Part shown: piece by piece, positions 1 to 64,000 of the stretch
How positions within the stretch are numbered: the stretch's first letter is position 1
How the letters are laid out: every line of letters starts with the position of its first letter
Source of the DNA: a virus
Lineage: Duplodnaviria > Heunggongvirae > Uroviricota > Caudoviricetes
DNA length: 64,000 nucleotides
Virus record (IMG/VR): IMGVR_UViG_2802429175_000002
Reading direction: 5' to 3' (one strand)
Made by a program: the position numbers and the translations under genes
The notes under the pieces: model-generated
What the model was told of the DNA's origin: nothing
The model's input: the letters and a program-made list of their open reading frames with translations, nothing else
The model's database searches: none

Positions 1-118
1 CGTATGTACCTGGCTTCCGCCAGGTTGGTACGAACTGACTCCAGGTGAGGAAGTTGGTGGTACGCAGCCCACTCTGCGGGTATGGCGACAGCCTGGACGG
101 TTTGATCCTTCGCTTCGA

Positions 119-409
119 ATGGATCAGGCAGTAATCCAGATTGCCGCGATTACACCGACTCGCAAAGAGTCTTGGAAACTAACCCGTTTCGTCCGTCGAC
201 TGATGGATGACGAAGTGGTGACGGGCCTTCCGATCACCCTGCCAGATGGCGAGACGTCCACCATCCGCAAGTCGGAGGAGTGGCTCGGCCCGCAGCTCGT
301 ACCCGAGCAGTACGTGGACGAGAAGTTCATCCCCATCTCCTTCAAGATCTCGCTCCGCGAGCCTGAAGGGCTGCCGAACTACCGGCAGATCATCAAATCG
401 CTTCCCTAA
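119..409 (+). CDS. hypothetical structural protein (possible tail terminator / head-tail joining)
   Basis: 96-aa ORF immediately upstream of the major tail protein gene. The role is suggested by synteny only. Confidence 0.4.
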   Translation: MDQAVIQIAAITPTRKESWKLTRFVRRLMDDEVVTGLPITLPDGETSTIRKSEEWLGPQLVPEQYVDEKFIPISFKISLREPEGLPNYRQIIKSLP

Positions 410-427
410 TAAGGACATTCGTAGCCC

Positions 428-1321
428 ATGGCTGATTTTGAGACTATTCGCGATGCGAACAACGATCTCATTCGTGCAAACATGCACTTCGCGATCCTGT
501 TCGACGACATGGACAACCCTGCTGTCGCGACTCTCGAGGATCTAGTTACTGGCGATCTTGACGTGCCCGCCACTGCTGAGTCGGCGGGCATGATCGAGAA
601 GAAGGCCGGTGTCTCGATCACCCACAACATCGACTCGACTGACATCGAGTCCTACGGTGACGCAGAGCCTGCGCGCACCATCATCTCGAAGCGTACGGTT
701 CAGTTTGAGGCCGAGTTCCTGGAGACCAAGAAGGTTGTCCTGGAGAAGTTCTGGGGAACTGTCTTCGGTAGCGACAACCTGACTGTCTCGCCTGGTGGTG
801 GCGTGACGCTGAAGGCTCCTACGCTGCCTCGCAACATCTTCTACCGCGCGTACCTGGTCGCAAGCGACGACGTGAACGGCGAGGATCTCTTCGCCTACTA
901 CATCATGCCGCGCACCAAGCTGGTCAAGGTTGACAACCAGGACAGCAAGGACGATGGTGCCGTCACCTATAAGATGACGTTCCAGGCCTTCCGCGATCGC
1001 GATATGGGCTTCTCGGTCCTTCAGGGTTGGTGCGGACCTGGGTGGCTACGCCTGGTCGACAAGACCGGCTTCGTGGCGCCAGTGGTCTCGATCACCGCGA
1101 CTCCATCGACTGCGACCGTGGCTGTAGCTGCGAACTCGCAGATCACTGTGACCGGTGACAATGGGATCAACTACACCCCGATCGCCAAGTACGTCAGCTC
1201 GGCGCCTACCAAGGCTTCGGTTGATAAGCACGGCAAGGTGACTGGTGTAGCTACCGGTAGCGCGACTATCACCGCGACTTACCAGGGCAAGACCTCGACC
1301 GTGGCGATCACCGTCAGCTGA
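428..1321 (+). CDS. major tail protein with C-terminal Ig-like (Big_2-type) domain
   Basis: 297 aa. The C-terminus ITVTGDNGINYTPIAKYVSSAPTKASVDKHGKVTGVATGSATITATYQGKTSTVAITVS is a typical Ig-like fold. It sits just before the chaperone genes and the tape measure gene. Confidence 0.75.
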   Translation: MADFETIRDANNDLIRANMHFAILFDDMDNPAVATLEDLVTGDLDVPATAESAGMIEKKAGVSITHNIDSTDIESYGDAEPARTIISKRTVQFEAEFLETKKVVLEKFWGTVFGSDNLTVSPGGGVTLKAPTLPRNIFYRAYLVASDDVNGEDLFAYYIMPRTKLVKVDNQDSKDDGAVTYKMTFQAFRDRDMGFSVLQGWCGPGWLRLVDKTGFVAPVVSITATPSTATVAVAANSQITVTGDNGINYTPIAKYVSSAPTKASVDKHGKVTGVATGSATITATYQGKTSTVAITVS

Positions 1322-1415
1322 CCCTGACCCTCTCATGACTTTCCCCGGCCCTGCGGTGAACCCGTGGGGCCGGGGAATACATCTGTAACAACCACTTTCG
1401 ATAGGAGCAGATCAA

Positions 1416-1706
1416 GTGGCTACTGCAAAGAACGTTGATTCCGTCTGGGAGAAGCTCCAGACCGAGAACGCGATCCCATCGCTGGAGTTCCAGGGACTGA
1501 AGTTCCTTGAACCGACTCAGGCGCAGGTGAACGAGTGGCGTTCCGCCCCAACGATTGAGGCCGGTGAGCGCGCCTTGTTCGGTGATCAGTATGACGCCGT
1601 GCATGAGCTGTTCGACCCGCTGCCAAAGCACGTGTGGGAGAACTTCAACACTCTCTACCTGAAGCACTTCTTCGGGGCCCCCGGTGATGACGGCCTAAAA
1701 GGCTAA
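1416..1706 (+). CDS. tail assembly chaperone (G product)
   Basis: 96-aa ORF between the major tail and tape measure genes. A downstream ORF overlaps it in the -1 frame. Confidence 0.7.
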   Translation: MATAKNVDSVWEKLQTENAIPSLEFQGLKFLEPTQAQVNEWRSAPTIEAGERALFGDQYDAVHELFDPLPKHVWENFNTLYLKHFFGAPGDDGLKG

Positions 1707-2155
1707 TCACGATCGTTGACCGTTACTGGTCTGCGATCTGCTGGGACTGCCAGCACATTCTTCATTTCTCTGCCTACGAGTACTTCCAGTGGGAGCCGGT
1801 TGGCGATGGCCGATGGCGACGCAAGCGGCCCATTGATGAGCTACTCGGATTCTTTGACACCCTGATGAATATCCAGGGCACTCTGACCAATGAGGCTGTT
1901 CTCAACGACCCGGAAACTATCGAATGGATGGGGTCTCGGAAGGACAGCGATGACGGTCCATCAAAGGTACGCATCTTCGGGCACACCGAAGACATTGTGT
2001 GGTTGAAGCGCCTCGTTGAGGTGCAGATCGGCAAGTCGCTACCTAGTCCCGTCATTCCCGGCCTCGAATTGCGTCTCCAGCGGAAGTTGATCAAAACCCA
2101 GAACGCTGTCGAGCGCGCGCAGCAGCGCAATCGCGAACGGACACAGCGTCAATAG
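1416..2155 (+). CDS. tail assembly chaperone G-T fusion produced by a programmed -1 frameshift
   Basis: Frame 0 ends at TAA 1704-1706. The -1 frame is blocked by TGATGA at 1685-1690 and opens at 1691, then runs to 2155. The shift must therefore occur between 1691 and 1703, most likely at A_AAA_G (1697-1701). Confidence 0.55.
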
Positions 2156-2168
2156 TCCAGGAGACTAA

Positions 2169-5100
2169 ATGGCTGCCACCCTAGTGGGTGAGGCCGCAAT
2201 CCGCATTGTCCCTACTCTGCGTGGGTTCAAGACTGAGGCGGATCGCCGCCTCCAGGCAATGAAGTTCGATCACATCAAGATCGAATTCGACCCGCAGCTT
2301 GCCAAGGCTGAGGCGCAGGTGCAGGCCTGGCGTCAGCGCCAGGAGCACGATGCGGTCACCATCCCTGTTCGGGCAGATCTTCAGACGTTCCGCCGCGACC
2401 TATCTCAGGTCGAGCACATCTTCAAGCGGAGCTCTGTTTCTAAGGCACTTCGCCTAAATGTCAAGGTAATTGGGCTCGACGCCCTACCGGCTCTCGCGTA
2501 TGCGGCTGGTAGTGCTGCGTCGGGCCTAGACGCATTGGCTAAGAGCGCTTTCGCTCTTCCTGGACTTGTCGGTGGCGCTCTGGCATCTGTTGGGGCTCTC
2601 GCGGTAGGACTCAATGGCGTAGGCGCCGCATTCAAGGCTTACTCCTCGGACTCCAAGGACGCGGCATCGCGTGCGCGCGAGATTGCGACCGCGAACCGCA
2701 ACGTTGAGAGTTCCTACCGCTCATACGGTATGGCCATCCGTGGCACGGTTCGTGAGATTCAGGATCTGAATGCAGAGAACCGCCGCTCGTCCCTAAATGT
2801 CGCAGATGCGGTGCTGTCCGTTCAGGAAGCAGCCGATCGTATCCGTGCGGGTGGTCAGCGCTCGCTCACTGAGTTGAAGCGTGACCAGCTTTCGTATCTT
2901 CAGGCATTGGATCACCTCCAGGAGGTTCAGACCAAGGCCCAGAGGACCGCCCAGGATGCCGCTGACGCGAACGCTCAGGGCGTAGAAGGCGCGGATCGGG
3001 TACTTGATGCCCTAGACCAGATCGCTAAGAACACAGAGGCTCTCAGCGCTTCGAAGATCACTGAGGTCGATAGGGCGCTCGGGAAGCTATCGCCCAATAT
3101 GCGTGCGACCGTGGAGGCGATCCACGGATTGTCGGGTGCGTGGCAGGAGCTCCAGCAGGGCGCGCAGGACAGCCTGGCAGAGGGCCTTGACAAGCAGATT
3201 ACCGACCTTGGCACCAAGGCTATTCCAGGCCTTTCGATCGGAATTCGCCGTACCGCAAGCGGAATCAATGCCGCGCTGAAGAGCGCACTGACTTCCGTCG
3301 CCGGCAATTCCAACCAGGGCTTCCTGTCTTCGATCTTCGGTAACACCGACATCTTCTGGCGCAATATGGCCCGGGGAATGGATCCACTGATCAGTGGAAT
3401 CATTCGTCTCACCAAGGAGTCGTCGGACTTCCTGCCACGTATCGGCAACGCATTCACCACTGTCTTCAACCGTTTCGATCAGTTCACCCAGCGCGTATCC
3501 GCTGACGGATCTCTGGACCGCTGGATCGACACGGGGCTGAAGGCTGTTGGCGATCTGGGCAATTCGCTACTGAACATCGGTGGAATCGTGTCCTCGGTCG
3601 CGGCTGCCTTCGACAAGGCATCTGGGCACAAGGGCGGATTGATCTCCTCACTTGCTGATGGAACCAAGAGGCTCGACGAGTTCCTGAAGTCCACCCGTGG
3701 ACAGAACCTGCTCGCCAAGTATTTCGACGAGGCTCGAGACTTCATCGACCGCCTATGGGATGCACTCAAGCGCATCAAGGGTGGCATTGGTGACGCCGTT
3801 GAGGCCGCGCGTGAGTGGTCGGCAGCAATGCTTGGAACACTCGGCGTGTTCATCAGCTCGGCCAGGTGGATTGAGCAGCACACCCACGCGCTCTCCACTC
3901 TGCTGAAGGTCTACCTGACTTACCGCACCGTGAAGCCCATCATCGAGGGGCTTACTTCGACGTGGAAGAACTACAACAAGGTCGTTGAGGCGGCTGCACG
4001 CTTCGAGGGAACTCGCAACCTGCCCGGAGTCCAGTCGACTGCGCGCAACCTGCGCATCGCCAAGGGCGAGGAGCTTCCCGGCCTATCGAGTCGCCAGGCC
4101 CGCGAGGAGGCCCTGCGCTTCGGTGAAGCTGTCGACCGTGCGGGCAACAGGTACGACGCGTTCGGGCGCAAGCTAAAGGACGTTGAGCCCAAGCTCACTG
4201 CAACCGCGACCGCTGCAGGTAATGCCGGTAAGAGCTTCACTGACGCTGGTGACGCTGCTGGTCGCGCCGGGGAGAAGATCGGTGGAGCTGGTAAGGCTTC
4301 GATGCTCACCCGCGTTGGCGCTCTTGCTGGAGCACTCTTTGGCCCACTGGCGCTGACCGCTGCCGTTGGTGGCGCGATCATGGCGATCGACAAGCTGGGG
4401 GAGTCGCACCGCAAGGCCGCGGAGGACGCGGACAGGCAGAGGAGCGCTCTTGAGGATCTCAAGGGTGCTATCGACGATGTCACCGGAAACCTCAGCGCGC
4501 AGGGAGTAACCGATACCGCTCAGAAGGCTCAGAAGTACGCAATCCCAGGCCTGGGGGACCGGAACCTCTTTGAGGATGCTCGTCGCACCAATCAGGTGCA
4601 AAGCGATGCCCAGCTTCTTGCGGCAATGCTTCCGGGTAACGATGCACAGCGCAGTCAGCTTCTCGGGGCAGGCCAGGAGCGTCTGAAGTCGGTTATCGGC
4701 TCCAGTGAGGTGTGGCGTGGCGATGCCGACCTGTGGAATGAGCGCGGCATCGACCTGGACACATTCGTCGCTGGCCTGCGCGGCGATCAGACGGCTAAGG
4801 CGAAGGTTGACAAGGCCTACAACGAAATCCTCGAGAGCCACAACATCTTCTCGTGGATGCCTGCGGCCATCAACACTCCTCGTATTTCCGCTGGGCAGGC
4901 CACTGGATCCATCCCGCACGACTTCACCTCGGTTCTAAAGTCCACTGGGACTATTGATCTCGCTGCTCCTTTGATCGGCCTCAGTGACATTCCGAGCTCG
5001 TTGGGCCAGCACAGTGCGGACAAGCGCCAGGTGAATGAGGCGTCCAATGGTCAGGGCCGATTCAAGCCCGGTGGCCGTGGTGGCGCAATCTTCGGGCCCT

Positions 5101-7895
5101 TTGGTGGACTGAACGATTCGTCGCACATCGCCATTGGTCAGGACGGAAACGGTGTCATCACCACCGACCGCGACCCGAATGTTGACGAGACCATTGGCTC
5201 CACTACCCGAGTTCGCGATGGTCAGTACGAGACGCGCCTGACCGCAGATGCCACTGCACAGCTCTTGGACGTTCAGAAGTTCAAGGACGGCGGACTGGTC
5301 AAGGGAATTGGTGGTCCTCGCGACGACATGAACCTTGTTCGCGTCTCGCCATACGAGCACATCACCAATGCAGACGCGGTGAGTTACTACGGCGTCAAGC
5401 TGTTTGATGATCTGAACAACAAGCGAATCCCTCGCCACTTCGGTGGAGGATTCCCGTTCGACATTCCGCAGCAGCCACCAACTCCCGTTCCGCTGCCCGC
5501 ACCAGCACCCGACATCACATCGGCGATGCTTGGTCCGTCAGCTCCAGTTCCCGCGTCGGGTCCAACTGGTAGCCCAGCGATCGATATCGCAATGGGCAGG
5601 CCTGCGCCACTTCCTGCACCGCCTCCTCCGCCTGCTCTCGACCTCGCACCAATCGGGCCGAAGCAGACCCTAAACCCGGGTGGTCCTCCGTCTATCGGTA
5701 AGCCCACCCCGCATCTCGATGACACGCCTGTCACTCCTGGGCCCGGTGCTGATCTCAGCATCCCAGGTGCAGATGTAGCCCTCGGCGGTGGAATCCCATC
5801 TGTACGTGAGCCTTACGGACTTGCGCTCGGTTCTAACAGTCAGGGGTACGGCGGTCAGGGTGTCAAGTTCCCCGACTGGGTTAACCAGGTTGGTGCCGCG
5901 TTCGGTGTGAAGCCGTCCACCTACCCTGGACACCAGGAGAAGGCTGGCCTAAACAAGGGGATCGACTGGTCCGGGCCTCCCGAGAATCTGCGAGCCTTCG
6001 CTGAGTATGTGAAGTCTGTTCCAGGCATGGAACAGGTCATCTTCATGGACCCCCGTGACGGTACCAAGATCGGCGTCGATCCTGGCGATCGTGGCGTGAA
6101 CCAGTCGATCGAGGACTACTACCGCGATGACTGGGGTGGTCACACCGACCACGTGCACACTCGCCAGAGCTGGTCCATTCCCATGCCTGGTGGCCAGTCA
6201 GCTCTTCCTGGTCTTTACCAGCAGCTTCCCGGTGGGTCTGGGACGCCAAACCTGTTGGCGGCGTTGAAGACCCTTCCTGACAACATCCAGCCGGTTTCTA
6301 TCGCCAAGCAGGTGGGTCAGGTAGGCCTACAGGCTCTGGCCGGAATGTTCGGGCTGGACCTGTCCTACTTGCAGGCTGCTCAGCAGGTCGGCAACTTCTA
6401 CCTCGGAGATGAGTCCAAGAAGAAGAGCGACCCACTCGGCAGCTTCATGTCCGCGCTCAACGGCGGATCAGCAGGAACCGATGTGGCCGACCAGGCAATG
6501 TCGGACTACACGAACGGCATTGCCGGACTGAGCCCGCAGCTGCAGCAGAAACTGTCGGCCAATGGGATGTCCTTCGATCCGAGCTCCAACAGCTCAGGCA
6601 AGGGCGCAACCCCAACCAGCGGACTCGGACAGTCGGTTACCAAGGAACAGATCCACGCACGCTACGGGGCGCTCATCGCTCAGATCTGCGCAGCCATGGG
6701 TGTGGATCCTGCACTGTGGCAGAAGCCTCTTGAGGAGCAGATCTGGACCGAGTCGAAGGGTGACCCGTTCTCGATCAACCCGAATGACTCGGATGGCAAG
6801 GGCGGTAAGCAGACCGTCCAGGGTCTATTTAACTTCCTGCCCACCACTTTCGATGCCTACAAGGTTGAGAACATCGGTTCGGGAAGCATCAACGACCCTG
6901 TTTCGCAGATCGCGGCTGCCATCAACTACACGACCAAGCGTTGGGGTGTAAACAAGGACGGATCGCCGAACCGAATCGGCAAGGGCACTGGATTCGCCAA
7001 TGGCGGATGGGCCGACAGCCTTGCGTGGCTGTCCACTGGCGAGTACCGCATGGGTGGGGATGCAACCCAGTTCTACGGTCCCGCGCTGTTCGATGCCCTG
7101 AACAGCAAGAAGATCCCGCGCAATGGGTTCGCCGATGGTGGATTCCCACTCTTCATTCCACCCCCACCTGCTCCAGGTGCCGGTGGACAAACCCCTGGAC
7201 CGCTCGACCTGGGCCAGCCTGACCAGCCAGGCCCGGGAAACACCCCCATGCCATCGATCGGCGCGGCGGGTGCGGTCCCTTCGACCGGAGGTGCGCCGGG
7301 GCCAGGGGCGACTGCTCCCGCGCCTGTCCCTGGTGCCCTCCCCACCGTCAATGACGCTCTGGCTGAAGTTGGTGGCGCTGGCGCTGCTATGGGCGCTGGA
7401 CCGCAGGCTGGTGACCCTGGAGCTCAGCCCGGTGCATCGCCTACCGATCAGCCTGACGCGCGCGCAACTCTTGGTGCCGCCCCCGCGTCGCAGGAGCACA
7501 ACAACCCCAGCGTGTCGGGCGCCATCAAGGGCGCCGCTGGTGCGATCGGAAGCCTTGCGGCGACCGCAGCATCGATGGCGACCAACATGGGGGCTCCTGG
7601 CGCAGGTGGTGCAGCGGGACAGGGCATTCAGGCTGGATTCCAGATTGGTGGCCAGGCCATCTCTGGAGCTGTAAATATCCTCTCGTCCTTGATGGTTGGA
7701 ACCGCAACTGGCGGATCTACTCAGTCGGCCTCGGGTATTCCAATGATGCCGCAGCGCCAGCCACAGCAGACCGGCGTGCCCAAGCTCGTTAACGACAACC
7801 GTCAGTACCACGTCACGAACCTTGATGAATTCAAGCGGGTTCAGCAGACCTCGGACGCGCAGGCAGCCATGCCATACATCCAGAAGTACGGCTAA
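2169..7895 (+). CDS. tape measure protein
   Basis: 1908 aa, coiled-coil and Gly/Ala-rich, located downstream of the chaperones. It contains an SLT-type lytic transglycosylase motif (AQICAAMGVDPALWQKPLEEQIWTESKGDPFSINPND) and internally duplicated segments followed by Pro-rich stretches. Confidence 0.85.
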   Translation: MAATLVGEAAIRIVPTLRGFKTEADRRLQAMKFDHIKIEFDPQLAKAEAQVQAWRQRQEHDAVTIPVRADLQTFRRDLSQVEHIFKRSSVSKALRLNVKVIGLDALPALAYAAGSAASGLDALAKSAFALPGLVGGALASVGALAVGLNGVGAAFKAYSSDSKDAASRAREIATANRNVESSYRSYGMAIRGTVREIQDLNAENRRSSLNVADAVLSVQEAADRIRAGGQRSLTELKRDQLSYLQALDHLQEVQTKAQRTAQDAADANAQGVEGADRVLDALDQIAKNTEALSASKITEVDRALGKLSPNMRATVEAIHGLSGAWQELQQGAQDSLAEGLDKQITDLGTKAIPGLSIGIRRTASGINAALKSALTSVAGNSNQGFLSSIFGNTDIFWRNMARGMDPLISGIIRLTKESSDFLPRIGNAFTTVFNRFDQFTQRVSADGSLDRWIDTGLKAVGDLGNSLLNIGGIVSSVAAAFDKASGHKGGLISSLADGTKRLDEFLKSTRGQNLLAKYFDEARDFIDRLWDALKRIKGGIGDAVEAAREWSAAMLGTLGVFISSARWIEQHTHALSTLLKVYLTYRTVKPIIEGLTSTWKNYNKVVEAAARFEGTRNLPGVQSTARNLRIAKGEELPGLSSRQAREEALRFGEAVDRAGNRYDAFGRKLKDVEPKLTATATAAGNAGKSFTDAGDAAGRAGEKIGGAGKASMLTRVGALAGALFGPLALTAAVGGAIMAIDKLGESHRKAAEDADRQRSALEDLKGAIDDVTGNLSAQGVTDTAQKAQKYAIPGLGDRNLFEDARRTNQVQSDAQLLAAMLPGNDAQRSQLLGAGQERLKSVIGSSEVWRGDADLWNERGIDLDTFVAGLRGDQTAKAKVDKAYNEILESHNIFSWMPAAINTPRISAGQATGSIPHDFTSVLKSTGTIDLAAPLIGLSDIPSSLGQHSADKRQVNEASNGQGRFKPGGRGGAIFGPFGGLNDSSHIAIGQDGNGVITTDRDPNVDETIGSTTRVRDGQYETRLTADATAQLLDVQKFKDGGLVKGIGGPRDDMNLVRVSPYEHITNADAVSYYGVKLFDDLNNKRIPRHFGGGFPFDIPQQPPTPVPLPAPAPDITSAMLGPSAPVPASGPTGSPAIDIAMGRPAPLPAPPPPPALDLAPIGPKQTLNPGGPPSIGKPTPHLDDTPVTPGPGADLSIPGADVALGGGIPSVREPYGLALGSNSQGYGGQGVKFPDWVNQVGAAFGVKPSTYPGHQEKAGLNKGIDWSGPPENLRAFAEYVKSVPGMEQVIFMDPRDGTKIGVDPGDRGVNQSIEDYYRDDWGGHTDHVHTRQSWSIPMPGGQSALPGLYQQLPGGSGTPNLLAALKTLPDNIQPVSIAKQVGQVGLQALAGMFGLDLSYLQAAQQVGNFYLGDESKKKSDPLGSFMSALNGGSAGTDVADQAMSDYTNGIAGLSPQLQQKLSANGMSFDPSSNSSGKGATPTSGLGQSVTKEQIHARYGALIAQICAAMGVDPALWQKPLEEQIWTESKGDPFSINPNDSDGKGGKQTVQGLFNFLPTTFDAYKVENIGSGSINDPVSQIAAAINYTTKRWGVNKDGSPNRIGKGTGFANGGWADSLAWLSTGEYRMGGDATQFYGPALFDALNSKKIPRNGFADGGFPLFIPPPPAPGAGGQTPGPLDLGQPDQPGPGNTPMPSIGAAGAVPSTGGAPGPGATAPAPVPGALPTVNDALAEVGGAGAAMGAGPQAGDPGAQPGASPTDQPDARATLGAAPASQEHNNPSVSGAIKGAAGAIGSLAATAASMATNMGAPGAGGAAGQGIQAGFQIGGQAISGAVNILSSLMVGTATGGSTQSASGIPMMPQRQPQQTGVPKLVNDNRQYHVTNLDEFKRVQQTSDAQAAMPYIQKYG

Positions 7896-7940
7896 ACGCA
7901 CTCTGCCGCTGCGCTTTTTATTGCCCTTCTACGGGAAATT

Positions 7941-8855
7941 GTGATGGACACTATCGACAACACGGCGAAGATTGAGATCTTCGGCGTCCACGGAGAGTAC
8001 TTCTGCATCTCCGGGCCCGGTAAGGGTGAGCAGGGCGTTGATCTCATGCCCAAGCTCAAGGGAATGATCGACGCTCCGGTCAAGTCTCTGTGGCTTCCGG
8101 GTGCCTACGGGCAGACGTTCGTCGACTTCCGTTGGGAGAGGCGTGACGTCGTCTTCACCGTCAACATCTTTGACGATGGAGGAGACGCCGAAGTATGGCG
8201 CACCATCGATTCGAAGTGGCGCTTCGCATTTGACTATGTGAAGGAAGCGACCATTCGCTTCACCACCTCTGACGGATACCGCGACCTGAAGGTTCGGCTT
8301 CTCGAAGAGCCCAAAGCGTATGAGGACGGCGGCTGGGAAGGTAAAGATCCCGCGCTCTACGCCTGCAGCACTGTGGTTATGACGCTCGCTGCTGAGCTTC
8401 CGTTCTATGTCGGCCCCTCCGACTTCTACGAGTGGTCGGGCGATACCTCAAGCGGTCGTCAGACTTTCAAGCTCGATGTGGACTGTGACGTTCCGGTCTG
8501 GCCGAGGTGGACTCTGACTGATCAGGCTCGGTGGCGCCTGCCTGACTTCTCGTTCGGCAACCAGGAGTACGGGCGAGGGATTCAGGACTCAGGTCGCACC
8601 CTGGAGCTCCCATATCTCCCCAAGGGCGCTGGTTGTGTGGCGGATTCGGATCCGCGAGTTCAGACACTGATGGCAGCCAACAGGATTCATCTACAGGGCC
8701 TTTGGAAGGGCAAGGATCTTCTGTACCCGATTGCTGGCGGCACCTACAGCCGCATCCCCGTTCAGGTGAAAGACGCTGTCGGGGGATACCGAATGCTGCT
8801 CGAGGTACCTAAGTGGTACTCGCGCCCATGGAGCCGTCCAGTGGGGGCGGTATGA
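7941..8855 (+). CDS. minor tail protein (distal tail protein-like by position)
   Basis: 304-aa ORF directly after the tape measure gene. Assignment is by synteny. Confidence 0.5.
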   Translation: MMDTIDNTAKIEIFGVHGEYFCISGPGKGEQGVDLMPKLKGMIDAPVKSLWLPGAYGQTFVDFRWERRDVVFTVNIFDDGGDAEVWRTIDSKWRFAFDYVKEATIRFTTSDGYRDLKVRLLEEPKAYEDGGWEGKDPALYACSTVVMTLAAELPFYVGPSDFYEWSGDTSSGRQTFKLDVDCDVPVWPRWTLTDQARWRLPDFSFGNQEYGRGIQDSGRTLELPYLPKGAGCVADSDPRVQTLMAANRIHLQGLWKGKDLLYPIAGGTYSRIPVQVKDAVGGYRMLLEVPKWYSRPWSRPVGAV

Positions 8856-10582
8856 GCCTAAGGACTCTCGACGAGATCGCGGACATCGGTACCTCCGTTG
8901 AGGCGTACCGCCAAGAGCTGATGTGGCTCCGAATGGCCAAGCCCGTTATCTCGTTCTGGCGCAACAAGGAAGACGGATCACCCGGCCTGGAGTTCTACGG
9001 GCGAGTCGACTACCGCGACACCATCAAGGCTTCGTTCCCGTTCAAGAAGAACACCTCCACACAGGGTGTTCTGGAGCTGCGCTTCGATCACTACATCTCG
9101 GAATGGATGCGCTCCATTCCAGACGATCCACACGCGCGAAAGAACGTCGTCATTCGTATCGACTTCTTCGGCGGCAAGCTCCGCTGGACCGGGTTGCTTC
9201 ACCACCATGCCAAGAAGATGCGAGATGGCATGGCGTACATGGAGTTAACGTTCAACGACGACCTCCAGTTCCTCCAGTTCCTTCTCGGACCCCCGAACCC
9301 GGCCCTGCCCATCCCAGTCTTTCAGTGGCCAAGGGTGCTGCCCATCCTGGGCCCTGCGAAGTGGGCCTGCTCGATCATGATCCTGATCAACCTGATTCGA
9401 GTTCAGGCACCCATCTATCACCTGCCAGACGATCCATTCGACCTCAGCCAGTGGCTCGGACTACTGCCTACCGAGTGGGAGAACTGGCAGTGTCATATCA
9501 AGGCCAACCCACTGCCGCTTGATGACTCGTCTCTATGGACGGTTCTCGGCACCCGTATGAACCCGATCGATTCGGTGATCGCGGACGCGCTTGAGGATGC
9601 CCAGCTGACTATCAGGTGGAGGCGCTGTTTCTCCGATGAGGGCGAGACTGAGAACGGAATTCTCTTCGTTGAGAATCCTGCAAACGGCGCCTTGATCTTT
9701 GAGATCGTTGACGACAGTGGGTACTACAACCCAATCCTGGGCGGTACCTTCCTGGGCGGCACGATCGCAGACGGCATGGTCCGTTCGGTTGTGCAGTACG
9801 TGGGTGGATTCATTGAGGACACCGCAACTGTCATCTCCGATGATGAGACCTACCACCCTGACGAATACTACGGGAGCGGGTGGCTTGCCACCTTGGCGCA
9901 AATGCCGTGGTTGGTCATCAGAGATTCAAGCTGGTCCCCGATCGAGACCAGCGAGCTTACGTGGAGTCCGGCCACCGCAGTTTCTGTGGTGGTTGGTGGT
10001 GATAACCCTGCGGCAGATGCCATCGCACGCCTGATCATCGAGACCACTGGAAACATCCTCGGTTACTTCCTACTCGGTGGATTCTCCTCGGCGGGAACGA
10101 TTGCAGCCGATGTGATCATGCCGTTCCTGGTGGGAACTATCGCCGCATGGCTTGAGTGGAAGAACACTGGCCGCGCGAAGAACCTTGGCTGGGTGCACCT
10201 TTGGGAGCTGTACCAGCAGGGTGCAGAGAACAACAGCTGGTCGCTCAGTGCACTGGCCGCTCTACGTGGTGGCTTCTTGGCGTCGAAGTCAGAGACCTCG
10301 CATACACTGTCATTGAGGGGTAACTCCTGGATTATTCCGGGTGCCCACTTCGCAATTGGTTCCCGCGTCGGCTCCACTAGCCGTGGATACGGTGACCGCA
10401 TTTTCGTTTCCCAGGTCGAAGAGATCATTCCGTCTTGGGATAACGCGTCCAACACGCCTGTGAGTGTCCAGGTCAAGATCGGTCAGAACAAGGCAGCAAT
10501 GTCTGTTGGTGAACGACTTGCTCGGCTAACTAAGAAGATCAAGGACATCCTTCAGAACATCGGTGTCCACCTCATTAGTTAG
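8852..10582 (+). CDS. minor tail protein (tail-associated/baseplate-like by position)
   Basis: The ATG at 8852 overlaps the upstream stop as ATGA. The product is 576 aa and lies in the tail-tip block. Confidence 0.55.
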   Translation: MSLRTLDEIADIGTSVEAYRQELMWLRMAKPVISFWRNKEDGSPGLEFYGRVDYRDTIKASFPFKKNTSTQGVLELRFDHYISEWMRSIPDDPHARKNVVIRIDFFGGKLRWTGLLHHHAKKMRDGMAYMELTFNDDLQFLQFLLGPPNPALPIPVFQWPRVLPILGPAKWACSIMILINLIRVQAPIYHLPDDPFDLSQWLGLLPTEWENWQCHIKANPLPLDDSSLWTVLGTRMNPIDSVIADALEDAQLTIRWRRCFSDEGETENGILFVENPANGALIFEIVDDSGYYNPILGGTFLGGTIADGMVRSVVQYVGGFIEDTATVISDDETYHPDEYYGSGWLATLAQMPWLVIRDSSWSPIETSELTWSPATAVSVVVGGDNPAADAIARLIIETTGNILGYFLLGGFSSAGTIAADVIMPFLVGTIAAWLEWKNTGRAKNLGWVHLWELYQQGAENNSWSLSALAALRGGFLASKSETSHTLSLRGNSWIIPGAHFAIGSRVGSTSRGYGDRIFVSQVEEIIPSWDNASNTPVSVQVKIGQNKAAMSVGERLARLTKKIKDILQNIGVHLIS

Positions 10583-10627
10583 CGCTGTCCTGCAGGCCAA
10601 TTCATGAGACAATAGAGGTAGGAGCAG

Positions 10628-11083
10628 ATGCCTCCAGTTAACGTTCATCGACCAGACCCTGACAGCCCCAAAGGGATGGCATGGGTACTCGGCGTTGGGA
10701 TGGTTGATCCCCGCCCGGGAGCGAACCCGAATCAGGTAATGGCGATCGTCCAATCCTGGGAACCCACTTCGGAATTGTGGTGGGAACTCGGATTGCGCTG
10801 GCACCCAGAGCTTGCCACTAAATGGGCAGTTGGTGGTGGTCAGTTTGCAGTTGCGGACATCGTCAAAGAGAAGCCCGAGGACTTCGGGGAGGATTCTGAC
10901 CTCAAGGCGAAAGCTGAAGAGGTTCTTGGGTATATCGCCGAGGAGCACCCCGAGTATGCGGAGCTTCTGAAGAAGATCAAGTCTGCTGGCAGCGACGAAG
11001 AGCGCGCCAAGATTTCGAAGCAGTTCGAGTCAGAGATCAAGAAGTTGATTCTGCTCACCGAATACATCAAGTCCAAGGAGTAA
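10628..11083 (+). CDS. hypothetical protein
   Basis: 151-aa ORF in the tail block. The C-terminus is acidic and Lys-rich. Confidence 0.45.
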   Translation: MPPVNVHRPDPDSPKGMAWVLGVGMVDPRPGANPNQVMAIVQSWEPTSELWWELGLRWHPELATKWAVGGGQFAVADIVKEKPEDFGEDSDLKAKAEEVLGYIAEEHPEYAELLKKIKSAGSDEERAKISKQFESEIKKLILLTEYIKSKE

Positions 11084-11086
11084 CCC

Positions 11087-13132
11087 ATGACGATGCCGTC
11101 AGGCAGCGATCCGAGTGGTTATGACCTCTCTGGACATGATGGCGGTGTTGTTGGTGCGGGACTAGGCAATCTAGCCGGTCGTCAGCGTGGGCCCATCGAG
11201 GACATGCTCAAGGCGCGCGTTCAGAACACCACGTCTCTGAACAACGCATCTGACGCGGTCTTCCACGGGCTCAACGCTGCGCTCGGGTTGCCACTCGCGA
11301 TTCTTGAAGCGTTGATCAACAGGCTTTTCCCGGGGTTGAACATTGACCTCGACGGAGGAATGGAAGCATTCCTCAACAGTCTGAAGGAAGTTCCACTCCT
11401 CGGGGATATCGTCAAGTGGATCACTGGCGTTGCTGATGGTGGAATCGCAGAGCTCAAGCTTTGGTTCGATAACCTGAAGCAGTTCCTCGCACATATCGAT
11501 TTCAACTCGCCATCGTTCAATCCGCTTGCAGCGGCAGGGATCTTCATCGACATGATCCTCGCTCCGGTTGGCAAGCTAGCCACCCTCATCGGTGGCCTGC
11601 TCTCGGGCAGTGTGATCCCAGGACTTGACGCCTCAAAGATCATCTCAGGCCAGTTCGCGCAGGACATGATCGCGGGCCTTGGGGGAGTGCTCAACGGCAT
11701 CAACTCGATGATCAATCAGGTCATCGACATCTTCCGTGGCGTCCTCGTCACCCCGATCAACCAGGCCCTCCAGGACGTCAAGGACTGGTGGAACGCGCTT
11801 ACAGGCAAGACCTCCAACCTGACCCATGACGGCAACCTTGGGATCGACAAGGTCACCAACCTTGTGGAGAACCTGGGGAACATGCTGTCCGGCGTCAAGA
11901 AGGGCGCTGACGGAACCACCACTGGCACCACGGGCACTCTGTCTGACCAGATCGACCAGGCGAAGGATTCCCTACTAGGACTGCTCGGGCTATCGAAGGA
12001 CGCGCTGAAGAGCGCAATTGCCGCTCAGACCACGCTGCAGGAGCAGGAGACCGAGCAGAACACTGGCGGTGGCAACAGCTACAGCTTCGTGTTCTCCGGT
12101 TCCGATGGCGCCGCTCTGAACTCCACGGACTGGACCACCGGCCCCAATCCCGGTGATATCACTATTCGTGGGGACTCGGGGTATGCGGGCGTCAAGAACG
12201 GCAACCCGGACGGGTACTTCTTCGCCAGCCCGAACTACACCTATGCCACCGATGGACAGTCGGCGTCGTTTGTACTGGGTGACACCCAGAACGGGAACTA
12301 TTACTCCGGTGTCTACATCCGATGTGACGTTGATCGGACCACTGGTGCGTACTGCCTGGCCAAAGAGGGCGAGATCCGAATCGGTAAGTTCACCCGGTCA
12401 GGCTCGAGCTGGTCGTTCAGTGCACCCCTAACGCTTCAGACGGGACTCTCTGCGGTTAAGCAGGGCGCGCGTGTCGAGATCCGCTGCTCTGGCACCAACT
12501 ACTTCGTGCGTGTCAACGGTCGACAGGTTCTCTCGGCGACCGACGCGGGTAACACGATCAGCATTGGTGCCGCATACCGCTATTCGATGTTTAGCGTGCA
12601 GCGGGCGAGCCCGTTCTTCACCTATGACTCCTATCGCGTCGCGGCGTTCGCCATGTCCGATTACACCTCAGCGGGAGCTGGATTCTCGATGTCCAATTCA
12701 TGGAGCATCAGGCGCGATAGCACCGCCGACGTCACATACGGCCCGTACTCGTCCGGTGCGTTCCCTTCGGGATTCTTCACCTTCAACGACTACACCACCG
12801 ACGTCACTCTCGACGACCTGGGCACGGCACGTATCGAGATCGCGACCACCGGCCTGTACCGAATCAACACGACATACCGATCGGTCACCGCCAAAGGCAC
12901 GTCCGTGCCCTATTGGGTGGTGTACAAGAACGGCACCCGCATCACCGGGGCCATTCCGTCGGGTTGCCCGTTTGAGATCCCGCTTGTGGCGGGAGATGTC
13001 GTGCAGCCCGGATTCATCGCGGTCGACTACGACCTCCGTTCCAACGGCTCGACAGGATCGGAAACCGTTGTCGCGCGAAGCATCACAGCACTATCCGGCA
13101 TCGCCACTTTCGATGGCCGTCGAATCGTATAA
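11087..13132 (+). CDS. minor tail protein
   Basis: 681 aa with a Gly/Thr-rich linker (TTTGTTGT) and a beta-rich C-terminal domain. Located in the tail block. Confidence 0.55.
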   Translation: MTMPSGSDPSGYDLSGHDGGVVGAGLGNLAGRQRGPIEDMLKARVQNTTSLNNASDAVFHGLNAALGLPLAILEALINRLFPGLNIDLDGGMEAFLNSLKEVPLLGDIVKWITGVADGGIAELKLWFDNLKQFLAHIDFNSPSFNPLAAAGIFIDMILAPVGKLATLIGGLLSGSVIPGLDASKIISGQFAQDMIAGLGGVLNGINSMINQVIDIFRGVLVTPINQALQDVKDWWNALTGKTSNLTHDGNLGIDKVTNLVENLGNMLSGVKKGADGTTTGTTGTLSDQIDQAKDSLLGLLGLSKDALKSAIAAQTTLQEQETEQNTGGGNSYSFVFSGSDGAALNSTDWTTGPNPGDITIRGDSGYAGVKNGNPDGYFFASPNYTYATDGQSASFVLGDTQNGNYYSGVYIRCDVDRTTGAYCLAKEGEIRIGKFTRSGSSWSFSAPLTLQTGLSAVKQGARVEIRCSGTNYFVRVNGRQVLSATDAGNTISIGAAYRYSMFSVQRASPFFTYDSYRVAAFAMSDYTSAGAGFSMSNSWSIRRDSTADVTYGPYSSGAFPSGFFTFNDYTTDVTLDDLGTARIEIATTGLYRINTTYRSVTAKGTSVPYWVVYKNGTRITGAIPSGCPFEIPLVAGDVVQPGFIAVDYDLRSNGSTGSETVVARSITALSGIATFDGRRIV

Positions 13133-13150
13133 CCCAGAGAGGCCTCAGCG

Positions 13151-13309
13151 ATGACCACATTCGCCATGCCTGAACTACCCGACATCACCTTCACTGTTGA
13201 GCGTGGCGGTCTCGACCCTGACGGGAAACTCAATCCGTCATGGATCCAGATCACCGGCACCGATTCGAACGAAAAAATCGTTTCGAGTGTTGGGTTCTCG
13301 GGCCCGTAA
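13151..13309 (+). CDS. small hypothetical protein (52 aa)
   Basis: ATG preceded by an AGAGAGG ribosome-binding site. It falls below the ORF-track length cutoff. Confidence 0.35.
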   Translation: MTTFAMPELPDITFTVERGGLDPDGKLNPSWIQITGTDSNEKIVSSVGFSGP

Positions 13310-13321
13310 TTAGGAGTTCAT

Positions 13322-13603
13322 TTGTCGCTCAGGACATTCAAGCAGGATCCTGACGCGGTTCTCGACTACACACTCGATTGGAGTGCCTGGCTCGCTCCCG
13401 GTGACACCATCACGTCTGCAACGGCGACGGTGTCCCCAAGCGGTGGCCTAACTGTCGGAACTGTTTCAAACACGGTTGACGCAGTGACCGTTTGGGTTTC
13501 TGCCGGTGCAGCCGGAAGTAAGTACGACGTCACCGTCCACGTCATTACGAACGGTGGTCGTGAAGATGACCGAACTTTCACGGTCGAAATCAAGGAGATG
13601 TAG
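13322..13603 (+). CDS. hypothetical protein
   Basis: TTG start preceded by an AGGAG ribosome-binding site. 93 aa. Confidence 0.45.
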   Translation: MSLRTFKQDPDAVLDYTLDWSAWLAPGDTITSATATVSPSGGLTVGTVSNTVDAVTVWVSAGAAGSKYDVTVHVITNGGREDDRTFTVEIKEM

Positions 13604-13689
13604 GTGACCGAGCCTACTCAGATTGTTCTCGCTCTGACGGTGTGGGCAGACGCCGAAGTTGAGCGCCCCAGTGATTCAAAGGATTCCGT

Positions 13690-14079
13690 ATGACGGTTGG
13701 TCTTCACACTGCCAATCTTGCTAACAAGATTCTCGACCACCTACGCGGTGGTACTGCATGGGCGCAGCCCGGTGGACTGTGGGTTCGGCTCCACACCGCC
13801 GATCCTGGCGCAGCAGGCACCGCCGCTGGTTCGGCTGTAACTGCAAGGAGCCAGGCAACTTTCGCGGTTGCCGCTTCTGGAGCCATCGCGCTTACTGGAA
13901 CTAACCCGTCCTGGTCGATGACCGCCACCGAAACCATCACTCACATCTCAGTTTGGGATGCGAGCACTGGTGGCAATTTCCAGTGGTCGGCGGCGCTGTC
14001 GGTATCGAAGAACGTTCAGTCCGGCGATACCCTGACCCTAACGTCCTGCGGGTTGTCCCTAGGGCCGCTGGCGGCGTAA
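13690..14079 (+). CDS. hypothetical protein (possible minor tail)
   Basis: 129 aa. Its stop overlaps the downstream start as TAAATG. Confidence 0.5.
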   Translation: MTVGLHTANLANKILDHLRGGTAWAQPGGLWVRLHTADPGAAGTAAGSAVTARSQATFAVAASGAIALTGTNPSWSMTATETITHISVWDASTGGNFQWSAALSVSKNVQSGDTLTLTSCGLSLGPLAA

Positions 14080-15666
14080 ATGGCGCTGGGGCTGTCGACA
14101 TTCTCCACTGTCGGCTCGTACAGCTACACCTTGCCTCCTGAGGCCAACCGCGTTGACGTCATCCTAATCGGTGGTGGCGGCGGTGGTGGTGGAGGCGACG
14201 GTGGCCTCGGCTCAACCGGTGAGGGTGGCAAGAAGGCCACCTGGCAGGCCTATCAGCTTGTGCGGGTGGATGGCGGCTCCTGGGCAGCGGCTGCTGTCAC
14301 TGGTGTAGTCGGTGCAGCTGGCACTGCTGGCCCCAAGGAGAACAACGGAGGGGCCGGGGGCAACTCCACAGCGACGTTCAACGGTTCCACAACCACCGCA
14401 GTTGGCGGCGCAGGGGGCGCAGGAGCCTACTCCGGTAACGGCAAGAACAAGCCAGGTGAGAGTCCTGGAGACACCACATACAACGGGCGCACTTATAGCG
14501 GCGGCCTAGGCGGCTCCACGAACAACGCAGGCACTGATCCTGGCGCTGGTGGTGGACCCGGCTCGGGTGGAGCGTTCGGCATGGCCAATGCTGGCAAGGC
14601 TGGTGGCGCAGGCCGGGTGTGGTTCTACGCCTGGTATCAGCCCGTTGCCTACACCGCCGATGCGAGCTTGGGAGTGGCCGCTGCTCTATCCGCTGGGCTG
14701 TCTTGTGTATTCACGGCTACAGGAGTCCTGCCAGTCGTTGCGACACTGACCGGGGCCCTATCGCGCGGGCAGTCAATGGGAGCAAACCTCTCCGCGACAG
14801 CCACACCTTCCGGTTCTGATCGGTATGACGCCAAGACGCAGGCGAATCTCTTCCTTGCCGCGACACCAGTTGGTGCGATCGTCAAGATCCTCAACGCGGC
14901 GTCCACGCTCGCTTTGACCGCATCCACCTCGGCTGCTGCCACTGAATTCGGGGTAGGTGACGTCAGCCTCACGCTCGCGGCCTCGATGCTGGCCGGGGCG
15001 AACGTAGACCTCGGCGTGGCAGGAACTTTGAATCTGGCAGCGGAACTAACCGCAGCGGTATCGCGTGGCCAGGCCATCGGGGGAGCGCTTGGCGTAACCG
15101 CCCAGACGCAGGGCGGACTCAAGTACGAAGGAAGCCTGGGCGCGAACCTCGTAGCAGTGGCATTCCTTACCGCAGAGGCGCAGAGGACTGTACGGGCAGA
15201 CGCCGCACTGGTAGTCGCCGCAGATGGTCCATCAGATGCCACTGGTGGCAATGTCGCAGATACCAATCTCGATGCAGTAGCCGCGATGACTGCCGCAGCC
15301 CAGGTCAACTACGCGGCAGCTGCGAGCCTGGCTGTTGAGGTACTGAGCGCCGGAACGGCGGGGGCCCAGTTCGCCGCTGACACAGAGCTTGTCGTCAACG
15401 CATCTATGTGGGCCTGGTTCGGATCCGTCCGCGAGGTTCTCTACGTCGATCCCGTGGATCGTTCGGCGAGCGTCATTGAAACTGAACGCGATATCGCGGT
15501 GATTGAAAGCGAACGCAGCGCAACTGTGGGTGTAACTGAGCGAGAGATGGACATCGCCTCAGTTGAGCGAATGGGTGTCGTTTCCGGCGAGAGTCGCGCT
15601 CTCTCCGTTGATGAGACGACACGTGGTGTGGATGTCCCCGGGCTCGATACCACCACATCTGTATAG
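14080..15666 (+). CDS. glycine-rich minor tail protein
   Basis: 528 aa with a long Gly-rich tract (GGGGGGGGDGGLGSTGEGG...) and Ala-rich repeats. This is typical of actinophage minor tail proteins. Confidence 0.6.
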   Translation: MALGLSTFSTVGSYSYTLPPEANRVDVILIGGGGGGGGGDGGLGSTGEGGKKATWQAYQLVRVDGGSWAAAAVTGVVGAAGTAGPKENNGGAGGNSTATFNGSTTTAVGGAGGAGAYSGNGKNKPGESPGDTTYNGRTYSGGLGGSTNNAGTDPGAGGGPGSGGAFGMANAGKAGGAGRVWFYAWYQPVAYTADASLGVAAALSAGLSCVFTATGVLPVVATLTGALSRGQSMGANLSATATPSGSDRYDAKTQANLFLAATPVGAIVKILNAASTLALTASTSAAATEFGVGDVSLTLAASMLAGANVDLGVAGTLNLAAELTAAVSRGQAIGGALGVTAQTQGGLKYEGSLGANLVAVAFLTAEAQRTVRADAALVVAADGPSDATGGNVADTNLDAVAAMTAAAQVNYAAAASLAVEVLSAGTAGAQFAADTELVVNASMWAWFGSVREVLYVDPVDRSASVIETERDIAVIESERSATVGVTEREMDIASVERMGVVSGESRALSVDETTRGVDVPGLDTTTSV

Positions 15667-15811
15667 GAAAACCTTTGACTGACAATAGGACCCCGGAGAT
15701 TCGCGTGTCAGCGGATCGGCTTTCCATTGCGATTCAGCGCGCGGACGGAAGGTGGGCAGTGATGCATTCGGCAGAGGGTGGTCACTATGCCGCCGATGCT
15801 GAGGTCGCTGA

Positions 15812-16168
15812 TTGGGCCGTGTTGTGAGCCTTGTGGACGAACTCATTGATCTTGACGCCGAAACTGTCGTTTCCCTCTTTGGGGCACTGGCAGCTGGTGG
15901 CGTACTGAGCAAGGCCATTGAGTTCGTTACGGGTCGCCGTAAACGCAAGGTCGATGAGGCGCAGGTTCTTTCGGCCATCTCGACCGCGATCCGTGAGGAA
16001 GTCCGCAAGGAGAATGCCGAACTGCGTGACCGCCTAGACCAGCTCTTGGGCGCCGTAACGGGGTTGACGGACATCCTTGACGACCTCTTCCCAAAGATCA
16101 CTGGCCTAGATGAGGAAGAGCGTATCGCGTTGCGACGCAAGATCAATCTCGCGAAACGTGTCTCCTGA
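15812..16168 (+). CDS. hypothetical protein with N-terminal hydrophobic helix
   Basis: 118-aa ORF. The start could be TTG at 15812 or GTG at 15825. It has one predicted transmembrane helix followed by a charged helical region. Confidence 0.4.
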   Translation: MGRVVSLVDELIDLDAETVVSLFGALAAGGVLSKAIEFVTGRRKRKVDEAQVLSAISTAIREEVRKENAELRDRLDQLLGAVTGLTDILDDLFPKITGLDEEERIALRRKINLAKRVS

Positions 16169-16190
16169 TACACTGAAAGAGAGAGTTTTG

Positions 16191-17192
16191 ATGGCGATTT
16201 GGACGTCCTCGACTCGGGTTCTCAGCAACCAGCCTCTTGAGCTGAATCGCGACAATCCGCTCCACTACTCGTACACGTTGAGTGGTGGAAAGAAGTTTCC
16301 CTCGGGTACCACAGCCTTCCTGACGATCAAGAACACCTACAGCCAGACGCTGGGATCATACGAGGGCGTTGTCGCGGGCGGAACCGTGACCTTCCTTGAA
16401 ACCAAGGCTATTGCGAACGCCCTACCTCGTGGTGCTTCCTGGACGCTGCATGTACAGACACCGGAGTTGGATGAGCCAAGGCTCGAGCTCCAGGGAACAG
16501 TGATCCGCAGCGAGGCTCCATTCCCAGACGCTCCTCCGCATTCGGGCGAGTTCGACGGCGTGCAGTACCGCTACAGCTTCGGCACTCCTGGCTTCGTGGT
16601 GGATCCCGCCTGGAGCATCATGAACGGCAAGCCCCGCGTCTACGACAATTCGAGCCGCAGCCTTCCCAATGCTGTTGCGGCGGCATCTATCACCGATGGC
16701 GCTGGCGGTGGGCCAACTCTGTTCGACGACGTTGCGATGCTTTACTTCGCTCCACTGAAGACGGATGCAATCCGACTTACGTACAACACTATTCGGTTTG
16801 GAGCTGGCTACGGCTGGGTGGCGATCTGCTCTAACTATGACATGACCAACTATGCGGCCATCCGCCATAGGGGAGTGTTCCTATCCGGTCTATGGGATCA
16901 CGACACCGTAGAGGTTGTGACCGGTTCAGGGCCCGTGACGCTCCAGTCGCGCACTACCCCTGCGAACTACTCGACCGCAACCAACCAGAACTACACCGCT
17001 GAGTACAACCCGCTCACCAACACCTACTCCCTATATGTGGGAACTTCCCTGACTCCAATCGTCAGCTGGACGGACACGACGCAGATCGTGAATCACGGTG
17101 AGGGGGAGCGCTATTTCGGGCTTGGCTTCAAGTCAGACCTTCTGACTCCCGGGGTTGAGATTTCCGACATCATCATCGCCGACACTCCCTAA
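16191..17192 (+). CDS. minor tail protein
   Basis: ATG at 16191 preceded by a GAAAGAGAGAG ribosome-binding site. 333 aa, last gene of the tail block. Confidence 0.55.
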   Translation: MAIWTSSTRVLSNQPLELNRDNPLHYSYTLSGGKKFPSGTTAFLTIKNTYSQTLGSYEGVVAGGTVTFLETKAIANALPRGASWTLHVQTPELDEPRLELQGTVIRSEAPFPDAPPHSGEFDGVQYRYSFGTPGFVVDPAWSIMNGKPRVYDNSSRSLPNAVAAASITDGAGGGPTLFDDVAMLYFAPLKTDAIRLTYNTIRFGAGYGWVAICSNYDMTNYAAIRHRGVFLSGLWDHDTVEVVTGSGPVTLQSRTTPANYSTATNQNYTAEYNPLTNTYSLYVGTSLTPIVSWTDTTQIVNHGEGERYFGLGFKSDLLTPGVEISDIIIADTP

Positions 17193-17199
17193 GGGATTC

Positions 17200-18543
17200 A
17201 TGTACTACACCAAGGATGACATCGCGCGCGTCATCATCCAGGTGGGCCAGCAGATGGGCATCACCTCGCGCGGTATCCACATTGCGCTTGCAACCGGTTG
17301 GGTTGAGTCCAAGTTGGTCTTCTATGCGAACTCCAATTACCCAGAGTCCCTTGACAAGAGGTTCAAGTATGACGCGGTGGGCTCGGACGGTACGTCCGTT
17401 AATTACATGCAGCAGCAGAATTTTGCTGAATGGGGTTCGCTCGATGAGCGTATGGACCTTTACGCGCCTGCTCGTATGTTCTTCGATCACTTGGCGAACC
17501 CTACGAAGTACGGCATCAAGGCCTTCGACTACAACGATCCGAACCTCACCCCAGGCCAGTGTGCCCAGAAGGTACAGCGCTCCCAGTTCCCCGATCGTTA
17601 CGACCAGGCAATGGGAGTGGCTGTTGAGTACTTCAACCGACTGACCACTGGGATTGTTCTCCCGCCAAGGTTCTTCGAAGAGATCAACATTATTGGCGAG
17701 TGGGCGCCGAACTGGCAGTCCCGCAATGGCCGCAAGCCGCGACTCTTTGTTCTGCACACCTCCGAGGGTGCTGCAGGTATGGACCTCGTCGACTATATGG
17801 CGGGGGCTTCGGTCTCGTACCACTACCTCGTTAACCCAGACGGCAAGACATGGGATCTGGTCGACACCGACGATGCTTCCTGGTCTGTCCTAGATGCGAA
17901 CAACTACACCATCAACTTGGTGTTCGGTGGGTCACGGGCGGCGATGAGTCGTGTTGAGTGGCTTGACAAGTACGACAAGGCAATTCGCGTAGCGGCCTAT
18001 CTAGCTGTGCAGGACTGCTTGAAGTACGGCATTCCCGTTCAGCTGTTGGTGGGGAACAAGTATTCGCAGCTGCCCACCACTGACGGAATCACTGACCACA
18101 ACGGCATCACGGTCGGCCTTGGCATCGGAAGCCACACCGACGTCGGGCCCAACTTCCCGTGGGACGTCTTCAACAACTACCTACTCGAATTCTCAGCTCA
18201 GGCTGGAGAGGATGACATGTTCAACGACGACGATCGGCTGAAGCTGAACCGCGTCTACTTCGAGCTGACCAACCGCTGGGAGTCCCGCTCGATCTACCGC
18301 ACCCCGGGTGAGGGGCCCGTGGACACGCTCGCTGGAATGCTCCTGAATGACGACGGTATGGAGCATGCGGAGCTCATTGAGCGCCTTGCAGTTCTTGGTG
18401 ATGAGGATGCGCTACAGCGCGTAATTCGCACTGCTGCAGGCGAAGGCGCTGTGACCGATAAGGGCAACGTTGCACGCGCCAAGAGGGTTCTGGCCACGGT
18501 GCCCAAGGAGATCCTCGAGGGATACAAGGAGGCGGCTAAGTGA
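17200..18543 (+). CDS. lysA: endolysin (lysin A) with amidase_2/PGRP-type domain
   Basis: ATG at 17200 with an AAGGGA ribosome-binding site. The central region (FVLHTSEGAAGMDLVDYMAGASVSYHYLVNPDGKTWDLVDTDDASWSV...) resembles N-acetylmuramoyl-L-alanine amidases. Confidence 0.75.
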   Translation: MYYTKDDIARVIIQVGQQMGITSRGIHIALATGWVESKLVFYANSNYPESLDKRFKYDAVGSDGTSVNYMQQQNFAEWGSLDERMDLYAPARMFFDHLANPTKYGIKAFDYNDPNLTPGQCAQKVQRSQFPDRYDQAMGVAVEYFNRLTTGIVLPPRFFEEINIIGEWAPNWQSRNGRKPRLFVLHTSEGAAGMDLVDYMAGASVSYHYLVNPDGKTWDLVDTDDASWSVLDANNYTINLVFGGSRAAMSRVEWLDKYDKAIRVAAYLAVQDCLKYGIPVQLLVGNKYSQLPTTDGITDHNGITVGLGIGSHTDVGPNFPWDVFNNYLLEFSAQAGEDDMFNDDDRLKLNRVYFELTNRWESRSIYRTPGEGPVDTLAGMLLNDDGMEHAELIERLAVLGDEDALQRVIRTAAGEGAVTDKGNVARAKRVLATVPKEILEGYKEAAK

Positions 18544-18749
18544 GCGCGCTGACGAAGTTCATTGATGAAGCGGTAGTGACTCCCGCTGTGCGAGAGCTGA
18601 AGCCAGTCATCGAGAAGATCCTCCGCGAGGAGATCCAAAAGGCTAAGAACGAGGCATGGGAGTTGCTGCCCGACTGTATTGAGAAGACTGTCGATGACGC
18701 TGTCGAGCGCTTCCTTGGTCCGATCGGGAAGTTCCTCGGAGGTAAGTGA
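18540..18749 (+). CDS. hypothetical lysis-cassette protein
   Basis: 69-aa ORF between lysin A and the holin, translationally coupled on both sides. Confidence 0.45.
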   Translation: MSALTKFIDEAVVTPAVRELKPVIEKILREEIQKAKNEAWELLPDCIEKTVDDAVERFLGPIGKFLGGK

Positions 18750-19060
18750 TGGACTTCCTACGTCGCGTACCTGAGATCTACAAGGCTCTTGTTGCCTTCC
18801 TTGGCGCCCTCGCCGCACAGGAGGGAACTGTTCTTGCCATCGCAGACGGACTACCTCCCAACTGGGTCCATGGACTCATGGTTGGATTCGCCGGAATCAC
18901 AGCGGTTTTGACTTTCCTCAAGAAGAACAAGACCGCTATGGACTTGGTGGAGAAGATCCTCCGCGATGGAGCCACCGACCCGGCCCACGTCGAGGCAGTT
19001 GTGAAGGCTAACCCAGAGTTGGTCCAGGAACTGATCGACCAGTACCGCACCTCTCACTAA
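18746..19060 (+). CDS. holin (two predicted transmembrane helices)
   Basis: 104 aa with hydrophobic segments ALVAFLGALAAQ and GLMVGFAGITAVLTFL and a charged C-terminus. Located between lysin A and lysin B. Confidence 0.6.
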   Translation: MMDFLRRVPEIYKALVAFLGALAAQEGTVLAIADGLPPNWVHGLMVGFAGITAVLTFLKKNKTAMDLVEKILRDGATDPAHVEAVVKANPELVQELIDQYRTSH

Positions 19061-19123
19061 CCCAAAACGCGACGGGCTCACCGCTATTGGTGGGTCCGTT
19101 CGTCATCTCTGAAAGAAGTTCCA

Positions 19124-20089
19124 ATGGCATGGATTGGCTGGCAGGAAGGCATGGAAGGCCTCCCTGTTCTTGCGGCGATCGGTGAGCTCCGCGCGAAGTT
19201 TACGTACGGCAAGTCGTTGACGCTGACACAGAAGTTCACCCCAGAACTGACTGAAGCGCTGAAGACGTTCCAGCGCAATAAGGGTGGACTGCGCACCGAT
19301 GGGGTCATGGACTACGAGACCCAGAAGGCGCTCGGCGTCCTAGAGGCATTGAAGCCGTGGCTGTTCACAGTGGCCGGTACGGGTGCTGGTTGGGATGCTG
19401 GTTTTCCCGCCGACCTCGCGCGCGCGGTGCTCGACCTGTTCCGCTGGCAGGGCGTCAACTACCCGGCTGCGGCGTTCCCCATGGGAACTTCGGTGGATGC
19501 TGGCATCGCCGAGCTGCTTCGCCTGATGAAGCTGCGGTTGGAGCGCTATCCGGCCGCGATGTTCGTGCTAGTCGGGTATTCGCAGGGAGCCATCGTCACA
19601 TCGATGGTGTGGAAGCGCTACATCAAGGGCACCGACCTTGAGGACCGCATCATCGGAGCCGTTACCTACGGAAACCCCTGTCGTGAGGTGGGCGTTGCCA
19701 ACGGCAACCGGGCCGCTGGATGGCCTGTACCGACTGGCCGTGGCATTGGCGACGATCGCATCGTCGATACTCCAGTCTGGTGGTACGACTATGCCCACGG
19801 CGCAAACACTCCATGGGGCCGCGATATCTACACCGACACCCCGGACGACAAGACCGGCGAGATGATGACAGCCGTCTACCGCGTGGTCCAGGAGCTGAAG
19901 AACGCCTTCATTGGTGCCGACTCTCTTCTCGAGCAGGTTGGCCAGATCATCCGCAATCCGCCTGTGGAGATCTTCGCCGCCTTCCGGGCGATCATCTACG
20001 GGGGACAGTTCGTCGCCCAGTCGCCGCCGACGCTTCCCCATATCAATTACGACATCGAACCCGCAGTCGCGTACCTGCGTTCGCTCTAA
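19124..20089 (+). CDS. lysB: lysin B (mycolylarabinogalactan esterase) with N-terminal peptidoglycan-binding domain
   Basis: GxSxG lipase motif (VGYSQGAIV). The N-terminus carries a PG_binding_1-like segment (LKTFQRNKGGLRTDGVMDYETQKALGV). Follows the holin. Confidence 0.8.
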   Translation: MAWIGWQEGMEGLPVLAAIGELRAKFTYGKSLTLTQKFTPELTEALKTFQRNKGGLRTDGVMDYETQKALGVLEALKPWLFTVAGTGAGWDAGFPADLARAVLDLFRWQGVNYPAAAFPMGTSVDAGIAELLRLMKLRLERYPAAMFVLVGYSQGAIVTSMVWKRYIKGTDLEDRIIGAVTYGNPCREVGVANGNRAAGWPVPTGRGIGDDRIVDTPVWWYDYAHGANTPWGRDIYTDTPDDKTGEMMTAVYRVVQELKNAFIGADSLLEQVGQIIRNPPVEIFAAFRAIIYGGQFVAQSPPTLPHINYDIEPAVAYLRSL

Positions 20090-20097
20090 GGAATCTC

Positions 20098-20349
20098 TTG
20101 ACCATCACTGTCTTTTCCACCGGTCCGTCCTGCCACCGCTGCACCCTGGTGAAGAATCAACTGAAGAAGAACGAAATCCCATTCGAGGAGATCCGCTTGG
20201 ATGAGGACGCCGCCTGGCATGAGCGTGTGACTTCCCACGGGTTCATGAACGCACCTGTGGTGTTGATCGATGATGACAACGTCTGGGAAGGGTTCGCATC
20301 TGATGAGCTGAAGGAGTTGATCGCGGACTACCGCGCAATGGCCGCATAG
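20098..20349 (+). CDS. NrdH-like glutaredoxin
   Basis: TTG start with an AAGGA ribosome-binding site. 83 aa with a CxxC motif (SCHRC). The longer 19720..20349 track ORF is probably an artefact overlapping lysB. Confidence 0.55.
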   Translation: MTITVFSTGPSCHRCTLVKNQLKKNEIPFEEIRLDEDAAWHERVTSHGFMNAPVVLIDDDNVWEGFASDELKELIADYRAMAA

Positions 20350-20379
20350 TCGCCCTCAGGTCACCGCAGACAAGAGAAA

Positions 20380-20412
20380 ACCCCGACTCCGTAGGTGGAG
20401 CCGGGGTTCTTT
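20380..20412. terminator. bidirectional stem-loop terminator between convergent gene blocks
   Basis: CCCCGACTCC...GGAGCCGGGG stem followed by TTCTTTCG on the + strand. An A-run precedes it, so it could also terminate leftward transcripts. Confidence 0.5.
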
Positions 20413-20435
20413 CGTTGTGGAGCTATAGTGTCGGT

Positions 20436-20999
20436 CTACTTCTGTGTTTCGATGCAGATCGTGAATTTTCGGTCAGGATGCGCATAGCCGGTTTCGTCGC
20501 AGCCGGATATGTCGGTCGTATTGAGAAGTACCCCCACGGGCTTGACCCGGTTCGCAACATTCTTATCGTCACAAGCCACACGGCGAGCGGATGTCTGATT
20601 CGTCACGAGGCAATCATTCGCCGACCAAGCCAGATCAAGGCAGGCCGTCCACTCACCCTCATCGGGGTAGCGGTAGAACCGTTGGTCTACATCCTTGGGG
20701 CACTGATCCGGTGTCGAAACGCGCTGCACGACTTTGAACCCGTTAGTGGGGGAACCGCAATCCACCACATTCAGTTTCGGAGCGGCGCGTTTCCCCTCAA
20801 GACTCACGCACGCTCCCACTGGCGCTGACTTGGCGCCAGGAATACCGGGAGCTTGCGCCGGATACTGGCCCGGAATGTTGTCAAACGTGGCCGGTGACGA
20901 TTGTGTGGACGTAGCGGTGGCCTGTTGGACGGTTGGGGTGTCTTGTCCGCATGCTGTCACGACGATCGCGGCAGCCGCGATGAAGAGCTTAGTGTTCAT
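20436..20999 (-). CDS. lipoprotein (signal peptide with lipobox, Cys-rich mature domain)
   Basis: From the ATG at 20999 the product begins MNTKLFIAAAAIVVTAC|GQ. The mature part contains several Cys pairs. Confidence 0.55.
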   Translation of the reverse strand: MNTKLFIAAAAIVVTACGQDTPTVQQATATSTQSSPATFDNIPGQYPAQAPGIPGAKSAPVGACVSLEGKRAAPKLNVVDCGSPTNGFKVVQRVSTPDQCPKDVDQRFYRYPDEGEWTACLDLAWSANDCLVTNQTSARRVACDDKNVANRVKPVGVLLNTTDISGCDETGYAHPDRKFTICIETQK

Positions 21000-21270
21000 T
21001 CTTTGACTGCTGCTCAATCTTCTTCTTACCCGCGAACCACACAAGGGCCGAAGATGCGATGAACATGGCTACAAACCCAGCTGACTTGGTCCAGCTGAGA
21101 CCCAGGTAGATGTCGATACCTAGCCTTATGCACATGAGGGCAGCGCATACGAGCATACCGATAGACGAAACTCGGATTCTGACAGGCATCGGGCTCTTCC
21201 ATGTTATGCCCACAATAATTGACACAACAATTAAGAGAATTACGCCGACAACAATAGTGGCAATGATCAT
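20989..21270 (-). CDS. small integral membrane protein
   Basis: 93 aa with 2-3 hydrophobic helices (IIATIVVGVILLIVVSIIVGI, MLVCAALMCI, FVAMFIASSALVWF). Confidence 0.5.
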   Translation of the reverse strand: MIIATIVVGVILLIVVSIIVGITWKSPMPVRIRVSSIGMLVCAALMCIRLGIDIYLGLSWTKSAGFVAMFIASSALVWFAGKKKIEQQSKNEH

Positions 21271-21279
21271 TTAGATACC

Positions 21280-22350
21280 CTACTTACCTGGCTGTGTGAA
21301 GTGAATTCCTTCAGAGCTACGTGTGCAATCAGCTATTTTGGATACCCCATCTATGGCAACCCAACCGGCACCGATTCCTGAGACAAAACCCGCCCCAAAG
21401 GCTGGAATGGCCGGAAGGCTCAGGATCACGCCGTAGATGCCAGTATTAATTTGCGCAATATCGCCCATAATATCGGTTACACCGCATTTCTTAGCCTGGT
21501 CCTCAAAAACCTTCTTCCAGTGGTCTATCTGTGCTTGAGCTTTAGGGTCGTCAGCTTTCGGTAGCGGTTTGTCCTTCTGAATAGTGTGTTTTCCGCCAGG
21601 CTGGCTTAGCTGTGAGCATGCGCCGTTGCACGGGACCAGTGGCGTGAGGGGGTCCTCGGGGAGCATGTCCAGAGACCCACCGCCACCTGACCCAAGATCG
21701 AGATATCCGAGGTTGGCAGCCTCGCTCATGCACTTCTGCTGTTTCTGCTGATCCATCTGCTGGATGTTGTCGTCTTGCTGGTTTTCCGGCTGCTGCTGTT
21801 GCGGCTGCTGACCTTGTTGGGGTTGTTGACCCTGTTGCGGGGACTGCTGTTGCGGAGCTTGAAAATCTGGATTGGGCTTACCAGGGCCTTGGGTGTAGCC
21901 GGGGGCAGTCGAATAATTCGGGGGCTGTGTGCCATGTGCGGGTTGGTCCCACCCCTGTTGGGGCTGCTGTGCGCCTTGCTGACCGGGAACCTGTTGCGCA
22001 CCAGGTGATCCCGTGTTGTAGATGGAAATCCCCGAATTCTGATCTAGGGGTGGCTGGTTGATGCCGCCCTGGTAGTCGGGCATCTGTGGCGGTAATCCGG
22101 GTGGTTGGAACGCGCCCCCGTTCATCCCATCCGGGCCTCCAGGGCCTCCAGTGGGGCCTCCCGTGGGATCGGCTGCCACAGTCGCCACGGTCGAAAATCC
22201 ACTACCGGGCATGGTGTGGTCGCTGGCGATCTTCGCGCCACCGATGACTAGCGCCGTGACGGCTACGACCGCTGATGTGCGGCGCAAAGCTGGCGACATG
22301 CGCCAACGATCACTTACATCCACCCGAGGAAGCCCTCCCGTTCGTGCCAC
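21280..22350 (-). CDS. Pro/Gln-rich membrane-anchored protein
   Basis: N-terminal anchor (SAVVAVTALVIGG), a long P/Q/G-rich low-complexity region, and a C-terminal Cys-containing domain with a Gly-zipper hydrophobic segment. The start may be an internal Met (MSPALRR...). Confidence 0.5.
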   Translation of the reverse strand: MARTGGLPRVDVSDRWRMSPALRRTSAVVAVTALVIGGAKIASDHTMPGSGFSTVATVAADPTGGPTGGPGGPDGMNGGAFQPPGLPPQMPDYQGGINQPPLDQNSGISIYNTGSPGAQQVPGQQGAQQPQQGWDQPAHGTQPPNYSTAPGYTQGPGKPNPDFQAPQQQSPQQGQQPQQGQQPQQQQPENQQDDNIQQMDQQKQQKCMSEAANLGYLDLGSGGGGSLDMLPEDPLTPLVPCNGACSQLSQPGGKHTIQKDKPLPKADDPKAQAQIDHWKKVFEDQAKKCGVTDIMGDIAQINTGIYGVILSLPAIPAFGAGFVSGIGAGWVAIDGVSKIADCTRSSEGIHFTQPGK

Positions 22351-22557
22351 ACACCAAACGGGGGTGTAGCTATGTTTCTCGGATCATGTCAGAAGACACC
22401 TGGCAATGTCCAGATTTATCGACAATTTAAGTGTTTGCTATCCCGGAGTGCTAGCGCGGATGGCTGTAATGAACTTGCCGGTAACCTACTGTCACCTGGG
22501 CAATGCGAATTGCCGGTTGTCGTGTGTGGGCAGGCTGTGGTCGGACGGGCTGGCGTT

Positions 22558-22806
22558 CTACTGTTCCGGGGTTGGCTGTGCCGCACGCTGTCGCCGGTAG
22601 GCTTTCTCGGGCGGGATGGGGGCCGGATTGCGGTTGTTCGGCCCGCCGCGCCCACGTAGCCGGGTGCCGGTTTGCGTGAGGGCGTCGTGAACGTAGCCGT
22701 AGGAATGCCCACCAGCAGCAGCCAGGGCGCGGATACTGGCACCGGCCTCGTACTCCGCTTTCAACGCCGCGCGTTCGCGTGCGCGCTCGTCCCCATGTGT
22801 CTTCAT
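22558..22806 (-). CDS. helix-turn-helix DNA-binding protein
   Basis: 83-aa product MKTHGDERARERAALKAEYEAGASIRALAAAGGHSYGYVHDALTQTG..., where the underlined-type segment is HTH-like. It sits next to a 200-bp intergenic region. Confidence 0.5.
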   Translation of the reverse strand: MKTHGDERARERAALKAEYEAGASIRALAAAGGHSYGYVHDALTQTGTRLRGRGGPNNRNPAPIPPEKAYRRQRAAQPTPEQ

Positions 22807-22922
22807 GGTTTCCCGCTTTCGGCCTCTGTGCCGTTCAAAACAGGGTTGATTCTCGCAACTTATATTCGAGCATCGCAAGCCCTCCCTGGAAGGGGCGTCC
22901 GAGAACGAAGGGGCCTGTTCCT

Positions 22923-23540
22923 CTATCCCGCCGTCAGCGACTTTAGCTGCTCGATCCTCTTCACAGCCTGGTCGGCGGTGAACTTGTTGTACAAACCTGA
23001 AAGATCCGGTGGTTTAACCGATTGCGTGAACGTCAGTGTCGGATGGTCGACTGGCACAACATCCTCGTGCTGAACCAAGAGTAGGACGGTGTCAGGTTTC
23101 AGGATCTGAATGGTGTGGAGTTCGTCTGCTGCCATGTCGTAACCCTCACCGCGCGAACACTGCATCGCTCGGTAGTTCTTCAGCGTGATCTCACCGCTGA
23201 GGGTGAAGCCATCGCCACCGTTGAGCGGGGTACGCCACTCAAACATGTTGTAACGCTGCGGCCTTGTATCTCCGTTGAATCCGAACGGATACGACCGATA
23301 CCAGCGATTCTCCACCGCGCCGGACAAGCATGTGGTGTGGAAGTCGTAGCGATGGTTGTGTGGGTTCACCACCTCGCTGGCGTTCTGAACATCGCCTTCG
23401 AAGAAGTAGGCCTTCAGGGTGAGATCCTCTGAGCGATGAAGGCAGAGGTAGTCGAATCCCTTGACGTGGTAGTCCTTGTAGGAGTGTTCGAGCACTGACT
23501 CCATGTCGAGATCCCTGAGGTCGGGGAGTGTGATGTTCAT
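22923..23540 (-). CDS. hypothetical protein (possible double-stranded beta-helix / oxygenase-like)
   Basis: Product starts MNITLPDL and has a SAS-like ribosome-binding site. An HNHRYD...H pattern is suggestive only. Confidence 0.45.
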   Translation of the reverse strand: MNITLPDLRDLDMESVLEHSYKDYHVKGFDYLCLHRSEDLTLKAYFFEGDVQNASEVVNPHNHRYDFHTTCLSGAVENRWYRSYPFGFNGDTRPQRYNMFEWRTPLNGGDGFTLSGEITLKNYRAMQCSRGEGYDMAADELHTIQILKPDTVLLLVQHEDVVPVDHPTLTFTQSVKPPDLSGLYNKFTADQAVKRIEQLKSLTAG

Positions 23541-23833
23541 AGTGGATACACCGTGACGAAGTCCTGGTTGGTGAGGAACTTGTGCTTGCATTCAGCGCAG
23601 ATGATGTGACCGAACTTCTCCACCTTGCGCTTGTGTCGAGGGATCAACACCTCGATTGCTCGCTTCAAGTGTGCCTCGCACAGTAGGTAATTCGCGCAGG
23701 TGTGGCCTACCCAAAGTCCAGCGATCTTGCCCTGATGCTGGACATCCTTGGTAGTGGATCCACATTCATCGAATGCTGACTCGACCAGCTGCGAGATATC
23801 CGCCTCAGTCGCTGTCGCCATCGCTGTCTCCAT
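23537..23833 (-). CDS. Cys/His-rich zinc-ribbon protein
   Basis: Motifs GHTCANYLLCEAH...HIICAECKHKF. The start was chosen at METAMATAT to avoid overlap with the upstream ORF. Confidence 0.45.
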   Translation of the reverse strand: METAMATATEADISQLVESAFDECGSTTKDVQHQGKIAGLWVGHTCANYLLCEAHLKRAIEVLIPRHKRKVEKFGHIICAECKHKFLTNQDFVTVYPL

Positions 23834-24077
23834 AGTCACGCTGGAACTCGTCGTTGGTGAGCTTCTCGTAGTAACCGTTGGGGTGCTTGATGATCCAGTC
23901 ACCCTCATAGGCGCGTGTTACGTCCAACGTCCCTGGCATGGAGAGCTTGAAGAACGCGAAGGCCCCGCTAGCCTCCTTCACCTGGTGGGCGAATGGAATC
24001 GCGTCTTGAACTCGCTTCCAGGGGCGCCCAACCTGAATGGCCTCAACCACAGTGGGGTTGTGGGTGTACGTCTTCAC
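23805..24077 (-). CDS. hypothetical protein
   Basis: 90-aa ORF with an acidic C-terminal tail. Confidence 0.45.
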   Translation of the reverse strand: MKTYTHNPTVVEAIQVGRPWKRVQDAIPFAHQVKEASGAFAFFKLSMPGTLDVTRAYEGDWIIKHPNGYYEKLTNDEFQRDYGDSDGDSD

Positions 24078-24418
24078 TCGGAGACGTCCACGTAAGGCAG
24101 ATCCTCGTCGAACCAGGCGACAGTTTCGCGGTCGAGGGCCTCGAGGGTGACGTACATTCCCGGGTCGAGGTCCGCGATCTGGCCCTGTGCGGCGTGGACG
24201 GTTACGCGCGCGAGGCTGCCGTCTTCGTTGAAGTAGATACCCAACGCGCGCTTCTCGTGAGACCGCTCCGCCTCGATGGACACCAAGTGGGTAACGGCTC
24301 CGAGGTTGTGGCCGGTAACCTTGGTGCCCACTGCGATAGGCGGTCCAGGCTCGGCGAGCTGAAGCATGCCCTGCGTCTTGGACAGAACCTTGATGCTGTC
24401 CTTCTTCTTGTTACTCAT
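24074..24418 (-). CDS. hypothetical protein
   Basis: 114-aa ORF. The sequence GAACACGAAGGGATACGC upstream of the ATG is a SAS-like ribosome-binding site. Confidence 0.5.
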   Translation of the reverse strand: MSNKKKDSIKVLSKTQGMLQLAEPGPPIAVGTKVTGHNLGAVTHLVSIEAERSHEKRALGIYFNEDGSLARVTVHAAQGQIADLDPGMYVTLEALDRETVAWFDEDLPYVDVSE

Positions 24419-24436
24419 ATGCGTATCCCTTCGTGT

Positions 24437-25240
24437 TCAAAGTTGCCCCGTGCGTTTCCAGAAGCTGTAGTGCAGTCCGATGAGAAAGTCGTTCAGTTCG
24501 TTGCGGTCGACGTGATTAGGGAGGGTGGATCGTTCGATGTTGGTCTCGAGGTTCTGGGTGTAGAGATCCAGCCAGGAAGTGACTTTGTCCACCGAGTACC
24601 GGCCCCGGCGCACATTCCGTAGCCACTCCACCTCGAGTGGCCGCATGGGAATACAGATGTCATGATCCCGCATCAGTTCCGTGCCCTGGATAGCCAGACG
24701 GAGAGCGTGGTACGCCATCTTCGTGTCGAAACCGTACTGCTCCACCAGCTCGCGGCGGTTCTTGTGCTTAGACTTGCCCTTCTCGCCGAGCATCCGGGCT
24801 CGCTGAGCCTTTAGGTATCCGTGGAACCTCCACCCAGCATCCTTGGAGAGGAACAGATTCCGGTTGGATACGATCTGTTGGCCTTCTGGGGACTTGTGGT
24901 AGATGGACTTGGGTGGTGCGAACAATGGCAGTAGCACGGTCGGATTACCCTGCGCTGCAAGACGTGCCCACTTGTTCAGTGCGTACGTTGTATGGTCAGT
25001 GTCCCCGTGTTGGCTGCGCACGCCATCTGGAATGCGAGTCCCATCAGCATGCCAGCGATCGGCATACTGCTCGAACTGCTCAAGTCCAAGAACGCATTCC
25101 GGTGGTGGGATACACACGCCCATCTCGTCGTGGTCATCAGTGTTGGCGAGAGTCACACCGTGCAGACCGGATCCAACTTCAGTGAGGAGAATCAGCCCTC
25201 TCGATGCAATCTCCCTATGGCGAGGAGAGTGGTGGCTCAC
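24437..25240 (-). CDS. Pol-beta superfamily nucleotidyltransferase
   Basis: N-terminal GS-x11-DDHDE motif (GSGLHGVTLANTDDHDEM), characteristic of minimal nucleotidyltransferase folds. 267 aa, translationally coupled (ATGA) to the upstream gene. Confidence 0.55.
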   Translation of the reverse strand: MSHHSPRHREIASRGLILLTEVGSGLHGVTLANTDDHDEMGVCIPPPECVLGLEQFEQYADRWHADGTRIPDGVRSQHGDTDHTTYALNKWARLAAQGNPTVLLPLFAPPKSIYHKSPEGQQIVSNRNLFLSKDAGWRFHGYLKAQRARMLGEKGKSKHKNRRELVEQYGFDTKMAYHALRLAIQGTELMRDHDICIPMRPLEVEWLRNVRRGRYSVDKVTSWLDLYTQNLETNIERSTLPNHVDRNELNDFLIGLHYSFWKRTGQL

Positions 25241-25677
25241 TCCGTCACCTCAGTGTAGGGGCCAAGTTCGGTGAGGTAGAAGGGGTAGTTCCCAATCGAG
25301 ATCTTGTCCCAGGGTTGGTATGGGCCGGTGCGGAGGTACCAGAATCCATTGGTGTACCGGTAGTGCCAGTCACAAGTGCCGGTGACCTTCTCTGTCCACA
25401 CGGTCCCGTCGCGTGCCTCTTCACAGGCCAGTGATGGGAGCTCACGTGACTCGGCAGTGACGGGGTAGGCCTTGTCGTAGAGCTCGCCGTACGCCTTAAG
25501 CAGTTCCTCAGCCTTGTGACGCGAGCCATTGAGGAGGAAGTTGTGTCCTTCAAGTGACACCGTCCACTCATCTTGCCGTGCCGAAGTGGCGACTGCTGAG
25601 CCCGGGGCCGTGCCGAGGACAGCCTCGTACTTGATACTCGCTGGACGAGCTGGTGTGTAAGCAATTCCCATAGTCAA
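25237..25677 (-). CDS. hypothetical protein (first gene of the leftward operon, partner of the nucleotidyltransferase)
   Basis: 146-aa ORF at the edge of the divergent intergenic region. Confidence 0.5.
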   Translation of the reverse strand: MTMGIAYTPARPASIKYEAVLGTAPGSAVATSARQDEWTVSLEGHNFLLNGSRHKAEELLKAYGELYDKAYPVTAESRELPSLACEEARDGTVWTEKVTGTCDWHYRYTNGFWYLRTGPYQPWDKISIGNYPFYLTELGPYTEVTE

Positions 25678-25696
25678 AGTGTTGCACCGGGTTTCG

Positions 25697-25711
25697 TGTT
25701 CATGTGGGTAG
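25697..25711 (+). promoter_or_regulatory. conserved motif copy (TGTTCATGTGGGTAG)
   Basis: Located in the divergent control region next to the start of the leftward operon. Confidence 0.5.
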
Positions 25712-25957
25712 CGTCCGCGCGCGCACGCGCTCTAGTACCGTTCCCGACTTACGTAACGACTACCTCTATGTCAACGTGAGATGCGTTGACTGCAAGGGTT
25801 ATTCATTGCACCGAGAACCTTGCCCAAGTGGGGACGCTGCGGTCTGGAGGTTGATGCCCTTCGGGCGCCACGCCTACCCGGCGTGGGCCTCCCTAGCGGG
25901 AGGTGCGTGCTCACTGCGTTCGCACTCTCCTTTTAGGGAGGCTACGACACGGTGGAG

Positions 25958-25972
25958 GGTTCATGTGGGTAG
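25958..25972 (+). promoter_or_regulatory. conserved motif copy (GGTTCATGTGGGTAG) abutting a TTGACC box
   Basis: The motif is followed 5 nt later by TTGACC, a possible -35 element for rightward early transcription. Confidence 0.5.
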
Positions 25973-26098
25973 ACAGTCTTGACCTGCTGAAACACGTAGG
26001 AATACTCAATCGGTAAGTCCAAGAATGGGGGGATCAGTAGAATGGGATTCGAGGCTCAGGGAGGCCGAGCAAAGTAGTATCCCTTCCTGTCGACCTGA

Positions 26099-26428
26099 GT
26101 GCGCAGTCGCGCCGCCGAGGGAGTCGTGACCCTCGGCGCTCAAACCCACACGAACACAGTCGGGGAGTACCTCCACGCTGGTTGCGTGACTAGATCAGCG
26201 ACCAAGTTCCTGGAGAGTCGGAACGAAAATATCCTTGAGCTCTTTCTGCTTGATGAGGCGATTCGCGAGCGGCACAAGGAATCCGATACTGACGCGGTGT
26301 TAACGCTGAAGATCCAACGCACGCGCATATGCAAAGAGCTCCGAGGGATGGACGTGGAGCCATGGCCTCTTGATGTGGTGCAAGACAACAGTTGGCTTGT
26401 TCGCCAGCAAACTGCATCATGTGGGTAG
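26099..26428 (+). CDS. possible small early regulator (non-ATG start)
   Basis: ORF in the divergent control region with a helical core (ENILELFLLDEAIRERHKES). There is no ATG start, and the ORF ends inside the conserved motif. Weak call. Confidence 0.3.
   Translation: MRSRAAEGVVTLGAQTHTNTVGEYLHAGCVTRSATKFLESRNENILELFLLDEAIRERHKESDTDAVLTLKIQRTRICKELRGMDVEPWPLDVVQDNSWLVRQQTASCG
26417..26428 (+). promoter_or_regulatory. conserved motif copy (TCATGTGGGTAG) containing a start codon
   Basis: The ATG within the motif is in frame with the 26392..26850 ORF. Confidence 0.45.
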
Positions 26429-26850
26429 TTGATAGAATTACAGCTATGTCTACTGCTAATTGGCTACGTCGCTTGGCGCGCAAGAACAACGTTGTTGTGC
26501 TTGATGATCCAGACGCAGTATCGGCAACATTGCAGATCGCGGCCCGTCTTCTGGCAAATGGTTGGACCCAGGGATACCGCTTTGAGCGGGTAGGTGACGG
26601 TATGCGCTACGACATCCTTGGGGCTCTTGACGCCGCCGTAGGCAAGTCAGCAGCGAAGGACGACGCCCGGACCTGGTGGGGGGCCCACCGGTTGATTTCG
26701 CGAGCGATTCCAGCCGGATTTGGCGGGGATGTGTCGGCCTACAACGACGACCCGGCCCGTACGCAGGGCCAGGTAGTGGAACTCATCCGAGGAGTCGCCC
26801 GGAGTCACGGGACGGTCCTACAGGCTCAGAAGAAAGTGACACCAGCATGA
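26419..26850 (+). CDS. hypothetical protein
   Basis: The ATG at 26419 lies inside the conserved motif TCATGTGGGTAG (product MWVVDRITAMSTANW...). An alternative start is the ATG at 26446. Confidence 0.45.
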   Translation: MWVVDRITAMSTANWLRRLARKNNVVVLDDPDAVSATLQIAARLLANGWTQGYRFERVGDGMRYDILGALDAAVGKSAAKDDARTWWGAHRLISRAIPAGFGGDVSAYNDDPARTQGQVVELIRGVARSHGTVLQAQKKVTPA

Positions 26851-27065
26851 GTGATTCCAACGCGGGCACCACGATTGGCTGCACCCTCCTCTTCGGGATC
26901 CTTGCGTTCCTGAAGATCGGGCCTTACGAGAATCCAGTGCAGGACTGGTCGTGGTGGTGGGTAACCGCTCCGTTGTGGGCTGGTACCGCATTCCTACTCG
27001 TGGTCGCGGCGGTGTTCGGAATTCTGGCGCTGATACTCAAAGTGATCGACAAGAACCTCAACTGA
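26847..27065 (+). CDS. small membrane protein (two predicted transmembrane helices)
   Basis: ATGA overlap with the upstream gene. Hydrophobic segments LLFGILAFL and LWAGTAFLLVVAAVFGILALI. Confidence 0.45.
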   Translation: MSDSNAGTTIGCTLLFGILAFLKIGPYENPVQDWSWWWVTAPLWAGTAFLLVVAAVFGILALILKVIDKNLN

Positions 27066-27126
27066 TGTTTCAAATCCCATGGTGGCCATGGGCATTCATT
27101 CTTTTCGTTTTTCTCTACATAGGAGC

Positions 27127-27765
27127 ATGGTGAGCGAAGCTGTCAAGCACTCAACCCTCGCAGAGGCCCTGGTTGCCTTCCAGGCCGAAGTTGGCTTCGT
27201 CGCCAAGGACACTCAGAACCCATTTTTCAAGTCGAAGTATGCAGACCTTCCCGCAGTGATGCGTGAGGCTCAGCCCGTACTGGCCAAGCATGGACTTGCT
27301 GTGTCCCAGTTGCCGTCCTTCTACGACACCGATGGCAAGGTCTACGACACGCTCAAGACTGTTGTCATCCACGAGAGTGGGCAAGAAGTCGCTTCGACGA
27401 TGGTCCTGCACCCGGTGAAGAACGACCCTCAGGCCCACGGCTCCGCGATCACCTATGCGCGTCGCTACGCCTATATGGCTGCGCTTGGTCTCGTGGCAGA
27501 TGTGGACGATGACGGTAACGCGGCGTCGGCTCCAGCCAAGGCTGCTCCGCGTAAGGCTACGCCGAAGAAGGTCACCACCAACCCCGAAGCCGCTGAGGCG
27601 CTCGAGCGTGTGAAGGCCGCAGCCAAGGCTGCCGGTGTCGTGTCGAAGGACGTTCAGGCATGGTTCGCCGAGACGTACCCGGACGGCGGTGCGGTAGTCA
27701 GCTCCACTGATGTGGACGCACTGACCGCAACCGCTGCCCACTTCGAGCTGCTTGCGAGCGCCTAA
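27127..27765 (+). CDS. erf: ERF-family single-strand annealing protein
   Basis: ATG with an AGGAG ribosome-binding site. The N-terminus (LAEALVAFQAEVGFVAKDTQNPFFKSKYADLPAVMREAQPVLAKHGL) matches the ERF family signature. Confidence 0.7.
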   Translation: MVSEAVKHSTLAEALVAFQAEVGFVAKDTQNPFFKSKYADLPAVMREAQPVLAKHGLAVSQLPSFYDTDGKVYDTLKTVVIHESGQEVASTMVLHPVKNDPQAHGSAITYARRYAYMAALGLVADVDDDGNAASAPAKAAPRKATPKKVTTNPEAAEALERVKAAAKAAGVVSKDVQAWFAETYPDGGAVVSSTDVDALTATAAHFELLASA

Positions 27766-27806
27766 TTACTGACTGGGCCATCCCTCGGGACCGATACCAG
27801 CGACCC

Positions 27807-28664
27807 ATGCTGTTCACCCCTGACGGTGGACGCCGGGTCGCCTACTCGCGATGCTCAACGCTCGCTAAGGATCTCGACAAGCCCGGAGATGGGTTGTTCG
27901 CGTGGCACCAGGCCAACGCCATGTTCGGCCTCGCACAGAATCCCCAGCTCCTGAACCGCGTCAGGGCGATCATTGCCAAGGGCGGCACCTGGGATTCGAG
28001 CAAGGGCGAGATCCGGGAAGTCATCTCACAGGCCGAGACCATCGGCGGCGCGATGAACAAGTCCTCCCGGGGCACCTCGATCCATGACTTCACTGGCGTG
28101 CTGGAAGAGGGCAGCCTCGACTGGTCGCTGGTCGACGAGGATATGAAGCCGATCCTGGATGGCTACCACGAGTTCATCGCATCCCTTCCTGGGATGAGTT
28201 TCCTCGCGCGCGAGGTCTTCCTACAGGCGAATGACCGCATCGAGTTGCCGGATGGCCGCGTCGCCACGCTGCGTGCTGCTGGATCCGCTGATCGCATCGT
28301 CGAATGGGATGGCACTCGCTACATGGTTGACATTAAGACCGGTAAGGATGACCAGTACCGGATGGGTGTCTGTGCCCAGCTGGCGCTCTACGTCCTCGGG
28401 AGGCTCTACCAGGACTCCGCAGTCCACCAGGACATTCCGTGGGCCGACTTCTGGCCGAACGCCGATGGCACTGCTGAATTTGCCGACCACGAGTGCGACA
28501 ACGAGACCGCTCTGATGTTCCATTGCCCGCAGACACCCGACTCGCGTGGCCGCTGGAAGTGGGGGATCTACGAGGTTCCCCTTGCGCGTGGCCGAGACAT
28601 TGTTCGTGGTGGCCAGTGGGCCCGCAAGCTTCGCGTTGTTCCCGAGCTGAAGAGGGTTGCCTGA
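27807..28664 (+). CDS. PD-(D/E)xK exonuclease (Cas4/RecB/YqaJ-like)
   Basis: Motifs VDIKTGK and QLALY. It is adjacent to the annealing protein, as in two-component recombination modules. Confidence 0.6.
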   Translation: MLFTPDGGRRVAYSRCSTLAKDLDKPGDGLFAWHQANAMFGLAQNPQLLNRVRAIIAKGGTWDSSKGEIREVISQAETIGGAMNKSSRGTSIHDFTGVLEEGSLDWSLVDEDMKPILDGYHEFIASLPGMSFLAREVFLQANDRIELPDGRVATLRAAGSADRIVEWDGTRYMVDIKTGKDDQYRMGVCAQLALYVLGRLYQDSAVHQDIPWADFWPNADGTAEFADHECDNETALMFHCPQTPDSRGRWKWGIYEVPLARGRDIVRGGQWARKLRVVPELKRVA

Positions 28665-29188
28665 TGTCTGCGGAACCATCAGCAGAGCTCAGTCTCCATG
28701 GCGAGATCGATGACAAGGTCGCCCGTAAGACCCTGAGCCATCTTCGTGACATCGACATCAATACGCCTGGGCGTCCGATCGATCTGATCATCAACTCACC
28801 CGGTGGGTCCATGGAGCACGGGGACGCCATCTACGACGAGCTCGTGCGGATGTCTGTTGCGGGTGGTGGAGGCCATCACATCACCACTCGCGTGCGCGGT
28901 CGTGCTGCGTCTGCCGCTTCCTTGATCCTCCAGGCTGGTGATAAGCGCCTTGGTGGACGAATGAGCTACATCTACATGCACGAGCCGTTGTCTACGTTCC
29001 ACGACCAGACGATGGCCCAGGTGCGCAACGAGCTCGAGTTCTGTGAGAAGTGGGTGGAGCGATACATCGACGCCCATGACCGCTGCAATATCTCGTACGC
29101 CGAATTCCGTGAACGCATTCGGGATAAAGAGTGGTACCTGGCGATGGATGAGGCTGTGGCACTGGGGATTGTGGATGGTATCGGATGA
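28664..29188 (+). CDS. ClpP-like serine peptidase (S14 family)
   Basis: Motifs INSPGGS...AASAASLILQAG. ATGA overlap with the exonuclease gene. Confidence 0.6.
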   Translation: MSAEPSAELSLHGEIDDKVARKTLSHLRDIDINTPGRPIDLIINSPGGSMEHGDAIYDELVRMSVAGGGGHHITTRVRGRAASAASLILQAGDKRLGGRMSYIYMHEPLSTFHDQTMAQVRNELEFCEKWVERYIDAHDRCNISYAEFRERIRDKEWYLAMDEAVALGIVDGIG

Positions 29189-29394
29189 GTAGCGTCAGTG
29201 AGCAGCTCGAGATCCAATCCAAGCGGTTGCCGAAGTGCCACCTGGAGTGGAACTTCGCGTATCCGTGCGGAGAGCTGGCGCACCGCGATGAGGTTGGCGA
29301 ACTTACAGAGGCTCAGGCGCGAAACTACGTATCCCAGGATCCTGAGCGGAAGCTGATGCAGCGCACTGTCACTGACTGGTATGAGGCCGAATGA
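29185..29394 (+). CDS. hypothetical protein
   Basis: 69-aa ORF, translationally coupled. Confidence 0.45.
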   Translation: MSSVSEQLEIQSKRLPKCHLEWNFAYPCGELAHRDEVGELTEAQARNYVSQDPERKLMQRTVTDWYEAE

Positions 29395-29585
29395 TTGCGA
29401 ATCTGACTGTCAGTCCTGAATCGGCGAACGTCGAAGAGTTTGGCGGCAGGGTTGTGCGCTCCTTCACGTCGTGGCGGATCGACTGGCTCGAGTGCAAGAA
29501 CGATCAGGCCTGTTGCCTAGAGCGTCGCGCACTGCACTACTCAGATATCCCCTGTGTCCTGCAGGAGATCTACCGCAATGAGTGA
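29391..29585 (+). CDS. hypothetical protein
   Basis: 64-aa ORF. Confidence 0.4.
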   Translation: MIANLTVSPESANVEEFGGRVVRSFTSWRIDWLECKNDQACCLERRALHYSDIPCVLQEIYRNE

Positions 29586-29955
29586 CGAGCTAGAAGGTTA
29601 CGAATACACGGATCTCACGCCGGATCACATCGATCGTGAGTTGGATCGGGTGAACTACCTGATCACGAAATGGAACAAGATACTCGCTTGGCACCGCGCG
29701 CAGAAGGACTGGCGCGCAACTCGATTCGCTGTAGCCGAAGCACGTCAAATGATGTCTTTCGGGGGTGCGGTTGGTAAGGCAAAGGCTCACGCAGCCAAGG
29801 AGACTGAGCAAGAGCGCATCGATCTCGATATCGCCAATGCCCAGCTTGGTCTCTGTGAGCGGCGGTTGTCAGCGCTTGAGAAAGAACTGATCGCGATCGG
29901 CATGCGCTCCAAGCTGTTGGCGCAAGTATTCGGAACCGGTGGAGGAAACTTCTAA
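29578..29955 (+). CDS. hypothetical protein
   Basis: The ATG at 29578 overlaps the upstream stop (ATGAGTGA). Product is helical and charged. Confidence 0.45.
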   Translation: MSDELEGYEYTDLTPDHIDRELDRVNYLITKWNKILAWHRAQKDWRATRFAVAEARQMMSFGGAVGKAKAHAAKETEQERIDLDIANAQLGLCERRLSALEKELIAIGMRSKLLAQVFGTGGGNF

Positions 29956-30314
29956 TGGCGCGCAGGCCAATCCCAGATCCCATCCAGTTGCCCCCTCAGC
30001 GACCGCAGTTTGATCCGTTCGCGATCACATTGCCGTTCGCCATTGCTGAAGCTCCACGGACGTTCATTAACTTCCTTGCATTGCATACGAGCATCCCCAA
30101 GAGCTATCGCGAGAAGATCGCAGACTGGCTGCTTGGGTACAACCAGCTCCTCGCCGAGTATCTCCATGCGGCATACGGGCCGATGGGTGTGGCCGCAGGC
30201 GAGGCTATTGCGCAAGAGGTTGGCAAGAGCTTCCTGGAGACCGTAACCGAGCTGTACAACGAGGCCGAGGGAGACTTCTTCAATCGCCTTGAGGACGAGA
30301 TGCGCGATGAGTAG
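29955..30314 (+). CDS. hypothetical protein
   Basis: 119-aa ORF. Confidence 0.45.
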   Translation: MARRPIPDPIQLPPQRPQFDPFAITLPFAIAEAPRTFINFLALHTSIPKSYREKIADWLLGYNQLLAEYLHAAYGPMGVAAGEAIAQEVGKSFLETVTELYNEAEGDFFNRLEDEMRDE

Positions 30315-30621
30315 TTCTGCCCAGATTCCCATCTCATACGGCGAGGTCTTGTATGTGGCCCTCTCGCATGTACTCGACTACCTGGAAGAGTATGGAGAGT
30401 ACCCAGCGGGAATGGCCACGAACATGCGCGTGGTGCTCGCCTCCTACAACCATGACCGCACAAAGGCGCTGCAGGCCAGAGGAATCTCCGAAGAAGCTGT
30501 GAGGCGATATACCGCTCAGTCTGCTGAGGGTCTCGCTAAGTGGTTGGACAGCAAGGCATTGCGCGACGAGAACTCCTCGGTGCATTTCGAGGAATGGTCG
30601 AAGGAGCTGGGCCTTGAGTGA
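30307..30621 (+). CDS. hypothetical protein
   Basis: The ATG at 30307 overlaps the upstream stop. Confidence 0.45.
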   Translation: MSSSAQIPISYGEVLYVALSHVLDYLEEYGEYPAGMATNMRVVLASYNHDRTKALQARGISEEAVRRYTAQSAEGLAKWLDSKALRDENSSVHFEEWSKELGLE

Positions 30622-31066
30622 AATTGTGCTTCGACTCGTAGGTAAGTGGCCCGATGAGGGTTGGCAAGACCCGGAGACCGGCGAAGAATTCTTCAACGAC
30701 ACCGTACTTGCCGAGGGTTATGGCCAGGTTGGACGCTTCTGCGTTGGGCACAGTGACGACGGACCAGTCATTCTGGCTGCTGATGAGTACATGCTCGCCG
30801 GGAAGGGGCTCGACCCTGTTCTCATGGATAGGGATCGCATTACGGCGATCAACTCTCCTTTCGGGTTCACCATCCTGCGGTGTGACGCGGCAAACGGCTA
30901 CGTCGAGTACCGCATCCTTGATGACGACGTTGTGTGGTGGGACAAGCCAGATGCAGACACGAATCTTCGTTTCTGCGTGAGGAACTTCCACGACTGGACT
31001 CCCACCATGGACGCGCGGAGTCGGTCCCAAAGCTACATCGAGACAACGTATCTGGGGGAGATGTGA
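30614..31066 (+). CDS. hypothetical protein
   Basis: 150-aa ORF. Confidence 0.45.
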   Translation: MSEIVLRLVGKWPDEGWQDPETGEEFFNDTVLAEGYGQVGRFCVGHSDDGPVILAADEYMLAGKGLDPVLMDRDRITAINSPFGFTILRCDAANGYVEYRILDDDVVWWDKPDADTNLRFCVRNFHDWTPTMDARSRSQSYIETTYLGEM

Positions 31067-31266
31067 ACTCCATCCGCGTGCGGCTGGAAAGCCGTATTGC
31101 ACAGGCTATTCGCAGTCACCCTCGTTCGGACTACCAGGTTGCCCTCACGCTTACTCACGGCGCTGCGCTACTGACAATTCCTGGTGGTGATGCGCATTCG
31201 GTTCGAATTACGCAAGAGCCAGATGGGCTTTGGCTCACTCTGGAATTCAAGGAGAACGCTCTGTGA
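31063..31266 (+). CDS. hypothetical protein
   Basis: GTG start with a GGGGGAG ribosome-binding site. Overlaps the upstream TGA. Confidence 0.4.
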   Translation: MNSIRVRLESRIAQAIRSHPRSDYQVALTLTHGAALLTIPGGDAHSVRITQEPDGLWLTLEFKENAL

Positions 31267-31568
31267 ACCCCTTAGCTTGGGTGCTGCGGAAGCTGGCCAT
31301 CATCTTCGGTGACCTCCAGGAACCTGACCTCACCCCGGGCGCGTGGTTCTGCTACTACCTGGGTGACTACCTCGTCGCACACCCTAACGAGAAGACCGTT
31401 AAGTCGTCGGTTGTCGAACTCTCTACTGGTGAATTCGTTTGGGCCACAGAGACACCGGAGTGGGATCGCGACTGGTTCGAGGCGCGCGGGTTCAACTTCC
31501 CCGAGCGCTGGACTCTGTATAGCTCCCTCGCTGGGCTCAATGTTGAAATGAAGGGACTTGGATCCTGA
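31263..31568 (+). CDS. hypothetical protein
   Basis: GTG start with an AAGGAG ribosome-binding site. Overlaps the upstream TGA. Confidence 0.45.
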   Translation: MNPLAWVLRKLAIIFGDLQEPDLTPGAWFCYYLGDYLVAHPNEKTVKSSVVELSTGEFVWATETPEWDRDWFEARGFNFPERWTLYSSLAGLNVEMKGLGS

Positions 31569-31747
31569 TGCGCCCATCACATTTTCACGCACCTGGCATG
31601 CCGAACAGGCTGCCCGACCAGCGTCCGTACAAGGACATCAACGGCGAGCTACAGAGCGGCAAGACCATGTCTTTCCCGAAGGTACTACGCGGCATGCTGG
31701 AACGCCGCAAGGCCGAAGAGTTCAAGAGGGGCAAGCGCAATGGCTGA
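31568..31747 (+). CDS. small basic hypothetical protein (59 aa)
   Basis: ATG overlapping the upstream stop (TGATG), and its own stop overlaps the next ATG (ATGGCTGA). This fits the coupling pattern better than the 31558..31827 track ORF. Confidence 0.4.
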   Translation: MRPSHFHAPGMPNRLPDQRPYKDINGELQSGKTMSFPKVLRGMLERRKAEEFKRGKRNG

Positions 31748-31928
31748 TTTTGCAGCACTGGACGCGGAACTTCGGAGCTGGACGCGCACTACTCCTGCAC
31801 CAGACCGGGTCCGCTGGCTACCCATAATCGACTTCAGGCCATGGGAGCGGGAGTTGATGCAGAAACTGCTGGGTATACAGCCAACCCCTAGTCGATTGTT
31901 CGTTAGCCTTCCCCGTCAGTTTTCGTGA
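31740..31928 (+). CDS. hypothetical protein
   Basis: 62-aa ORF. Confidence 0.4.
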   Translation: MADFAALDAELRSWTRTTPAPDRVRWLPIIDFRPWERELMQKLLGIQPTPSRLFVSLPRQFS

Positions 31929-32278
31929 CGGAGAAGCTCTGCCGCATAGAGATCCCTCAGCGCTCAGGCGGCCTGTGTGAGCGCTGCGGCATCGGGGGTG
32001 GGTTGTCCATGCACCACCGTAAGAAGAGGTCTCAGGGAGGTCCCTGGAGCCTCGACAACATCGTTCACGTCTGCGGCCACGGAACTGCCGGTTGCCACGG
32101 TTGGATTGAGCACAACCCCAACGCAGCTCACTCTGAGGGGTATCACGTAAGGCCTTGGGAAGAACCAAGTTCCATCCCGATCTACCAGCACCACCTGGGA
32201 AAGTTCACCCACATGAACCTACTAGGGGGCGAATATCATAGAGACGTTGATCTACGAGACCCATGGTCCGACAGCTGA
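31925..32278 (+). CDS. HNH endonuclease
   Basis: Cys/His pattern CERCGIGG...HH...N...CGHGTAGCH. Confidence 0.6.
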   Translation: MTEKLCRIEIPQRSGGLCERCGIGGGLSMHHRKKRSQGGPWSLDNIVHVCGHGTAGCHGWIEHNPNAAHSEGYHVRPWEEPSSIPIYQHHLGKFTHMNLLGGEYHRDVDLRDPWSDS

Positions 32279-32299
32279 TCCCGAACGAATCGAGAGCTT

Positions 32300-32734
32300 A
32301 TGAGTATCACCCTTCCTGATGTGACCGTTGTCGGAACTCTTACCCGCGATCCTGAACTGCGCTTCACCGGCAGTGGCAAGGCAGTCGTGAGCGTGTCGGT
32401 CGCAACGAACACCCGCAAGAAGGATCCGGCTGGCAACTGGGTCGACGGCGACACCACCTTCCTGAACGGCAACGTGTGGGAGAAGTTCGCGGAGAACATC
32501 GCTGAGAGTCTCTCTCGCGGAGACCGCGTCATCGGCCATGGCCAGATCAAGCAGCGCGAGTTCGAGACGAATGCAGGTGAGAAGCGCCGCGTTTTGGAGG
32601 TGGAATTCGACTCCTTCGGACCTGACCTGCGATTCGCCACCGCAGCCCCGCAGAAGGCCGGTGGGGGCGCACGCCAGAAGCCCGCTGAAGATGCGTGGGG
32701 CGGCGATACCAGCAACGATGAACCGGATTGGTGA
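32300..32734 (+). CDS. ssb: single-stranded DNA-binding protein
   Basis: OB-fold pattern (VVGTLTRDPELRFTGSGKAVVSVSVA) with an acidic C-terminal tail (DEPDW). Confidence 0.7.
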   Translation: MSITLPDVTVVGTLTRDPELRFTGSGKAVVSVSVATNTRKKDPAGNWVDGDTTFLNGNVWEKFAENIAESLSRGDRVIGHGQIKQREFETNAGEKRRVLEVEFDSFGPDLRFATAAPQKAGGGARQKPAEDAWGGDTSNDEPDW

Positions 32735-33249
32735 GCGAGAAACTCACCCCCGGCGAGGCGCGTAAGAAACACGCTCGGTCCTTCAGGCAGTTCTGGGATG
32801 CATATCCCAAACACATTGCCATCAGTGAGGCCGAGCGTGTTTTCGCTGACCTCGTTGAGAACAAGGGGCAAGATCCGGCCAAGCTGATTACGTCAGCGCA
32901 GAACTTCGCAATGACCTGCGATCCAAACGATCTGACGTATGTTCCCTCCGCTCATTCCTGGCTCAAGCAGGGCAGGTATGACGATGTCGACCTTTTCGCC
33001 GATGAGCGAGCAGCGCAGCGCAATTGGCTGAAGCAGCAATGGAAAAGCGCGAACGTCAAGGCAGTTGAAGACCGATTCGGTATCAAGATGCCCAAGCTGT
33101 ATCCGCCTGATGAGATGACCAACCCTGAGGCTATCCGCTTCTGGCACAGGGAGGAATCGCGGGCCTGGATCACCAAAGTTTACAGAGAGAAGGTCGAGTG
33201 TCAGGAGACCGAGAGCCAGCCCACGACCTCCGAGCCGAGCAAGGCGTAA
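32728..33249 (+). CDS. hypothetical protein
   Basis: 173-aa ORF between the SSB and helicase genes. Confidence 0.45.
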   Translation: MVSEKLTPGEARKKHARSFRQFWDAYPKHIAISEAERVFADLVENKGQDPAKLITSAQNFAMTCDPNDLTYVPSAHSWLKQGRYDDVDLFADERAAQRNWLKQQWKSANVKAVEDRFGIKMPKLYPPDEMTNPEAIRFWHREESRAWITKVYREKVECQETESQPTTSEPSKA

Positions 33250-34493
33250 TTGGCGCCCTCCTCCTGAACCCTGATGTGTTCTCCAAACTGGAGGGACTAA
33301 GGGCCGACCACTTCTACCACCCCACGAACGAGCTCCTCTTCACGTGCATCCAAGGGATGTATGCGGAGGCAGTGCCGATTGATGCCATGACGGTTTTCGA
33401 TCGGCTGCGTCGCAGCAAGGATCTACGCAAGTCCGGTGGTGCCCCATACCTACAGACCTGCATGGAACACTGCAATGTTCCCGGGAACGTTGGGTACTAC
33501 GCGCAGATCGTCACTGAGCAGTGGAAGATCCGCACCGTCAACGGCCTCGGTCAGAGGTTCCAGCAGCTTCATGACGACCCAGGAGAGATCCCGGAGGCCA
33601 TCGAGGCTGCACGCTCCTTCCTGGACCAGCTGGACGACATGCAGGAGGTCTACTCGCTGGGCTTCCGCGATCTGTATGACCAGTGGTCCACAGCCCAGGA
33701 GGATGACCGTCCATTCCTCGCCACCCCTTGGTTGAACGTCAATGACCAGCTGGGCGGGGGATACCAGAGCCAACGCCTGTATGTGACTGGCGCGCGCCCC
33801 GGGTGCGGGAAGACGATCTTCGGAACGCAGGTCTCGTGGCATATCGCTAAGCAGGGCTACGAGACACTGGTGTTCTCTCTGGAGCTGTCAAAGGACGACC
33901 TGATGGGTCGTCTCGCCGCGTGTGGCACTGAGACCGCGTACACCCCGATCTTCCGGCGCAAGATGGACCCGTCCCAGCAGGAGAAGATCAGCCGCTGGGC
34001 AGCCGACAACGCGGAGATCCGGTTCACTATCGACGATGAGCCAGACCTCACGATCGAGGAGATCGCTCAGCGCTGCCGCGTACACAAGCAGCGCTATGGC
34101 CTGGACTTCGTGTTCATCGACTACCTGCAGCTCGTCAAGTCTGCCAAGCGATTTGATTCACGTGTACTCGAGGTTGACTACATCGCAACGATGGCGCGCA
34201 GTATCGCCCGTCGCATGGATTGTGCCGTTCTCGTTGCAGCACAGCTCAATAGGAGCCTCGAACAGACGAACGGAAAGCCGCGCATGCCGAACAAGTCAGA
34301 CTTCCGTGAATCTGGGGGCATCGAACAGACCGCTGACGTCGCAGTAATCCTCGCGCGCCCACCTGCCTCCACGGGCGATGGTGAGGACCAGAGCGTCCCG
34401 CTGATGAATGCGTGCTTCGTGAAGAACCGCCAGGGCCCGGAGGATGTCGTGATTCTCGCCGAGCGCTTCGATCAGATGCGGTTCGCGGCATGA
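33198..34493 (+). CDS. DnaB-like replicative helicase
   Basis: N-terminal DnaB-N-like segment (AEQGVIGALLLNPDVF) and a C-terminal RecA-like core with Walker A (GARPGCGKT). Confidence 0.8.
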   Translation: MSGDREPAHDLRAEQGVIGALLLNPDVFSKLEGLRADHFYHPTNELLFTCIQGMYAEAVPIDAMTVFDRLRRSKDLRKSGGAPYLQTCMEHCNVPGNVGYYAQIVTEQWKIRTVNGLGQRFQQLHDDPGEIPEAIEAARSFLDQLDDMQEVYSLGFRDLYDQWSTAQEDDRPFLATPWLNVNDQLGGGYQSQRLYVTGARPGCGKTIFGTQVSWHIAKQGYETLVFSLELSKDDLMGRLAACGTETAYTPIFRRKMDPSQQEKISRWAADNAEIRFTIDDEPDLTIEEIAQRCRVHKQRYGLDFVFIDYLQLVKSAKRFDSRVLEVDYIATMARSIARRMDCAVLVAAQLNRSLEQTNGKPRMPNKSDFRESGGIEQTADVAVILARPPASTGDGEDQSVPLMNACFVKNRQGPEDVVILAERFDQMRFAA

Positions 34494-34813
34494 AGCTCTG
34501 GAACTCAAGCCAGGAGTGGTACCAGTACATCCAGTGCGGCGGGGATATCCGATTCATCAAGGACCCCAACGAACTTAGCGGCAAGGACATTAAGGAAGTA
34601 CAGGCGATCTGCGCCCAGTGCCCCGTTCGCCCCGAATGCTTGAAGGCGAATTGCGTTGACCGACAAGAGGCTACGGTCTGGGTGGCTGGGGAATGGATTC
34701 CCGAGATGCCCGGGAAGACAAAGAACGCGAAGAATCGACGCGCCTTGTTCTACGCGGGTATGGCTGACCGTATCCCTGAGGAAGAGGCCAATCGACCAGA
34801 TTTCATCCGGTAG
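34490..34813 (+). CDS. WhiB-family transcriptional regulator
   Basis: ATGA overlap with the helicase gene. Four Cys with a CAQCPVRPEC core. Confidence 0.65.
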   Translation: MKLWNSSQEWYQYIQCGGDIRFIKDPNELSGKDIKEVQAICAQCPVRPECLKANCVDRQEATVWVAGEWIPEMPGKTKNAKNRRALFYAGMADRIPEEEANRPDFIR

Positions 34814-34942
34814 ACGGCAAACCTCACCCAGTAGTTGTTTGGTAATCAACAATCCCCAGATTTTTACCCCATGTGACCGGGGTTACAGTCTCCTGAAAGG
34901 GAGCTGGGAGGAAGCTAATGGGGAGGTGGGGGATCGTTTGCA

Positions 34943-34955
34943 GTTCATGTGGGTG
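34943..34955 (+). promoter_or_regulatory. conserved motif copy (GTTCATGTGGGTG)
   Basis: Intergenic region downstream of whiB. Confidence 0.45.
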
Positions 34956-34977
34956 CCGCATGTCATACCCTCTCGGT

Positions 34978-35436
34978 ATGGTGATTCCAACGATGGACAG
35001 CCAACCGGGGAGGTTGACGGTCTGTCGCGTGAGAAGGTTCGGACGTAAAGGTAGCGGGTCGTTGAGTAGGAACCGAAGTTCGGCGAAAGCCGCAGGGGCG
35101 AAGTTCAATCGCCTCATTGTTGATGGGCTGCGAGAAGCATTGCAGGATCCCAACATTCAAGTTGCACCAAGCTGGGGGAGTGTCGACAAGGGTGACGTTG
35201 TCAACTTCCGAATCGGTGGCCAAGACATCGTTATCGAAACTAAGGACGTAACTACATTAAGCCTTCCCGAAGGGGTCGGGGAGGCTAAAGTAGAGGCCAA
35301 GAACGCGGGCGCTCTCGCCGGGTTCTTCGTTCACAAGCGCAAGGGCACAACTGATCCCATGAAGCAGTGGGTTAGCTGTACTCTCGCCGAACTTGTCGCA
35401 CTTGCAACAAAAATTCCGGTACACGACCGGGATTGA
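34978..35436 (+). CDS. hypothetical protein (start uncertain)
   Basis: The C-terminal 120 aa look protein-like. The upstream part of the track ORF (34918) contains the conserved motif, so an internal start at 34978 or later is preferred. Confidence 0.35.
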   Translation: MVIPTMDSQPGRLTVCRVRRFGRKGSGSLSRNRSSAKAAGAKFNRLIVDGLREALQDPNIQVAPSWGSVDKGDVVNFRIGGQDIVIETKDVTTLSLPEGVGEAKVEAKNAGALAGFFVHKRKGTTDPMKQWVSCTLAELVALATKIPVHDRD

Positions 35437-35454
35437 TTGAAGGGATACAACCAA

Positions 35455-36081
35455 ATGACCGCTATGATCGATCACCCATCACCGGCTAGCGACCTGGATC
35501 TTGATTGGCGCAGCAAAGCCGTATGCGATCCATCTGATACCGAGTCCCACTTCCAGACGGTGGAAGACCTCGTTGAGGATGGAGTCCCGCAGGAGCTGGC
35601 TACGGAAATGGTGGCCTATGCCGAGCAGCGCGCAAAGGCCACGTGCTCGCGTTGCCCTGTGATGGATAAGTGCCGTACCTGGGCCCTGGAGAATGGGGAG
35701 GAGTTCGGCATCTGGGGTGGAACCACCCCCGCTGAGCGCGCAGCATTGCGTCCCGAGTGGCCCGCGATCAAGAAGATCACCTACCTGCCGGTGGAGCCAC
35801 TGCCTGGTGAAGCTCTTCATGAGCACAACGGTGTGGATACCCGCTACCGCAATCGCCTGGTCAAGGCACGGTTGGCTCACGAGATGCTGTCTTCTCAGCC
35901 CGAGTTCGCTGTGTTCCACCGTCGCGTGGGTCACCAGGGTCGTCAGGCATGCCTGGATGTGGTGGACGCGATCATCGCCAATCCATCCACTCCAACTACG
36001 GATCTAGCTGCACGCATTGGGAAGTCATCGAACTTCTTCAGTCAGCTGTTCAGTTTGGTGTGCCGCGAGCTGGGTATCTAG
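35455..36081 (+). CDS. WhiB-like protein with C-terminal extension
   Basis: ATG preceded by GAAGGGATAC. Cys pattern C-x(n)-CSRCPVMDKC. Confidence 0.5.
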   Translation: MTAMIDHPSPASDLDLDWRSKAVCDPSDTESHFQTVEDLVEDGVPQELATEMVAYAEQRAKATCSRCPVMDKCRTWALENGEEFGIWGGTTPAERAALRPEWPAIKKITYLPVEPLPGEALHEHNGVDTRYRNRLVKARLAHEMLSSQPEFAVFHRRVGHQGRQACLDVVDAIIANPSTPTTDLAARIGKSSNFFSQLFSLVCRELGI

Positions 36082-36149
36082 CAAACCCAGCCTCGCGCAC
36101 CATCGCTATATAATAGAAGTAGCTGTTGTAGAGCTACGCTCCAGCAGTC

Positions 36150-36210
36150 GCCCCGGTCGATGTATCTAGACGCCCTCTCACGCGCCGCCGACCGGGGCTC
36201 TACTTTTTCT
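36150..36210 (+). terminator. stem-loop terminator
   Basis: GCCCCGGTCG...CGACCGGGGC 10-bp stem followed by TCTACTTTTTCT. The conserved motif follows immediately. Confidence 0.45.
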
Positions 36211-36224
36211 CACCCACATGAACC
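36211..36224 (-). promoter_or_regulatory. conserved motif copy, reverse orientation (CACCCACATGAACC)
   Basis: Lies directly after a terminator. Its ATG is the start codon of the 36218 gene. Confidence 0.5.
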
Positions 36225-36466
36225 CCGACCCCGTCGATACCATTACTTACATGGATGGAAACGACTGGGGCGCAACGGCATCACTGAATGGAAGCATTCA
36301 GGCGCTCTCGGAAACCGTTGCAATACAAAGGCTTCAAGTCGCAGAGCTGAACAAGCAGGTTAGCGACGCATACTTCGCACTTGGTGAGGTCTACGGCATT
36401 GCCGTCCGATCTGGATACGCATCGATTGAACGTGCGATCGAGCGGTGGGCAGGACTCAACCGATGA
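36218..36466 (+). CDS. hypothetical protein
   Basis: The start codon lies inside the conserved motif (CACCCACATGAACC). Product MNPDPVDT... Confidence 0.5.
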   Translation: MNPDPVDTITYMDGNDWGATASLNGSIQALSETVAIQRLQVAELNKQVSDAYFALGEVYGIAVRSGYASIERAIERWAGLNR

Positions 36467-36915
36467 GTCGACCACCTGATGTCACGTTGAATCGACAGGA
36501 TGGAACTCCATACCTGTTGCGGTGGCATGTCATTCCCCGAAACAAGCGATTCAACATCTACCTTCACAAGTTCCTTGGTTCGGATGATGACCGCGCGCTT
36601 CATGACCACCCCTGGTGGTTCGTGTCAATCCTGATGAAGGGCTCCTATTGGGAGCATCGGGCTGATGGCTCGCGGAACCTGCGCAAGGCTCCCAGTATCG
36701 CTTTTCGTCGAGCCACTACGGCCCATCGCGTGGAGCTCGAGACTGGAGCTTTTGTAGACCCGTGGGATCCGAATGACGCGGGGCCCAGCTTCGAGATCCC
36801 AGCCACCACCCTGATTCTAACGGGGCCGAAGGTGCGGTCCTGGGGATTCCACTGCCCAAACGGTTGGAAGCACTGGCGAAAGTTCATCAATCACAACGGA
36901 TGTGGAGAGAAATGA
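36463..36915 (+). CDS. hypothetical protein
   Basis: ATGA overlap with the upstream gene. 150 aa. Confidence 0.5.
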   Translation: MSRPPDVTLNRQDGTPYLLRWHVIPRNKRFNIYLHKFLGSDDDRALHDHPWWFVSILMKGSYWEHRADGSRNLRKAPSIAFRRATTAHRVELETGAFVDPWDPNDAGPSFEIPATTLILTGPKVRSWGFHCPNGWKHWRKFINHNGCGEK

Positions 36916-37082
36916 GTTTCCGAACCTTCCTATTCATCGCCGCACTGGTCACCTCAGTGGCGATTGCTGCGGATCTCGACGCCCCTCGAGTTTTTGCGGC
37001 GTGGGCGGTTGAGTTCTTGCTTGGTATCGGCGTCGCCTGGTCGATCGAAGGGGACGTCAATGACGCGAGGCGTGGGCGATGA
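36912..37082 (+). CDS. small membrane protein
   Basis: ATGA overlap and a GGAGAGAA ribosome-binding site. Hydrophobic product FLFIAALVTSVAIAA. Confidence 0.4.
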   Translation: MSFRTFLFIAALVTSVAIAADLDAPRVFAAWAVEFLLGIGVAWSIEGDVNDARRGR

Positions 37083-37279
37083 CCGAAGACCACTCGCATG
37101 TGGACGGCGAAAATCCGATGGTGCCCGCCGACTCCGAATGTGCGCCTGAGCGTTGGTCTCGCATCCCGGGTCGTGCGCTGAAGCGCAGCCTGGCAATGGG
37201 GCGTGGCGACTACAACCCGAAGCGTTCACGTGTGCGCCGTCGCATTCACCGTATCCGTCGACAGAAGGCATGGATTTGA
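37079..37279 (+). CDS. small basic protein
   Basis: 66 aa with an Arg-rich C-terminus. Confidence 0.4.
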   Translation: MTEDHSHVDGENPMVPADSECAPERWSRIPGRALKRSLAMGRGDYNPKRSRVRRRIHRIRRQKAWI

Positions 37280-38094
37280 CCACGCTCATAGTCGGCTCCT
37301 CGGCTGCAAAACACTGGTTCACCGACTGGCGAGAGCCCAAGGATCTGGACGCCTTTAGTGACAAGCCGTGGGGGGACACTCTTCCATCTCGGGTTTACGG
37401 ACAGAAGGATCTAGGCGACTTTTTCTGGGATGACCGGCTGCGCGAATTGATCGGTGCGACCAACTGGATGGGCTACCGCTATGCCAATCCTGACGAGATG
37501 TACACAATCAAACACTCGCACGCCTACTGGGAGCTGAAGAACAACTCCTGGGGTAAGCACATGGCCGACCTGCTTGATCTCAAGCGCAGGGGAGCCAAGC
37601 TTGTCCCCGAATGGCATGACGTTCTCTACAAGGTGTGGGAAGACCTCCACGGCAAGAAGCAGGTGGATCTCACCCAGGAGTCGGGCGAGTTCTTCACCGA
37701 CGCGGTGAAGCGCATCTACGACCATGACTCCATCCACCACTCAGTGGCCTACACGCCCGGGAAGCCCATCTACGACGAGTGCCTGAAGGATGACAAGTCG
37801 GTTCAGATGGACATGGCGAAGGTCTGGGCTATGCCACACGAGCGGATCGTGCAGATGTTCCGCGAGGAGATCTACGTGACCGCGCTGGAGCGGCTGGTGA
37901 TCCCCAACGACTACAAGTACTCACCCGGCGCGGCATACCAGTGGGCCCTGCGCCGCACCATCACCTCCCTGACTAAAGGGAGGAGCGCCCAGTTCATCGT
38001 GAGTCACTTCGACGAGTTCCGCGCGCCGGACCTTAACTACGTGCAGTGGCACAAGAACAACAGCCATTTTCTGACGCGATTGGAAACCGCATGA
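37270..38094 (+). CDS. hypothetical protein
   Basis: ATG with a GAAGG ribosome-binding site. 274 aa. Confidence 0.5.
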   Translation: MDLTTLIVGSSAAKHWFTDWREPKDLDAFSDKPWGDTLPSRVYGQKDLGDFFWDDRLRELIGATNWMGYRYANPDEMYTIKHSHAYWELKNNSWGKHMADLLDLKRRGAKLVPEWHDVLYKVWEDLHGKKQVDLTQESGEFFTDAVKRIYDHDSIHHSVAYTPGKPIYDECLKDDKSVQMDMAKVWAMPHERIVQMFREEIYVTALERLVIPNDYKYSPGAAYQWALRRTITSLTKGRSAQFIVSHFDEFRAPDLNYVQWHKNNSHFLTRLETA

Positions 38095-38423
38095 ACTACA
38101 CCGTCAAGGACATCGTTGATCTCGCCACAACCTTCGTTGCGCCACCTATTGCGTGGGCAGGCTTCTACAACCTGCTGGAGGTAGGGGCCTCAATCGCCCT
38201 TCCAGGCATTGGCGTCGCCAAGCTGGTGGAGGCGGAAACCCCCGAGAAGGAAGAGGGGTCTCGGACCTCGGCATTCTTCGTCTTCGAGGTCGACTCGTTA
38301 TCAGGCACGCGTTACTTCAAGCACGAGGGCTATGCAACTTCGTATGACGGAATCCATTGGGGTGGAGAGACTACCGAAGTCGAACCTGCCGCAGTGAAGA
38401 AGACTGACTGGAGGGCAATCTGA
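38091..38423 (+). CDS. hypothetical protein, paralog 1 of a tandem triplet
   Basis: The C-terminal motif FFVFEVDSLSGTRYFKHEGYATSYDG...W is shared with the next two genes. Confidence 0.5.
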   Translation: MNYTVKDIVDLATTFVAPPIAWAGFYNLLEVGASIALPGIGVAKLVEAETPEKEEGSRTSAFFVFEVDSLSGTRYFKHEGYATSYDGIHWGGETTEVEPAAVKKTDWRAI

Positions 38424-38851
38424 TGAGCTACACCGTTGATGAACTCAACACTGCGATCGAAGAGGACACCGAGGAACGGTGGGAGGGCAACTGGTACGGC
38501 TTCTACGATCGCGCTGAAAACACGCACGAGTACGTGAAGGTCCCTGAAGGTACCAAGGGTGCCCACAGCTTTGATGGCGGGAAGACTTTCGAGAAGTATC
38601 TTCCGAAGGCCGAACCGGGCGTGGAGATCCCAGGACTTGGCCGCGCTCATCTTGTTGAAGACCATGGTGGTGGTGAGGGGTCGGGCGAAGAGCGTTGGTT
38701 CGTGTTCGCTGTCACTGACGCTGGTGGCAATGTGCGCCACTTCCGACGCAACGGCTATTACGCATCGTTTGTTGGTTCCAATTTCGATGGCCCCACTGAG
38801 GAAGTGCGCTCCGTCGAGAAGCTCGTTTCTGTCTGGGAGGCAATCAAGTGA
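38423..38851 (+). CDS. hypothetical protein, paralog 2 of a tandem triplet
   Basis: N-terminus MSYTVDEL. C-terminal motif WFVFAVTDAGGNVRHFRRNGYYASF...PTEEV...W. Confidence 0.5.
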   Translation: MSYTVDELNTAIEEDTEERWEGNWYGFYDRAENTHEYVKVPEGTKGAHSFDGGKTFEKYLPKAEPGVEIPGLGRAHLVEDHGGGEGSGEERWFVFAVTDAGGNVRHFRRNGYYASFVGSNFDGPTEEVRSVEKLVSVWEAIK

Positions 38852-39261
38852 GTTACACCATCGCGGACATCGAAGAGCTAGTCGAGCAGACTGGCTGGGA
38901 TTACACGTACCGGAGCGGCGACACCGAGCGCGTCAGTGGGTGGACTGAGTTCATGGAGTACGTCCATGTCAGCCGGAAGCGGTGGAACTCGGACACTCGC
39001 GGATACGATCCGATCCCTGAGTCGGAGATCGAGTACCGCCACTTCGAAGGCTTCGGTCGCATTGAAGTCGTTGATAGTTTCGGCGGTGAAGGCCAGGGCG
39101 ACCAGTATTGGTTTGTCTTCAAGGTCACCGATGATAACGGTGAAGTCCGCTACTTCCGCCGCGACGGCTGGTATGCCTCGTTCAATGGGGGGTATTACGA
39201 CGGCCCGACCGAAGAGGTTGTAGCGCAGGAGAAGACGATCCAGGTCTGGGTGAAGAAGTGA
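38848..39261 (+). CDS. hypothetical protein, paralog 3 of a tandem triplet
   Basis: N-terminus (V)SYTIADIEEL. C-terminal motif YWFVFKVTDDNGEVRYFRRDGWYASF...PTEEV...W. Confidence 0.5.
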   Translation: MSYTIADIEELVEQTGWDYTYRSGDTERVSGWTEFMEYVHVSRKRWNSDTRGYDPIPESEIEYRHFEGFGRIEVVDSFGGEGQGDQYWFVFKVTDDNGEVRYFRRDGWYASFNGGYYDGPTEEVVAQEKTIQVWVKK

Positions 39262-39443
39262 CCCCAGAAGCGATCACGGAAGTCGCGCGTCAGATCGCGA
39301 TAGAACATCTGGAAGACGGAATCGAGTTCAGCTCAGTCTATGAGCGTGACGAACTCAGCGAGGTGGATGAGGACGTCTTGCGGGACATCCACGACCAGGC
39401 GAACGACTTTATCAACGAGTTGGCAAGGAGTATGGGCGCGTGA
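39258..39443 (+). CDS. hypothetical protein
   Basis: 61-aa ORF with a GTG start overlapping the upstream stop. Confidence 0.4.
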   Translation: MTPEAITEVARQIAIEHLEDGIEFSSVYERDELSEVDEDVLRDIHDQANDFINELARSMGA

Positions 39444-40039
39444 GCGTTGGCGAAGTGATGACCACCTCCTCCACAGGAGGGCAGAAGGCGGGCAACGACG
39501 TTCGCATGTCACTGCCTCCCGTACGCGAGCTGCTCGAGGTCGCAGAGCTCTACGGCAAGGGCGCGAAGAAGTACTCAGACCACAACTGGGCCAAGGGCTA
39601 TGAGTGGTCTAAGAGCTATGACGCCATGATGCGCCACGCCATGGAATGGTGGGCAGGCAACGAGTTCGACGAGGGCGAGGGTGGCACTGGTCAGGAACAC
39701 CTGGACGCAGTAATCTTCCACGCCTTGACGCTCAAGTACTTCCGCAAGCATTTCCCCGAGTTTGATGACCGCTTCAAAATCCCGAAGAGGCCAGAGGAGA
39801 AGCTCGGCGAGCAGGTGTGGCCGAAGGTGCCTCGACCCAGGGAGGTTAAAAACCTGGACGAAGCGTGGATGCGGGAGTTCGAATGGCGCAGCAGGTATCT
39901 GATTTATGCTTGGAGGGCCGACAGCGGAAAATCAGGTTGGCATTACCGTGCTGATGACCCGGGCCATCACAGGTGGTCGTGGTCTTCGGAGAACCTGCTC
40001 ACTTACACCTATAACAACGGGCCGTTCACCCGCGACTAA
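39440..40039 (+). CDS. hypothetical protein (possible nucleotide pyrophosphohydrolase-like N-terminal domain)
   Basis: The motif GKGAKKYSDHNWAKGYEW resembles the KY...NW..G signature of phage dNTP diphosphohydrolase N-domains. Tentative. Confidence 0.4.
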   Translation: MSVGEVMTTSSTGGQKAGNDVRMSLPPVRELLEVAELYGKGAKKYSDHNWAKGYEWSKSYDAMMRHAMEWWAGNEFDEGEGGTGQEHLDAVIFHALTLKYFRKHFPEFDDRFKIPKRPEEKLGEQVWPKVPRPREVKNLDEAWMREFEWRSRYLIYAWRADSGKSGWHYRADDPGHHRWSWSSENLLTYTYNNGPFTRD

Positions 40040-40260
40040 TGCGCTATTCCGAAAAGGGCTGGATCGGCCTGGTGGCGTACATCGCCGCCATTGAATACTT
40101 TGCGCCCGAAGATGAGAAGCTCAGCCACCAGTTCGATAGGTGGCTGAGCTCTCGTCTTGGATGGGCTATTTGTCATGCGGCAGTGGCTATTACAGGACTG
40201 CATCTCCTGAACTACCTGAATGAGAGGGTCGACCCGTACGCAGGCTTCGGCCGAAAATAG
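40039..40260 (+). CDS. hypothetical membrane protein
   Basis: 73 aa with hydrophobic segments. Confidence 0.4.
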   Translation: MRYSEKGWIGLVAYIAAIEYFAPEDEKLSHQFDRWLSSRLGWAICHAAVAITGLHLLNYLNERVDPYAGFGRK

Positions 40261-40275
40261 CTACCCACATGAACC
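40261..40275 (-). promoter_or_regulatory. conserved motif copy, reverse orientation (CTACCCACATGAACC)
   Basis: Its ATG is the start codon of the 40269 ORF (MNP...). Confidence 0.5.
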
Positions 40276-40538
40276 CGGGATGCCGAAATACACTGGGACA
40301 CATGGAAACTTTGAAAACACCAGGGACACAGCTCCCATTCCACTACTCCAACGGACACGTCACGGTCGCACTGGAGGATGGACGTTACCTCCTGATCGTC
40401 GCAGGGCCAGACGCGCTCGTAGCGTCGCCAAAGAGCGCCTGGGTGCAGACCGTGGAAGAGCGCAACGAGATGGCTGACAGGCTGCTCGAGGCCCTTCTCA
40501 CTGGTACGACCCTCGACTGCTTCGCGGCCTCCGAGTGA
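40269..40538 (+). CDS. hypothetical protein
   Basis: The start codon lies inside the conserved motif (CTACCCACATGAACC). Product MNPGC... An alternative ATG is at 40302. Confidence 0.45.
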   Translation: MNPGCRNTLGHMETLKTPGTQLPFHYSNGHVTVALEDGRYLLIVAGPDALVASPKSAWVQTVEERNEMADRLLEALLTGTTLDCFAASE

Positions 40539-40768
40539 GCGCTACGGGCGAGTTCGAGCATTTCGGTCAGCTCGAAGCCATCAGGACGGAAATGGGCGTG
40601 ACCATCCGCGTCACCGAGAACATCTTCGTTCAGGTGCTTGCTCACGAGAGCGGTGACGTACATGCCTTCCTGATGTCCGGTGAGCAATTGCGCTCCATGA
40701 CAGGAGAATTCGTCGCCCATTGGGATGGGCTCGACATCGCGAAGCTCGAAAAGCAGTTCCAGAACTGA
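40535..40768 (+). CDS. hypothetical protein
   Basis: GTG start overlapping the upstream stop. Confidence 0.4.
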   Translation: MSATGEFEHFGQLEAIRTEMGVTIRVTENIFVQVLAHESGDVHAFLMSGEQLRSMTGEFVAHWDGLDIAKLEKQFQN

Positions 40769-40781
40769 GATAGGCGAATAC

Positions 40782-41588
40782 ATGACGGATGCGAAGATCC
40801 TGGCCATCGATATCGAGCGCCAGTCGGCTTTAGTCGACGGTGTATGGGAAGGGAAGCAGTACGGAAGCTGGATTGCCCCCGAACGTGTTATCGAGCCACC
40901 TCGCACCATCTGCTTCGCCTATCGGTGGATTGACGACCCTGACCACAAGACGAAGTTTGTTGCCGAGTGGGATGGAAACCTCCCGCAGGACAACCAGTCC
41001 CACACTCCCGGTGGTGGCCATCAGGCCATGGTGGAGGAAGCCTGGGATCTCCTGTCGGCAGCGGACTACGTCGTCGGCTACAACAGCAAGAACTTCGACG
41101 TCAAGCACCTCAACACCGCGTTCTGGTACTACGACCTCACCCCACCGGCCCCGCATGTGGATATCGATCTCATGAAGGAGATCGCGCGGAACTTCAACCC
41201 ATACGCCAAGTCGATGCGATACGTCGCGAAGGCAAAGGCTATGGACGGCAAGGAAGACACTGAGAAGGGCCTTTGGCGCACACTGCGCTTCGGCCAGGGT
41301 GACGTTCTGCGTCGTGCGCGGAGGTCGATGAAGAAGTACAACATCCGCGATGTCGACCAGACCGTCGAGCTCTTCTACGACTCGCGCCCATGGTTGCGAG
41401 GCATGAACCTCGGCATGTGGGAGACCGACGGTGAGATGCATTGCCCGAATTGCAGTTCCACGCACATCACCCGCCAAGGAACTCGGAAGTCCGCTACGCG
41501 CGAGTATGCCCGGTTCCAGTGTCAGGAATGTGGCAAGTGGTTGCGCGATGTCAAGTCCATGAAATCCATTGAAGTAGTAGGAGTTTAG
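40782..41588 (+). CDS. DEDD-type 3'-5' exonuclease-like protein with C-terminal zinc ribbon
   Basis: N-terminal ILAIDIE acidic motif. C-terminal CPNCSS...CQECGKW. Confidence 0.45.
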   Translation: MTDAKILAIDIERQSALVDGVWEGKQYGSWIAPERVIEPPRTICFAYRWIDDPDHKTKFVAEWDGNLPQDNQSHTPGGGHQAMVEEAWDLLSAADYVVGYNSKNFDVKHLNTAFWYYDLTPPAPHVDIDLMKEIARNFNPYAKSMRYVAKAKAMDGKEDTEKGLWRTLRFGQGDVLRRARRSMKKYNIRDVDQTVELFYDSRPWLRGMNLGMWETDGEMHCPNCSSTHITRQGTRKSATREYARFQCQECGKWLRDVKSMKSIEVVGV

Positions 41589-41589
41589 T

Positions 41590-41799
41590 ATGAGTTCACA
41601 GATTGTTACAACGTTCAAGATCGTGGGCGAGACCGTGGATATCGGTTTCACAGGGATCCCGATTGAGTCGTCCGGCCAGTTTTTCTCCTGGCTTGGCACG
41701 GCTGCGGGAATCAGCGCACTCGCTGACGCCTTCGTCGCAGCCGCGAAAGACTCGGGTGCCTTCCCTGAGGAGTTCATCGCCGAATTGGAGCAGATCTAG
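41590..41799 (+). CDS. hypothetical protein
   Basis: 69-aa ORF. Confidence 0.4.
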   Translation: MSSQIVTTFKIVGETVDIGFTGIPIESSGQFFSWLGTAAGISALADAFVAAAKDSGAFPEEFIAELEQI

Positions 41800-42015
41800 G
41801 TGAGTTTGCGCCCCGATGACACGGTGCTCATTCGCCAGCTGGAAGAGGTTTTCATCAGCGAGCTCGATCGCCAGTACCTAGACGGTGAGATCGAGGAAAC
41901 CACCACGGGCGAAGTCTATTTCGACGCCGTGGATGGTGAGCTGAGCGGTCGCCCGGACTGGTACAAGGCAGTCACCAAGGTGATGGAGGCCTACTGGGCT
42001 GAGGAAGGACGTTGA
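41800..42015 (+). CDS. hypothetical protein
   Basis: GTG start directly after the upstream stop. Confidence 0.4.
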   Translation: MSLRPDDTVLIRQLEEVFISELDRQYLDGEIEETTTGEVYFDAVDGELSGRPDWYKAVTKVMEAYWAEEGR

Positions 42016-42536
42016 TGGGAAAGCTGAATGGGGATCATCTGGATCCCACCGCGATCGACATCTCCACTGACCCGCTGGAGCGCCGCATGCGCGGCACCAC
42101 TGCCCACGGCTGGATTCCGTTCGACGTCCCATTTATGACGGAGATCGGCCCCAACCTCTGGCAGGGCGGCTGCGAGACTGGGCTGAAGCTTCCCGGGAAC
42201 ATCAAGCACCTTGTGTCCCTCTACCCGTGGGAGCGCTACAAGACTCACGAGCATCTCGCCTCGGAGCTTTACGTCACCATGTATGACTCGACAGGGCAGG
42301 ACACCTCACAGATCGAGGAGATCGCCCTCTGGGTTGCAGCTAAGAGGCGAACCGGCCCCGTGTTGGTTCATTGCCAGGCAGGCCTGAACCGGTCGGCTCT
42401 GATTGCTGCGCGTGCTCTTTGGCTTGACGGGGAAATCGGTACCGGCAAGGAGATCGTTGAGCACCTTCGTGCTACTCGATCCCCAGCGGTTCTATGCAAC
42501 CCCGCGTTCGAAGCCGAGGTGCTGTCATGGGTGTGA
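42012..42536 (+). CDS. dual-specificity/tyrosine protein phosphatase
   Basis: CX5R active-site loop VHCQAGLNRS. Confidence 0.6.
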   Translation: MMGKLNGDHLDPTAIDISTDPLERRMRGTTAHGWIPFDVPFMTEIGPNLWQGGCETGLKLPGNIKHLVSLYPWERYKTHEHLASELYVTMYDSTGQDTSQIEEIALWVAAKRRTGPVLVHCQAGLNRSALIAARALWLDGEIGTGKEIVEHLRATRSPAVLCNPAFEAEVLSWV

Positions 42537-43099
42537 CCGTATGCCGGAAGCCTTGGAAGACTCCAATGGACACCTGGCTGGAAGTGGAGACGCCTGCGGT
42601 GGTGTGGAAGCACGTCCCATTTTTGGAGGAACGCTTCCAAGTATCCAACACAGGACAGGTTCGCACGCGCCCCTACCACAAGGAGTACGTGCGGAAGGAC
42701 GGCACTACATTCGCCCGTCACTACCGAGGTCGCCTGCTGATCCAGCGGGTTGGCGGCGGAGGAGGTGGCCGACACCTCCTGAACGACCACCTGTATGTGT
42801 CGATCTACCGAGGTTCGGGCCGCGAAAGCAGCTGGACCCAGGACCACCGAGTCGACACCCTCGTGGCGTCGGCATTCCACGGACTGCCATACGACCGCAA
42901 TGACCGCAGCGCATGCCAACTCTGGCGAGTCCAGCATCTTGACGGCGACCCCGACAACTGCAGCGCGGAGAACCTGAAATGGGTGCACAGCTTCGGTAGT
43001 GGGGATATCCAGTCCCGCTACAACGAGCAGCTGACGAAATGGGAAGCCCATGACGTGTCTGTCGAGTCCTTCATGGACCGCTTCTACTCAGTCGCATGA
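42527..43099 (+). CDS. HNH homing endonuclease (HNH_3 / NUMOD-like)
   Basis: Motifs VSNTGQVRT and HLDGDPDNCSAENLKW. Confidence 0.55.
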   Translation: MGVTVCRKPWKTPMDTWLEVETPAVVWKHVPFLEERFQVSNTGQVRTRPYHKEYVRKDGTTFARHYRGRLLIQRVGGGGGGRHLLNDHLYVSIYRGSGRESSWTQDHRVDTLVASAFHGLPYDRNDRSACQLWRVQHLDGDPDNCSAENLKWVHSFGSGDIQSRYNEQLTKWEAHDVSVESFMDRFYSVA

Positions 43100-43204
43100 A
43101 GCGACTAATTGAGTCCTACCGCAGGTTGTTTCACTTCCGGCGCGCCGCACAACGTCCCGTGACCGTAGCCGAACTACTCACCAACAAACTCTAGGAGAAC
43201 GCTT

Positions 43205-44065
43205 ATGCCGCCCACAATGTGGATCACCCTGATCCTGCTCATCGTCGCCGGAATCGCTCTGGTCGCTACTCCGATTCTTCGTAAGGAAGATCGCCCAGCT
43301 TCCCTCCTGGTAACTGGAGTCGCGGGAGTGCTTGCGCTCGTCTTCGGTATCTTCGCGTCAATTACCACCGTTGGCACTCGCCAGATTGGTATCGAGACCA
43401 CCTTTGGCCGACCGAACGGATCGACACTGTCGAATGGTCTGCACTTCAAGGCCCCATGGGCGCAGGTTACTGAGATGGATGGTGCTATCCAGATCGACCA
43501 GCACAAGGGCGACAACCGCGTCAAGGTTCGTCTGGGCAACTCGTCGACCGCCGACGCTGACGTATCGGTGCGCTGGCAGATCAAGCAGGAAGCCACACCC
43601 GAATTGTTCGTGCAGTACAAGACATTCGACAACGTGCGTACCAACCTGGTGACTCGCAACCTGCAGGTGGCGTTGAACGAAGTGTTCGCGACGTTCGACC
43701 CTTTGGCGCCGAAGAATCTCGACAAGTCTCCACTGCCAGAACTATCGGAGCAGGCCCGCAAGATCCTTGCCGAAAAGGTCGGCACCCAAGTCGAAATCTT
43801 GGACGTAGCTGTCCCGACGATCGACTACGACGAGGGCACGGAAGCCAAGATCAACCAGATCAACCAGGCTCGCGCCGCAACCTCGGTAGCCCTCCAGGAT
43901 CAGCAGACCGCGTCAGCCCAAGCGGACGCTAACAAGAAGCTTGCCGACTCGGTGTCGCACGACCCCAATGTCCTGGTCTCCAAGTGCCTGGACATCGCCA
44001 AGGAGAGGGGCCTCGCGCTCCTCTGCTGGCCGACACCCGTCATGCCGACCGTCCCCACCAAGTAG
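43205..44065 (+). CDS. SPFH/band-7 domain membrane protein
   Basis: N-terminal transmembrane helix followed by a prohibitin/HflC-like domain (VSVRWQIK...LVTRNLQVALNEVF...), then a coiled-coil. Confidence 0.6.
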   Translation: MPPTMWITLILLIVAGIALVATPILRKEDRPASLLVTGVAGVLALVFGIFASITTVGTRQIGIETTFGRPNGSTLSNGLHFKAPWAQVTEMDGAIQIDQHKGDNRVKVRLGNSSTADADVSVRWQIKQEATPELFVQYKTFDNVRTNLVTRNLQVALNEVFATFDPLAPKNLDKSPLPELSEQARKILAEKVGTQVEILDVAVPTIDYDEGTEAKINQINQARAATSVALQDQQTASAQADANKKLADSVSHDPNVLVSKCLDIAKERGLALLCWPTPVMPTVPTK

Positions 44066-44073
44066 GTGGGGAC

Positions 44074-44319
44074 GTGTCTGACGTCAGCCTGATGGCCGCG
44101 CTTATCAAGCAGCATGCGAAGACCCGGGTCAATGGACGCTTCTACGACTGGACTGACGTCTATCCGAACGAGGGTGGAGCCCAGAAGGCCGCAGAGGCGC
44201 TGTATGAGGCGGGTTTCCGCATGATGACCGACGATACGGACAAGGCCCAGAACGCGCGCCTGGATGAACTTGAGCGCCGTCTGGTGCGTCTTGAGGGATG
44301 GGCCGGGTTGCCACTGTGA
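44074..44319 (+). CDS. hypothetical protein
   Basis: In-frame GTG 9 nt after the SPFH stop, with an AGGTGGGG ribosome-binding site. The track ORF starts earlier, inside the SPFH gene. Confidence 0.4.
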   Translation: MSDVSLMAALIKQHAKTRVNGRFYDWTDVYPNEGGAQKAAEALYEAGFRMMTDDTDKAQNARLDELERRLVRLEGWAGLPL

Positions 44320-44714
44320 GCAGGCTACTGGTGGTGGCAGGTGACACCCGAAAGAAGCCGACCGTCATCTGCTGGTGGCGTCGTGAGCTACAGGAGCAGG
44401 ACGGAACGAACTACATCGCCATCAGTCGGCTTGCGGTGGATGGCGGGACAGACTGGAAAGACCCATGGGCGGGGAGTATTGAGTACTTTGATGGCCGCGA
44501 CGATTGGTTATTTCCTTACGCCCACCTCGTCTCACCCACGAAGTCTGTAATAGATAAGTATCCCGTCAAGCTTGACATTGTCGAGGTCTCCCGGAGGCGA
44601 TACTTCCTAGACATCCTTGATGTGACCTGGCCGGGGCGTGGGTGGTTTCGGCTGAGCAAAAACGGAATTCACCACCCGGACGACTATAACGAGTCAGCCT
44701 ATGACTGGCGCTGA
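44316..44714 (+). CDS. hypothetical protein
   Basis: GTG start overlapping the upstream stop. 132 aa. Confidence 0.45.
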   Translation: MSRLLVVAGDTRKKPTVICWWRRELQEQDGTNYIAISRLAVDGGTDWKDPWAGSIEYFDGRDDWLFPYAHLVSPTKSVIDKYPVKLDIVEVSRRRYFLDILDVTWPGRGWFRLSKNGIHHPDDYNESAYDWR

Positions 44715-44898
44715 GATCTACGACCTATGGCGTCCATGCGGTTCGAAGTACTGGTACGAGCTGGAGCACGAAGAGCAGCTTCGCTGGGAAGACTTGTCGC
44801 ACAGCCTCAGTAGTCACAAGGGCCCTGAATATAGGCGTGGCTATGACGCCGGTTATGACGACGGATATGACATGGGCTACAGCGATGCGGAGAGCTAA
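44701..44898 (+). CDS. hypothetical protein
   Basis: 65-aa ORF. Confidence 0.4.
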   Translation: MTGAEIYDLWRPCGSKYWYELEHEEQLRWEDLSHSLSSHKGPEYRRGYDAGYDDGYDMGYSDAES

Positions 44899-44934
44899 GC
44901 CGAGAGCTCGTGAGATAATGGGTAGAGGAACCCA

Positions 44935-45252
44935 TTGCCGACTTCATCGAAGAACGGCCCGCGCTCCCTCGGTCGCACTGGAGTCAAGTTTGACAAGGCG
45001 AAAGCCCGCGTTCTACGCGCAAACCAGATCTGCGACGAGTGCCATGAAATCATCGACCTAACCCTTCCATGGCCCGATCCGAAGAGCGCCACCGTTGACC
45101 ACATCATCCCCGTGAAAGATCTCGCGTGGGATGACCCGTTGTGCTACGACGTCTCGAATCTCGTTCCCTGCCATCTGGTTTGCAACCAACGCCGAGGCGG
45201 GAAGGCGAAGAAGAAGGTCAAGCATCCCACATCCCGCAACTGGCGAGAATAG
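44935..45252 (+). CDS. HNH endonuclease
   Basis: TTG start. Motif CDEC...DHIIP...N...CHLVCN. Confidence 0.55.
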   Translation: MPTSSKNGPRSLGRTGVKFDKAKARVLRANQICDECHEIIDLTLPWPDPKSATVDHIIPVKDLAWDDPLCYDVSNLVPCHLVCNQRRGGKAKKKVKHPTSRNWRE

Positions 45253-45329
45253 AGACAGCAAACACATGCTATCATTAATGTGTAAGCACAGTGTCTGTGC
45301 ATCAAAGACTTTCACGCAAGGACTCTCAA

Positions 45330-45509
45330 ATGGCTAACCAGACCAACAAGCCAGTGGCCGGTACCCCGCAAGCGGATCTCTTCCGCTCGCAGGTGGTTGA
45401 GGCCATTTATGGGTCGGCTGACCGCGACAAGTGGTCACAGGCGAAGGCTCATGGATGGTGGAACGGCACCACTCCCGTCAACGATGGAACTTTCCCGACT
45501 CCGCAGTAA
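45330..45509 (+). CDS. hypothetical protein
   Basis: ATG with an AAGGA ribosome-binding site. 59 aa. Last CDS before the RNA array. Confidence 0.4.
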   Translation: MANQTNKPVAGTPQADLFRSQVVEAIYGSADRDKWSQAKAHGWWNGTTPVNDGTFPTPQ

Positions 45510-45529
45510 GCACTGACTTCTCGGCGTTT

Positions 45530-45568
45530 GGGCCCCGGTTCCTCAGCGGATCGGGGCCCATTTTTATT
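45530..45568 (+). terminator. intrinsic terminator
   Basis: GGGCCCCG...CGGGGCCC stem followed by ATTTTTATT. Confidence 0.6.
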
Positions 45569-45575
45569 CGCTAGA

Positions 45576-45590
45576 GGTTCATGTGGGTGG
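45576..45590 (+). promoter_or_regulatory. conserved motif copy (GGTTCATGTGGGTGG)
   Basis: Lies 8 nt after the terminator and ahead of the tRNA/tmRNA array. Confidence 0.5.
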
Positions 45591-45642
45591 GTCGTAAACT
45601 TAGTTCAGCAAGAGGGGCTACCAGAGCCCAAAACCTGGTGAT

Positions 45643-45713
45643 ATGGGCGTGGTCCAAAGGCAGGACAACGGATTCCAAACCCGTTAGTGGGAGTTCGATT
45701 CTCTCCGCCCGTG
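45643..45713 (+). tRNA. tRNA-Trp (CCA)
   Basis: Acceptor ATGGGCG/CGCCCGT, D-stem GTCC/GGAC, anticodon loop TTCCAAA, T-arm GGGAG-TTCGATT-CTCTC. Hand-folded. Confidence 0.5.
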
Positions 45714-45731
45714 CAATGCCTATGTGTGGCA

Positions 45732-45761
45732 TGACATTTGAAAACTCCATAGAGATATAGT
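45732..45761 (+). promoter_or_regulatory. near-consensus sigma-A-type promoter for the tmRNA
   Basis: -35 TGACAT, 18-nt spacer, -10 TATAGT, about 9 nt upstream of the tmRNA 5' end. Confidence 0.45.
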
Positions 45762-45770
45762 TACTTCAAT

Positions 45771-46161
45771 GGGGCTGACAGGCTTTCGATTGCGAGCCAA
45801 GTCACCAGAGAAGCGTGCCGGGATGCAACGCCCGTAACAGTGCAAACACAATAACTGCAGCTTCTGCTCAGTCCGACTACGCCCTAGCTGCGTAGTTCGG
45901 TGGGGTACAACGGTTCACCCGTTCCGTGTGCCAATCCACCGTCGCCAATACGGGGACCGTCGCTCGGTTGACTAACGGTAGCGGCATACAAATTGCCTTA
46001 GTTCACCCGCCGTGAGGTGTGTAGATCGGCTGTGTACCGTGCGGTATTCCCTTCGAGGGTTTGTCTCGCAGATCGCACGGAATACGAGAAGACTGCGAGC
46101 TACGCACGTAGAGGACTGTGACAAGTCACGTAAGACCCCGGTTCAATTCCGGGCAGCTCCA
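45771..46161 (+). ncRNA. ssrA: tmRNA (ssrA), tag peptide ANTITAASAQSDYALAA
   Basis: 5' GGGGCTGACAGGCTTTCGATTGCG pairs with 3' ...CCCGGTTCAATTCCGGGCAGCTCCA, giving a tRNA-like domain with a G3:U70 pair. The internal tag ORF (45842..45895) ends ...DYALAA-TAG. Confidence 0.7.
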
Positions 46162-46450
46162 CGAGGGGGAGATCCGGGTTCGAGTCCCGGCTGGGTAGCT
46201 AGCAGCTGGCCAGTAGTTCAAGGGCAGAACACCCTCGTTAAACGACGCGTGGCCCCGGCTCGCGATCGACGTCACCACGTCGCGGAAGCGTTTCGGTGGT
46301 GATCAGCCGATTCTACGGGGAATGTGGAGAGACATCTCCGCGCGGCCATGGGGATGCCTGTGGTCACATGGATGACAGGGTAATCCCGCAGTAGGTTCCG
46401 ATAAAAAGGATCCGACCTGAGGTGCCGTACCTGGGCCCTGTTGTCCATCA

Positions 46451-46525
46451 TCTGCTTGTAGGGAAGTTTGGCCATCCCGCCTGGTTTGGGACCAGGAAAC
46501 CGCACGTTCGAATCGTGCCTGGCAG
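46451..46525 (+). tRNA. tRNA-Pro (TGG)
   Basis: Anticodon arm CCTGG-TTTGGGA-CCAGG, T-arm GCACG-TTCGAAT-CGTGC. One acceptor mismatch. Confidence 0.5.
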
Positions 46526-46705
46526 ACTGGTTAGGTTGTCAGTACACCTCCATGAGTAGGGAACTGTTCGTCTGTTCGCGGACGATAGACGTAAATTCGC
46601 GCGCTACGCCCCCCTAGCGTCAACATGGTGGGCTCTACTTGGCTTCAGGCTCTCGTGAGTCTGTGATGCGGTTGCCACGCCGTGCAGGGCCGGAAGGTGG
46701 CGTCT

Positions 46706-46778
46706 TGGCCTGTAGCTCAATTGGTAGAGCAGCGAGCTGTTAACTCGCGAGGTGTAGGTTCGAATCCTTCCAAGCCAG
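46706..46778 (+). tRNA. tRNA-Asn (GTT)
   Basis: D-arm TAGCTCAATTGGTAGAGC, anticodon arm GCGAG-CTGTTAA-CTCGC, T-loop TTCGAAT. Confidence 0.55.
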
Positions 46779-46888
46779 CGTTGGAACGTGGTGCAAGCGT
46801 AGAGCAGCCAAGCGCGACGGCGAGTGGTCAGCACATCGGCAGTCGACGGTCGAAAATGCCAGGGGAAAGCTGGTCGTTCCAAACCTAT

Positions 46889-46965
46889 CTCGTCGCGAAT
46901 AGGCGATCAACGCAGACTGTAAATCTGTTCCTTCGGGTGTGCAGGTTCGACTCCTGACGGCGAGA
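46889..46965 (+). tRNA. tRNA-Tyr (GTA), tentative
   Basis: Anticodon arm GCAGA-CTGTAAA-TCTGT, acceptor CTCGTCG/CGGCGAG, T-loop TTCGACT. The D-arm is atypical. Confidence 0.35.
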
Positions 46966-47040
46966 CAACTTCGTTGGTTGGCCGGGGCAAATGTCAACTG
47001 GGTGGCGACCCGATCGGATGCATACGGTCAAACCGCTCTT

Positions 47041-47112
47041 TGAAGATTGGTGTAACGGCAACACACGACGCTCTGAACGTCGCAGTTCTTGGTTCGAATC
47101 CAGGGTCTTCAG
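47041..47112 (+). tRNA. tRNA-Gln (CTG)
   Basis: Acceptor TGAAGAT/GTCTTCA, anticodon arm CGACG-CTCTGAA-CGTCG, T-arm CTTGG-TTCGAAT-CCAGG. Confidence 0.55.
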
Positions 47113-47194
47113 CTTTTGGGTCAACCGGTAGGTACCTGCCATGAGTTGACTGTCCGGTGGCTCGCATGCCCTCCGTCACAGAAGCATGCCGTAT

Positions 47195-47280
47195 GGAAGG
47201 CTCCGCTGAGTTGGTCGGCAACTGGCTTCGAAACCCAGGGGGCGCATCGTGTCGCAGGGGTTCGACTCCTCAGCTTTCCG
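47195..47280 (+). tRNA. tRNA-Ser (CGA), class II
   Basis: 86 nt. Anticodon loop TTCGAAA, long variable arm, T-loop TTCGACT, acceptor GGAAGGC/GCTTTCC. Confidence 0.45.
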
Positions 47281-47358
47281 CTCTAAGACTTCCACCTGCC
47301 TGAACGGTGGCTGAACAGGTGCACTGAAGATCGCGTCGGTGCTGAAATGGTGGACCAT

Positions 47359-47441
47359 GGAGAGCGCAACTAGTTAGGTGACTAGGCCTGGTTGCTAACC
47401 GGAGCGCTGTTCGCAGTAGGTTTCGAATACCTGCCTCTCCG
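47359..47441 (+). tRNA. tRNA-Ser (GCT), class II
   Basis: 83 nt. Anticodon loop TTGCTAA, variable arm GCG-CTGTT-CGC, T-loop TTCGAAT. Confidence 0.45.
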
Positions 47442-47968
47442 CGTTGCGGCGCTACCCCGCAGCCCTGAAAAGGGACTATGTGCTGTATAAGTGCACTGGG
47501 AAACCAGAGGTAGCACCCACACGAACTCTGTTGTGGGAGATATAGTTGAGACATTCGGGGCATGGCCCATAAGCCACCGCAAGGTGGTGAAAGGTGGGGT
47601 GACAACCCACCACCCGCAAGGGCAATCCATGCAATCCAATCCTCAAGCAGTCAGAGATGGCTGCCAGTGGTCGAGCTACGCGCAAGAGTCCAGGGCCGTG
47701 AACCGGTGGGACGCACCATCCCGTACGTGCGGGTGAAAGCGCTATTGGGCAAGCACACTGTGGAACGGAAGGAACTGAGTCCGAGCCTCGCAAGCAAGGG
47801 CGTGTTCCATGGAGACCATGGGTTGGGACGACGGTTCCATATCGGGTCAAAGAGTGTCGGTAGCCCAGCCAGGCCAAAGCACAAGAGGCGTGAAGCATTC
47901 TGTGCCCTAAAAGGGTTCGGAACTTCATGGGGAAGCACGTCTCTAGTCAAATCATTCTCCGCTGCGAG
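47442..47968 (+). ncRNA. candidate structured non-coding RNA (GNRA-tetraloop-rich) inside the tRNA array
   Basis: About 525 nt with no convincing ORF. It has multiple hairpins capped by GCAA/GCGA loops (CCACCGCAAGGTGG, CCCGCAAGGG, GTGGGGTGACAACCCAC). Confidence 0.35.
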
Positions 47969-48040
47969 AATGACGTAGACCAACGGAAGGTCACCAGTTA
48001 TTGGAAACTGGATGTGCGGGTTCGAGTCCCGTCGTCAATA
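47969..48040 (+). tRNA. atypical tRNA-like gene with an 8-nt anticodon loop
   Basis: Good acceptor, D-arm (GACC/GGTC) and T-arm (GCGGG-TTCGAGT-CCCGT). The anticodon stem CCAGT/ACTGG encloses TATTGGAA, which is 8 nt. Confidence 0.35.
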
Positions 48041-48334
48041 AAAAGCAAAAGTCCTTCCCCTGCCGAGGAGCAAAAGCGCCTTAATCCCAGACCCTCGGGA
48101 ATCTGGGCCGCACAATAGTCCCGCAAGGTGAGTGCGGTTTGTAGGCAAGTACTGCAGCAGTGAGACGGCCATCTCATCGCGAAGGGAAAGCCGCAGAGTA
48201 GCTTTCGGCATGACGAGTGGTTCACGGTAACGGACCAGGCGTGAGAACTAGGTCAGGGATGGCCTGGAGAAGCAGCGAATCAATAATGCTGCGAAAGGTT
48301 CTCGATAGCGGGTGTACTCTCAGCCTCTAACAAT
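48041..48334 (+). ncRNA. second candidate structured non-coding RNA in the tRNA array
   Basis: About 290 nt between tRNA genes, with several GNRA-capped hairpins (CCCGCAAGG, TCGCGAAGGG, CTGCGAAAGG) and no plausible ORF. Confidence 0.3.
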
Positions 48335-48408
48335 CGACTCTTAGCTCAGTTAGGTAAGAGCGACCGGTTGAAGCCCGGTGCGCCCCCGTTCGATTCGGGG
48401 AGAGTCGG
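48335..48408 (+). tRNA. tRNA-Phe (GAA)
   Basis: Perfect acceptor CGACTCT/AGAGTCG, D-arm GCTC...GAGC, anticodon arm ACCGG-TTGAAGC-CCGGT, T-arm CCCCG-TTCGATT-CGGGG. Confidence 0.7.
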
Positions 48409-48529
48409 CGTGTAAGGGAAACCAGGTTCCGCAGCTACTGGTGAAAAGCTGGGCACTCCACGTAAAAGGTCGCGTTGACTCGCGCGGATACGGTAGGCGA
48501 AGAACTGTCCTGCCGGAATGAGTCCTCAT

Positions 48530-48604
48530 GTCGGGGTAGAGAAGTTCGGCCATCTCGCTGTCCTCATAAGTCAGAGACCGTGGGTTCGAATCCCACCCCC
48601 GCCA
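48530..48604 (+). tRNA. tRNA-Met (CAT)
   Basis: Anticodon loop CTCATAA, T-arm GTGGG-TTCGAAT-CCCAC, D-stem GAGA/TCTC. Confidence 0.45.
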
Positions 48605-48663
48605 CGCAAAACCAGGGGCACCTGGTTGGGCCCGCCGCAGCCCAGCGCCAATGCGGCTCCAAT

Positions 48664-48738
48664 CCCGTTGTTGGGCAATGGAGCGCCCACCGCCCTACGA
48701 AGGCGCAACGCATGCAGGTTCGAATCCTGTCAACGGGT
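48664..48738 (+). tRNA. tRNA-Arg (ACG)
   Basis: Perfect acceptor CCCGTTG/CAACGGG, anticodon loop CTACGAA, T-loop TTCGAAT. Confidence 0.5.
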
Positions 48739-48802
48739 CTTAGCGCTGCCGGTACAAAGCCCGAAGAAACAGAGATGCCATGCTGCTCTGGCCAGCGCCA
48801 TA

Positions 48803-48873
48803 CCTTGTGTAGCTCAATGGAAGAGCCCCTCGCTGTGACCGAGGTTATCGCGGTTCAACTCCGCGCATAGGGA
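48803..48873 (+). tRNA. tRNA-His (GTG)
   Basis: D-arm TAGCTCAATGGAAGAGC, anticodon arm CCTCG-CTGTGAC-CGAGG, T-arm CGCGG-TTCAACT-CCGCG. Confidence 0.55.
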
Positions 48874-48897
48874 CGTACAGACACTGAAAGGCTTGAC

Positions 48898-49074
48898 ATG
48901 GTTGCAAAGCTGCGCGCGGGTATTGCCCACGCTGACATCGTCACTGCGGTAAACGCATTGATCGACGGCCTGGACGAGTTCCAGGATGTTCTCGACGATC
49001 TTCGCGAGAAGGTGGAGGAGAAGGTCGTAGCCAAGAAGGCACCGGCCAAGAAGGCAACTGCCGCCGCAGAGTAG
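48898..49074 (+). CDS. small hypothetical protein (58 aa) embedded in the tRNA array
   Basis: ATG with a GAAAGG ribosome-binding site. Product MVAKLRAGIAHADIVTAVNALIDGLDEFQDVLDDLREKVEEKVVAKKAPAKKATAAAE is helical with a Lys/Ala-rich tail. Below the ORF-track cutoff. Confidence 0.4.
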   Translation: MVAKLRAGIAHADIVTAVNALIDGLDEFQDVLDDLREKVEEKVVAKKAPAKKATAAAE

Positions 49075-49098
49075 CGGCCTCATCTATAATCGATAGAC

Positions 49099-49189
49099 GG
49101 TGTGTCTCTCGGCGAGAGGGCGGTTCGAGTCCGCAGCGTGAGGTTCTCACGTCATGGGCCCCTGGCAGGTTCGATTCCTGCGCACACCA
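49099..49189 (+). tRNA. atypical 91-nt tRNA-like gene (identity unresolved)
   Basis: 7-bp acceptor GGTGTGT/GCACACC with discriminator A, and a 3' T-arm GCAGG-TTCGATT-CCTGC. The interior holds a second TTCGAGT hairpin and extra hairpins. Preceded by a TATAAT box at 49085. Confidence 0.3.
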
Positions 49190-49194
49190 CCTAT

Positions 49195-49266
49195 GGCGAA
49201 GTGAGTGAGTGGCTAGCTGGCAGGCTGCAACCCTGACCCACGCCGGTTCGATCCCGGCCTTCGTCT
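49195..49266 (+). tRNA. tRNA-Cys (GCA)
   Basis: Acceptor GGCGAAG/CTTCGTC, anticodon loop CTGCAAC, T-arm GCCGG-TTCGATC-CCGGC. Confidence 0.45.
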
Positions 49267-49323
49267 CGACGCGCTCGGTGAGTAGGAGTCACCGTAAAGC
49301 CGACGCGGCAATATCGGCACTAA

Positions 49324-49398
49324 GCTCCAATAGCCCAACATGGCAGAGGCGACAGGCTTAGACCCTGTGCGGTGGGGGTTCGAATCCCTCTTGGAGTA
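49324..49398 (+). tRNA. class-I-shaped tRNA with Leu anticodon (TAG)
   Basis: Anticodon arm ACAGG-CTTAGAC-CCTGT, 5-nt variable loop, 3-bp D-stem with a 12-nt loop, discriminator A. Confidence 0.4.
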
Positions 49399-49465
49399 CG
49401 CATCCTGAGGCCGGTGGCAACTGGTAAGGGGATCCGCAGCCACAGCGGTCCCGCCTCAGGACTCT

Positions 49466-49540
49466 GGTCGGCTAGGCAAACCTGGCAAAGCCGCCGAGCT
49501 CAAACCTCGGTGTCTGCGAGTTCGATCCTCGCGCCGACTA
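49466..49540 (+). tRNA. class-I-shaped tRNA with Leu anticodon (CAA)
   Basis: All 75 nt are accounted for. Anticodon arm CCGAG-CTCAAAC-CTCGG, 5-nt variable loop TGTCT, T-arm GCGAG-TTCGATC-CTCGC, discriminator A. Confidence 0.45.
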
Positions 49541-49541
49541 C

Positions 49542-49613
49542 TGGGCGTTGGTGAAACGGCATCACCCTAGACTTTTAATCTACGAGTTGAGGGTTCAAAT
49601 CCCTTGCGCCCTA
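49542..49613 (+). tRNA. tRNA-Lys (TTT)
   Basis: D-stem GTGA/TCAC, anticodon loop CTTTTAA, T-arm GAGGG-TTCAAAT-CCCTT. Confidence 0.45.
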
Positions 49614-49614
49614 A

Positions 49615-49686
49615 GGGAGTATAGTTAAGCGGTTATAACTCTTGGCTCTTACCCATGAATCCCAGGTTCGACCCCTGGTGCTCCCA
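49615..49686 (+). tRNA. tRNA-Lys (CTT)
   Basis: Acceptor GGGAGTA/TGCTCCC, D-stem GTTA/TAAC, anticodon loop CTCTTAC, T-arm CCAGG-TTCGACC-CCTGG. Confidence 0.45.
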
Positions 49687-49687
49687 C

Positions 49688-49759
49688 TGGTTCGTCATCC
49701 AATGGTGAGGATACCGTTCTGATAAGACGGCAATCACAGTTCAATTCTGTGCGAACCTA
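49688..49759 (+). tRNA. tRNA-Ile (GAT)
   Basis: D-stem ATCC/GGAT, anticodon arm CCGTT-CTGATAA-GACGG, T-arm CACAG-TTCAATT-CTGTG. Confidence 0.5.
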
Positions 49760-49763
49760 CCAA

Positions 49764-49830
49764 GCGGTAGTTCCGGAAAGTGCGTGGCCTCCTAAGCCGC
49801 TGCAAGGGTGTTCGAGTCACCTCTACCGCT
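49764..49830 (+). tRNA. tRNA-Arg (CCT), short D-arm
   Basis: Perfect acceptor GCGGTAG/CTACCGC, anticodon arm GTGGC-CTCCTAA-GCCGC, T-loop TTCGAGT. Only 67 nt. Confidence 0.4.
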
Positions 49831-49833
49831 CCA

Positions 49834-49909
49834 AGCGAGTGTGATGTTTTAACGGTTTAGCATCCCTGTCTTCCAAACAGGTCGTGCCAGTTCGAATCTG
49901 GTCACTCGT
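49834..49909 (+). tRNA. tRNA-Gly (TCC)
   Basis: Anticodon arm CCTGT-CTTCCAA-ACAGG, T-arm GCCAG-TTCGAAT-CTGGT, acceptor GCGAGTG/CACTCGT. Confidence 0.45.
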
Positions 49910-50035
49910 TCGACGCCCTGAGATGGGCGACCCTCCAGTGGAGACTGCGGTTGTCGCTGGAAGTTTGGCGCGGATAGGGCATCCGCCAGGGACCTCTCGC
50001 TGCAGCATTGGCACCCTCAACCAAAAGCCCAATAT

Positions 50036-50103
50036 GCCTGGTTAGTCTGGGACGAAAGCTGGCTTACATCCAGCTAAGCGGGGTTCGATTCCTCGACTGG
50101 GTA
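50036..50103 (+). tRNA. tRNA-Val (TAC), reduced D-arm
   Basis: Anticodon arm GCTGG-CTTACAT-CCAGC, T-arm CGGGG-TTCGATT-CCTCG. Acceptor has G-U pairs. 68 nt. Confidence 0.4.
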
Positions 50104-50177
50104 CGTAGCGGGAAGGATCGGTTCGATACCGAGCCAGTTTCGGCTGGATAGTGTAGAGGAATGCACACCCGCGCCAG

Positions 50178-50251
50178 GCCTCATTAGCTCATCCGGCTAG
50201 AGCACTTCCTTAGTAACGAAGAGGCGCGGGGTTCGAGACCTCGATGAGGCC
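50178..50251 (+). tRNA. tRNA with AGT anticodon (Thr-like), tentative
   Basis: Perfect acceptor GCCTCAT/ATGAGGC, D-arm GCTC...GAGC, anticodon loop TTAGTAA, T-arm CGGGG-TTCGAGA-CCTCG. Confidence 0.4.
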
Positions 50252-50343
50252 CTATGTTCAGTCTGCGGCCATGTTCAGGAATCCTGAACAGCTACGTGGA
50301 TTGAACACAAGTTCAGACCCAGTCTTGTCAAAACGGGGACCAT

Positions 50344-50417
50344 GGGGGCGCATGTTCCAAGGTGGCGACCGATCCTTGCAAGATTGGTGTGGTCGCGTTC
50401 AATTCGCACCGTCTCCA
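50344..50417 (+). tRNA. tRNA-Ala (TGC)
   Basis: Anticodon arm CGATC-CTTGCAA-GATTG, acceptor GGGGGCG/CGTCTCC with a G3:U70 pair, discriminator A, T-loop TTCAATT. Confidence 0.4.
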
Positions 50418-50524
50418 CGGGAGTTTTGGCCAAGCAGCTCCAGGGTTTGATTCCCAGAAAGTTGGCTCAGGTTGTTCGTACCTGCCCCGGTGGCCTCGAA
50501 AACCACTGGGGGTAAACGTCCAAT

Positions 50525-50598
50525 CGAGTCGTAGCTTAGTGGACTAAAGCACTGCCCTGTCACGGCAGGGGACGCGGGTTCAAATCCCGTCGACTTGA
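50525..50598 (+). tRNA. tRNA-Asp (GTC)
   Basis: D-stem GCTT/AAGC, anticodon arm CTGCC-CTGTCAC-GGCAG, T-arm GCGGG-TTCAAAT-CCCGT. Confidence 0.6.
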
Positions 50599-50599
50599 C

Positions 50600-50938
50600 G
50601 TGAGTAGAGAACGAGTACTGTCTGTAACCCTCGCGGATTGTCGTGTTGACACATTCCGGTCTGGGGGCAAGGGCGGTCAAAACCAGAACAAGCGCGAGAC
50701 AGGTGTGCGGATTACCCACGAACCGTCCGGTGCTGTGGGTGAGTCGCGCGAGGAGCGTAGCCAGCTGCAGAACAAGCAGGCTGCGTTCAAGCGTATGGCG
50801 AGCTCGCCCAAGTTCCAGCTATGGGTGAAACGTCAGGTGGGTCGCGAAGACCTACAGCGTGCCCAGGTAGAGCGTGATATGTGGCCGGTGAACCTCAAGA
50901 CTGAGGTCCGCGAATCCGGCAAGTGGGTTGAGCAATAA
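50600..50938 (+). CDS. arfB: ArfB-like peptidyl-tRNA hydrolase (release-factor GGQ domain)
   Basis: GTG start directly after tRNA-Asp. GGQ motif RSGGKGGQNQNKRETGVRITHEPSG with a basic C-terminal tail. Confidence 0.6.
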   Translation: MSRERVLSVTLADCRVDTFRSGGKGGQNQNKRETGVRITHEPSGAVGESREERSQLQNKQAAFKRMASSPKFQLWVKRQVGREDLQRAQVERDMWPVNLKTEVRESGKWVEQ

Positions 50939-50943
50939 CCCTA

Positions 50944-51014
50944 AGGTCCATTGGTGTAGTGAGAGCACACCACCCTCTCAAGGTGTTGGTGCGGGTTTGA
51001 TTCCCGCATGGACT
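50944..51014 (+). tRNA. tRNA-Glu (CTC)
   Basis: Acceptor GGTCCAT/ATGGACT, anticodon loop CTCTCAA, T-arm GCGGG-TTTGATT-CCCGC. Confidence 0.5.
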
Positions 51015-51019
51015 ACTCG

Positions 51020-51052
51020 AAAGGCCCTCAGCGAAAGCTGGGGGCCTTTTTC
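51020..51052 (+). terminator. intrinsic terminator closing the RNA array
   Basis: AGGCCC...GGGCCT stem followed by TTTTTCG. Confidence 0.55.
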
Positions 51053-51066
51053 GTACCCACATGAAC
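51053..51066 (-). promoter_or_regulatory. conserved motif copy, reverse orientation (TACCCACATGAACC)
   Basis: Lies immediately after the terminator that closes the RNA array. Its ATG opens an 11-codon ORF (MNPSALNTIGT). Confidence 0.5.
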
Positions 51067-51091
51067 CCTAGTGCCCTCAATACCATTGGTA

Positions 51092-51202
51092 CATGAAGGA
51101 ATTTAGGAAGTACTTGAGCATCACGATCTTCGCGCTGAGCGTCGTTGACTTCGTGGCGTCGGTAGTGGAGTTGGTCGAGAACATCAAGTTGGAGCGTCAG
51201 GC
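51092..51202 (+). CDS. small hydrophobic peptide (37 aa), tentative
   Basis: Product MKEFRKYLSITIFALSVVDFVASVVELVENIKLERQA. Its stop overlaps the next ATG. Confidence 0.3.
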
Positions 51203-51502
51203 ATGACATCGAATCCCTATGACTTCGAGCAGATTACAACTGTCACGCCGGAAATGATCTGGTTCGCGCGCGACATCATGTGGCGCGGAATTTCTTCCGG
51301 CCCATCTAGTCCAGGGACGGGACGGATCCAAGAGGTCGTGCGCTGGCTCGAAGAGCGTGCTGAGGCTTACCGGGCGCTTGAAGAGCGGGAAGCAGTCGAG
51401 AAGGCCTTCATCAACGCCGTGGAAGAAGAGGCCGGACAGGGCCGGACGTATCCAGGCGCGATTCGGAAGGTTCTCTCTACCTACAAGCTGGAGAAGCTAT
51501 GA
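51203..51502 (+). CDS. hypothetical protein
   Basis: 99-aa ORF. Confidence 0.5.
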   Translation: MTSNPYDFEQITTVTPEMIWFARDIMWRGISSGPSSPGTGRIQEVVRWLEERAEAYRALEEREAVEKAFINAVEEEAGQGRTYPGAIRKVLSTYKLEKL

Positions 51503-51609
51503 AGCGCCTGGACGATTGGGCTTGGTACGTGTCACTCGCCATGGGTGGGTTCGTGATCATCCTGGTCCTGATCTTCCCGGTTCTGATGGAGCTGAGGTGG
51601 GGGCATTGA
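51499..51609 (+). CDS. small membrane peptide (36 aa), tentative
   Basis: ATGA overlap with the upstream gene. Product MKRLDDWAWYVSLAMGGFVIILVLIFPVLMELRWGH. Confidence 0.3.
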   Translation: MKRLDDWAWYVSLAMGGFVIILVLIFPVLMELRWGH

Positions 51610-51899
51610 GCCAGATCGAGCTGGAAGAATTCCCGAAGCTTCCAGAGGGTTACCGATGGCGAGTCCGTTACAAGCCAAGTTCATTCATGGTTGACCTTGA
51701 CGAGGTGAAGGTGTCGATCAAGCGTGGATGGCTCACTGTCGTGAGTGAGAACACCTTCCCGAGCATTCACAATCATAGTTTGCGGGACGCTGCGCTCTGG
51801 GCGGCACAGCGGGCATGGTCCGAATGGAAGTCCCCATCCTTACATGACCAAGCTGCGGCGATCCAGGCCGAGCTCAACTCGGGAGTACTGACCCCGTGA
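51597..51899 (+). CDS. hypothetical protein
   Basis: In-frame GTG at 51597 or TTG at 51606. The ORF continues in the 51357 frame to 51899. Confidence 0.4.
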   Translation: MGALSQIELEEFPKLPEGYRWRVRYKPSSFMVDLDEVKVSIKRGWLTVVSENTFPSIHNHSLRDAALWAAQRAWSEWKSPSLHDQAAAIQAELNSGVLTP

Positions 51900-52405
51900 C
51901 TCGCCGTGTTCTTGTCACCGGCAGCCGTGACTGGCCTGACCCGAAGCCGGTTGTCTGCGCGCTCAATAGCCAGTGGCTCAAGGCGCACAGGAAGGGTGAG
52001 AAGCTCGTCGTTGTGCAGGGGGAGTGCCCTACGGGTGCTGATCTTTTCGCTGCCGAGTGGGCCCAGTTCCGCGAGGATCGCGGCTTCCGCGTCAAGAATG
52101 AGTCGCACCCCGCAGATTGGAATCGGGACTGCGACCACCACTGCACTCATCCACCTCGGTGGAAGTGGGGTAAGTCGTACTGCCCACTGGCTGGGCACAT
52201 GCGAAACCAGGCGATGGTAGATCTCGGTGCTGATATGTGTATCGCATTCCCGTTGAAGGACTCTCGCGGTACGTGGGACTGCATGAAGCGCGCAAAGAAG
52301 GCCGGAATGTCCGTGATCAACTTCGGATACGACGGGCCCCTGTGCTCTCCGTCGATCGATTATCACGTTGAGCCACATACCGGTCCGTGTGTTCGTGCCC
52401 GCTGA
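51896..52405 (+). CDS. SLOG/DUF2493-like Rossmann-fold protein with Cys/His-rich insert
   Basis: Motifs VLVTGSRDW and VVVQGECPTGADLFAAEWA resemble the YspA/DprA-like SLOG fold. Tentative. Confidence 0.4.
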   Translation: MTRRVLVTGSRDWPDPKPVVCALNSQWLKAHRKGEKLVVVQGECPTGADLFAAEWAQFREDRGFRVKNESHPADWNRDCDHHCTHPPRWKWGKSYCPLAGHMRNQAMVDLGADMCIAFPLKDSRGTWDCMKRAKKAGMSVINFGYDGPLCSPSIDYHVEPHTGPCVRAR

Positions 52406-52524
52406 ACCGTTCTGGTTTGAGAAGTATCCCGCCATCCCCGGCAAGGGATACCGCGACTCTGCTTGCGATTACGACCCGATGACCGTCTATGAGGGCGCCC
52501 AAATCATGGGAGAGGTGAACAACG

Positions 52525-52878
52525 ATGAGTGAACTGAAGCAAATGATCGTCATGCGTAAGGATCTCGGCATGCCTGCCGGGAAGATGGTCGCGCAGGGTG
52601 CTCACGCCTCAATGGGCGCGGTGCTTGAGTACCGCGATGACCCACGGGTCGTTGAGTGGCTAGCTGGTTCGTTCACGAAGGTCTGCGTGCGGGTGGAAGG
52701 CGAAGATGCGCTGATTGAGCTTTGGCACAAGGCAATTGATGCGAAGCTTCCAACGTCCCTCATCACGGATAGCGGAAAGACTGTTTTCCATGGTGTTTTG
52801 ACGACCACGTGTTGCGCTATTGGACCTGCAACGGCTGAAGAACTCGCTCCGATCACGGGGGAGTTGAAGCTACTGTGA
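52525..52878 (+). CDS. Pth2-family peptidyl-tRNA hydrolase-like protein
   Basis: The N-terminus MIVMRKDLGMPAGKMVAQGAHASMGAV matches the PTH2 signature (RxDLxMxxGKxxAQxxHA). Confidence 0.5.
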   Translation: MSELKQMIVMRKDLGMPAGKMVAQGAHASMGAVLEYRDDPRVVEWLAGSFTKVCVRVEGEDALIELWHKAIDAKLPTSLITDSGKTVFHGVLTTTCCAIGPATAEELAPITGELKLL

Positions 52879-53564
52879 CCACATACTGGTTCAACCGCAA
52901 CCCAGTGGTCATTGGACCTCAGGCGTATTCGGAGCCTCCTGGCTTGATCGAGGGAACGCCAAACCTGCGCCGCGCCAGCCTGTCCAACGCGGTGCTATTC
53001 GGTGGCCCATTTCTGCGTCAGCTCCTGCAGTCGGCTCCAATTGTTGGGGACCACAAGCACATCACGGTGGACACGAAGGTGTCGATGCTGATGCCCGGTT
53101 GGTGGCCAGCGATTCCCGGGTGGCATACCGATGGAGTGCCACGCTACAGCGTGACAGACAAGACTGTGACCCCGGCGAATTGGGGCATGCCGTCCCTTCC
53201 GCTGCAGAATGATCGGTCCCTTGAGGGCTATTACCCGCGCTACCACACTCTGCATGTCGGAAACGACTGCCCAACTGTGTTCATTGATGGCCTGATGCAC
53301 TTGCCAATTGAGCACGACGAAGACGAGCAGATGTACTCGGAGATGACACGCCGGATTGACGGATGCACCACTCTGCGGAAACTGATTGCGCAAGAGGCTG
53401 TTTGGTATTCGTGGGACTGGTGGAACATTCACCAGGCTTCGCAAGCCACTGAACGTGGTTGGCGCCTGCTAATCCGCATTACGGAATCAGACATGGCCCC
53501 AGTGGATTCGGACTTTATCCGACCACAGAACCAAGTCTACGTACCGAAGGAGTTCGGCTGGTGA
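52875..53564 (+). CDS. 2OG-Fe(II) oxygenase-like protein (tentative)
   Basis: WHTDG (HxD) with downstream His residues. 229 aa. Confidence 0.35.
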   Translation: MTTYWFNRNPVVIGPQAYSEPPGLIEGTPNLRRASLSNAVLFGGPFLRQLLQSAPIVGDHKHITVDTKVSMLMPGWWPAIPGWHTDGVPRYSVTDKTVTPANWGMPSLPLQNDRSLEGYYPRYHTLHVGNDCPTVFIDGLMHLPIEHDEDEQMYSEMTRRIDGCTTLRKLIAQEAVWYSWDWWNIHQASQATERGWRLLIRITESDMAPVDSDFIRPQNQVYVPKEFGW

Positions 53565-54268
53565 GCGCGAAGCTGGAACTAACGGAACCTGTTCGAAAGG
53601 CCATGGCGCGTAGGCTGTGTGAGTCCCTCGGCCTTGACGAAGAAGTCGGCTTGTACGAAGTAGATCACATGATCGCTGCTGCCAACAGCATCCCAGAACT
53701 GCCTGTCGGCACCATCGCGCTCCGACCAGACGGGAAATGGGTAGGGGTTCGGGATAATAAGCGTCGCGGGGTGCCTTGGCTCTATTGCCCCCTGAGTGAT
53801 TCGGCGGCTGACTGGCCAGCCCTTCGCGCCGCTGACTGCTGGCGTGTCATCCACAACCCGACAAATCCTGGGTGCCCGGAATGCTCCAACTATGCCGCAG
53901 TGGGATTGGAATTGGTCGAGAAGCTAGCGGCTGCCGAGGGCACACGTCTCGCGCTCGAGGAGATCGTCTCGAAGTGTAAGTGTGGGGCTGACTCAAAAGC
54001 GCAACAGGAACAGGCAGGCTGCGGTATCGGCATTGACGGAGAGTGTGAGGGTAGGTGCCGCGCACCCCGTGTTGTTGACCATCTAGGGGTAGACGAGCGA
54101 GACGCCGAGTGGACACGAATCGAAGTTTGCCGCGACACCTATGTTTGGGAGTACCGCTTCCGCCATGGAGTTTGGAAGTACCGGCAACTTGGCCACAAGA
54201 ACTGGATTGCAATGAAGCCTGGCGACGAGCCACTTGCTAGTGGCCCATTCACGGAGGTGATCGAATGA
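53561..54268 (+). CDS. hypothetical Cys-rich protein
   Basis: GTG start with an AAGGAG ribosome-binding site, overlapping the upstream stop. Cys clusters CPECSNY and CKCGADS...CGIGIDGECEGRC. Confidence 0.45.
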   Translation: MSAKLELTEPVRKAMARRLCESLGLDEEVGLYEVDHMIAAANSIPELPVGTIALRPDGKWVGVRDNKRRGVPWLYCPLSDSAADWPALRAADCWRVIHNPTNPGCPECSNYAAVGLELVEKLAAAEGTRLALEEIVSKCKCGADSKAQQEQAGCGIGIDGECEGRCRAPRVVDHLGVDERDAEWTRIEVCRDTYVWEYRFRHGVWKYRQLGHKNWIAMKPGDEPLASGPFTEVIE

Positions 54269-54957
54269 GCAAGGTGTGGTTCACCTCTGACCTACATGTC
54301 GGCCATCCCAAGGTAGCTCAGCTCCGCGCGGATGATGTCGGGCTAGTGATGGATGCGTCGTATCGCACTGAAGACGAGATGCGCGCACGCATTGTGGAGT
54401 GGCACGACAACATGCTCGCTGCCCGCTGGGATGCGGTGGTTGCGCCTGGGGATGTCGTGTGGGTGGTTGGCGATATCTCGTCTGGTACGGCAGCTGGACA
54501 GCTGAGTGCCCTCGATTGGATCCGTGCACGGAACGGAGACAAACACCTGGTTCCCGGGAACCACTGCGGTACACATCCTCTCCACCGTGATTCACACAAG
54601 TGGCTGCCGATCTATTTGGATGGCGCGTTTAAGACCGTCCAGCTGGCCGCTAAGCGTCGAATCCCGCTGCGCGAGGGTCACGTAACCGCGATGGTGTCCC
54701 ACTTCCCGTACAGGGGCGACCATACGGATGAGGACCGCTATCCCGAGTGGCGTCTACCCGACCATGGGCATTACATCCTGCATGGCCACACGCACAGCAG
54801 TGAGAAGCTCAGCTACGGCTCGCCTCGCTGGGATGGTGCTACCTCGATTGCACGGAGCGCCCAGATTCACGTCGGCCTGGACGCATGGGATTACACGCCT
54901 GTGGGGCTTGATCAGATCGTGGAGATCGTTCAGGGCCTGGAGGACGCAACGTGCTGA
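54265..54957 (+). CDS. calcineurin-like metallophosphoesterase
   Basis: Motifs DLHVGH, GD, GNHC and HGHTH. Confidence 0.6.
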   Translation: MSKVWFTSDLHVGHPKVAQLRADDVGLVMDASYRTEDEMRARIVEWHDNMLAARWDAVVAPGDVVWVVGDISSGTAAGQLSALDWIRARNGDKHLVPGNHCGTHPLHRDSHKWLPIYLDGAFKTVQLAAKRRIPLREGHVTAMVSHFPYRGDHTDEDRYPEWRLPDHGHYILHGHTHSSEKLSYGSPRWDGATSIARSAQIHVGLDAWDYTPVGLDQIVEIVQGLEDATC

Positions 54958-55208
54958 TCATTCCAATTATGGTGAATAGCAGAGTTATTGGTGAGGTATT
55001 CATCTCGCGTCAGGAGATGTTCACCCCTGACCGTGGCAGTGCATACGTCTACCGCTGGAACGCAGAGCAGCGTGCCGCCAGGCTGTTGGATGGGACAAAG
55101 ATTCCGAAAGCCAGCGCATCTGGCACCCTGCACCACCGATACTCGGACGGCTCATGGGCGCTCATCGCTGAGGTTATGAAGCAAGTAAGCAAGGTGCTAC
55201 CCAGATGA
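54951..55208 (+). CDS. hypothetical protein
   Basis: 85-aa ORF. Confidence 0.4.
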   Translation: MLIIPIMVNSRVIGEVFISRQEMFTPDRGSAYVYRWNAEQRAARLLDGTKIPKASASGTLHHRYSDGSWALIAEVMKQVSKVLPR

Positions 55209-55402
55209 CATGGTCACATGAAGATGAAGCAATCTTCGCTCGAATCCTCAGTGACGCACCACCGCTCACTCAGTCCCAGCTGTCGAGGATCTCAGCCATT
55301 ACTGGGCTTGTGCCAGTGGACGTCGATGTTATGCCCGAGCGGAGCGTGAGTGGCCTGCATTCCCTTGAGTCCGATGGGGTGCACAACAATCGAGTCGCAT
55401 AG
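55205..55402 (+). CDS. hypothetical protein (convergently overlaps the integrase 3' end)
   Basis: 65-aa ORF. It overlaps the integrase gene on the opposite strand by about 110 nt, so the call is uncertain. Confidence 0.3.
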   Translation: MTWSHEDEAIFARILSDAPPLTQSQLSRISAITGLVPVDVDVMPERSVSGLHSLESDGVHNNRVA

Positions 55403-56689
55403 CGCCTCAATGAGGGCCCGTCTTGCATCGAGTGACATCTCGTCATAAAACCGACCACGGTCGTTCGCGGTGAGTATCCCATCGGGGAGTGGTTTGACAT
55501 TGGTTCGACGTAGCTTGTTTTCCACCTCATCTAACTTCACCTGCAGCCGCTCGTTGGCGATGCGCAACTGACTAGAGGTCAGCTCGCCTTCGGCGAAATC
55601 GACGGCAAGAGAGTCCATTCGGTGCTTTATTGCGTCGAGTTCCTCGCGCAACTGAAGAGCTAGCTCGCGGTTGTCCTGATTCCCGGGAACCCAATGCCTG
55701 CTCGACATCCTGCGTAGGACAAGCTCTTTCACCCACTCGTCCATCCGTTCAACACGGCGCGTTACTCGGCCACAGCTGACATGCTTGCACCGATAGATAG
55801 GAACGTTCCCGTTCTTTCTGTGCTGCACACCCACAGCCATCTTGTTCCCGCACTCGCTACATGTGAGTAGTCCACCCAGTAGGTATCGACGCACTTGGCG
55901 TGGCTGGTGTCGCGACGGATCGCTGAGGATGGAGTGGGCAGCTTCCCAGGTCGTCTCGTCAACGATCGCTGGCCAGTCGCCATCACCCACGGTCTCATTG
56001 CGGTAGGTGCGAATGGCTGTATAGCGTGGGTTCTGAAGGATTCTGCGAACCGTTGTGCCGGTGAAAAGATTGCCCCGGGGTGTCTTTAGGCCAGCGTCGT
56101 TCCAGCTCTTCGCGATGGAGTAGAGGGTCTCACCGGACATGAGCATCTTGTACCCACTGCGCAGTGCATCAGCTTCCTTGGGAACGATCTTGGCTTTCTC
56201 GTGGTCGCCGTTATAACCGAAGGCGCGAGGGCCCCAGCCTTTACCGGACTGTGCCATCTGTAGGAATGCTCGTTTCTGCCTGGCTGACTTGCGCTCCACC
56301 TCGGCCTTGGCTACTGCACCTTTGATGCGCGCGAACAGTCGACCGTTATCTGTGGATAGGTCAGCGTCACCACCCACAGTCGCAAGGGAGAGTTGCTTCT
56401 CGTCGGCCAACTCGATGAACTGCTCCAACTCCTTGGGCTGACGATGCAGACGATCAAGATCCCACGCCACCACGGCGTCTATGTGGCCACTGCGGATATC
56501 TGCGAGCATCCGCTCATAGGAAGGACGTCGTCCCTTGCTCGCGCTGGTGTCGTTGTCGATGTACTGGGTGGGCTCCCAGCCTCGGTCTTCGCAGATCTTC
56601 AGGCAGTCTTCACGCTGTCGGTCAACAGCCAACCCATCGCCATCGCGGTCCATGGACTGGCGCAGGTAGACAGCAGCTCGCATAGTCAC
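55292..56689 (-). CDS. int: large serine recombinase (serine integrase)
   Basis: N-terminal resolvase catalytic domain (AAVYLRQSMDRDGDGLAVDRQ...), recombinase domain, zinc ribbon (CSECGNK...CKHVSCG) and a coiled-coil. 465 aa. Confidence 0.85.
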   Translation of the reverse strand: MTMRAAVYLRQSMDRDGDGLAVDRQREDCLKICEDRGWEPTQYIDNDTSASKGRRPSYERMLADIRSGHIDAVVAWDLDRLHRQPKELEQFIELADEKQLSLATVGGDADLSTDNGRLFARIKGAVAKAEVERKSARQKRAFLQMAQSGKGWGPRAFGYNGDHEKAKIVPKEADALRSGYKMLMSGETLYSIAKSWNDAGLKTPRGNLFTGTTVRRILQNPRYTAIRTYRNETVGDGDWPAIVDETTWEAAHSILSDPSRHQPRQVRRYLLGGLLTCSECGNKMAVGVQHRKNGNVPIYRCKHVSCGRVTRRVERMDEWVKELVLRRMSSRHWVPGNQDNRELALQLREELDAIKHRMDSLAVDFAEGELTSSQLRIANERLQVKLDEVENKLRRTNVKPLPDGILTANDRGRFYDEMSLDARRALIEALCDSIVVHPIGLKGMQATHAPLGHNIDVHWHKPSNG

Positions 56690-56734
56690 AGATGATACCG
56701 CAGGAGACTGAATGATTGGGTGTGTAGCTGGTTA

Positions 56735-56800
56735 GATTGGCTAACGATCCGGGTAATAGAAAAGGGCCACCCATGTGGGCTGACCCTCTTCTCTATCGCC
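56735..56800. other. candidate attP region (imperfect inverted repeat centred on CATG)
   Basis: TAATAGAAAAGGGCCACCCATGTGGGCTGACCCTCTTCTCTAT shows imperfect dyad symmetry about CATG. It lies immediately upstream of the serine integrase gene. Confidence 0.3.
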
Positions 56801-56984
56801 TCCTGAACTTCGCTTTGTCAGCAGTGCAAAGGTGGTATTCGCCGCACCGGCATGGATAGGGCTCCAGCGGTATGAACCGCCTATTGGAGTGTGGCGCCTT
56901 GCATCGCTTACGGATGTTCTTCACTGCCTTCAAAGCCACACCCTTGTTGGCGTATACCTCCTTATGTGGCGTGGGGCAGATCAT
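56793..56984 (-). CDS. small Cys-rich protein
   Basis: The ATG at 56984 overlaps the upstream stop (ATGA). Cys/His pattern CPTPH...CKAPH...CRCGEYHLC. Confidence 0.4.
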   Translation of the reverse strand: MICPTPHKEVYANKGVALKAVKNIRKRCKAPHSNRRFIPLEPYPCRCGEYHLCTADKAKFRRR

Positions 56985-57154
56985 TCCCACACCTCAACCT
57001 CGTCAGTTTCGTGCAAGACCTTGACCGTGCCACAGTCTGTGAGTGTCACGGCTATGAAGTCCTCCAGGCGAAGCGTTTCGGCTACGGTGTCGGCGTAGTC
57101 GGGCAGGTAGTCGCCTTGCTTCAACTGGCGGGCCAGTTTCACTGCGGCGCTCAC
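56981..57154 (-). CDS. small hypothetical protein (57 aa)
   Basis: GTG start overlapping the upstream stop (GTGA). Not in the ORF track. Fits the translational-coupling chain. Confidence 0.3.
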   Translation of the reverse strand: MSAAVKLARQLKQGDYLPDYADTVAETLRLEDFIAVTLTDCGTVKVLHETDEVEVWE

Positions 57155-57426
57155 TTCCGCTTCTCCTTCTGAATGTTGGTGAGTGTCTTGTTGATTCGAT
57201 GCACCCGCGTGATGCGCTCGGGATACACGGACACGTACCGCTCGCCCTGGCCATGTAGGGGACCGCCCACGAATGTGAGTTCGTCCATGCCGGAACTGGT
57301 GTGTCGCCAGTACTGAAACCGGAAGCGCCCAGTCTTGCCCTTGATGGACACCTCAACCCCGGGGGTGAGTGTGCGCTTGCCCATCAAGTACTGGTAGTGA
57401 ACGTCCCGGGTGACAACCATGGTCAT
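57151..57426 (-). CDS. hypothetical protein
   Basis: 91-aa ORF. The overlapping 57003..57356 ORF is probably spurious. Confidence 0.45.
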   Translation of the reverse strand: MTMVVTRDVHYQYLMGKRTLTPGVEVSIKGKTGRFRFQYWRHTSSGMDELTFVGGPLHGQGERYVSVYPERITRVHRINKTLTNIQKEKRK

Positions 57427-57620
57427 CGCAGCCCCGCCAATCGTTGGTCCAGGTACTCCTCGGAGACACTGAATCCCTTGGCTTCCAGGCGTTTAGCTAG
57501 GCTGGCCCGGTTACGCCGACCGTGCCGGGTGTCCTTCCGTTTGTATGACTGGTCATAGTGGTGTCTGCATAGTGTCTTGGCGGTAGCGTCTTCCCAGCAG
57601 TAGCTGATCGAGCACTTCAC
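57423..57620 (-). CDS. small Cys-rich protein
   Basis: GTG start. Pattern CSISYCWEDATAKTLCRHHY. A 26-aa SAS-associated leader ORF sits at 57617..57697. Confidence 0.4.
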   Translation of the reverse strand: MKCSISYCWEDATAKTLCRHHYDQSYKRKDTRHGRRNRASLAKRLEAKGFSVSEEYLDQRLAGLR

Positions 57621-57766
57621 TGAGCCAACCTCCCCGACTCCTGGAGGTAGTCACCCCACCATTCGGGGCCGTAGTCGATCTCTTCCTCGTCGAACATTTT
57701 GGGTATCCCTTCCGTCGTGTATTTAGAACGTAAACCCGACCCACTTAATACAGGTCAAGGCATGTT

Positions 57767-58234
57767 TTAGGCCATAAGCAAGTAGGCCTTCAATGACCGG
57801 TACGCGCGGTCACTGGAGATGTCACCCGTGTGGCTATCCCTGCAGTGGCGGCAGAGCTTGTACCTGTCTGCAATGAACTTCCTTGACCGACCGGCCAATT
57901 GGGGGAGAGGGTGTAGCACCGTCTCGCCGTTGATGCACCGGCACGTAAGCGTGGTGTGAACAGCTCCACCACGCACCTGGTAGTAGCGGCTCCAGCGCCC
58001 GTGGCGCTGCCAACGCCCGTGGGCGTACAACATGGACGGGCCCATGTCTCTCAACGCCTCTGCGAGGCTCTCAGCCCGTTTTGCATCCTTCAGCCACACC
58101 GCACGGTCATACTTGCGGCGTAGGTTGCGTGCTTTCAGAACCATCTTGGCCCAATAGCGCTCGTGCTCGACAATCTCAACGCGCGTGAGCCGTTCGTGTT
58201 CAACTGGTGTTGATGTCCAACCTTCCAATAACAT
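57767..58234 (-). CDS. HNH-like zinc-binding endonuclease (tentative)
   Basis: Start MLLEGWTSTP preceded by the SAS-like AGAGGAAGGGATCAC. Pattern CRCINGETVLH...CRHCRDSH. Confidence 0.45.
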   Translation of the reverse strand: MLLEGWTSTPVEHERLTRVEIVEHERYWAKMVLKARNLRRKYDRAVWLKDAKRAESLAEALRDMGPSMLYAHGRWQRHGRWSRYYQVRGGAVHTTLTCRCINGETVLHPLPQLAGRSRKFIADRYKLCRHCRDSHTGDISSDRAYRSLKAYLLMA

Positions 58235-58359
58235 GTGATCCCTTCCTCTGGGCATAGAAAAAGGGCACGGGTTCGTGAGTCCCATGCCCTGAGTGCTGAA
58301 AACAGCAGAGCCGCAACGAGAATTGCTCCCGCTGCGGCTCCTCCGTACTCAGATGTGTG

Positions 58360-58575
58360 TTAGATGACCGGTGTTACGTCTGCCCGTCCGGTCGCCTGAC
58401 CATTGTTGGTGTAGATGATGGATCCGTTCTCATCGAGATAGTCATGTACGTCGGACCCGCCGTGCTCAGATGCTAAGGCGTTGGCAGTGGCGATGAGCTG
58501 CGGAAGATCCTTCCCCTCAGCATCGTTCGTGAATCCGTCATCCATTTTCAGCGCGATGCGGTATTGCTGTGTCAA
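58360..58575 (-). CDS. hypothetical protein
   Basis: 71-aa ORF. Confidence 0.4.
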   Translation of the reverse strand: MTQQYRIALKMDDGFTNDAEGKDLPQLIATANALASEHGGSDVHDYLDENGSIIYTNNGQATGRADVTPVI

Positions 58576-58829
58576 TTGACGTCCTTGTGTTGCTGCAGGT
58601 AGGCGATAACCTGACCGGCGACATCCTTGGGTGCATTAGTTTGACCGGTAACGGTGGAAGCTACCTCGTGAGTGCCGAACAGTGCTGCTGTAGCGGTGCC
58701 CTTAGGACCGTAGTAGACCCAAACGCCGTATTGCCCGCGCACATACACGCGACTGCGCTCATCGACCAGTTGCGCTAGGGCCCACCCGTTTTCCTTGGCT
58801 GCCTGTTCTATACGCTCACGCCCGTTCAC
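58572..58829 (-). CDS. hypothetical protein
   Basis: 85-aa ORF. Confidence 0.45.
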   Translation of the reverse strand: MNGRERIEQAAKENGWALAQLVDERSRVYVRGQYGVWVYYGPKGTATAALFGTHEVASTVTGQTNAPKDVAGQVIAYLQQHKDVN

Positions 58830-59023
58830 ACATGGCCCCGATACTTGAGCGCGTATCGCTTGATGGCCTTAACAGTCGGTGAAAGCATGTCGGAACCAAG
58901 GTCCACATCAGTCGTGGATTCGAGACGGTCTAGGAAGTCGTGCCAATCTACTGGCCCGCTGGGGTACCAGCCATCAACGATCGACTCAATTGCCTCTTCC
59001 ATCTCTGCTGTCAGTTCGGTCAT
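58826..59023 (-). CDS. hypothetical protein
   Basis: 65-aa ORF. Confidence 0.4.
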   Translation of the reverse strand: MTELTAEMEEAIESIVDGWYPSGPVDWHDFLDRLESTTDVDLGSDMLSPTVKAIKRYALKYRGHV

Positions 59024-59026
59024 GTG

Positions 59027-59245
59027 CTAACTCCCTGGTATTACTTGCCGACACTGATATTCAACCTGGTCGCACAAGACTGGATTGGTTGTCCAACCCC
59101 CATACGTGCCTGGTGTGTTCCATGTGGGCATGAGGGGACCGTTGTATCCCGGCTGATACTTGCACACATCGAAACGTGCACAGTCGGGAACCGTTGGGGG
59201 AGTAAGTATTACGCTACCAGCGATGAGGATAGCGGGGATAATCAC
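59027..59245 (-). CDS. small secreted/membrane Cys-rich protein
   Basis: N-terminal hydrophobic segment MIIPAILIAGSVIL followed by four Cys. Confidence 0.4.
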   Translation of the reverse strand: MIIPAILIAGSVILTPPTVPDCARFDVCKYQPGYNGPLMPTWNTPGTYGGWTTNPVLCDQVEYQCRQVIPGS

Positions 59246-59469
59246 TGACTCCCCAACCGTATTGAACTGACGTAGATGTCGTTGACCTCACTGTCAAGCA
59301 ACATGAGTTCGGTGTTGAGCCTGTTGGCAATACCCACAGCCTCAGCAAGTGTGCGGGCGGAGGTCCAAGGCTCATAGCCCGGTTCGTTCTCCGTGATGCG
59401 AGCAACGGTGTATTGCTGAGTCGCCCGATCGAAATAGGACTCGTCGGTGTGGTAGCAGACTCGTGCCAT
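59242..59469 (-). CDS. hypothetical protein
   Basis: Start MARVCYHTDES preceded by a SAS-like site and an ESAS-like upstream element. Confidence 0.45.
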   Translation of the reverse strand: MARVCYHTDESYFDRATQQYTVARITENEPGYEPWTSARTLAEAVGIANRLNTELMLLDSEVNDIYVSSIRLGSQ

Positions 59470-59492
59470 GGTTCGTACCCCTTCTCGTGTGT

Positions 59493-59552
59493 GGTGCTGA
59501 GTACACCAGACGGGCCGCGAGAAACACCCGCGCCCCATCCTGCCTACTCAGG
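59493..59552 (-). repeat. ESAS-like imperfect inverted-repeat element (copy A)
   Basis: GGTGCTGAGTACACCAGACGG - hairpin - CATCCTGCCTACTCAGG. Confidence 0.5.
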
Positions 59553-59556
59553 CTCA

Positions 59557-59919
59557 TTAGCTATAGACAACCTCACCGAACAAACCAGCTTGAATGATGC
59601 AGTCGTAGTCGATTGCGTCCGCGTCCGCCTCATCCCCGTTGGTTCGGTTGTACGCCGTGATGCGACTGCGGGTGGCACCGTCATATCCGGCGTTGAAGTA
59701 CTCAACCTTGCCGTCACAGACAAGGCGCAACCCTCGCGCAACCACATCAATGTCAACAGTGGCTGCGGGCGACTCGCCCTCGGGTAGGAATTCAACGACA
59801 TTGGTACCGTCATCTCGCACGTGCCATGACTGGTGGAGTGCCCAGTACCTAGCCGCTGCCATGCCTTGGTCCAAGATGTCTCCAAGGAATGTGACCCGCT
59901 CTTCTGTGCGATTTATCAT
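59557..59919 (-). CDS. hypothetical protein
   Basis: 120-aa ORF. Confidence 0.45.
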   Translation of the reverse strand: MINRTEERVTFLGDILDQGMAAARYWALHQSWHVRDDGTNVVEFLPEGESPAATVDIDVVARGLRLVCDGKVEYFNAGYDGATRSRITAYNRTNGDEADADAIDYDCIIQAGLFGEVVYS

Positions 59920-59922
59920 GGT

Positions 59923-60129
59923 CTAAACCCTCTCTACCAGGATGTTTGCAACATGCTCCCCATTGCGGACAATTATGCCGTCGTCAACCGACACATCGCC
60001 GCTCTTACGGCCAAACCAGTACAGTGCGTGCTGCTCAGCCTCCTTATAGGCCTCGGCTCGGTTGACCCTGCCAGGCCCTTGCCACATGACCCCGGTTCCA
60101 TCGGTTCCGAGGATGCTGGATGTATGCAT
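59923..60129 (-). CDS. hypothetical protein
   Basis: Start MHTSSILG immediately downstream of a SAS (GGAAGGGATATCTAATG). Confidence 0.45.
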   Translation of the reverse strand: MHTSSILGTDGTGVMWQGPGRVNRAEAYKEAEQHALYWFGRKSGDVSVDDGIIVRNGEHVANILVERV

Positions 60130-60154
60130 TAGATATCCCTTCCGTGTATCGCCG

Positions 60155-60209
60155 TTGAATACAGCAGGCGTACGACAGCGCGGCTGCCGCACACCCTCCC
60201 TATTCAGCC
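60155..60209 (-). repeat. ESAS-like element (copy B, degenerate)
   Basis: TTGAATACAGCAGGCG ... CCCTCCCTATTCAGCC. Confidence 0.4.
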
Positions 60210-60446
60210 GAGGATGTCTTTCAGTTCCCTCTTGATCCGGCGCGCTACCTCACCGCGCCAGGTTCCAGAGTTGGCCAGGAAGTGCAGGACGATGGACTCA
60301 GCAGAGTCACACCCATAACGTTCGTCTATGTCTCCGAGTGCAGCCATCGCAACCAAGTAGGGGACGGCGCCGAAATATGGCTTAGTCCAGTTCCTCTTGA
60401 TCTCGTCCGCAATCACATTCAACGGTCGTGCCGTGGTGGTTGTCAT
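60204..60446 (-). CDS. hypothetical protein
   Basis: Start MTTTTARPL preceded by a SAS. Confidence 0.45.
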   Translation of the reverse strand: MTTTTARPLNVIADEIKRNWTKPYFGAVPYLVAMAALGDIDERYGCDSAESIVLHFLANSGTWRGEVARRIKRELKDILG

Positions 60447-60463
60447 TAGTATCCCTTCCGTGT

Positions 60464-60537
60464 GTGCTGCCTAAATACAGCAGGCGGGCCGCGAAAAGGC
60501 TTGTACCCCTTCGTGACCCACCCTCCCTACTTAGACG
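60464..60537 (-). repeat. ESAS-like element (copy C)
   Basis: GTGCTGCCTAAATACAGCAGGCGGGCCGCGAAAAGG ... CCCTCCCTACTTAGACGG. Confidence 0.45.
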
Positions 60538-60604
60538 GTTTGCATTGGGCTATGAAGATTGCCGCGCAGATAACCCACGCGACAATCCATCCGGCATCCA
60601 CAAC

Positions 60605-61369
60605 TCAGCCGATCGCTCGCGCGAACTCGGCCTGACGTCCATCTCGCTGGCCATGGCTATAGCCGTCACGGTCAAATCGACTGCGAGTCTTGGCCTGACG
60701 AAGGTTCGGGTGAGCGTCTTGCATGGCAATCTCAGCCCGCTGCGCATCACCCCGGTAGAGCACTAGGGCAGCGCCACCGACAGACTCAATGGCGATGGTC
60801 TCCTGCTCGTGAATGCGTGACTCGATGGTCTGTGCATATCCCGCAAGCCAAGAGCGCCGGTATGTCTTGAGCCGTCCGGCGTCTTTCACCACCTTGGTAG
60901 TGAATGTGTTACTCGACCAGTCGTACCGCTCTTGTATCCGTTGGTATTCGGATGATGGTCGCACGTTCTCCACAAGTCGAACCATCTGCGGTCGCAACAT
61001 CTCCCATAGGAACTGGAGACGCTCGATGTGGTGAGGAACGCCGTACACCCATACAACGTAAGTACCACCACTGCTCGCATATACGGTGTGGCAGTGCAGG
61101 GCCCGAGCCATGCCATGTAGCAGTAGCGCTTGAGCTGACTGATACTTCCCGCGCACAAACACTTCCCATTGGATAGCGTTCGGTAGGTCTGAGATGTCCA
61201 AACCCTCTTTACGGGCATGGATTTGAGCCATGTCTAGCCCGTACTTGGCCACAATCTCGAACGCGCGAGCTTGAAACACACCCTCTTCGGGCGTACCCGC
61301 GACATCCTCAGCCTGACGGAGAAGCTTGGCTACTTTCTCAGTTATCTTGGCACGCTTATTGTCGTCCAT
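60605..61369 (-). CDS. hypothetical protein
   Basis: Start MDDNKRAK preceded by a SAS (ACACACGGAAGGGATACTAATG). 254 aa. Confidence 0.5.
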
Positions 61370-61391
61370 TAGTATCCCTTCCGTGTGTGTT

Positions 61392-61451
61392 GGTGCTGAA
61401 TACACCAGGCATACAACGGGTTACCCCGCTGTACACCCTGCCTATTCAGGC
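61392..61451 (-). repeat. ESAS-like element (copy D)
   Basis: GGTGCTGAATACACCAGGC - ACAACGGGTTACCCCGCTGT hairpin - CACCCTGCCTATTCAGGC. Confidence 0.5.
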
Positions 61452-61868
61452 CGAGAAGCGATGCCATGTGAGTGCGCTGTAAGTACGGCTGTTGACCTCA
61501 GCCCATGTGATGGTGCCGTCCTTGGCAACGTGGTAGATGTACTCAGCGCCTGAGTTGTACAGATCATCGCCAGGGCGAATCAGGTAGTTATCAGCGTCGA
61601 GATAGCGCACGCCGTAACCTGGTACAGACTCAGCCCGGTCAGTGCCAAGGTGGTTGTTCGGGTTGTCTTCTCCGAAAATCGATGACCAGCCGCCGAATTC
61701 GGCACCGGCCAGGATGGTTGCGCGGAACTTATCCACCCCATCGCGTTCGATGATCTTGCTATATACCGACAAGCGGCCATAGTCCCCGTCCGGGTAACCG
61801 TCGCTATGCACGTATACGCCAGCGTCGCCGGTATCAGTCGCAATCATGAGGATTGAACGTGTAGACAT
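61446..61868 (-). CDS. hypothetical protein
   Basis: Start MSTRSILM preceded by a SAS. Confidence 0.45.
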   Translation of the reverse strand: MSTRSILMIATDTGDAGVYVHSDGYPDGDYGRLSVYSKIIERDGVDKFRATILAGAEFGGWSSIFGEDNPNNHLGTDRAESVPGYGVRYLDADNYLIRPGDDLYNSGAEYIYHVAKDGTITWAEVNSRTYSALTWHRFSA

Positions 61869-61937
61869 TTTGTATCCCTTCCGTGTGGTGAAACCATCCG
61901 ACCACGCACCCAAACGATGCAGGTCAATGGATGTTTT

Positions 61938-61996
61938 GGTGCTAGATACACCAAGCGGGCCGCGAGAAGAACTCGCGACCCACTCTGCCTATCTAG
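61938..61996 (-). repeat. ESAS-like element (copy E)
   Basis: GGTGCTAGATACACCAAGCGGGCCGCGAGAAGAACTCGCGACCC ... CTGCCTATCTAG. Confidence 0.5.
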
Positions 61997-61998
61997 AA

Positions 61999-62583
61999 CT
62001 ATTCGGCTTTGCCTCTAATGGCTACCCATACTGTTGCCTGCATAACCGAGGCAGGAACACCAGCGTGTGCCGCAGCCTTGCGGTATGCGTCGGCTACCTT
62101 GTCATATGCGCCAACCCACGCAATCGTTTGTGCGGCAATGGCTTTATCCATCGTGCCGAACGCTGCACGTGCTGCCCATACATCTACTGTGACAGCGTCG
62201 GTATCTCCAAGGATGTTGCGCGCGAACGCTTTAACCTTGGGTCCGTTACCTAAACCGTCTAGGCCCTGTTCAATGACAGCAGCCGCGCGACGAACGTTCG
62301 CCCCCATTACTCCAGAGCGCAGGGGAGACCCTGCTAGGTGGTACTCAGCATCCCGTAGGTTGTCCACCCATCGGGTTTGTGGTGAGTATGCCGCGATAAC
62401 ACCGGCCACCACCTCATTGCCGACATTGTGACGTTCGGCAGCCTCAATAACCCACTGCCGTGCAGCGTCATACCACTTGGTACCCGCATCATGCTGCCAC
62501 GGTGCCGCGCTCTGCCAGATTGAATAAAGACGGTCTGCCATCTCATCGACTGAGAGGCTGTCAGACTTCCGATTCTTTGACAT
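61999..62583 (-). CDS. hypothetical protein
   Basis: Start MSKNRKSD preceded by a SAS. Confidence 0.45.
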   Translation of the reverse strand: MSKNRKSDSLSVDEMADRLYSIWQSAAPWQHDAGTKWYDAARQWVIEAAERHNVGNEVVAGVIAAYSPQTRWVDNLRDAEYHLAGSPLRSGVMGANVRRAAAVIEQGLDGLGNGPKVKAFARNILGDTDAVTVDVWAARAAFGTMDKAIAAQTIAWVGAYDKVADAYRKAAAHAGVPASVMQATVWVAIRGKAE

Positions 62584-62672
62584 GCGTATCCCTTCCGTGT
62601 GTAGACAATCTCGTGATTGATTGCCACAACCGGACACGGTTAGACCGTGCCCGACTGAAGCGAGCAATACGC

Positions 62673-63206
62673 TTAGAGTTGTTCCATTTGTGCGAGATAT
62701 GCACGCGCGCTGTCTAGTTCGGCAACGCGCTCTTGAACTTCAGCCTCAGCCTTTTCTTTCTCGCCGACGGCGTTCGCTACCTTGTACTTGGCCGCGCCAA
62801 CGATCGCCGCCTTAGACGCTTCGGTCGTTAGGTACCTGTCAGCTACAACGGCTGCGAGCTGTTCTAGCTTCTTCCGCGCGCTATCTGTGAGCTCGCGGAA
62901 TGTTCCACCTGCACTAGGTGAGTAGAGGACTTTCTTAAACCCCTTGTCGGTCAATACCTTGCGTTCAGCATCACCCCAGCGGCCAGGCGCAAAATCTGCG
63001 CTACACCGCCATGCGTCGTAGTCCTTATTGTTGATCGTTACGAGTCCCTGGAATCGAATGTGAACAGCAGGGGTCACAAACTCGTTGTCGTTGTCATATC
63101 TAGGCACATGAACGTAAAGCGAAACCGTGGCTTTACCGCTTACGCCCCGATCGTTAATGACGATAGTGGCAACACCATCATCATTGGAAACCTCTGTGAA
63201 TTCCAT
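62673..63206 (-). CDS. hypothetical protein
   Basis: Start MEFTEVSN preceded by a SAS. The C-terminus is coiled-coil-like. Confidence 0.45.
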   Translation of the reverse strand: MEFTEVSNDDGVATIVINDRGVSGKATVSLYVHVPRYDNDNEFVTPAVHIRFQGLVTINNKDYDAWRCSADFAPGRWGDAERKVLTDKGFKKVLYSPSAGGTFRELTDSARKKLEQLAAVVADRYLTTEASKAAIVGAAKYKVANAVGEKEKAEAEVQERVAELDSARAYLAQMEQL

Positions 63207-63289
63207 ATCTAATCCCTTCCGTGTGTGGATTGTGTGTAGTGAGCACACAACGCACACACCTAAACGGGGTTAGGTGCGACGCAATGCAA

Positions 63290-63437
63290 TCACTCTTCAT
63301 CGTCAAAATATGAGCTCACTTCCTCGCCTGTTGGGCGGAGGTAGACACGAACCGAGCGCGCCCAGTAATTAGGTAGATTCTGTGCGATTTCCCTAGCATC
63401 TACATTTTCGTCATCAGTCCATACAACGATGTCCATT
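63290..63437 (-). CDS. small hypothetical protein (about 48 aa), tentative
   Basis: Start MDIVVWTDDE preceded by a SAS. Coordinates are accurate to within 1 nt. Confidence 0.3.
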
Positions 63438-63457
63438 TATTGTCCCTTCCGTGTGAT

Positions 63458-63520
63458 GGTGAAATACACCAGACGGACAACGGGCCGCGAAAAATACCGT
63501 TGTCCATCCTGCCTATTCCA
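63458..63520 (-). repeat. ESAS-like element (copy H)
   Basis: GGTGAAATACACCAGACGG - GGACAACGG...CCGTTGTCC hairpin - CATCCTGCCTATTCC. Confidence 0.5.
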
Positions 63521-63644
63521 TGTAGTCACTGATATGCCAGCGGATATCAATCGCCCGCAAGAAACTCTCAACCCCTAATGTGCCCATGAGGGCTAGGGGA
63601 TAGGCGAGTACAAACGCTGCTATGAACATTTGTGTCATCGTCAT
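63513..63644 (-). CDS. small membrane peptide (43 aa), tentative
   Basis: ATGA overlap with the upstream gene. Product MTMTQMFIAAFVLAYPLALMGTLGV... Confidence 0.3.
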   Translation of the reverse strand: MTMTQMFIAAFVLAYPLALMGTLGVESFLRAIDIRWHISDYME

Positions 63645-64000
63645 GCGTCCTCAGGGTCGGCTGAAAGAATCGAAAGCTCATCGCTTACCGACTCAGCCCA
63701 TTGCCCAACATGCTCGGGGAACAAATCGACGTTCTCACCGACACCAAACTCTGCGAAGTATTTGCGAGACTCAGCGCACGCGTACAGAAACCCGAGTAAG
63801 TCTCGGGATAGGTGCTCTGTATCAGCGTCTGCACCAACGCCAGAGCGCAAGTCATTGCTGACGTACTCCCAATCGGGTGTAGTGATGCTGTACCCGTAGC
63901 GCTGGCGGAAACCAGACTCACCGGGCTCACGGTCAGCGCCGTCATGCCAGACCTTGACCGTTGCACTGTCGATGGTGAAAACCTGATCTTCGGTAATCAT
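63641..64000 (-). CDS. hypothetical protein (start at the window edge)
   Basis: 119-aa ORF whose ATG is the last three bases of the window. Confidence 0.4.
   Translation of the reverse strand: MITEDQVFTIDSATVKVWHDGADREPGESGFRQRYGYSITTPDWEYVSNDLRSGVGADADTEHLSRDLLGFLYACAESRKYFAEFGVGENVDLFPEHVGQWAESVSDELSILSADPEDA

Follow-up and report, generated by a model that had tools for sequence, protein, structure and literature searches.

A 13-bp repeat in the prophage DNA analysed here (the window, 64,000 nt) appears, from its sequence context, to take the place of the -35 box in about nine phage promoters, many of them with a predicted mRNA start directly at the start codon. Most likely, a phage regulator specific to the lineage recognises the motif. 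We tentatively favour the view that it forms the upstream half of a phage promoter family and binds a phage-encoded, lineage-specific protein, probably an activator, with a long WhiB-like protein as the candidate.

The window is a Mycobacteroides prophage of the MabI type and is kin to Cluster M. MabI genomes have a Cluster M-like organisation (PMC9934374, PMC8092301), and the window has a long siphovirus genome, a tRNA array, a serine integrase far from attP, and a short multi-copy repeat, all of which are Cluster M-like traits. It was compared with ten further MabI sequences (two GenBank prophages and eight IMG/VR prophage contigs), with the Cluster M phages Rey, Bongo, and Reindeer as the sister lineage, and with Kumao, which belongs to the same virus family.

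The repeat is real. Scanning the window gave six exact copies of GGTTCATGTGGGT, at 25958(+), 32207(-), 36212(-), 40263(-), 45576(+), and 51055(-), two with one mismatch, at 25697(+) and 34942(+), and four with two mismatches, at 9551(-), 26144(-), 26414(+), and 47515(-). These twelve matches with at most two mismatches compare with 1.76 expected, and none of 100 shuffles gave twelve. The match at 9551 is probably due to chance, and those at 26144 (site C) and 26414 are degenerate. The preliminary description of this DNA had recognised the multi-copy 13-mer, the purine that directly follows GGGT at every copy, and most of the positions; it missed 32207, 26144, and 47515. Its statement that the copies are always intergenic did not hold, since 32207 lies inside the 3′ end of an HNH gene, and 26144 and 26414 fall within or border on annotated coding sequence. 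The CCCATGTGGG at 56768, which it took for a partial copy, matches at 8/13 positions and belongs to the stem of a leftward terminator-like hairpin, and it is therefore not counted as one. On the opposite strand the 13-mer reads (Y)ACCCACATGAACC, and promoter orientation is given in this reading (Table 1).

Seven copies, read as ACCCACATGAACC, are followed by a 13–14 nt spacer, an nAnnnT -10 hexamer, and a further 6–7 nt; a leaderless ATG is predicted to come next at 4/7 of them, and a short leader at the others. The hexamer [T/A]AnnnT occurs at an offset of 13–14 nt from the motif in 7/11 copies (P ≈ 7e-10), and the positions of hexamers and ATGs were verified. The motif spans ≈ -39 to -26 relative to the predicted start, which is the normal place of a -35 box, and no -35-like hexamer was found upstream of the -10 at the motif-type promoters. 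TANNNT is typical of mycobacterial sigma-A promoters, and leaderless mRNAs make up roughly a quarter or more of the mycobacterial total. The start codon lies beyond the -10 hexamer, 26–27 nt downstream of the motif and 32–33 nt downstream of the motif-internal ATG, and no Shine-Dalgarno sequence was found at the leaderless starts. The motif orientation matches the direction of transcription in 7/9 good copies, whereas the two inverted copies (sites R and G) have an 11-nt spacer. The predicted motif-type promoters often stand directly after terminators, restarting transcription. They head two leftward units in the control region, the SSB/replication genes, two downstream gene blocks, the GOLLD RNA unit, and the genes past the tRNA array; the relatives have one additional motif promoter, at the left-arm operon. 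As for the terminators proposed before three reverse copies, U-run hairpins indeed end at 36212, at 51055, and 15 nt before 45576, but the last of these copies is forward.

Table 1. Motif sites, neighbouring signals, and the candidate reader gene in the window.
Feature	Coordinates	Strand	Elements	Remark
Site A	25697..25709	-	motif ACCCACATGAACA, 13-nt spacer, AACACT (25683-25678), 6 nt, ATG (25671-25669)	predicted leaderless promoter
Site B	25958..25970	-	exact motif, 13-nt spacer, TAGCCT (25944-25939)	predicted leftward promoter, start ~25932
Candidate early promoter	25979..26006	+	TTGACC-16-AATACT	rightward, motif-independent
Site C	26144..26156	+	degenerate copy ACCCACACGAACA	directly 3′ of a strong hairpin (26113-26138)
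Degenerate copy	26414..26426	-	GCATCATGTGGGT on the + strand	gp65/gp66 homologue stop/start overlap
Site D	32207..32219	+	exact motif, 14-nt spacer, TATCAT (32234-32239)	predicted promoter
Site R	34942..34954	+	inverted copy (AGTTCATGTGGGT on the + strand), 11 nt, TACCCT (34966-34971), 6 nt, ATG 34978	
Long WhiB gene	35437..36081	+	213 aa; WhiB domain at residues 24-104	candidate reader
Terminator-like hairpin and U-run	36150..36211	+		closes the long-WhiB transcription unit, adjoins site E
Site E	36212..36224	+	exact motif, 13-nt spacer, TACCAT (36238-36243), 7 nt, ATG 36251	predicted leaderless start
Site F	40263..40275	+	exact motif, 13-nt spacer, TACACT (40289-40294), 7 nt, ATG 40302	predicted leaderless start
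Intrinsic terminator	45529..45560	+		upstream of site G
Site G	45576..45588	+	inverted exact copy, 11 nt, TTAGTT (45600-45605)	
Site T	47515..47527	+	variant ACCCACACGAACT, 13-nt spacer, TATAGT (47541-47546)	
Intrinsic terminator	51019..51054	+		3′ of tRNA-Glu, adjoins site H
Site H	51055..51067	+	exact motif, 13-nt spacer, TACCAT (51081-51086), 6 nt, ATG 51093	predicted leaderless start

The ATG at site A opens the first leftward gene, a homologue of prophiT49-2 gp64, and the layout is shared by T49-2, GD54-2, Rey, Bongo, and Reindeer. The transcript predicted from site B is ~230 nt long, and its 5′ end, AAAGGAGAGTGCGAACGCAGTGAGC, is near-identical in the Cluster M phages. The TTGACC box reported beside a control-region copy was found 8 nt to the right of the 25958 copy, as part of the sole sigma-70-like two-hexamer match in the control region; TGACCTGC there is kept in both MabI and Cluster M, unlike the -10. 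Site C has no -10 conserved across MabI, whereas its Cluster M counterpart has CACACT, 7 nt, and a leaderless GTG. No -10 was found in either direction from the 26414 copy, the function of which is doubtful. The missing -10 at these two copies counts against a promoter element. Site D lies within the 3′ end of the HNH gene homologue (31922-32275), with a predicted leader of ~50 nt to the SSB gene (ATG 32300), and Cluster M phages have TCCTGTATTCAC and TATTCT in its place. Site R is upstream of the resolvase and long-WhiB genes, and its leaderless start is doubtful because the homologues begin ~28 codons further on. Site F begins 2 nt past the stop of the upstream gene. Site G is flanked by the terminator and the tRNA array (tRNA-Trp at 45643); its Cluster M counterpart is a forward copy with TAATCT after it. 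The variant at site T is the same in all relatives, and the start predicted from it (~47554) is ~330 nt upstream of an Rfam GOLLD match (47883-48326). At site H, ATGAAGGAATT is kept regardless of the following gene, which is a 37-aa ORF in the window and RtcB in prophiT49-2.

A genome-wide regulatory site tied to transcription starts and leaderless translation, as the preliminary description had it, is borne out by this layout. Its further suggestion of the motif as a combined transcription-start and leaderless-start element, with the central ATG as start codon, is the least probable of the readings considered here, as the motif lies upstream of a separate -10. The GenBank annotation of prophiT49-2 begins genes 87 and 97 at the motif ATG, and at 26414, a degenerate copy, the motif ATG is the annotated start of the gene 66 homologue (gp66), the one place where the claimed coincidence stood. 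However, prophiGD54-2 is annotated from the downstream ATG, and in Cluster M, where the motif lacks an ATG, the homologues align from that downstream codon. For the gene after site E, they align from the ATG 33 nt downstream, and by this reading the true start is 36251, not 36218; the ATG at 40269 is probably not a start either, by the same geometry. At 51055 the motif ATG is out of frame and meets a stop after 11 codons; elsewhere it is in frame because the geometry is fixed at 33 nt. Moreover, no -10 hexamer was found 6–7 nt upstream of the motif ATG at sites D, E, and H.

At homologous positions in the MabI relatives, the motif was 95–100% conserved per column (two GenBank prophages and eight IMG/VR contigs); its absence from such positions, named in the preliminary description as a refutation, was thus not observed. 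The spacer length is constant except for one site that varies between 13 and 14 nt; the motif-proximal spacer bases and the inner hexamer bases drift, and the ATG is retained. Multi-copy occurrences in IMG/VR were found solely in the eight prophage contigs (six of ~80 kb), at sites as in the MabI prophages. In Rey, Bongo, and Reindeer, the motif at matching genomic sites is a different one, TCCTGTAATCAC, identical across all three and with a 14-nt spacer. Three of these sites are in the control region; the others precede SSB, follow the long WhiB gene, and precede the tRNA array. An additional inverted variant stands after the array in Rey and Bongo. Each of sites A–E, G, and H has a Cluster M counterpart with homologous flanking genes. 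When aligned on the -10, ACCCACATGAACC and TCCTGTAATCAC are identical at 5/12 positions, and MabI and Cluster M have opposite orientations at the two sites that flank the tRNA array. In Kumao, CACCRGAA-N5-nAnnnT occurred eight times versus 0.11 expected.

The unrelated sequences at the same promoters in sister phages indicate that a host sigma factor is not the reader. A host-factor site, be it the -35 element of a host alternative sigma factor or a borrowed host regulator box, is therefore very unlikely. The 3′ half of the motif, TGAACC, presumably resembles SigL-type or ECF-type -35 elements, but no ECF-type -10 (CGT) was found at 16–17 nt, the -10 hexamers are of the group-1 type, and the confinement of the multi-copy motif in IMG/VR to MabI-like prophage contigs argues in the same direction.

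An operator of the immunity repressor is nearly as likely as an activator site. The repressor of the lysogen, bound over -39 to -26 of every lytic promoter, would exclude host RNA polymerase, and site C, the 26414 copy, and the inverted copies would be extra operators or roadblocks, similar to stoperators. The -35 box is often dispensable in mycobacterial promoters, so those of the window could be constitutive -35-less sigma-A promoters and the motif a repressor site. As would be expected for operators, the motif is densest in the divergent control region, with four copies in 740 bp. The inverted copies R and G are conserved; these and the orientation swap fit an operator more readily than a directional promoter element. 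Pope et al. are said to have found in 2014 that Bongo, Rey, and Reindeer are homoimmune; these three share one motif, which is wholly different in MabI, and a wholesale change of this kind from one lineage to another is reminiscent of how immunity specificity evolves. In addition, the MabI prophage repressor has been stated to be unlocated (PMC8092301). Nevertheless, simple occlusion needs no strict 13/14-nt distance to the -10 amid unrelated spacers, several of the -10 hexamers are weak (AACACT, TAGCCT), and no repressor-like HTH gene was found among 17 window products (Pfam and/or PHROGs), except for one in a non-conserved insertion. This HTH protein (22558-22878) had been proposed as the binder, but most relatives with the motif lack the insertion, and the protein is therefore not the cognate binder.

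L5-type stoperators are promoter-independent sites within transcription units, with one true operator at a promoter; they act on elongation and have no fixed distance to a -10. The motif, for which a stoperator-like placement had been considered, differs in being, by its fixed 13–14 nt distance from the -10, an integral part of predicted promoters. Its partial GGTnnATGT likeness to the L5 stoperator consensus, GGTGGMTGTCAAG, is within chance, and no L5 gp71-like repressor was identified. Like the stoperators of L5, Cluster A, and MabJ, which are 13–14 bp long, it is asymmetric, multi-copy, and mostly in short intergenic gaps (PMC9934374). Stoperators are also oriented in relation to transcription, a rule that 7/9 good motif copies follow and two do not; the window has ~11 copies, against 14 stoperators in prophiT49-3 (PMC9934374).

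In the favoured reading of the motif as an activator site, a phage protein would bind it and couple to RNA polymerase, acting positively by supplying the missing -35 contact, and one regulator may turn on the whole set of transcription units following early expression. A WhiB-like protein is a viable binder. WhiB domains bind sigma A region 4, as WhiB1 and WhiB7 do, and the long WhiB gene was found in every lineage compared. Its product ends in a helical domain of ~110 aa that is HTH-like by sequence pattern alone, with SSNFFSQLFSLV as the last helix in MabI and RGEYINSMLRE in Cluster M. The putative recognition helix does not vary among the MabI or among the Cluster M genomes and, like the motifs, differs among MabI, Cluster M, and Kumao; with three lineages, such covariation carries little weight, as it would be seen for any lineage-specific protein. 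The domain had no match in Pfam, PDB sequences, or Foldseek, and its predicted model was poor (pLDDT 61). Sites D and R, moreover, are upstream of the long WhiB gene itself, which counts against its role as the activator. A more specific proposal, which we consider possible but rather unlikely, is a single-polypeptide "sigma appropriator", in which the Fe-S WhiB domain would sit on sigma A region 4 while the C-terminal helical domain reads the 13-mer at -39 to -26, redirecting host RNA polymerase to a -35-less leaderless phage regulon, with the specificity of motif and helix rewritten in each lineage (MabI, Cluster M, and Kumao).

Such a protein would be a one-polypeptide analogue of T4 AsiA/MotA. 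T4 middle promoters combine a sigma-70-type -10 with a phage-specific box near -30 (MotA) and depend on sigma appropriation by AsiA. By functional analogy, the window would likewise pair a host-type -10 with a phage box that replaces the -35 at a fixed distance; it has no MotA or AsiA homologues, and the candidate reader is a WhiB fusion instead. Streptomyces phage phiC31 has many phage-specific conserved early promoters and operators unlike the host consensus, including the CIR inverted repeats with a known repressor; it resembles the window as an actinophage with a multi-copy phage-specific sequence, but the sequences are unrelated.

The closest counterparts are the Cluster M repeats, and we class the motif with this known but uncharacterised kind of repeat. 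They are like it in size, genomic sites, family, genome architecture, fixed-distance -10, leaderless starts, and the presence of forward and inverted versions. They differ in sequence (TCCTGTAATCAC versus ACCCACATGAACC), in the spacer (14 versus 13 nt), in the swapped orientations around the tRNA array, and in the extra CTGACCT of the inverted variant, which is absent from the window motif. The preliminary description had held that neither of its options was characterised, which is partly true: PMC7953290, citing Pope et al. 2014 (J Virol 88:2461), names conserved repeats CR1–CR4 in Cluster M phages and places CR3/CR4, alone of these, in the right arm. TCCTGTAATCAC and CTGACCTGCGATTACAGGA are probably the published CR1/CR2. 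CR3/CR4 and the Cluster K start-associated sequences (SAS) are, like the motif, phage-wide short repeats tied to gene starts, but they take in the Shine-Dalgarno region immediately before the start codon, which the motif does not. We also observed a second repeat, (C)ACACGGAAGGGATAC, in the right arm of the window, which fills an SAS/CR3/CR4-like role.

The analysis provides a sequence-level promoter map for a Mycobacteroides abscessus prophage group and corrects gene starts for which the deposited annotations are split between the motif ATG and the leaderless ATG. It places the unexplained "conserved repeats" of Cluster M in one positional system, the sequence of which is exchanged between lineages, and narrows the search for the regulator, be it repressor or activator, to one DNA target and one protein candidate. 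If the reader is a repressor, the site would define immunity groups, which is relevant to the choice of therapeutic phages. If it is the WhiB fusion, it would represent a new phage route to reprogramme mycobacterial RNA polymerase, and may offer a compact orthogonal promoter/regulator pair for mycobacterial genetics.

The 13-mer GGTTCATGTGGGT, read in the promoter direction as ACCCACATGAACC, was the top over-represented 10- to 12-mer of the window. With up to two mismatches allowed, it gave 12 matches against 1.76 expected, and none of 100 shuffles reached 12. The match at 9551 was treated as due to chance, since it falls within a tail gene and no signals accompany it. Relaxing the search to 3–4 mismatches while requiring a −10 hexamer added no degenerate copies elsewhere in the window. 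The preliminary description overlooked the copies at 32207, 26144 and 47515; the "partial copy" it placed at 56768 agrees at only 8 of 13 positions, and its sequence is a hairpin stem.

Copies of the motif in the window: six exact, two with one mismatch and four with two (strand of the GGTTCATGTGGGT match; spacer, distance from motif to hexamer)
Site	Motif start	Strand	Mismatches	Spacer (nt)	Hexamer	Context
	9551	−	2			inside tail gene
A	25697	+	1	13	AACACT	leftward; then ATG 25671-25669, start of gp64 homologue
B	25958	+	0	13	TAGCCT	leftward; no ATG
C	26144	−	2			degenerate, after hairpin; no −10
	26414	+	2			degenerate, at stop/start overlap; no −10
D	32207	−	0	14	TATCAT	~50-nt leader before SSB gene
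R	34942	+	1	11	TACCCT	inverted
E	36212	−	0	13	TACCAT	ATG 36251
F	40263	−	0	13	TACACT	ATG 40302
G	45576	+	0	11	TTAGTT	inverted, ahead of tRNA array
T	47515	−	2	13	TATAGT	no ATG directly after
H	51055	−	0	13	TACCAT	ATG 51093

Seven copies shared a common layout of motif, spacer, nAnnnT hexamer and a further 6–7 nt, and an ATG came directly after it in four of them. The occurrence of [T/A]AnnnT at offset 13 or 14 in at least 7 of 11 sites has a chance probability of ~7e-10; all site coordinates, including hexamers and ATGs, were verified by script. With the ATG taken as +1, the motif spans about −39 to −26, and no TTGACA-like hexamer could be placed 16–19 nt from the −10 at these promoters. Hairpins with a U-run adjoin sites E and H, and a strong terminator precedes site G; the motif therefore marks points of transcription re-start. 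Sites R and G are conserved but inverted with respect to local transcription, and their spacing is different, again fixed.

The window shares ~82% nucleotide identity with three M. abscessus prophages, prophiT49-2, prophi86-1 and prophiGD54-2, and is distantly related to the Cluster M phages of M. smegmatis. Such prophages have been grouped as Cluster MabI, which is organised like Cluster M and has a ~80-kb genome, a serine integrase, more than 20 tRNAs and a tmRNA (PMC9934374; PMC8092301). The window contains 20 tRNAs, a tmRNA and a GOLLD RNA; gene content was carried over from prophiT49-2 by tblastn. The motif was present at every homologous position in prophiT49-2 and prophiGD54-2, and in prophiT49-2 one extra copy, beyond the range of this window, occupies the divergent region that precedes the terminase genes. 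Scanning IMG/VR for motif-N13-TA revealed multiple copies in eight prophage contigs, of which six are ~80 kb; the remaining matches were single and consistent with chance. A ~2.5-kb insertion relative to prophiT49-2, at 20346-22932 between the NrdH and oxidoreductase genes, carries three leftward ORFs (202-aa lipoprotein-like, 356-aa Gln/Pro-rich and 106-aa HTH_58) and was found in one other prophage contig only (L098, IMG/VR).

Site-by-site comparison of distinct orthologous sequences showed motif columns 95–100% conserved, with the ATG kept and the spacer length fixed except at site B (13 or 14 nt). Variation was seen in the part of the spacer next to the motif and at the inner hexamer bases (TACCAT/TACGAT/TAGCAT; TACACT/TAGACT/TAAACT). 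At site H, the first 11 coding nt, ATGAAGGAATT, were retained with either RtcB or a 37-aa ORF downstream. Both prophiT49-2 and prophiGD54-2 encode an RtcB-like RNA ligase that the window lacks. At 51093-52405 the site is followed instead by a hydrophobic ORF of 37 aa (51093-51206) and further ORFs; ATGAAGGAATT is common to the start of the window ORF and that of the prophiT49-2 RtcB gene.

The ATG within the motif precedes the downstream ATG by a fixed 33 or 32 nt. Since this distance is set by the promoter geometry, an in-frame motif ATG is no evidence for coding. GenBank start codons conflict for two genes (L001 16074, 19694 vs L003 16921, 20876), the motif ATG having been chosen in the annotation of prophiT49-2 (L001) and the downstream ATG in that of prophiGD54-2 (L003); for the first of these genes, homologue alignment supports the downstream ATG. 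The motif ATG had been described as the start codon of the genes after sites E and F. It is not the start of the former, because alignment with the Rey, Bongo and Reindeer homologues begins at the downstream ATG (MDGNDWG... vs MSEQCWG...), and probably not of the latter either, given the same fixed geometry. In these three phages the corresponding motif has no ATG inside, and at site H the motif ATG meets a stop after 11 codons. A leaderless start at site R is doubtful, because the resolvase homologues begin ~28 codons beyond the putative leaderless ATG.

At the equivalent sites, the Cluster M phages Rey, Bongo and Reindeer carry a different common 12-mer, TCCTGTAATCAC. Of the three copies in the divergent control region, one stands at the head of the first leftward gene, with a leaderless start, and another precedes the same conserved sequence, AAAGGACAGTGCGAACGCAGTGAGC. 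Others stand upstream of SSB, downstream of the long WhiB gene, and upstream of both DnaQ and the tRNA array; in every case 14 nt separate the repeat from a −10-like hexamer. An extended variant in inverted orientation, CTGACCTGCGATTACAGGATCG, occurs after the tRNA array, among other places, and the orientation of the repeats before and after this array is opposite to that in MabI. The gp65 homologue, the first rightward gene of the window, is not clearly homologous to the Cluster M first rightward gene. In Kumao, of the same family (L087 8878-32916), CACCRGAA-N5-nAnnnT occurs 8 times against 0.11 expected, with leaderless GTG or ATG starts after several copies; Kumao also has a separate right-arm repeat, GTAATAACCCACTGCCGG.

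As reported previously, Cluster M phages possess conserved repeats CR1–CR4, of which CR3/CR4 lie in the rightmost region behind stem-loops (PMC7953290). A second repeat family of the window, (C)ACACGGAAGGGATAC-N2-6-ATG, has eight copies at 57706-63452 (−) ahead of leftward right-arm genes, most with a TGTATTnA-like −10 ~20 nt upstream; its Rey counterpart is CACACGGAGAAGGGAA. This layout fits the published description, and the family is probably CR3/CR4, a start-associated sequence that includes a Shine-Dalgarno. That would leave TCCTGTAATCAC and its inverted variant as CR1/CR2 by elimination. The MabI motif groups with the Cluster M conserved repeats in position and architecture but differs in sequence and spacing. 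Text searches of the literature for the motif sequences and for CR1–CR3 returned nothing relevant.

A full-length Rfam match to GOLLD RNA (47883-48326 (+), 193 bits vs a gathering score of 150) is situated inside the tRNA array, with an odd "tRNA-??? (tg)" at 47969-48040 embedded in it. The site T promoter, with a predicted start near 47554, lies ~330 nt upstream and may drive the variable 5′ half of this RNA. The tmRNA at 45771-46164 (+) (Rfam, 95 bits) was missed by ARAGORN; relatives carry an annotated tmRNA at this position. Leftward from site B, the ~230-nt region 25705-25935 (−) has a 5′ segment, AAAGGAGAGTGCGAACGCAGTGAGC, nearly identical in MabI and Cluster M, followed by GC-rich hairpins and no conserved ORF. 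It could be a regulatory RNA or leader; a consensus structure for the leftward transcript between sites B and A had a covariation term of only −0.78 kcal/mol, which is not convincing. Just right of site B, TGACCTGC(GG) (25980-25987; L001 ~6068; L004 ~3178) is kept between MabI and Cluster M; in the window it supplies the −35 of the control region's single sigma-70-like promoter match. CTGACC also recurs beside Cluster M repeat copies.

Since three lineages, all with mycobacterial hosts, use different sequences at equivalent positions in their homologous promoters, we infer that the motif reader must be phage-encoded and lineage-specific, and not a host sigma factor. A positive factor binding the motif would provide the missing −35 contact. 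The strict spacing despite unrelated spacer sequences, the orientation rule, the terminator-then-promoter arrangement and several weak −10 hexamers all point to such an activator, which we propose tentatively, at a little under even confidence. The closest functional analogy would be the T4 MotA-box promoters, with the motif as a phage-specific promoter box. An operator of the MabI immunity repressor is favoured by the clustering of copies in the control region, by the conservation of inverted copies and by the exchange of the motif across whole lineages, as is typical of immunity specificity; mycobacterial promoters also do not need a −35 box. We regard this reading as only a little less likely than the activator. 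The motif is like stoperators in size and asymmetry, but its placement is not that which defines them. No repressor-like family was present among the right-arm and control-region proteins scanned, and the repressor location in MabI has been described as unclear (PMC9934374; PMC8092301). The activator and repressor-operator readings are compatible, not mutually exclusive. The HTH_58 protein (22558-22878, Pfam), put forward in the preliminary description as a binder, was ruled out: its gene is within the 2.5-kb insertion, present only in the window and one IMG/VR contig, and prophages without the insertion still keep the motif.

For the proposed activator, the long WhiB protein (213 aa, 35437-36081) would be a concrete candidate. 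It comprises a WhiB domain (residues 24–104) and a helical tail of ~110 aa, matches a RefSeq "MULTISPECIES ... [Mycobacteroides]" protein exactly, and occurs in MabI, in Kumao and in the Cluster M phages detected by tblastn. The helix-turn-helix-like segment at its terminus does not vary within MabI (SSNFFSQLFSLV) and hardly varies within Cluster M (RGEYINSMLRE); from MabI to Cluster M to Kumao it changes along with the motifs. WhiB proteins bind region 4 of sigma A, so that the tail of the long WhiB would sit exactly over the −35 position. The WhiB-fusion hypothesis is attractive but unproven. Pfam recognised the WhiB domain alone and nothing in the C-terminal domain, for which a word-index search gave no match, PDB profiles no significant match, and an AF2 model (pLDDT 61) no Foldseek match in the PDB at E < 1. 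In an alignment profile search of genome contigs, the matches listed were all generic WhiB domains, with no additional relative of full length. In Cluster F phages with a 215-aa WhiB, the Cys-rich tail of this protein is unrelated and no repeated motif was present, so the system cannot be generalised to them.

The mBio 2021 paper holds no RNA-seq for MabI prophages. We found no description of the motif for MabI prophages in the literature searched. Repeats of this kind have reportedly been known since 2014, their function uncharacterised; the motif system is clean, strongly supported and accessible to experiment.

What the first reader, a model, noticed from the sequence alone, without database searches (positions are those of the whole stretch)
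45643..52878. Phage-encoded translation-rescue toolkit: tmRNA with a DYALAA-ending tag, about 27 tRNAs, an ArfB-like GGQ hydrolase and a Pth2-like hydrolase
A single 5.5-kb rightward array carries a tmRNA at 45771..46161 with a tRNA-like domain (G3:U70) and the tag ORF ANTITAASAQSDYALAA-TAG. It sits under a near-consensus promoter (TGACAT-18-TATAGT). About 27 tRNA genes follow, covering most amino acids. An ArfB/YaeJ-like gene with an intact GGQ motif (50600..50938) sits between tRNA-Asp and tRNA-Glu. About 1.5 kb downstream is a Pth2-family peptidyl-tRNA hydrolase-like gene (52525..52878). No tRNA gene encodes its 3' CCA. Having tmRNA, ArfB and Pth2 together in a temperate siphovirus suggests the phage actively manages ribosome stalling during infection. 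The tag ending matches the actinobacterial (mycobacterial-type) DYALAA degron, which is consistent with the inferred host.
Basis: partly seen in the sequence, partly recalled or inferred. Interest (0 to 1): 0.6.

Follow-up and report, generated by a model that had tools for sequence, protein, structure and literature searches.

The report
Mycobacterial prophage tRNA, tmRNA, rescue-factor array
This is the tRNA/tmRNA gene array of a temperate Mycobacterium abscessus-type phage, with a small release-factor-like protein and a Pth2 hydrolase; the same array is already published for sister prophages, so it is real but ordinary, and the "ArfB-like" label is wrong.

Summary
The core observation holds. 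Rfam scores a standard one-piece tmRNA at 45771-46164 (95 bits, threshold 47). The 50600-50938 protein has an RF-1 GGQ domain. The 52525-52878 protein is a full-length Pth2.

Several details are wrong:
- The tag is 12 residues (AASAQSDYALAA), not 17.
- Only 19 canonical tRNAs plus one aberrant one pass thresholds. About six more are marginal.
- tRNA-Ile does encode CCA.
- The promoter fails a standard scan.
- The GGQ protein is not ArfB. It is release-factor domain 3 plus helix alpha-7, an RF2-type switch-loop tryptophan and a small beta-hairpin, with no basic tail.

The window is about 85-91% identical to MabI/cluster M prophages of M. abscessus (prophiGD54-2, prophiT49-2). Their GenBank records annotate the tmRNA, the tRNAs, the "RF-1 release factor" and (in prophiT49-2) the peptidyl-tRNA hydrolase. 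The combination was described by Morgado & Vicente 2018 and Dedrick et al. 2021.

Verdict: a new member of a known kind, low interest. The one open thread is the uncharacterised phage "mini release factor" family.

The parts
45529..45560 (+). Intrinsic-terminator-like hairpin (13 bp, then TTTTTATT) that closes the upstream protein-coding block just before the RNA array
45643..45714 (+). tRNA-Trp (CCA anticodon)
   Evidence: 54.6 bits
45771..46164 (+). tmRNA, standard one-piece form, acceptor stem with G3:U70, 3' end ...CUCCA-CGA (no encoded CCA)
   Evidence: Rfam RF00023 95.1 bits against gathering score 47; ARAGORN at 95% threshold; sequence
45857..45895 (+). tmRNA tag reading frame: GCA resume codon, AASAQSDYALAA, TAG stop
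   Evidence: same column in relatives
46165..46245 (+). Conserved tRNA-like module directly 3' of the tmRNA: T-arm, closed acceptor-like hairpin and D-arm-like hairpin inside a basal stem. Status unknown
   Evidence: covarying pairs in 9 prophages; single-sequence fold; YrlA model only 28 bits against gathering score 69, and not recovered in relatives
46452..46527 (+). tRNA-Pro (UGG)
   Evidence: 53.6 bits
46706..46779 (+). tRNA-Asn (GUU)
46889..46966 (+). Marginal tRNA-Tyr (GUA), weak D-arm; a tRNA-Tyr is annotated in prophiT49-2
   Evidence: ARAGORN at 90% threshold only
47041..47113 (+). tRNA-Gln (CUG)
47195..47281 (+). Marginal long-arm tRNA-Ser (CGA)
   Evidence: ARAGORN at 90% threshold; Rfam tRNA-Sec model 26 bits, below threshold
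47359..47442 (+). Marginal tRNA-Ser (GCU)-like element, invariant in three prophages
   Evidence: ARAGORN at 80% threshold only; alignment
47551..48326 (+). GOLLD RNA. The conserved 3' core is 47883-48326; the probable 5' domain starts near 47551, where homology to cluster M phages begins
   Evidence: Rfam RF02032 193.1 bits against gathering score 150; also in prophiGD54-2, prophiT49-2, PegLeg and Nanosmite; homology boundaries
47969..48040 (+). tRNA-like element nested in the GOLLD variable linker, with an abnormal anticodon loop (ARAGORN 'tg'). Annotated tRNA-OTHER in relatives; a paper calls the equivalent element in M. aubagnense a pseudo-tRNA
   Evidence: PMC6582537
48335..48409 (+). tRNA-Phe (GAA)
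48530..48605 (+). tRNA-Met (CAU)
48664..48739 (+). tRNA-Arg (ACG)
   Evidence: 43.4 bits
48803..48874 (+). tRNA-His (GUG)
48898..49074 (+). 58-aa ORF inside the array; a hypothetical protein is annotated at the same place in relatives. No family match
49099..49191 (+). Odd 93-nt tRNA-like element with a 7-bp acceptor stem and two T-loop motifs; not a canonical tRNA
49195..49267 (+). tRNA-Cys (GCA)
49324..49399 (+). tRNA-Leu (UAG)
49466..49541 (+). tRNA-Leu (CAA)
49542..49613 (+). tRNA-Lys (UUU)
49615..49687 (+). tRNA-Lys (CUU)
49688..49762 (+). tRNA-Ile (GAU); the only tRNA here with an encoded 3' CCA
49762..49832 (+). Marginal tRNA-Arg (CCU); Nanosmite has a tRNA-Arg(cct) annotated between Ile and Gly
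   Evidence: ARAGORN at 80% threshold only
49835..49911 (+). tRNA-Gly (UCC), low score
   Evidence: 30.4 bits
50036..50104 (+). tRNA-Val (UAC), low score
   Evidence: 31.7 bits
50178..50252 (+). tRNA-Thr (AGU)
50344..50418 (+). Marginal tRNA-Ala (UGC) with G3:U70 and a weak T-arm; a tRNA-Ala(tgc) is annotated in relatives
   Evidence: ARAGORN at 90% threshold
50525..50599 (+). tRNA-Asp (GUC)
   Evidence: 65.5 bits
50600..50938 (+). 112-aa GGQ 'mini release factor': RF domain 3, helix alpha-7, RF2-type switch-loop Trp and a C-terminal beta-hairpin. The GTG start is 1 nt after tRNA-Asp; the stop is 6 nt before tRNA-Glu
   Evidence: Pfam RF-1 68 bits; PHROG 3122 over the full length, E 2.5e-60
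50945..51016 (+). tRNA-Glu (CUC)
51203..51502 (+). 99-aa ORF with no family match; absent from prophiGD54-2, present in three IMG/VR relatives
51516..51614 (+). Remnant of RtcB RNA ligase: only codons 1-33 remain (82% identity). Relatives carry the full gene (about 410-440 codons) here
51896..52405 (+). YspA/SLOG-family protein (annotated 'DprA-like' in prophiGD54-2)
   Evidence: Pfam PF10686 43 bits
52525..52878 (+). Pth2-type peptidyl-tRNA hydrolase, 117 aa
   Evidence: Pfam PF01981 104 bits over the full length; TIGR00283 92.6 against 82; M. jannaschii Pth2 (2zv3) E 3e-22, with the GK...Q and DxGxT motifs kept
28670..29185 (+). ClpP-like protease elsewhere in the same prophage; a possible partner for tagged proteins (inference only)
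24440..25240 (-). RlaP, an RNA-repair-pathway polymerase-beta-family nucleotidyltransferase, elsewhere in the prophage
   Evidence: Pfam PF10127 106 bits
55292..56689 (-). Large serine integrase (temperate lifestyle)
   Evidence: Pfam Resolvase, Recombinase and Zn_ribbon_recom

Best explanation
WHAT IT IS
The region is the rightward RNA-gene array of a MabI/cluster M-type temperate siphophage of the Mycobacterium (Mycobacteroides) abscessus group.

SHOWN
The array encodes:
- 19 canonical tRNAs, with up to six more marginal ones;
- a complete one-piece tmRNA;
- a GOLLD RNA;
- a 112-residue GGQ protein that is a cut-down class I release factor, with no codon-reading domain;
- a Pth2 hydrolase, downstream.

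INFERRED MECHANISM
1. During lytic growth the array is transcribed as one or a few precursors. Host RNase P, RNase Z and the CCA-adding enzyme then cut and finish them.
2. The tRNAs form a broad replacement set. They can read 33 codons, which account for 58% of codon use in this window's predicted ORFs. This keeps phage translation going when host tRNAs are limiting, cleaved or poorly matched.
3. Host AlaRS charges the phage tmRNA through G3:U70. With host SmpB and EF-Tu it rescues non-stop ribosomes and adds AASAQSDYALAA, a tag close enough to the host tag for Clp proteases to recognise.
4. Processing of the flanking tRNA-Asp and tRNA-Glu releases the GGQ protein's mRNA as an almost leaderless message. 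The protein hydrolyses peptidyl-tRNA on ribosomes without reading a codon. It probably docks its RF2-like switch loop at the decoding centre.
5. Pth2 hydrolyses peptidyl-tRNA that has dropped off ribosomes and so recycles tRNA.

Together these keep ribosomes and tRNAs available to the phage.
For: - Identity: 87-91% megablast identity over 57-62% of the 45500-53000 query to prophiGD54-2, prophiT49-2 and prophi86-1, with the same gene order. The rest of the window is collinear with the same prophages. A serine integrase is present.
- tmRNA. The tag is 9/12 identical to the M. tuberculosis ssrA tag.
- tRNAs. The set has roughly one tRNA per amino acid and includes readers of the most used codons (AAG, GAG, CAG, TTC, ATC, GAC). 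It covers 58% of codon use, or 70% with the marginal genes.
- GGQ protein: full-length member of a conserved family of about 112 residues, with more than 1,500 hits at E<=1e-5. GGQ, W75, E102, G107 and W109 are invariant. It matches PHROG 3122. The AlphaFold model (pLDDT 84.7) shows a GGQ domain, a 24-residue helix and a beta-hairpin. The best fold matches are ribosome-bound RF2 and RF1. hhalign places W95 on the RF2 switch-loop Trp and NLKTEV on QIRSYV.
- Pth2.
- Co-occurrence: six of seven close IMG/VR relatives carry tmRNA, about 20 tRNAs, the GGQ protein and Pth2 within 8 kb.
- No SmpB is annotated in 36-79 kb of prophiGD54-2, the part that covers the early-gene region. This fits dependence on host SmpB.
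- Published readings of sister elements agree (PMC8092301; PMC5966550).
Against: - Nothing here shows expression, processing, charging or catalysis.
- No promoter passes the consensus scan. ARAGORN at default settings misses the tmRNA.
- Several tRNA-like genes look degenerate. RtcB has been lost from this copy. So parts of the module are dispensable or decaying.
- The GGQ family is not tied to tRNA arrays. Only 27 of 80 viral loci have 5 or more tRNAs within 10 kb, and only 9 have a tmRNA.
- How a GGQ protein with no codon-reading domain and no ArfB tail would pick stalled ribosomes over translating ones is unknown.
- The host genome was not available. Codon mismatch and the host's own tRNA set and ssrA could not be compared directly.
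Confidence: 0.8

Rival explanations
1. Counter-defence and RNA-damage reading. The module exists mainly to survive host attacks on the translation apparatus, such as anticodon nucleases and the VapC- and MazF-type toxins that are abundant in mycobacteria. Phage tRNAs replace cleaved host tRNAs. RtcB and RlaP repair cut RNAs. The tmRNA, GGQ protein and Pth2 clear the ribosomes that jam as a result. This refines the best explanation rather than excluding it.
For: - Relatives place an RtcB ligase 70-800 nt after the tRNA-Glu that follows the GGQ gene, or that occupies its position.
- The window keeps an RlaP 'RNA repair pathway' nucleotidyltransferase.
- The GGQ domain scores 54.6 bits on the PrfH model. 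The PrfH-RtcB pairing is interpreted as ribosome rescue coupled to RNA repair (PMC6514570).
- The tRNA set is broad, not limited to rare codons.
Against: - RtcB is deleted in this window and in at least three IMG/VR relatives, so repair is not essential to the module.
- The GGQ protein lacks PrfH's codon-recognition-like domain.
- No tRNase-resistance feature of the tRNAs was tested.
Confidence: 0.35
2. Codon-usage compensation only. The tRNAs adapt a phage of about 58% GC to a more GC-rich host. The tmRNA, GGQ protein and Pth2 are passengers moved in by HNH-endonuclease-driven mosaicism and have no coordinated role.
For: - Window GC is 0.51-0.64 per kb and GC3 is 0.67.
- Several tRNAs read A/U-ending codons (UUG, CUA, AAA, GUA, GGA, CCA).
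- HNH genes flank or interrupt these arrays.
- Array content varies between relatives.
Against: - The set also covers the commonest codons.
- The tmRNA follows tRNA-Trp at the head of the array in all eleven arrays checked, from PegLeg and Nanosmite to the MabI prophages.
- The GGQ protein and Pth2 co-occur in six of seven close relatives.
Confidence: 0.2
3. The phage tmRNA works as a decoy or re-router, not a rescuer. It titrates host SmpB, or it swaps the host tag for one with different residues at positions 2, 4 and 6, and so changes which proteins are degraded during infection or lysogeny.
For: - A tRNA-like-domain-only tmRNA in phage DS6A has been proposed to inhibit by titrating SmpB (PMC4131195).
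- The tag differs from the host-type tag at three internal positions.
- Some mycobacterial prophages use ssrA-like -AA ends on repressors and integrases (PMC8092301).
Against: - This tmRNA is full length, with an intact resume context, reading frame and stop.
- The C-terminal DYALAA degron is unchanged.
Confidence: 0.07

Closest known systems
MabI prophages of M. abscessus (prophiGD54-2 MW584202, prophiT49-2 OQ417962, prophi86-1 MW584160) and cluster M mycobacteriophages (PegLeg, Bongo, Rey, Nanosmite)
   Same: - Same gene order: HNH, tRNA-Trp, tmRNA, tRNAs, GOLLD, tRNAs, tRNA-Asp, RF-1 protein, tRNA-Glu, then downstream genes including Pth2 (in prophiT49-2).
- 87-91% nucleotide identity to the MabI prophages over 57-62% of the query.
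- 12-residue tags ending in DYALAA or DYVLAA.
- Serine integrase.
- Described in PMC8092301 and PMC5966550.
   Different: - This copy has lost RtcB, keeping only 33 codons.
- It has gained a 99-aa ORF.
- Its tmRNA middle region is longer (394 nt against 353-368 in the MabI prophages and Nanosmite; PegLeg's is 403).
- Some of its tRNAs (Tyr, Ala) score worse than in relatives.
ArfB / YaeJ / ICT1 (codon-independent GGQ rescue factors)
   Same: A small stand-alone protein with a GGQ peptidyl-hydrolase domain and no codon-recognition domain. It would have to act independently of any codon.
   Different: - No basic C-terminal tail. Residues 71-112 have a net charge of +2 and are predicted to form a helix plus a beta-hairpin. 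An ArfB-type tail from locus L099 carries +12.
- ArfB model: 26 bits against a cut-off of 100.
- PDB ArfB chains align only to profile positions 14-38.
- ArfB is absent from the top 50 fold matches.
Class I release factors RF1/RF2 (domain 3, helix alpha-7, switch loop) and PrfH
   Same: - These give the best sequence, profile and fold matches.
- The alignment runs from the GGQ domain through alpha-7 to the RF2 switch-loop Trp and the first domain-4 strand.
- As with PrfH, relatives have an RtcB ligase close by.
   Different: - Domain 1 and the codon-reading domains 2/4 (PxT/SPF) are absent. The protein is 112 residues, against about 360 for RF1/RF2 and about 200 for PrfH.
- It scores far below the equivalog cut-offs: 70 against 370 (prfB) and 55 against 167 (PrfH).
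Archaeal/eukaryotic Pth2 (PTRH2/Bit1)
   Same: Full-length match to Pfam, to the TIGR00283 equivalog and to solved Pth2 structures. The conserved Lys and Asp-x-Gly-x-Thr motifs are retained.
   Different: It is phage-encoded in a bacterium whose own essential enzyme is of the unrelated Pth1 type (general knowledge). It scores below the NF003314 cut-off (104 against 126).
GOLLD RNA in Mycobacterium tRNA arrays
   Same: It passes the Rfam threshold, lies inside a phage tRNA array and carries a nested pseudo-tRNA, as reported for M. aubagnense, M. abscessus M24 and M. conceptionense (PMC6582537; Morgado et al. 2020, cited in PMC12286853).
   Different: Nothing material. It is simply not annotated in the GenBank records of the relatives.

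Membership tests
tmRNA (Rfam RF00023) | Covariance-model score at or above the gathering threshold over the whole model | tested here: met
   95.1 bits against 47, model positions 1-374. The permuted-tmRNA model scores only 24-29 bits against 47.
tmRNA (Rfam RF00023) | tRNA-like domain: acceptor stem with G3:U70 and a T-arm | tested here: met
   GGGGCUG/CAGCUCC-A with G3:U70; T-arm CCCGG-UUCAAUU-CCGGG.
tmRNA (Rfam RF00023) | Tag frame that starts at an Ala resume codon after an A-rich leader and ends in a hydrophobic degron plus a stop | tested here: met
   AAUAACU-GCA...; AASAQSDYALAA-UAG.
tmRNA (Rfam RF00023) | Works with SmpB, AlaRS and EF-Tu | not testable with these tools
   No SmpB is annotated in 36-79 kb of prophiGD54-2. 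Host factors are presumed.
ArfB / YaeJ | GGQ catalytic motif | tested here: met
   GGKGGQ at residues 22-27; invariant in 33 homologues.
ArfB / YaeJ | Family model (NCBIfam NF006718) at or above its cut-off | tested here: not met
   26 bits against 100, residues 6-40 only. PDB ArfB chains: E 5e-4, profile positions 14-38 only.
ArfB / YaeJ | Flexible linker plus a strongly basic C-terminal tail that probes the empty mRNA channel | tested here: not met
   The C-terminus is a confident helix (70-93) plus a beta-hairpin (102-111). Net charge is +2. It aligns to RF2 alpha-7 and the switch loop. Contrast the ArfB-type tail from L099.
Class I release factor RF1/RF2 | Domain 3 with GGQ | tested here: met
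   Pfam RF-1 68 bits; PDB RF1/RF2 E about 1e-13; Foldseek top hits.
Class I release factor RF1/RF2 | Codon-recognition superdomain 2/4 (PxT or SPF) and domain 1 | tested here: not met
   The protein has 112 residues. Matches cover only RF2 residues 237-330. Equivalog scores are 63-70 against cut-offs of 370-423.
PrfH (RtcB-associated release factor H) | Equivalog model TIGR03072 at or above its cut-off; retains a codon-recognition-like domain | tested here: not met
   54.6 bits against 166.65, matching only PrfH positions 106-179.
PrfH (RtcB-associated release factor H) | Operon partner RtcB | tested here: inconclusive
   Full RtcB lies 200-500 nt downstream in prophiGD54-2, prophiT49-2 and three IMG/VR relatives. 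Only 33 codons are left in this window.
Pth2 (PF01981 / TIGR00283) | Full-length family match above the curated cut-offs | tested here: met
   Pfam 104 against 23, positions 1-115 of 115. TIGR00283 92.6 against 82. NF003314 104 against 126, which is below its cut-off.
Pth2 (PF01981 / TIGR00283) | Conserved active-site Lys and Asp (Sulfolobus Lys18/Asp86, from memory of the literature) | tested here: met
   In the alignment to M. jannaschii Pth2 (2zv3), GKMVAQG and DSGKT are aligned to GKMVAQG and DAGHT. The residue roles are recalled, not tested.
Pth2 (PF01981 / TIGR00283) | Hydrolyses free peptidyl-tRNA | not testable with these tools
   Needs an enzyme assay or complementation.
GOLLD RNA (RF02032) | Covariance-model score at or above the gathering threshold; phage or tRNA-island context | tested here: met
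   193.1 bits against 150; 192-216 bits in four relatives.
YrlA (Y RNA-like, RF02553) | Covariance-model score at or above the gathering threshold; an adjacent Ro60 (TROVE) gene | tested here: not met
   28.3 bits against 69 at 46148-46256. No hit in three related loci. No Ro60 is annotated in 36-79 kb of prophiGD54-2.

The most novel reading that the evidence does not exclude
The 112-residue GGQ protein (PHROG 3122; more than 1,500 homologues, in cluster C, M and V mycobacteriophages and in many uncultured viral contigs) may be a distinct, uncharacterised class of codon-independent 'mini release factor'.

It consists of RF domain 3, helix alpha-7, an RF2-type switch-loop tryptophan and a two-strand remnant of domain 4. 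On this reading it docks at the decoding centre through the switch loop, not through an ArfB-style tail in the mRNA channel. It may release peptides from ribosomes whose A site is vacant or damaged.

In this lineage it would be made from a leaderless mRNA that tRNA processing excises from between tRNA-Asp and tRNA-Glu.

I found no paper that characterises it. The release-factor survey PMC6514570 does not mention phages at all.
Probability: 0.3. Interest if true: 0.55.

Novelty: new member of a known kind. Interest (0 to 1): 0.25.

Why it matters
As found, it adds little. It is one more MabI/cluster M-type prophage with the published tRNA, tmRNA, GOLLD, RF-1 and Pth2 array.

Two things have practical value:
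- Annotation should be corrected. The GGQ protein should not be called ArfB. GOLLD is missing from the GenBank records of all the relatives examined.
- The GGQ mini-factor family is large, conserved over its full length and untested. It offers a natural minimal release factor for asking how a GGQ domain can be aimed at ribosomes without reading a codon.

M. abscessus prophages also matter for phage therapy, so knowing which translation functions they bring could help explain host range.

Tried and rejected
- ArfB assignment: rejected.
- PrfH membership: rejected on domain content and score. The RtcB link was kept as a lead.
- 17-residue tag: rejected in favour of 12 residues.
- Permuted (two-piece) tmRNA: rejected. 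ARAGORN's 'p' flag appeared only at a lowered threshold. The gene has normal 5' and 3' tRNA domains, and the permuted Rfam model is below threshold.
- Dedicated near-consensus promoter for the tmRNA: not supported.
- The 11-mer GAGATATAGTT occurs only twice in 64 kb, before the tmRNA and before the GOLLD 5' domain. However, 4 of 100 shuffles do as well, and the first copy varies among relatives. It is left as a curiosity.
- YrlA identity for the tRNA-like module after the tmRNA: below threshold and not reproduced in relatives.
It gave no host or distribution information. Its only use was to supply RF2 and ArfB comparators.
- Pope et al. 2014 (PMC3958112) and Morgado et al. 2020 (PMC7549688) are not held, so I could not read their descriptions.
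- Host codon usage, the host tRNA set and the host ssrA could not be obtained. The tag comparison therefore rests on the published M. tuberculosis tag.

Full report
WHAT IS THERE

ARAGORN finds 20 tRNA genes, all on the + strand, between 45643 and 51016. Rfam at gathering thresholds finds three things:
- a tmRNA at 45771-46164 (95.1 bits, threshold 47, whole model);
- 18 tRNAs;

A more permissive Rfam run raises the tRNA count to 20 at or above 29 bits. One of these, at 47969-48040, lies inside the GOLLD linker and has an abnormal anticodon loop.

Lowering ARAGORN's threshold to 90% recovers the tmRNA and four more tRNA-like genes: Tyr-GUA, Ser-CGA, Ala-UGC and an odd 93-nt element. At 80% it adds Ser-GCU and Arg-CCU.

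A fair count is 19 canonical tRNAs for 17 amino acids, one aberrant nested element, and up to six marginal genes. The marginal genes would complete the set of 20 amino acids.

THE tmRNA

It is a standard one-piece molecule. ARAGORN places the 5' tRNA domain at 1-28 and the 3' tRNA domain at 355-392. The permuted-tmRNA model is below threshold.

The acceptor stem GGGGCUG/CAGCUCC has G3:U70, and the 3' end reads ...CUCCA-CGA, so CCA is not encoded.

The Rfam alignment puts the resume codon at the GCA of AAUAACU-GCA. This gives AASAQSDYALAA followed by UAG, at 45857-45895.

Sister prophages have 12-residue tags at the same alignment column: AASAQSDYALAA, ANAHQSDYALAA and ANAHQSDYVLAA.

The published M. 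tuberculosis tag is AADSHQRDYALAA (PMC4416901). Dropping its leading alanine, which is the residue carried by tmRNA itself, the phage tag matches the template-encoded ADSHQRDYALAA at 9 of 12 positions, including the whole DYALAA end.

SMALLER CLAIMS

- tRNA-Ile (49688-49762) does end in A-CCA, so 'no tRNA encodes CCA' is nearly right but not fully.
- TGACAT-18-TATAGT is literally present. In the proper register the -35 is ATGACA and the spacer is 19 nt.
- The consensus scan finds no promoter in 44900-53600.
- The last T of the -10 is an A in 5 of 10 related loci compared, and the cluster M phages have unrelated sequence there.
- What all eleven arrays, this window included, share is TTCAA(T) immediately before GGGG. 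This fits co-transcription with tRNA-Trp and RNase P processing (inference).
- A strong terminator-like hairpin at 45529-45560 separates the array from the upstream genes.

THE GGQ PROTEIN (50600-50938)

Pfam RF-1 matches at 68 bits, but only over residues 8-70.

NCBIfam ranks the models as follows:
- RF2: 70 bits;
- RF1: 63-65 bits;
- PrfH: 55 bits;
- ArfB: 26 bits against a cut-off of 100, over residues 6-40 only.

Against PDB sequences, RF1 and RF2 score about 1e-13, PrfH scores 5e-8, and ArfB does not appear at E<=0.01. With a family profile, ArfB chains align only to positions 14-38, whereas E. coli RF2 aligns over 237-330.

The family is large and conserved over its full length:
- 1,595 hits at E<=1e-5, and the top 120 are all 97-142 residues long;
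- GGQ, W75, E102, G107 and W109 are invariant in 33 sampled members;
- it corresponds to PHROG 3122, 'RF-1 domain peptide chain release factor'.

An AlphaFold model (pLDDT 84.7) shows the GGQ domain, a helix at 70-93 and a beta-hairpin at 102-111. Foldseek's best PDB matches are ribosome-bound RF2 and RF1. PrfH ranks 35th, C12orf65 ranks 48-49th, and ArfB is not in the top 50.

hhalign against a canonical RF2 aligns VERDMWPVNLKTEVR with KSKMKIEWGSQIRSYVF. This puts W95 on the RF2 switch-loop tryptophan and the next strand on the first domain-4 strand.

An ArfB-type protein recovered by chance (L099) shares the GGQ domain but then has a tail with net charge +12. The phage protein's last 42 residues have a net charge of +2.

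The protein is therefore a truncated class I release factor, not an ArfB. It works like ArfB only in the loose sense that it cannot read a codon.

The ORF starts 1 nt after tRNA-Asp and stops 6 nt before tRNA-Glu, as it does in prophiGD54-2. tRNA processing would then leave an essentially leaderless mRNA. That is an inference. Leaderless translation being common in mycobacteria is general knowledge.

Pth2 (52525-52878)

- It matches Pfam PTH2 over the full length (104 bits).
- It passes TIGR00283 (92.6 against 82).
- It matches M. jannaschii Pth2 (2zv3) at E 3e-22, with GKMVAQG and DxGxT conserved.
- prophiT49-2 annotates its homologue as peptidyl tRNA hydrolase.

WHOSE GENOME THIS IS

The array is 87-91% identical, over 57-62% of the 45500-53000 query, to the M. 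abscessus prophages prophiGD54-2, prophiT49-2 and prophi86-1. It is more distantly related to cluster M phages. The first 25 kb of the window are collinear with the same prophages, from the tape-measure gene onward.

A large serine integrase lies at 55292-56689. 'Temperate siphovirus' is therefore right.

The GenBank records of these relatives already annotate the tmRNA with its tag, 21-26 tRNAs, an 'RF-1 peptide chain release factor' between tRNA-Asp and tRNA-Glu, an RtcB-like ligase and, in prophiT49-2, the Pth2. PegLeg also has tRNA-Trp, then a tmRNA, then GOLLD.

The literature covers the same ground:
- Dedrick et al. [quoted passage not shown]
- Morgado & Vicente 2018 report tmRNA, RF-1, Pth and a structured RNA of about 430 nt in these 'G1' arrays (PMC5966550).
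- GOLLD with a nested pseudo-tRNA in mycobacterial arrays is published (PMC6582537; Morgado et al. 2020, cited).
- Phage tmRNAs have been catalogued since the Bxz1 era (PMC4131195).

HOW TIGHTLY THE PARTS ARE LINKED

I examined 80 IMG/VR loci that encode the mini-factor.
- Seven are MabI-like. Six of these have the tmRNA, about 20 tRNAs, the mini-factor and Pth2 within 8 kb.
- Across all 80, only 27 have 5 or more tRNAs within 10 kb, and only 9 have a tmRNA.

The four-part set is thus a trait of this lineage, not an obligate system.

This window has lost RtcB. Only codons 1-33 survive, at 51516-51614, and several IMG/VR relatives show a similar loss. Elsewhere the prophage keeps an RlaP RNA-repair nucleotidyltransferase and a ClpP-like protease.

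The 19 secure tRNAs can read 33 codons, which make up 58% of codon use in 67 predicted window ORFs (70% with the marginal genes). These include the most used codons. That looks more like a general replacement set than a rare-codon supplement.

MECHANISM AND CONFIDENCE

What is shown:
- the identities of the RNAs and proteins;
- their order;
- their conservation.

What is inferred:
- lytic-phase transcription and processing by host RNase P, RNase Z and the CCA-adding enzyme;
- alanylation of the tmRNA through G3:U70 and its use of host SmpB (none is annotated in 36-79 kb of prophiGD54-2);
- Clp-dependent degradation of tagged proteins;
- codon-independent peptide release by the mini-factor;
- tRNA recycling by Pth2.

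The main open question is purpose: replacement after host RNA damage, codon matching, or both. I could not test this without the host genome.

VERDICT

The system is a new sequence-level member of a kind that is already annotated and published. Interest is low. The residual interest lies in the untested mini release factor family.

Noticed in passing
window 47551-48326 (Rfam core 47883-48326; nested tRNA-like 47969-48040): A GOLLD RNA sits inside the tRNA array and carries a nested tRNA-like element with an abnormal anticodon loop. It is not annotated in the GenBank records of prophiGD54-2, prophiT49-2, PegLeg or Nanosmite, where the inner element is called tRNA-OTHER or the region is labelled a hypothetical protein. 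It is known from the literature. Homology to cluster M phages begins near 47551, which suggests a 5' domain of about 330 nt upstream of the Rfam model.
   Followed up: partly
window 46165-46451: The 290-nt spacer between the tmRNA and tRNA-Pro is more conserved than the middle of the tmRNA itself. Its first 80 nt fold as a T-arm, a closed acceptor-like hairpin and a D-arm-like hairpin inside a stem, with covarying pairs across nine prophages. This is a permuted tRNA-like module. It gives a sub-threshold YrlA hit (28 bits against 69) in this window only, and no Ro60 gene is annotated in the relative. The last 150 nt are almost invariant. Function unknown.
   Followed up: partly
window 51516-51614: Only the first 33 codons of the RtcB RNA ligase remain. 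The rest of the gene, present in prophiGD54-2, prophiT49-2, PegLeg and Nanosmite, is replaced by about 280 nt of unrelated sequence. Several IMG/VR relatives (L005, L008, L009) show a similar loss.
   Followed up: yes
window 24440-25240 (-) and 28670-29185 (+): The same prophage encodes an RlaP 'RNA repair pathway' nucleotidyltransferase (Pfam 106 bits) and a ClpP-like protease (Pfam 77 bits). Both could belong to a wider RNA-repair and protein-quality-control theme alongside the tmRNA.
   Followed up: partly
window 49099-49191: A 93-nt tRNA-like element with a perfect 7-bp acceptor stem, two T-loop motifs and extra hairpins. ARAGORN calls it tRNA-Ala(cgc) only at a lowered threshold. There is no room for it in prophiGD54-2, which has only 9 nt between the preceding ORF and tRNA-Cys.
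   Followed up: partly
window 50599-50945: The mini release factor ORF is packed exactly between two tRNAs. Its GTG start is 1 nt after tRNA-Asp and its stop is 6 nt before tRNA-Glu. This implies that the mRNA is produced by tRNA processing, with almost no leader or trailer.
   Followed up: no
window 45752-45762 and 47537-47547: The 11-mer GAGATATAGTT occurs only twice in the 64-kb window: 9 nt upstream of the tmRNA, and just upstream of where GOLLD homology begins. Four of 100 shuffles give two or more matches. The first copy varies among relatives and the second is almost invariant.
   Followed up: partly
window 45529-45560: A strong intrinsic-terminator-like hairpin (13 bp, 9 of them G-C, then TTTTTATT) lies immediately upstream of tRNA-Trp. 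It marks the start of a separate transcription unit for the RNA array.
   Followed up: no
locus L099 (Gemmatimonadetes MAG), ORF around 10001: A 164-codon ORF whose GGQ domain is 57% identical to the phage mini-factor but which ends in a strongly basic ArfB-type tail. GGQ-domain similarity alone therefore cannot separate ArfB-like proteins from this family; the C-terminal extension can.
   Followed up: partly
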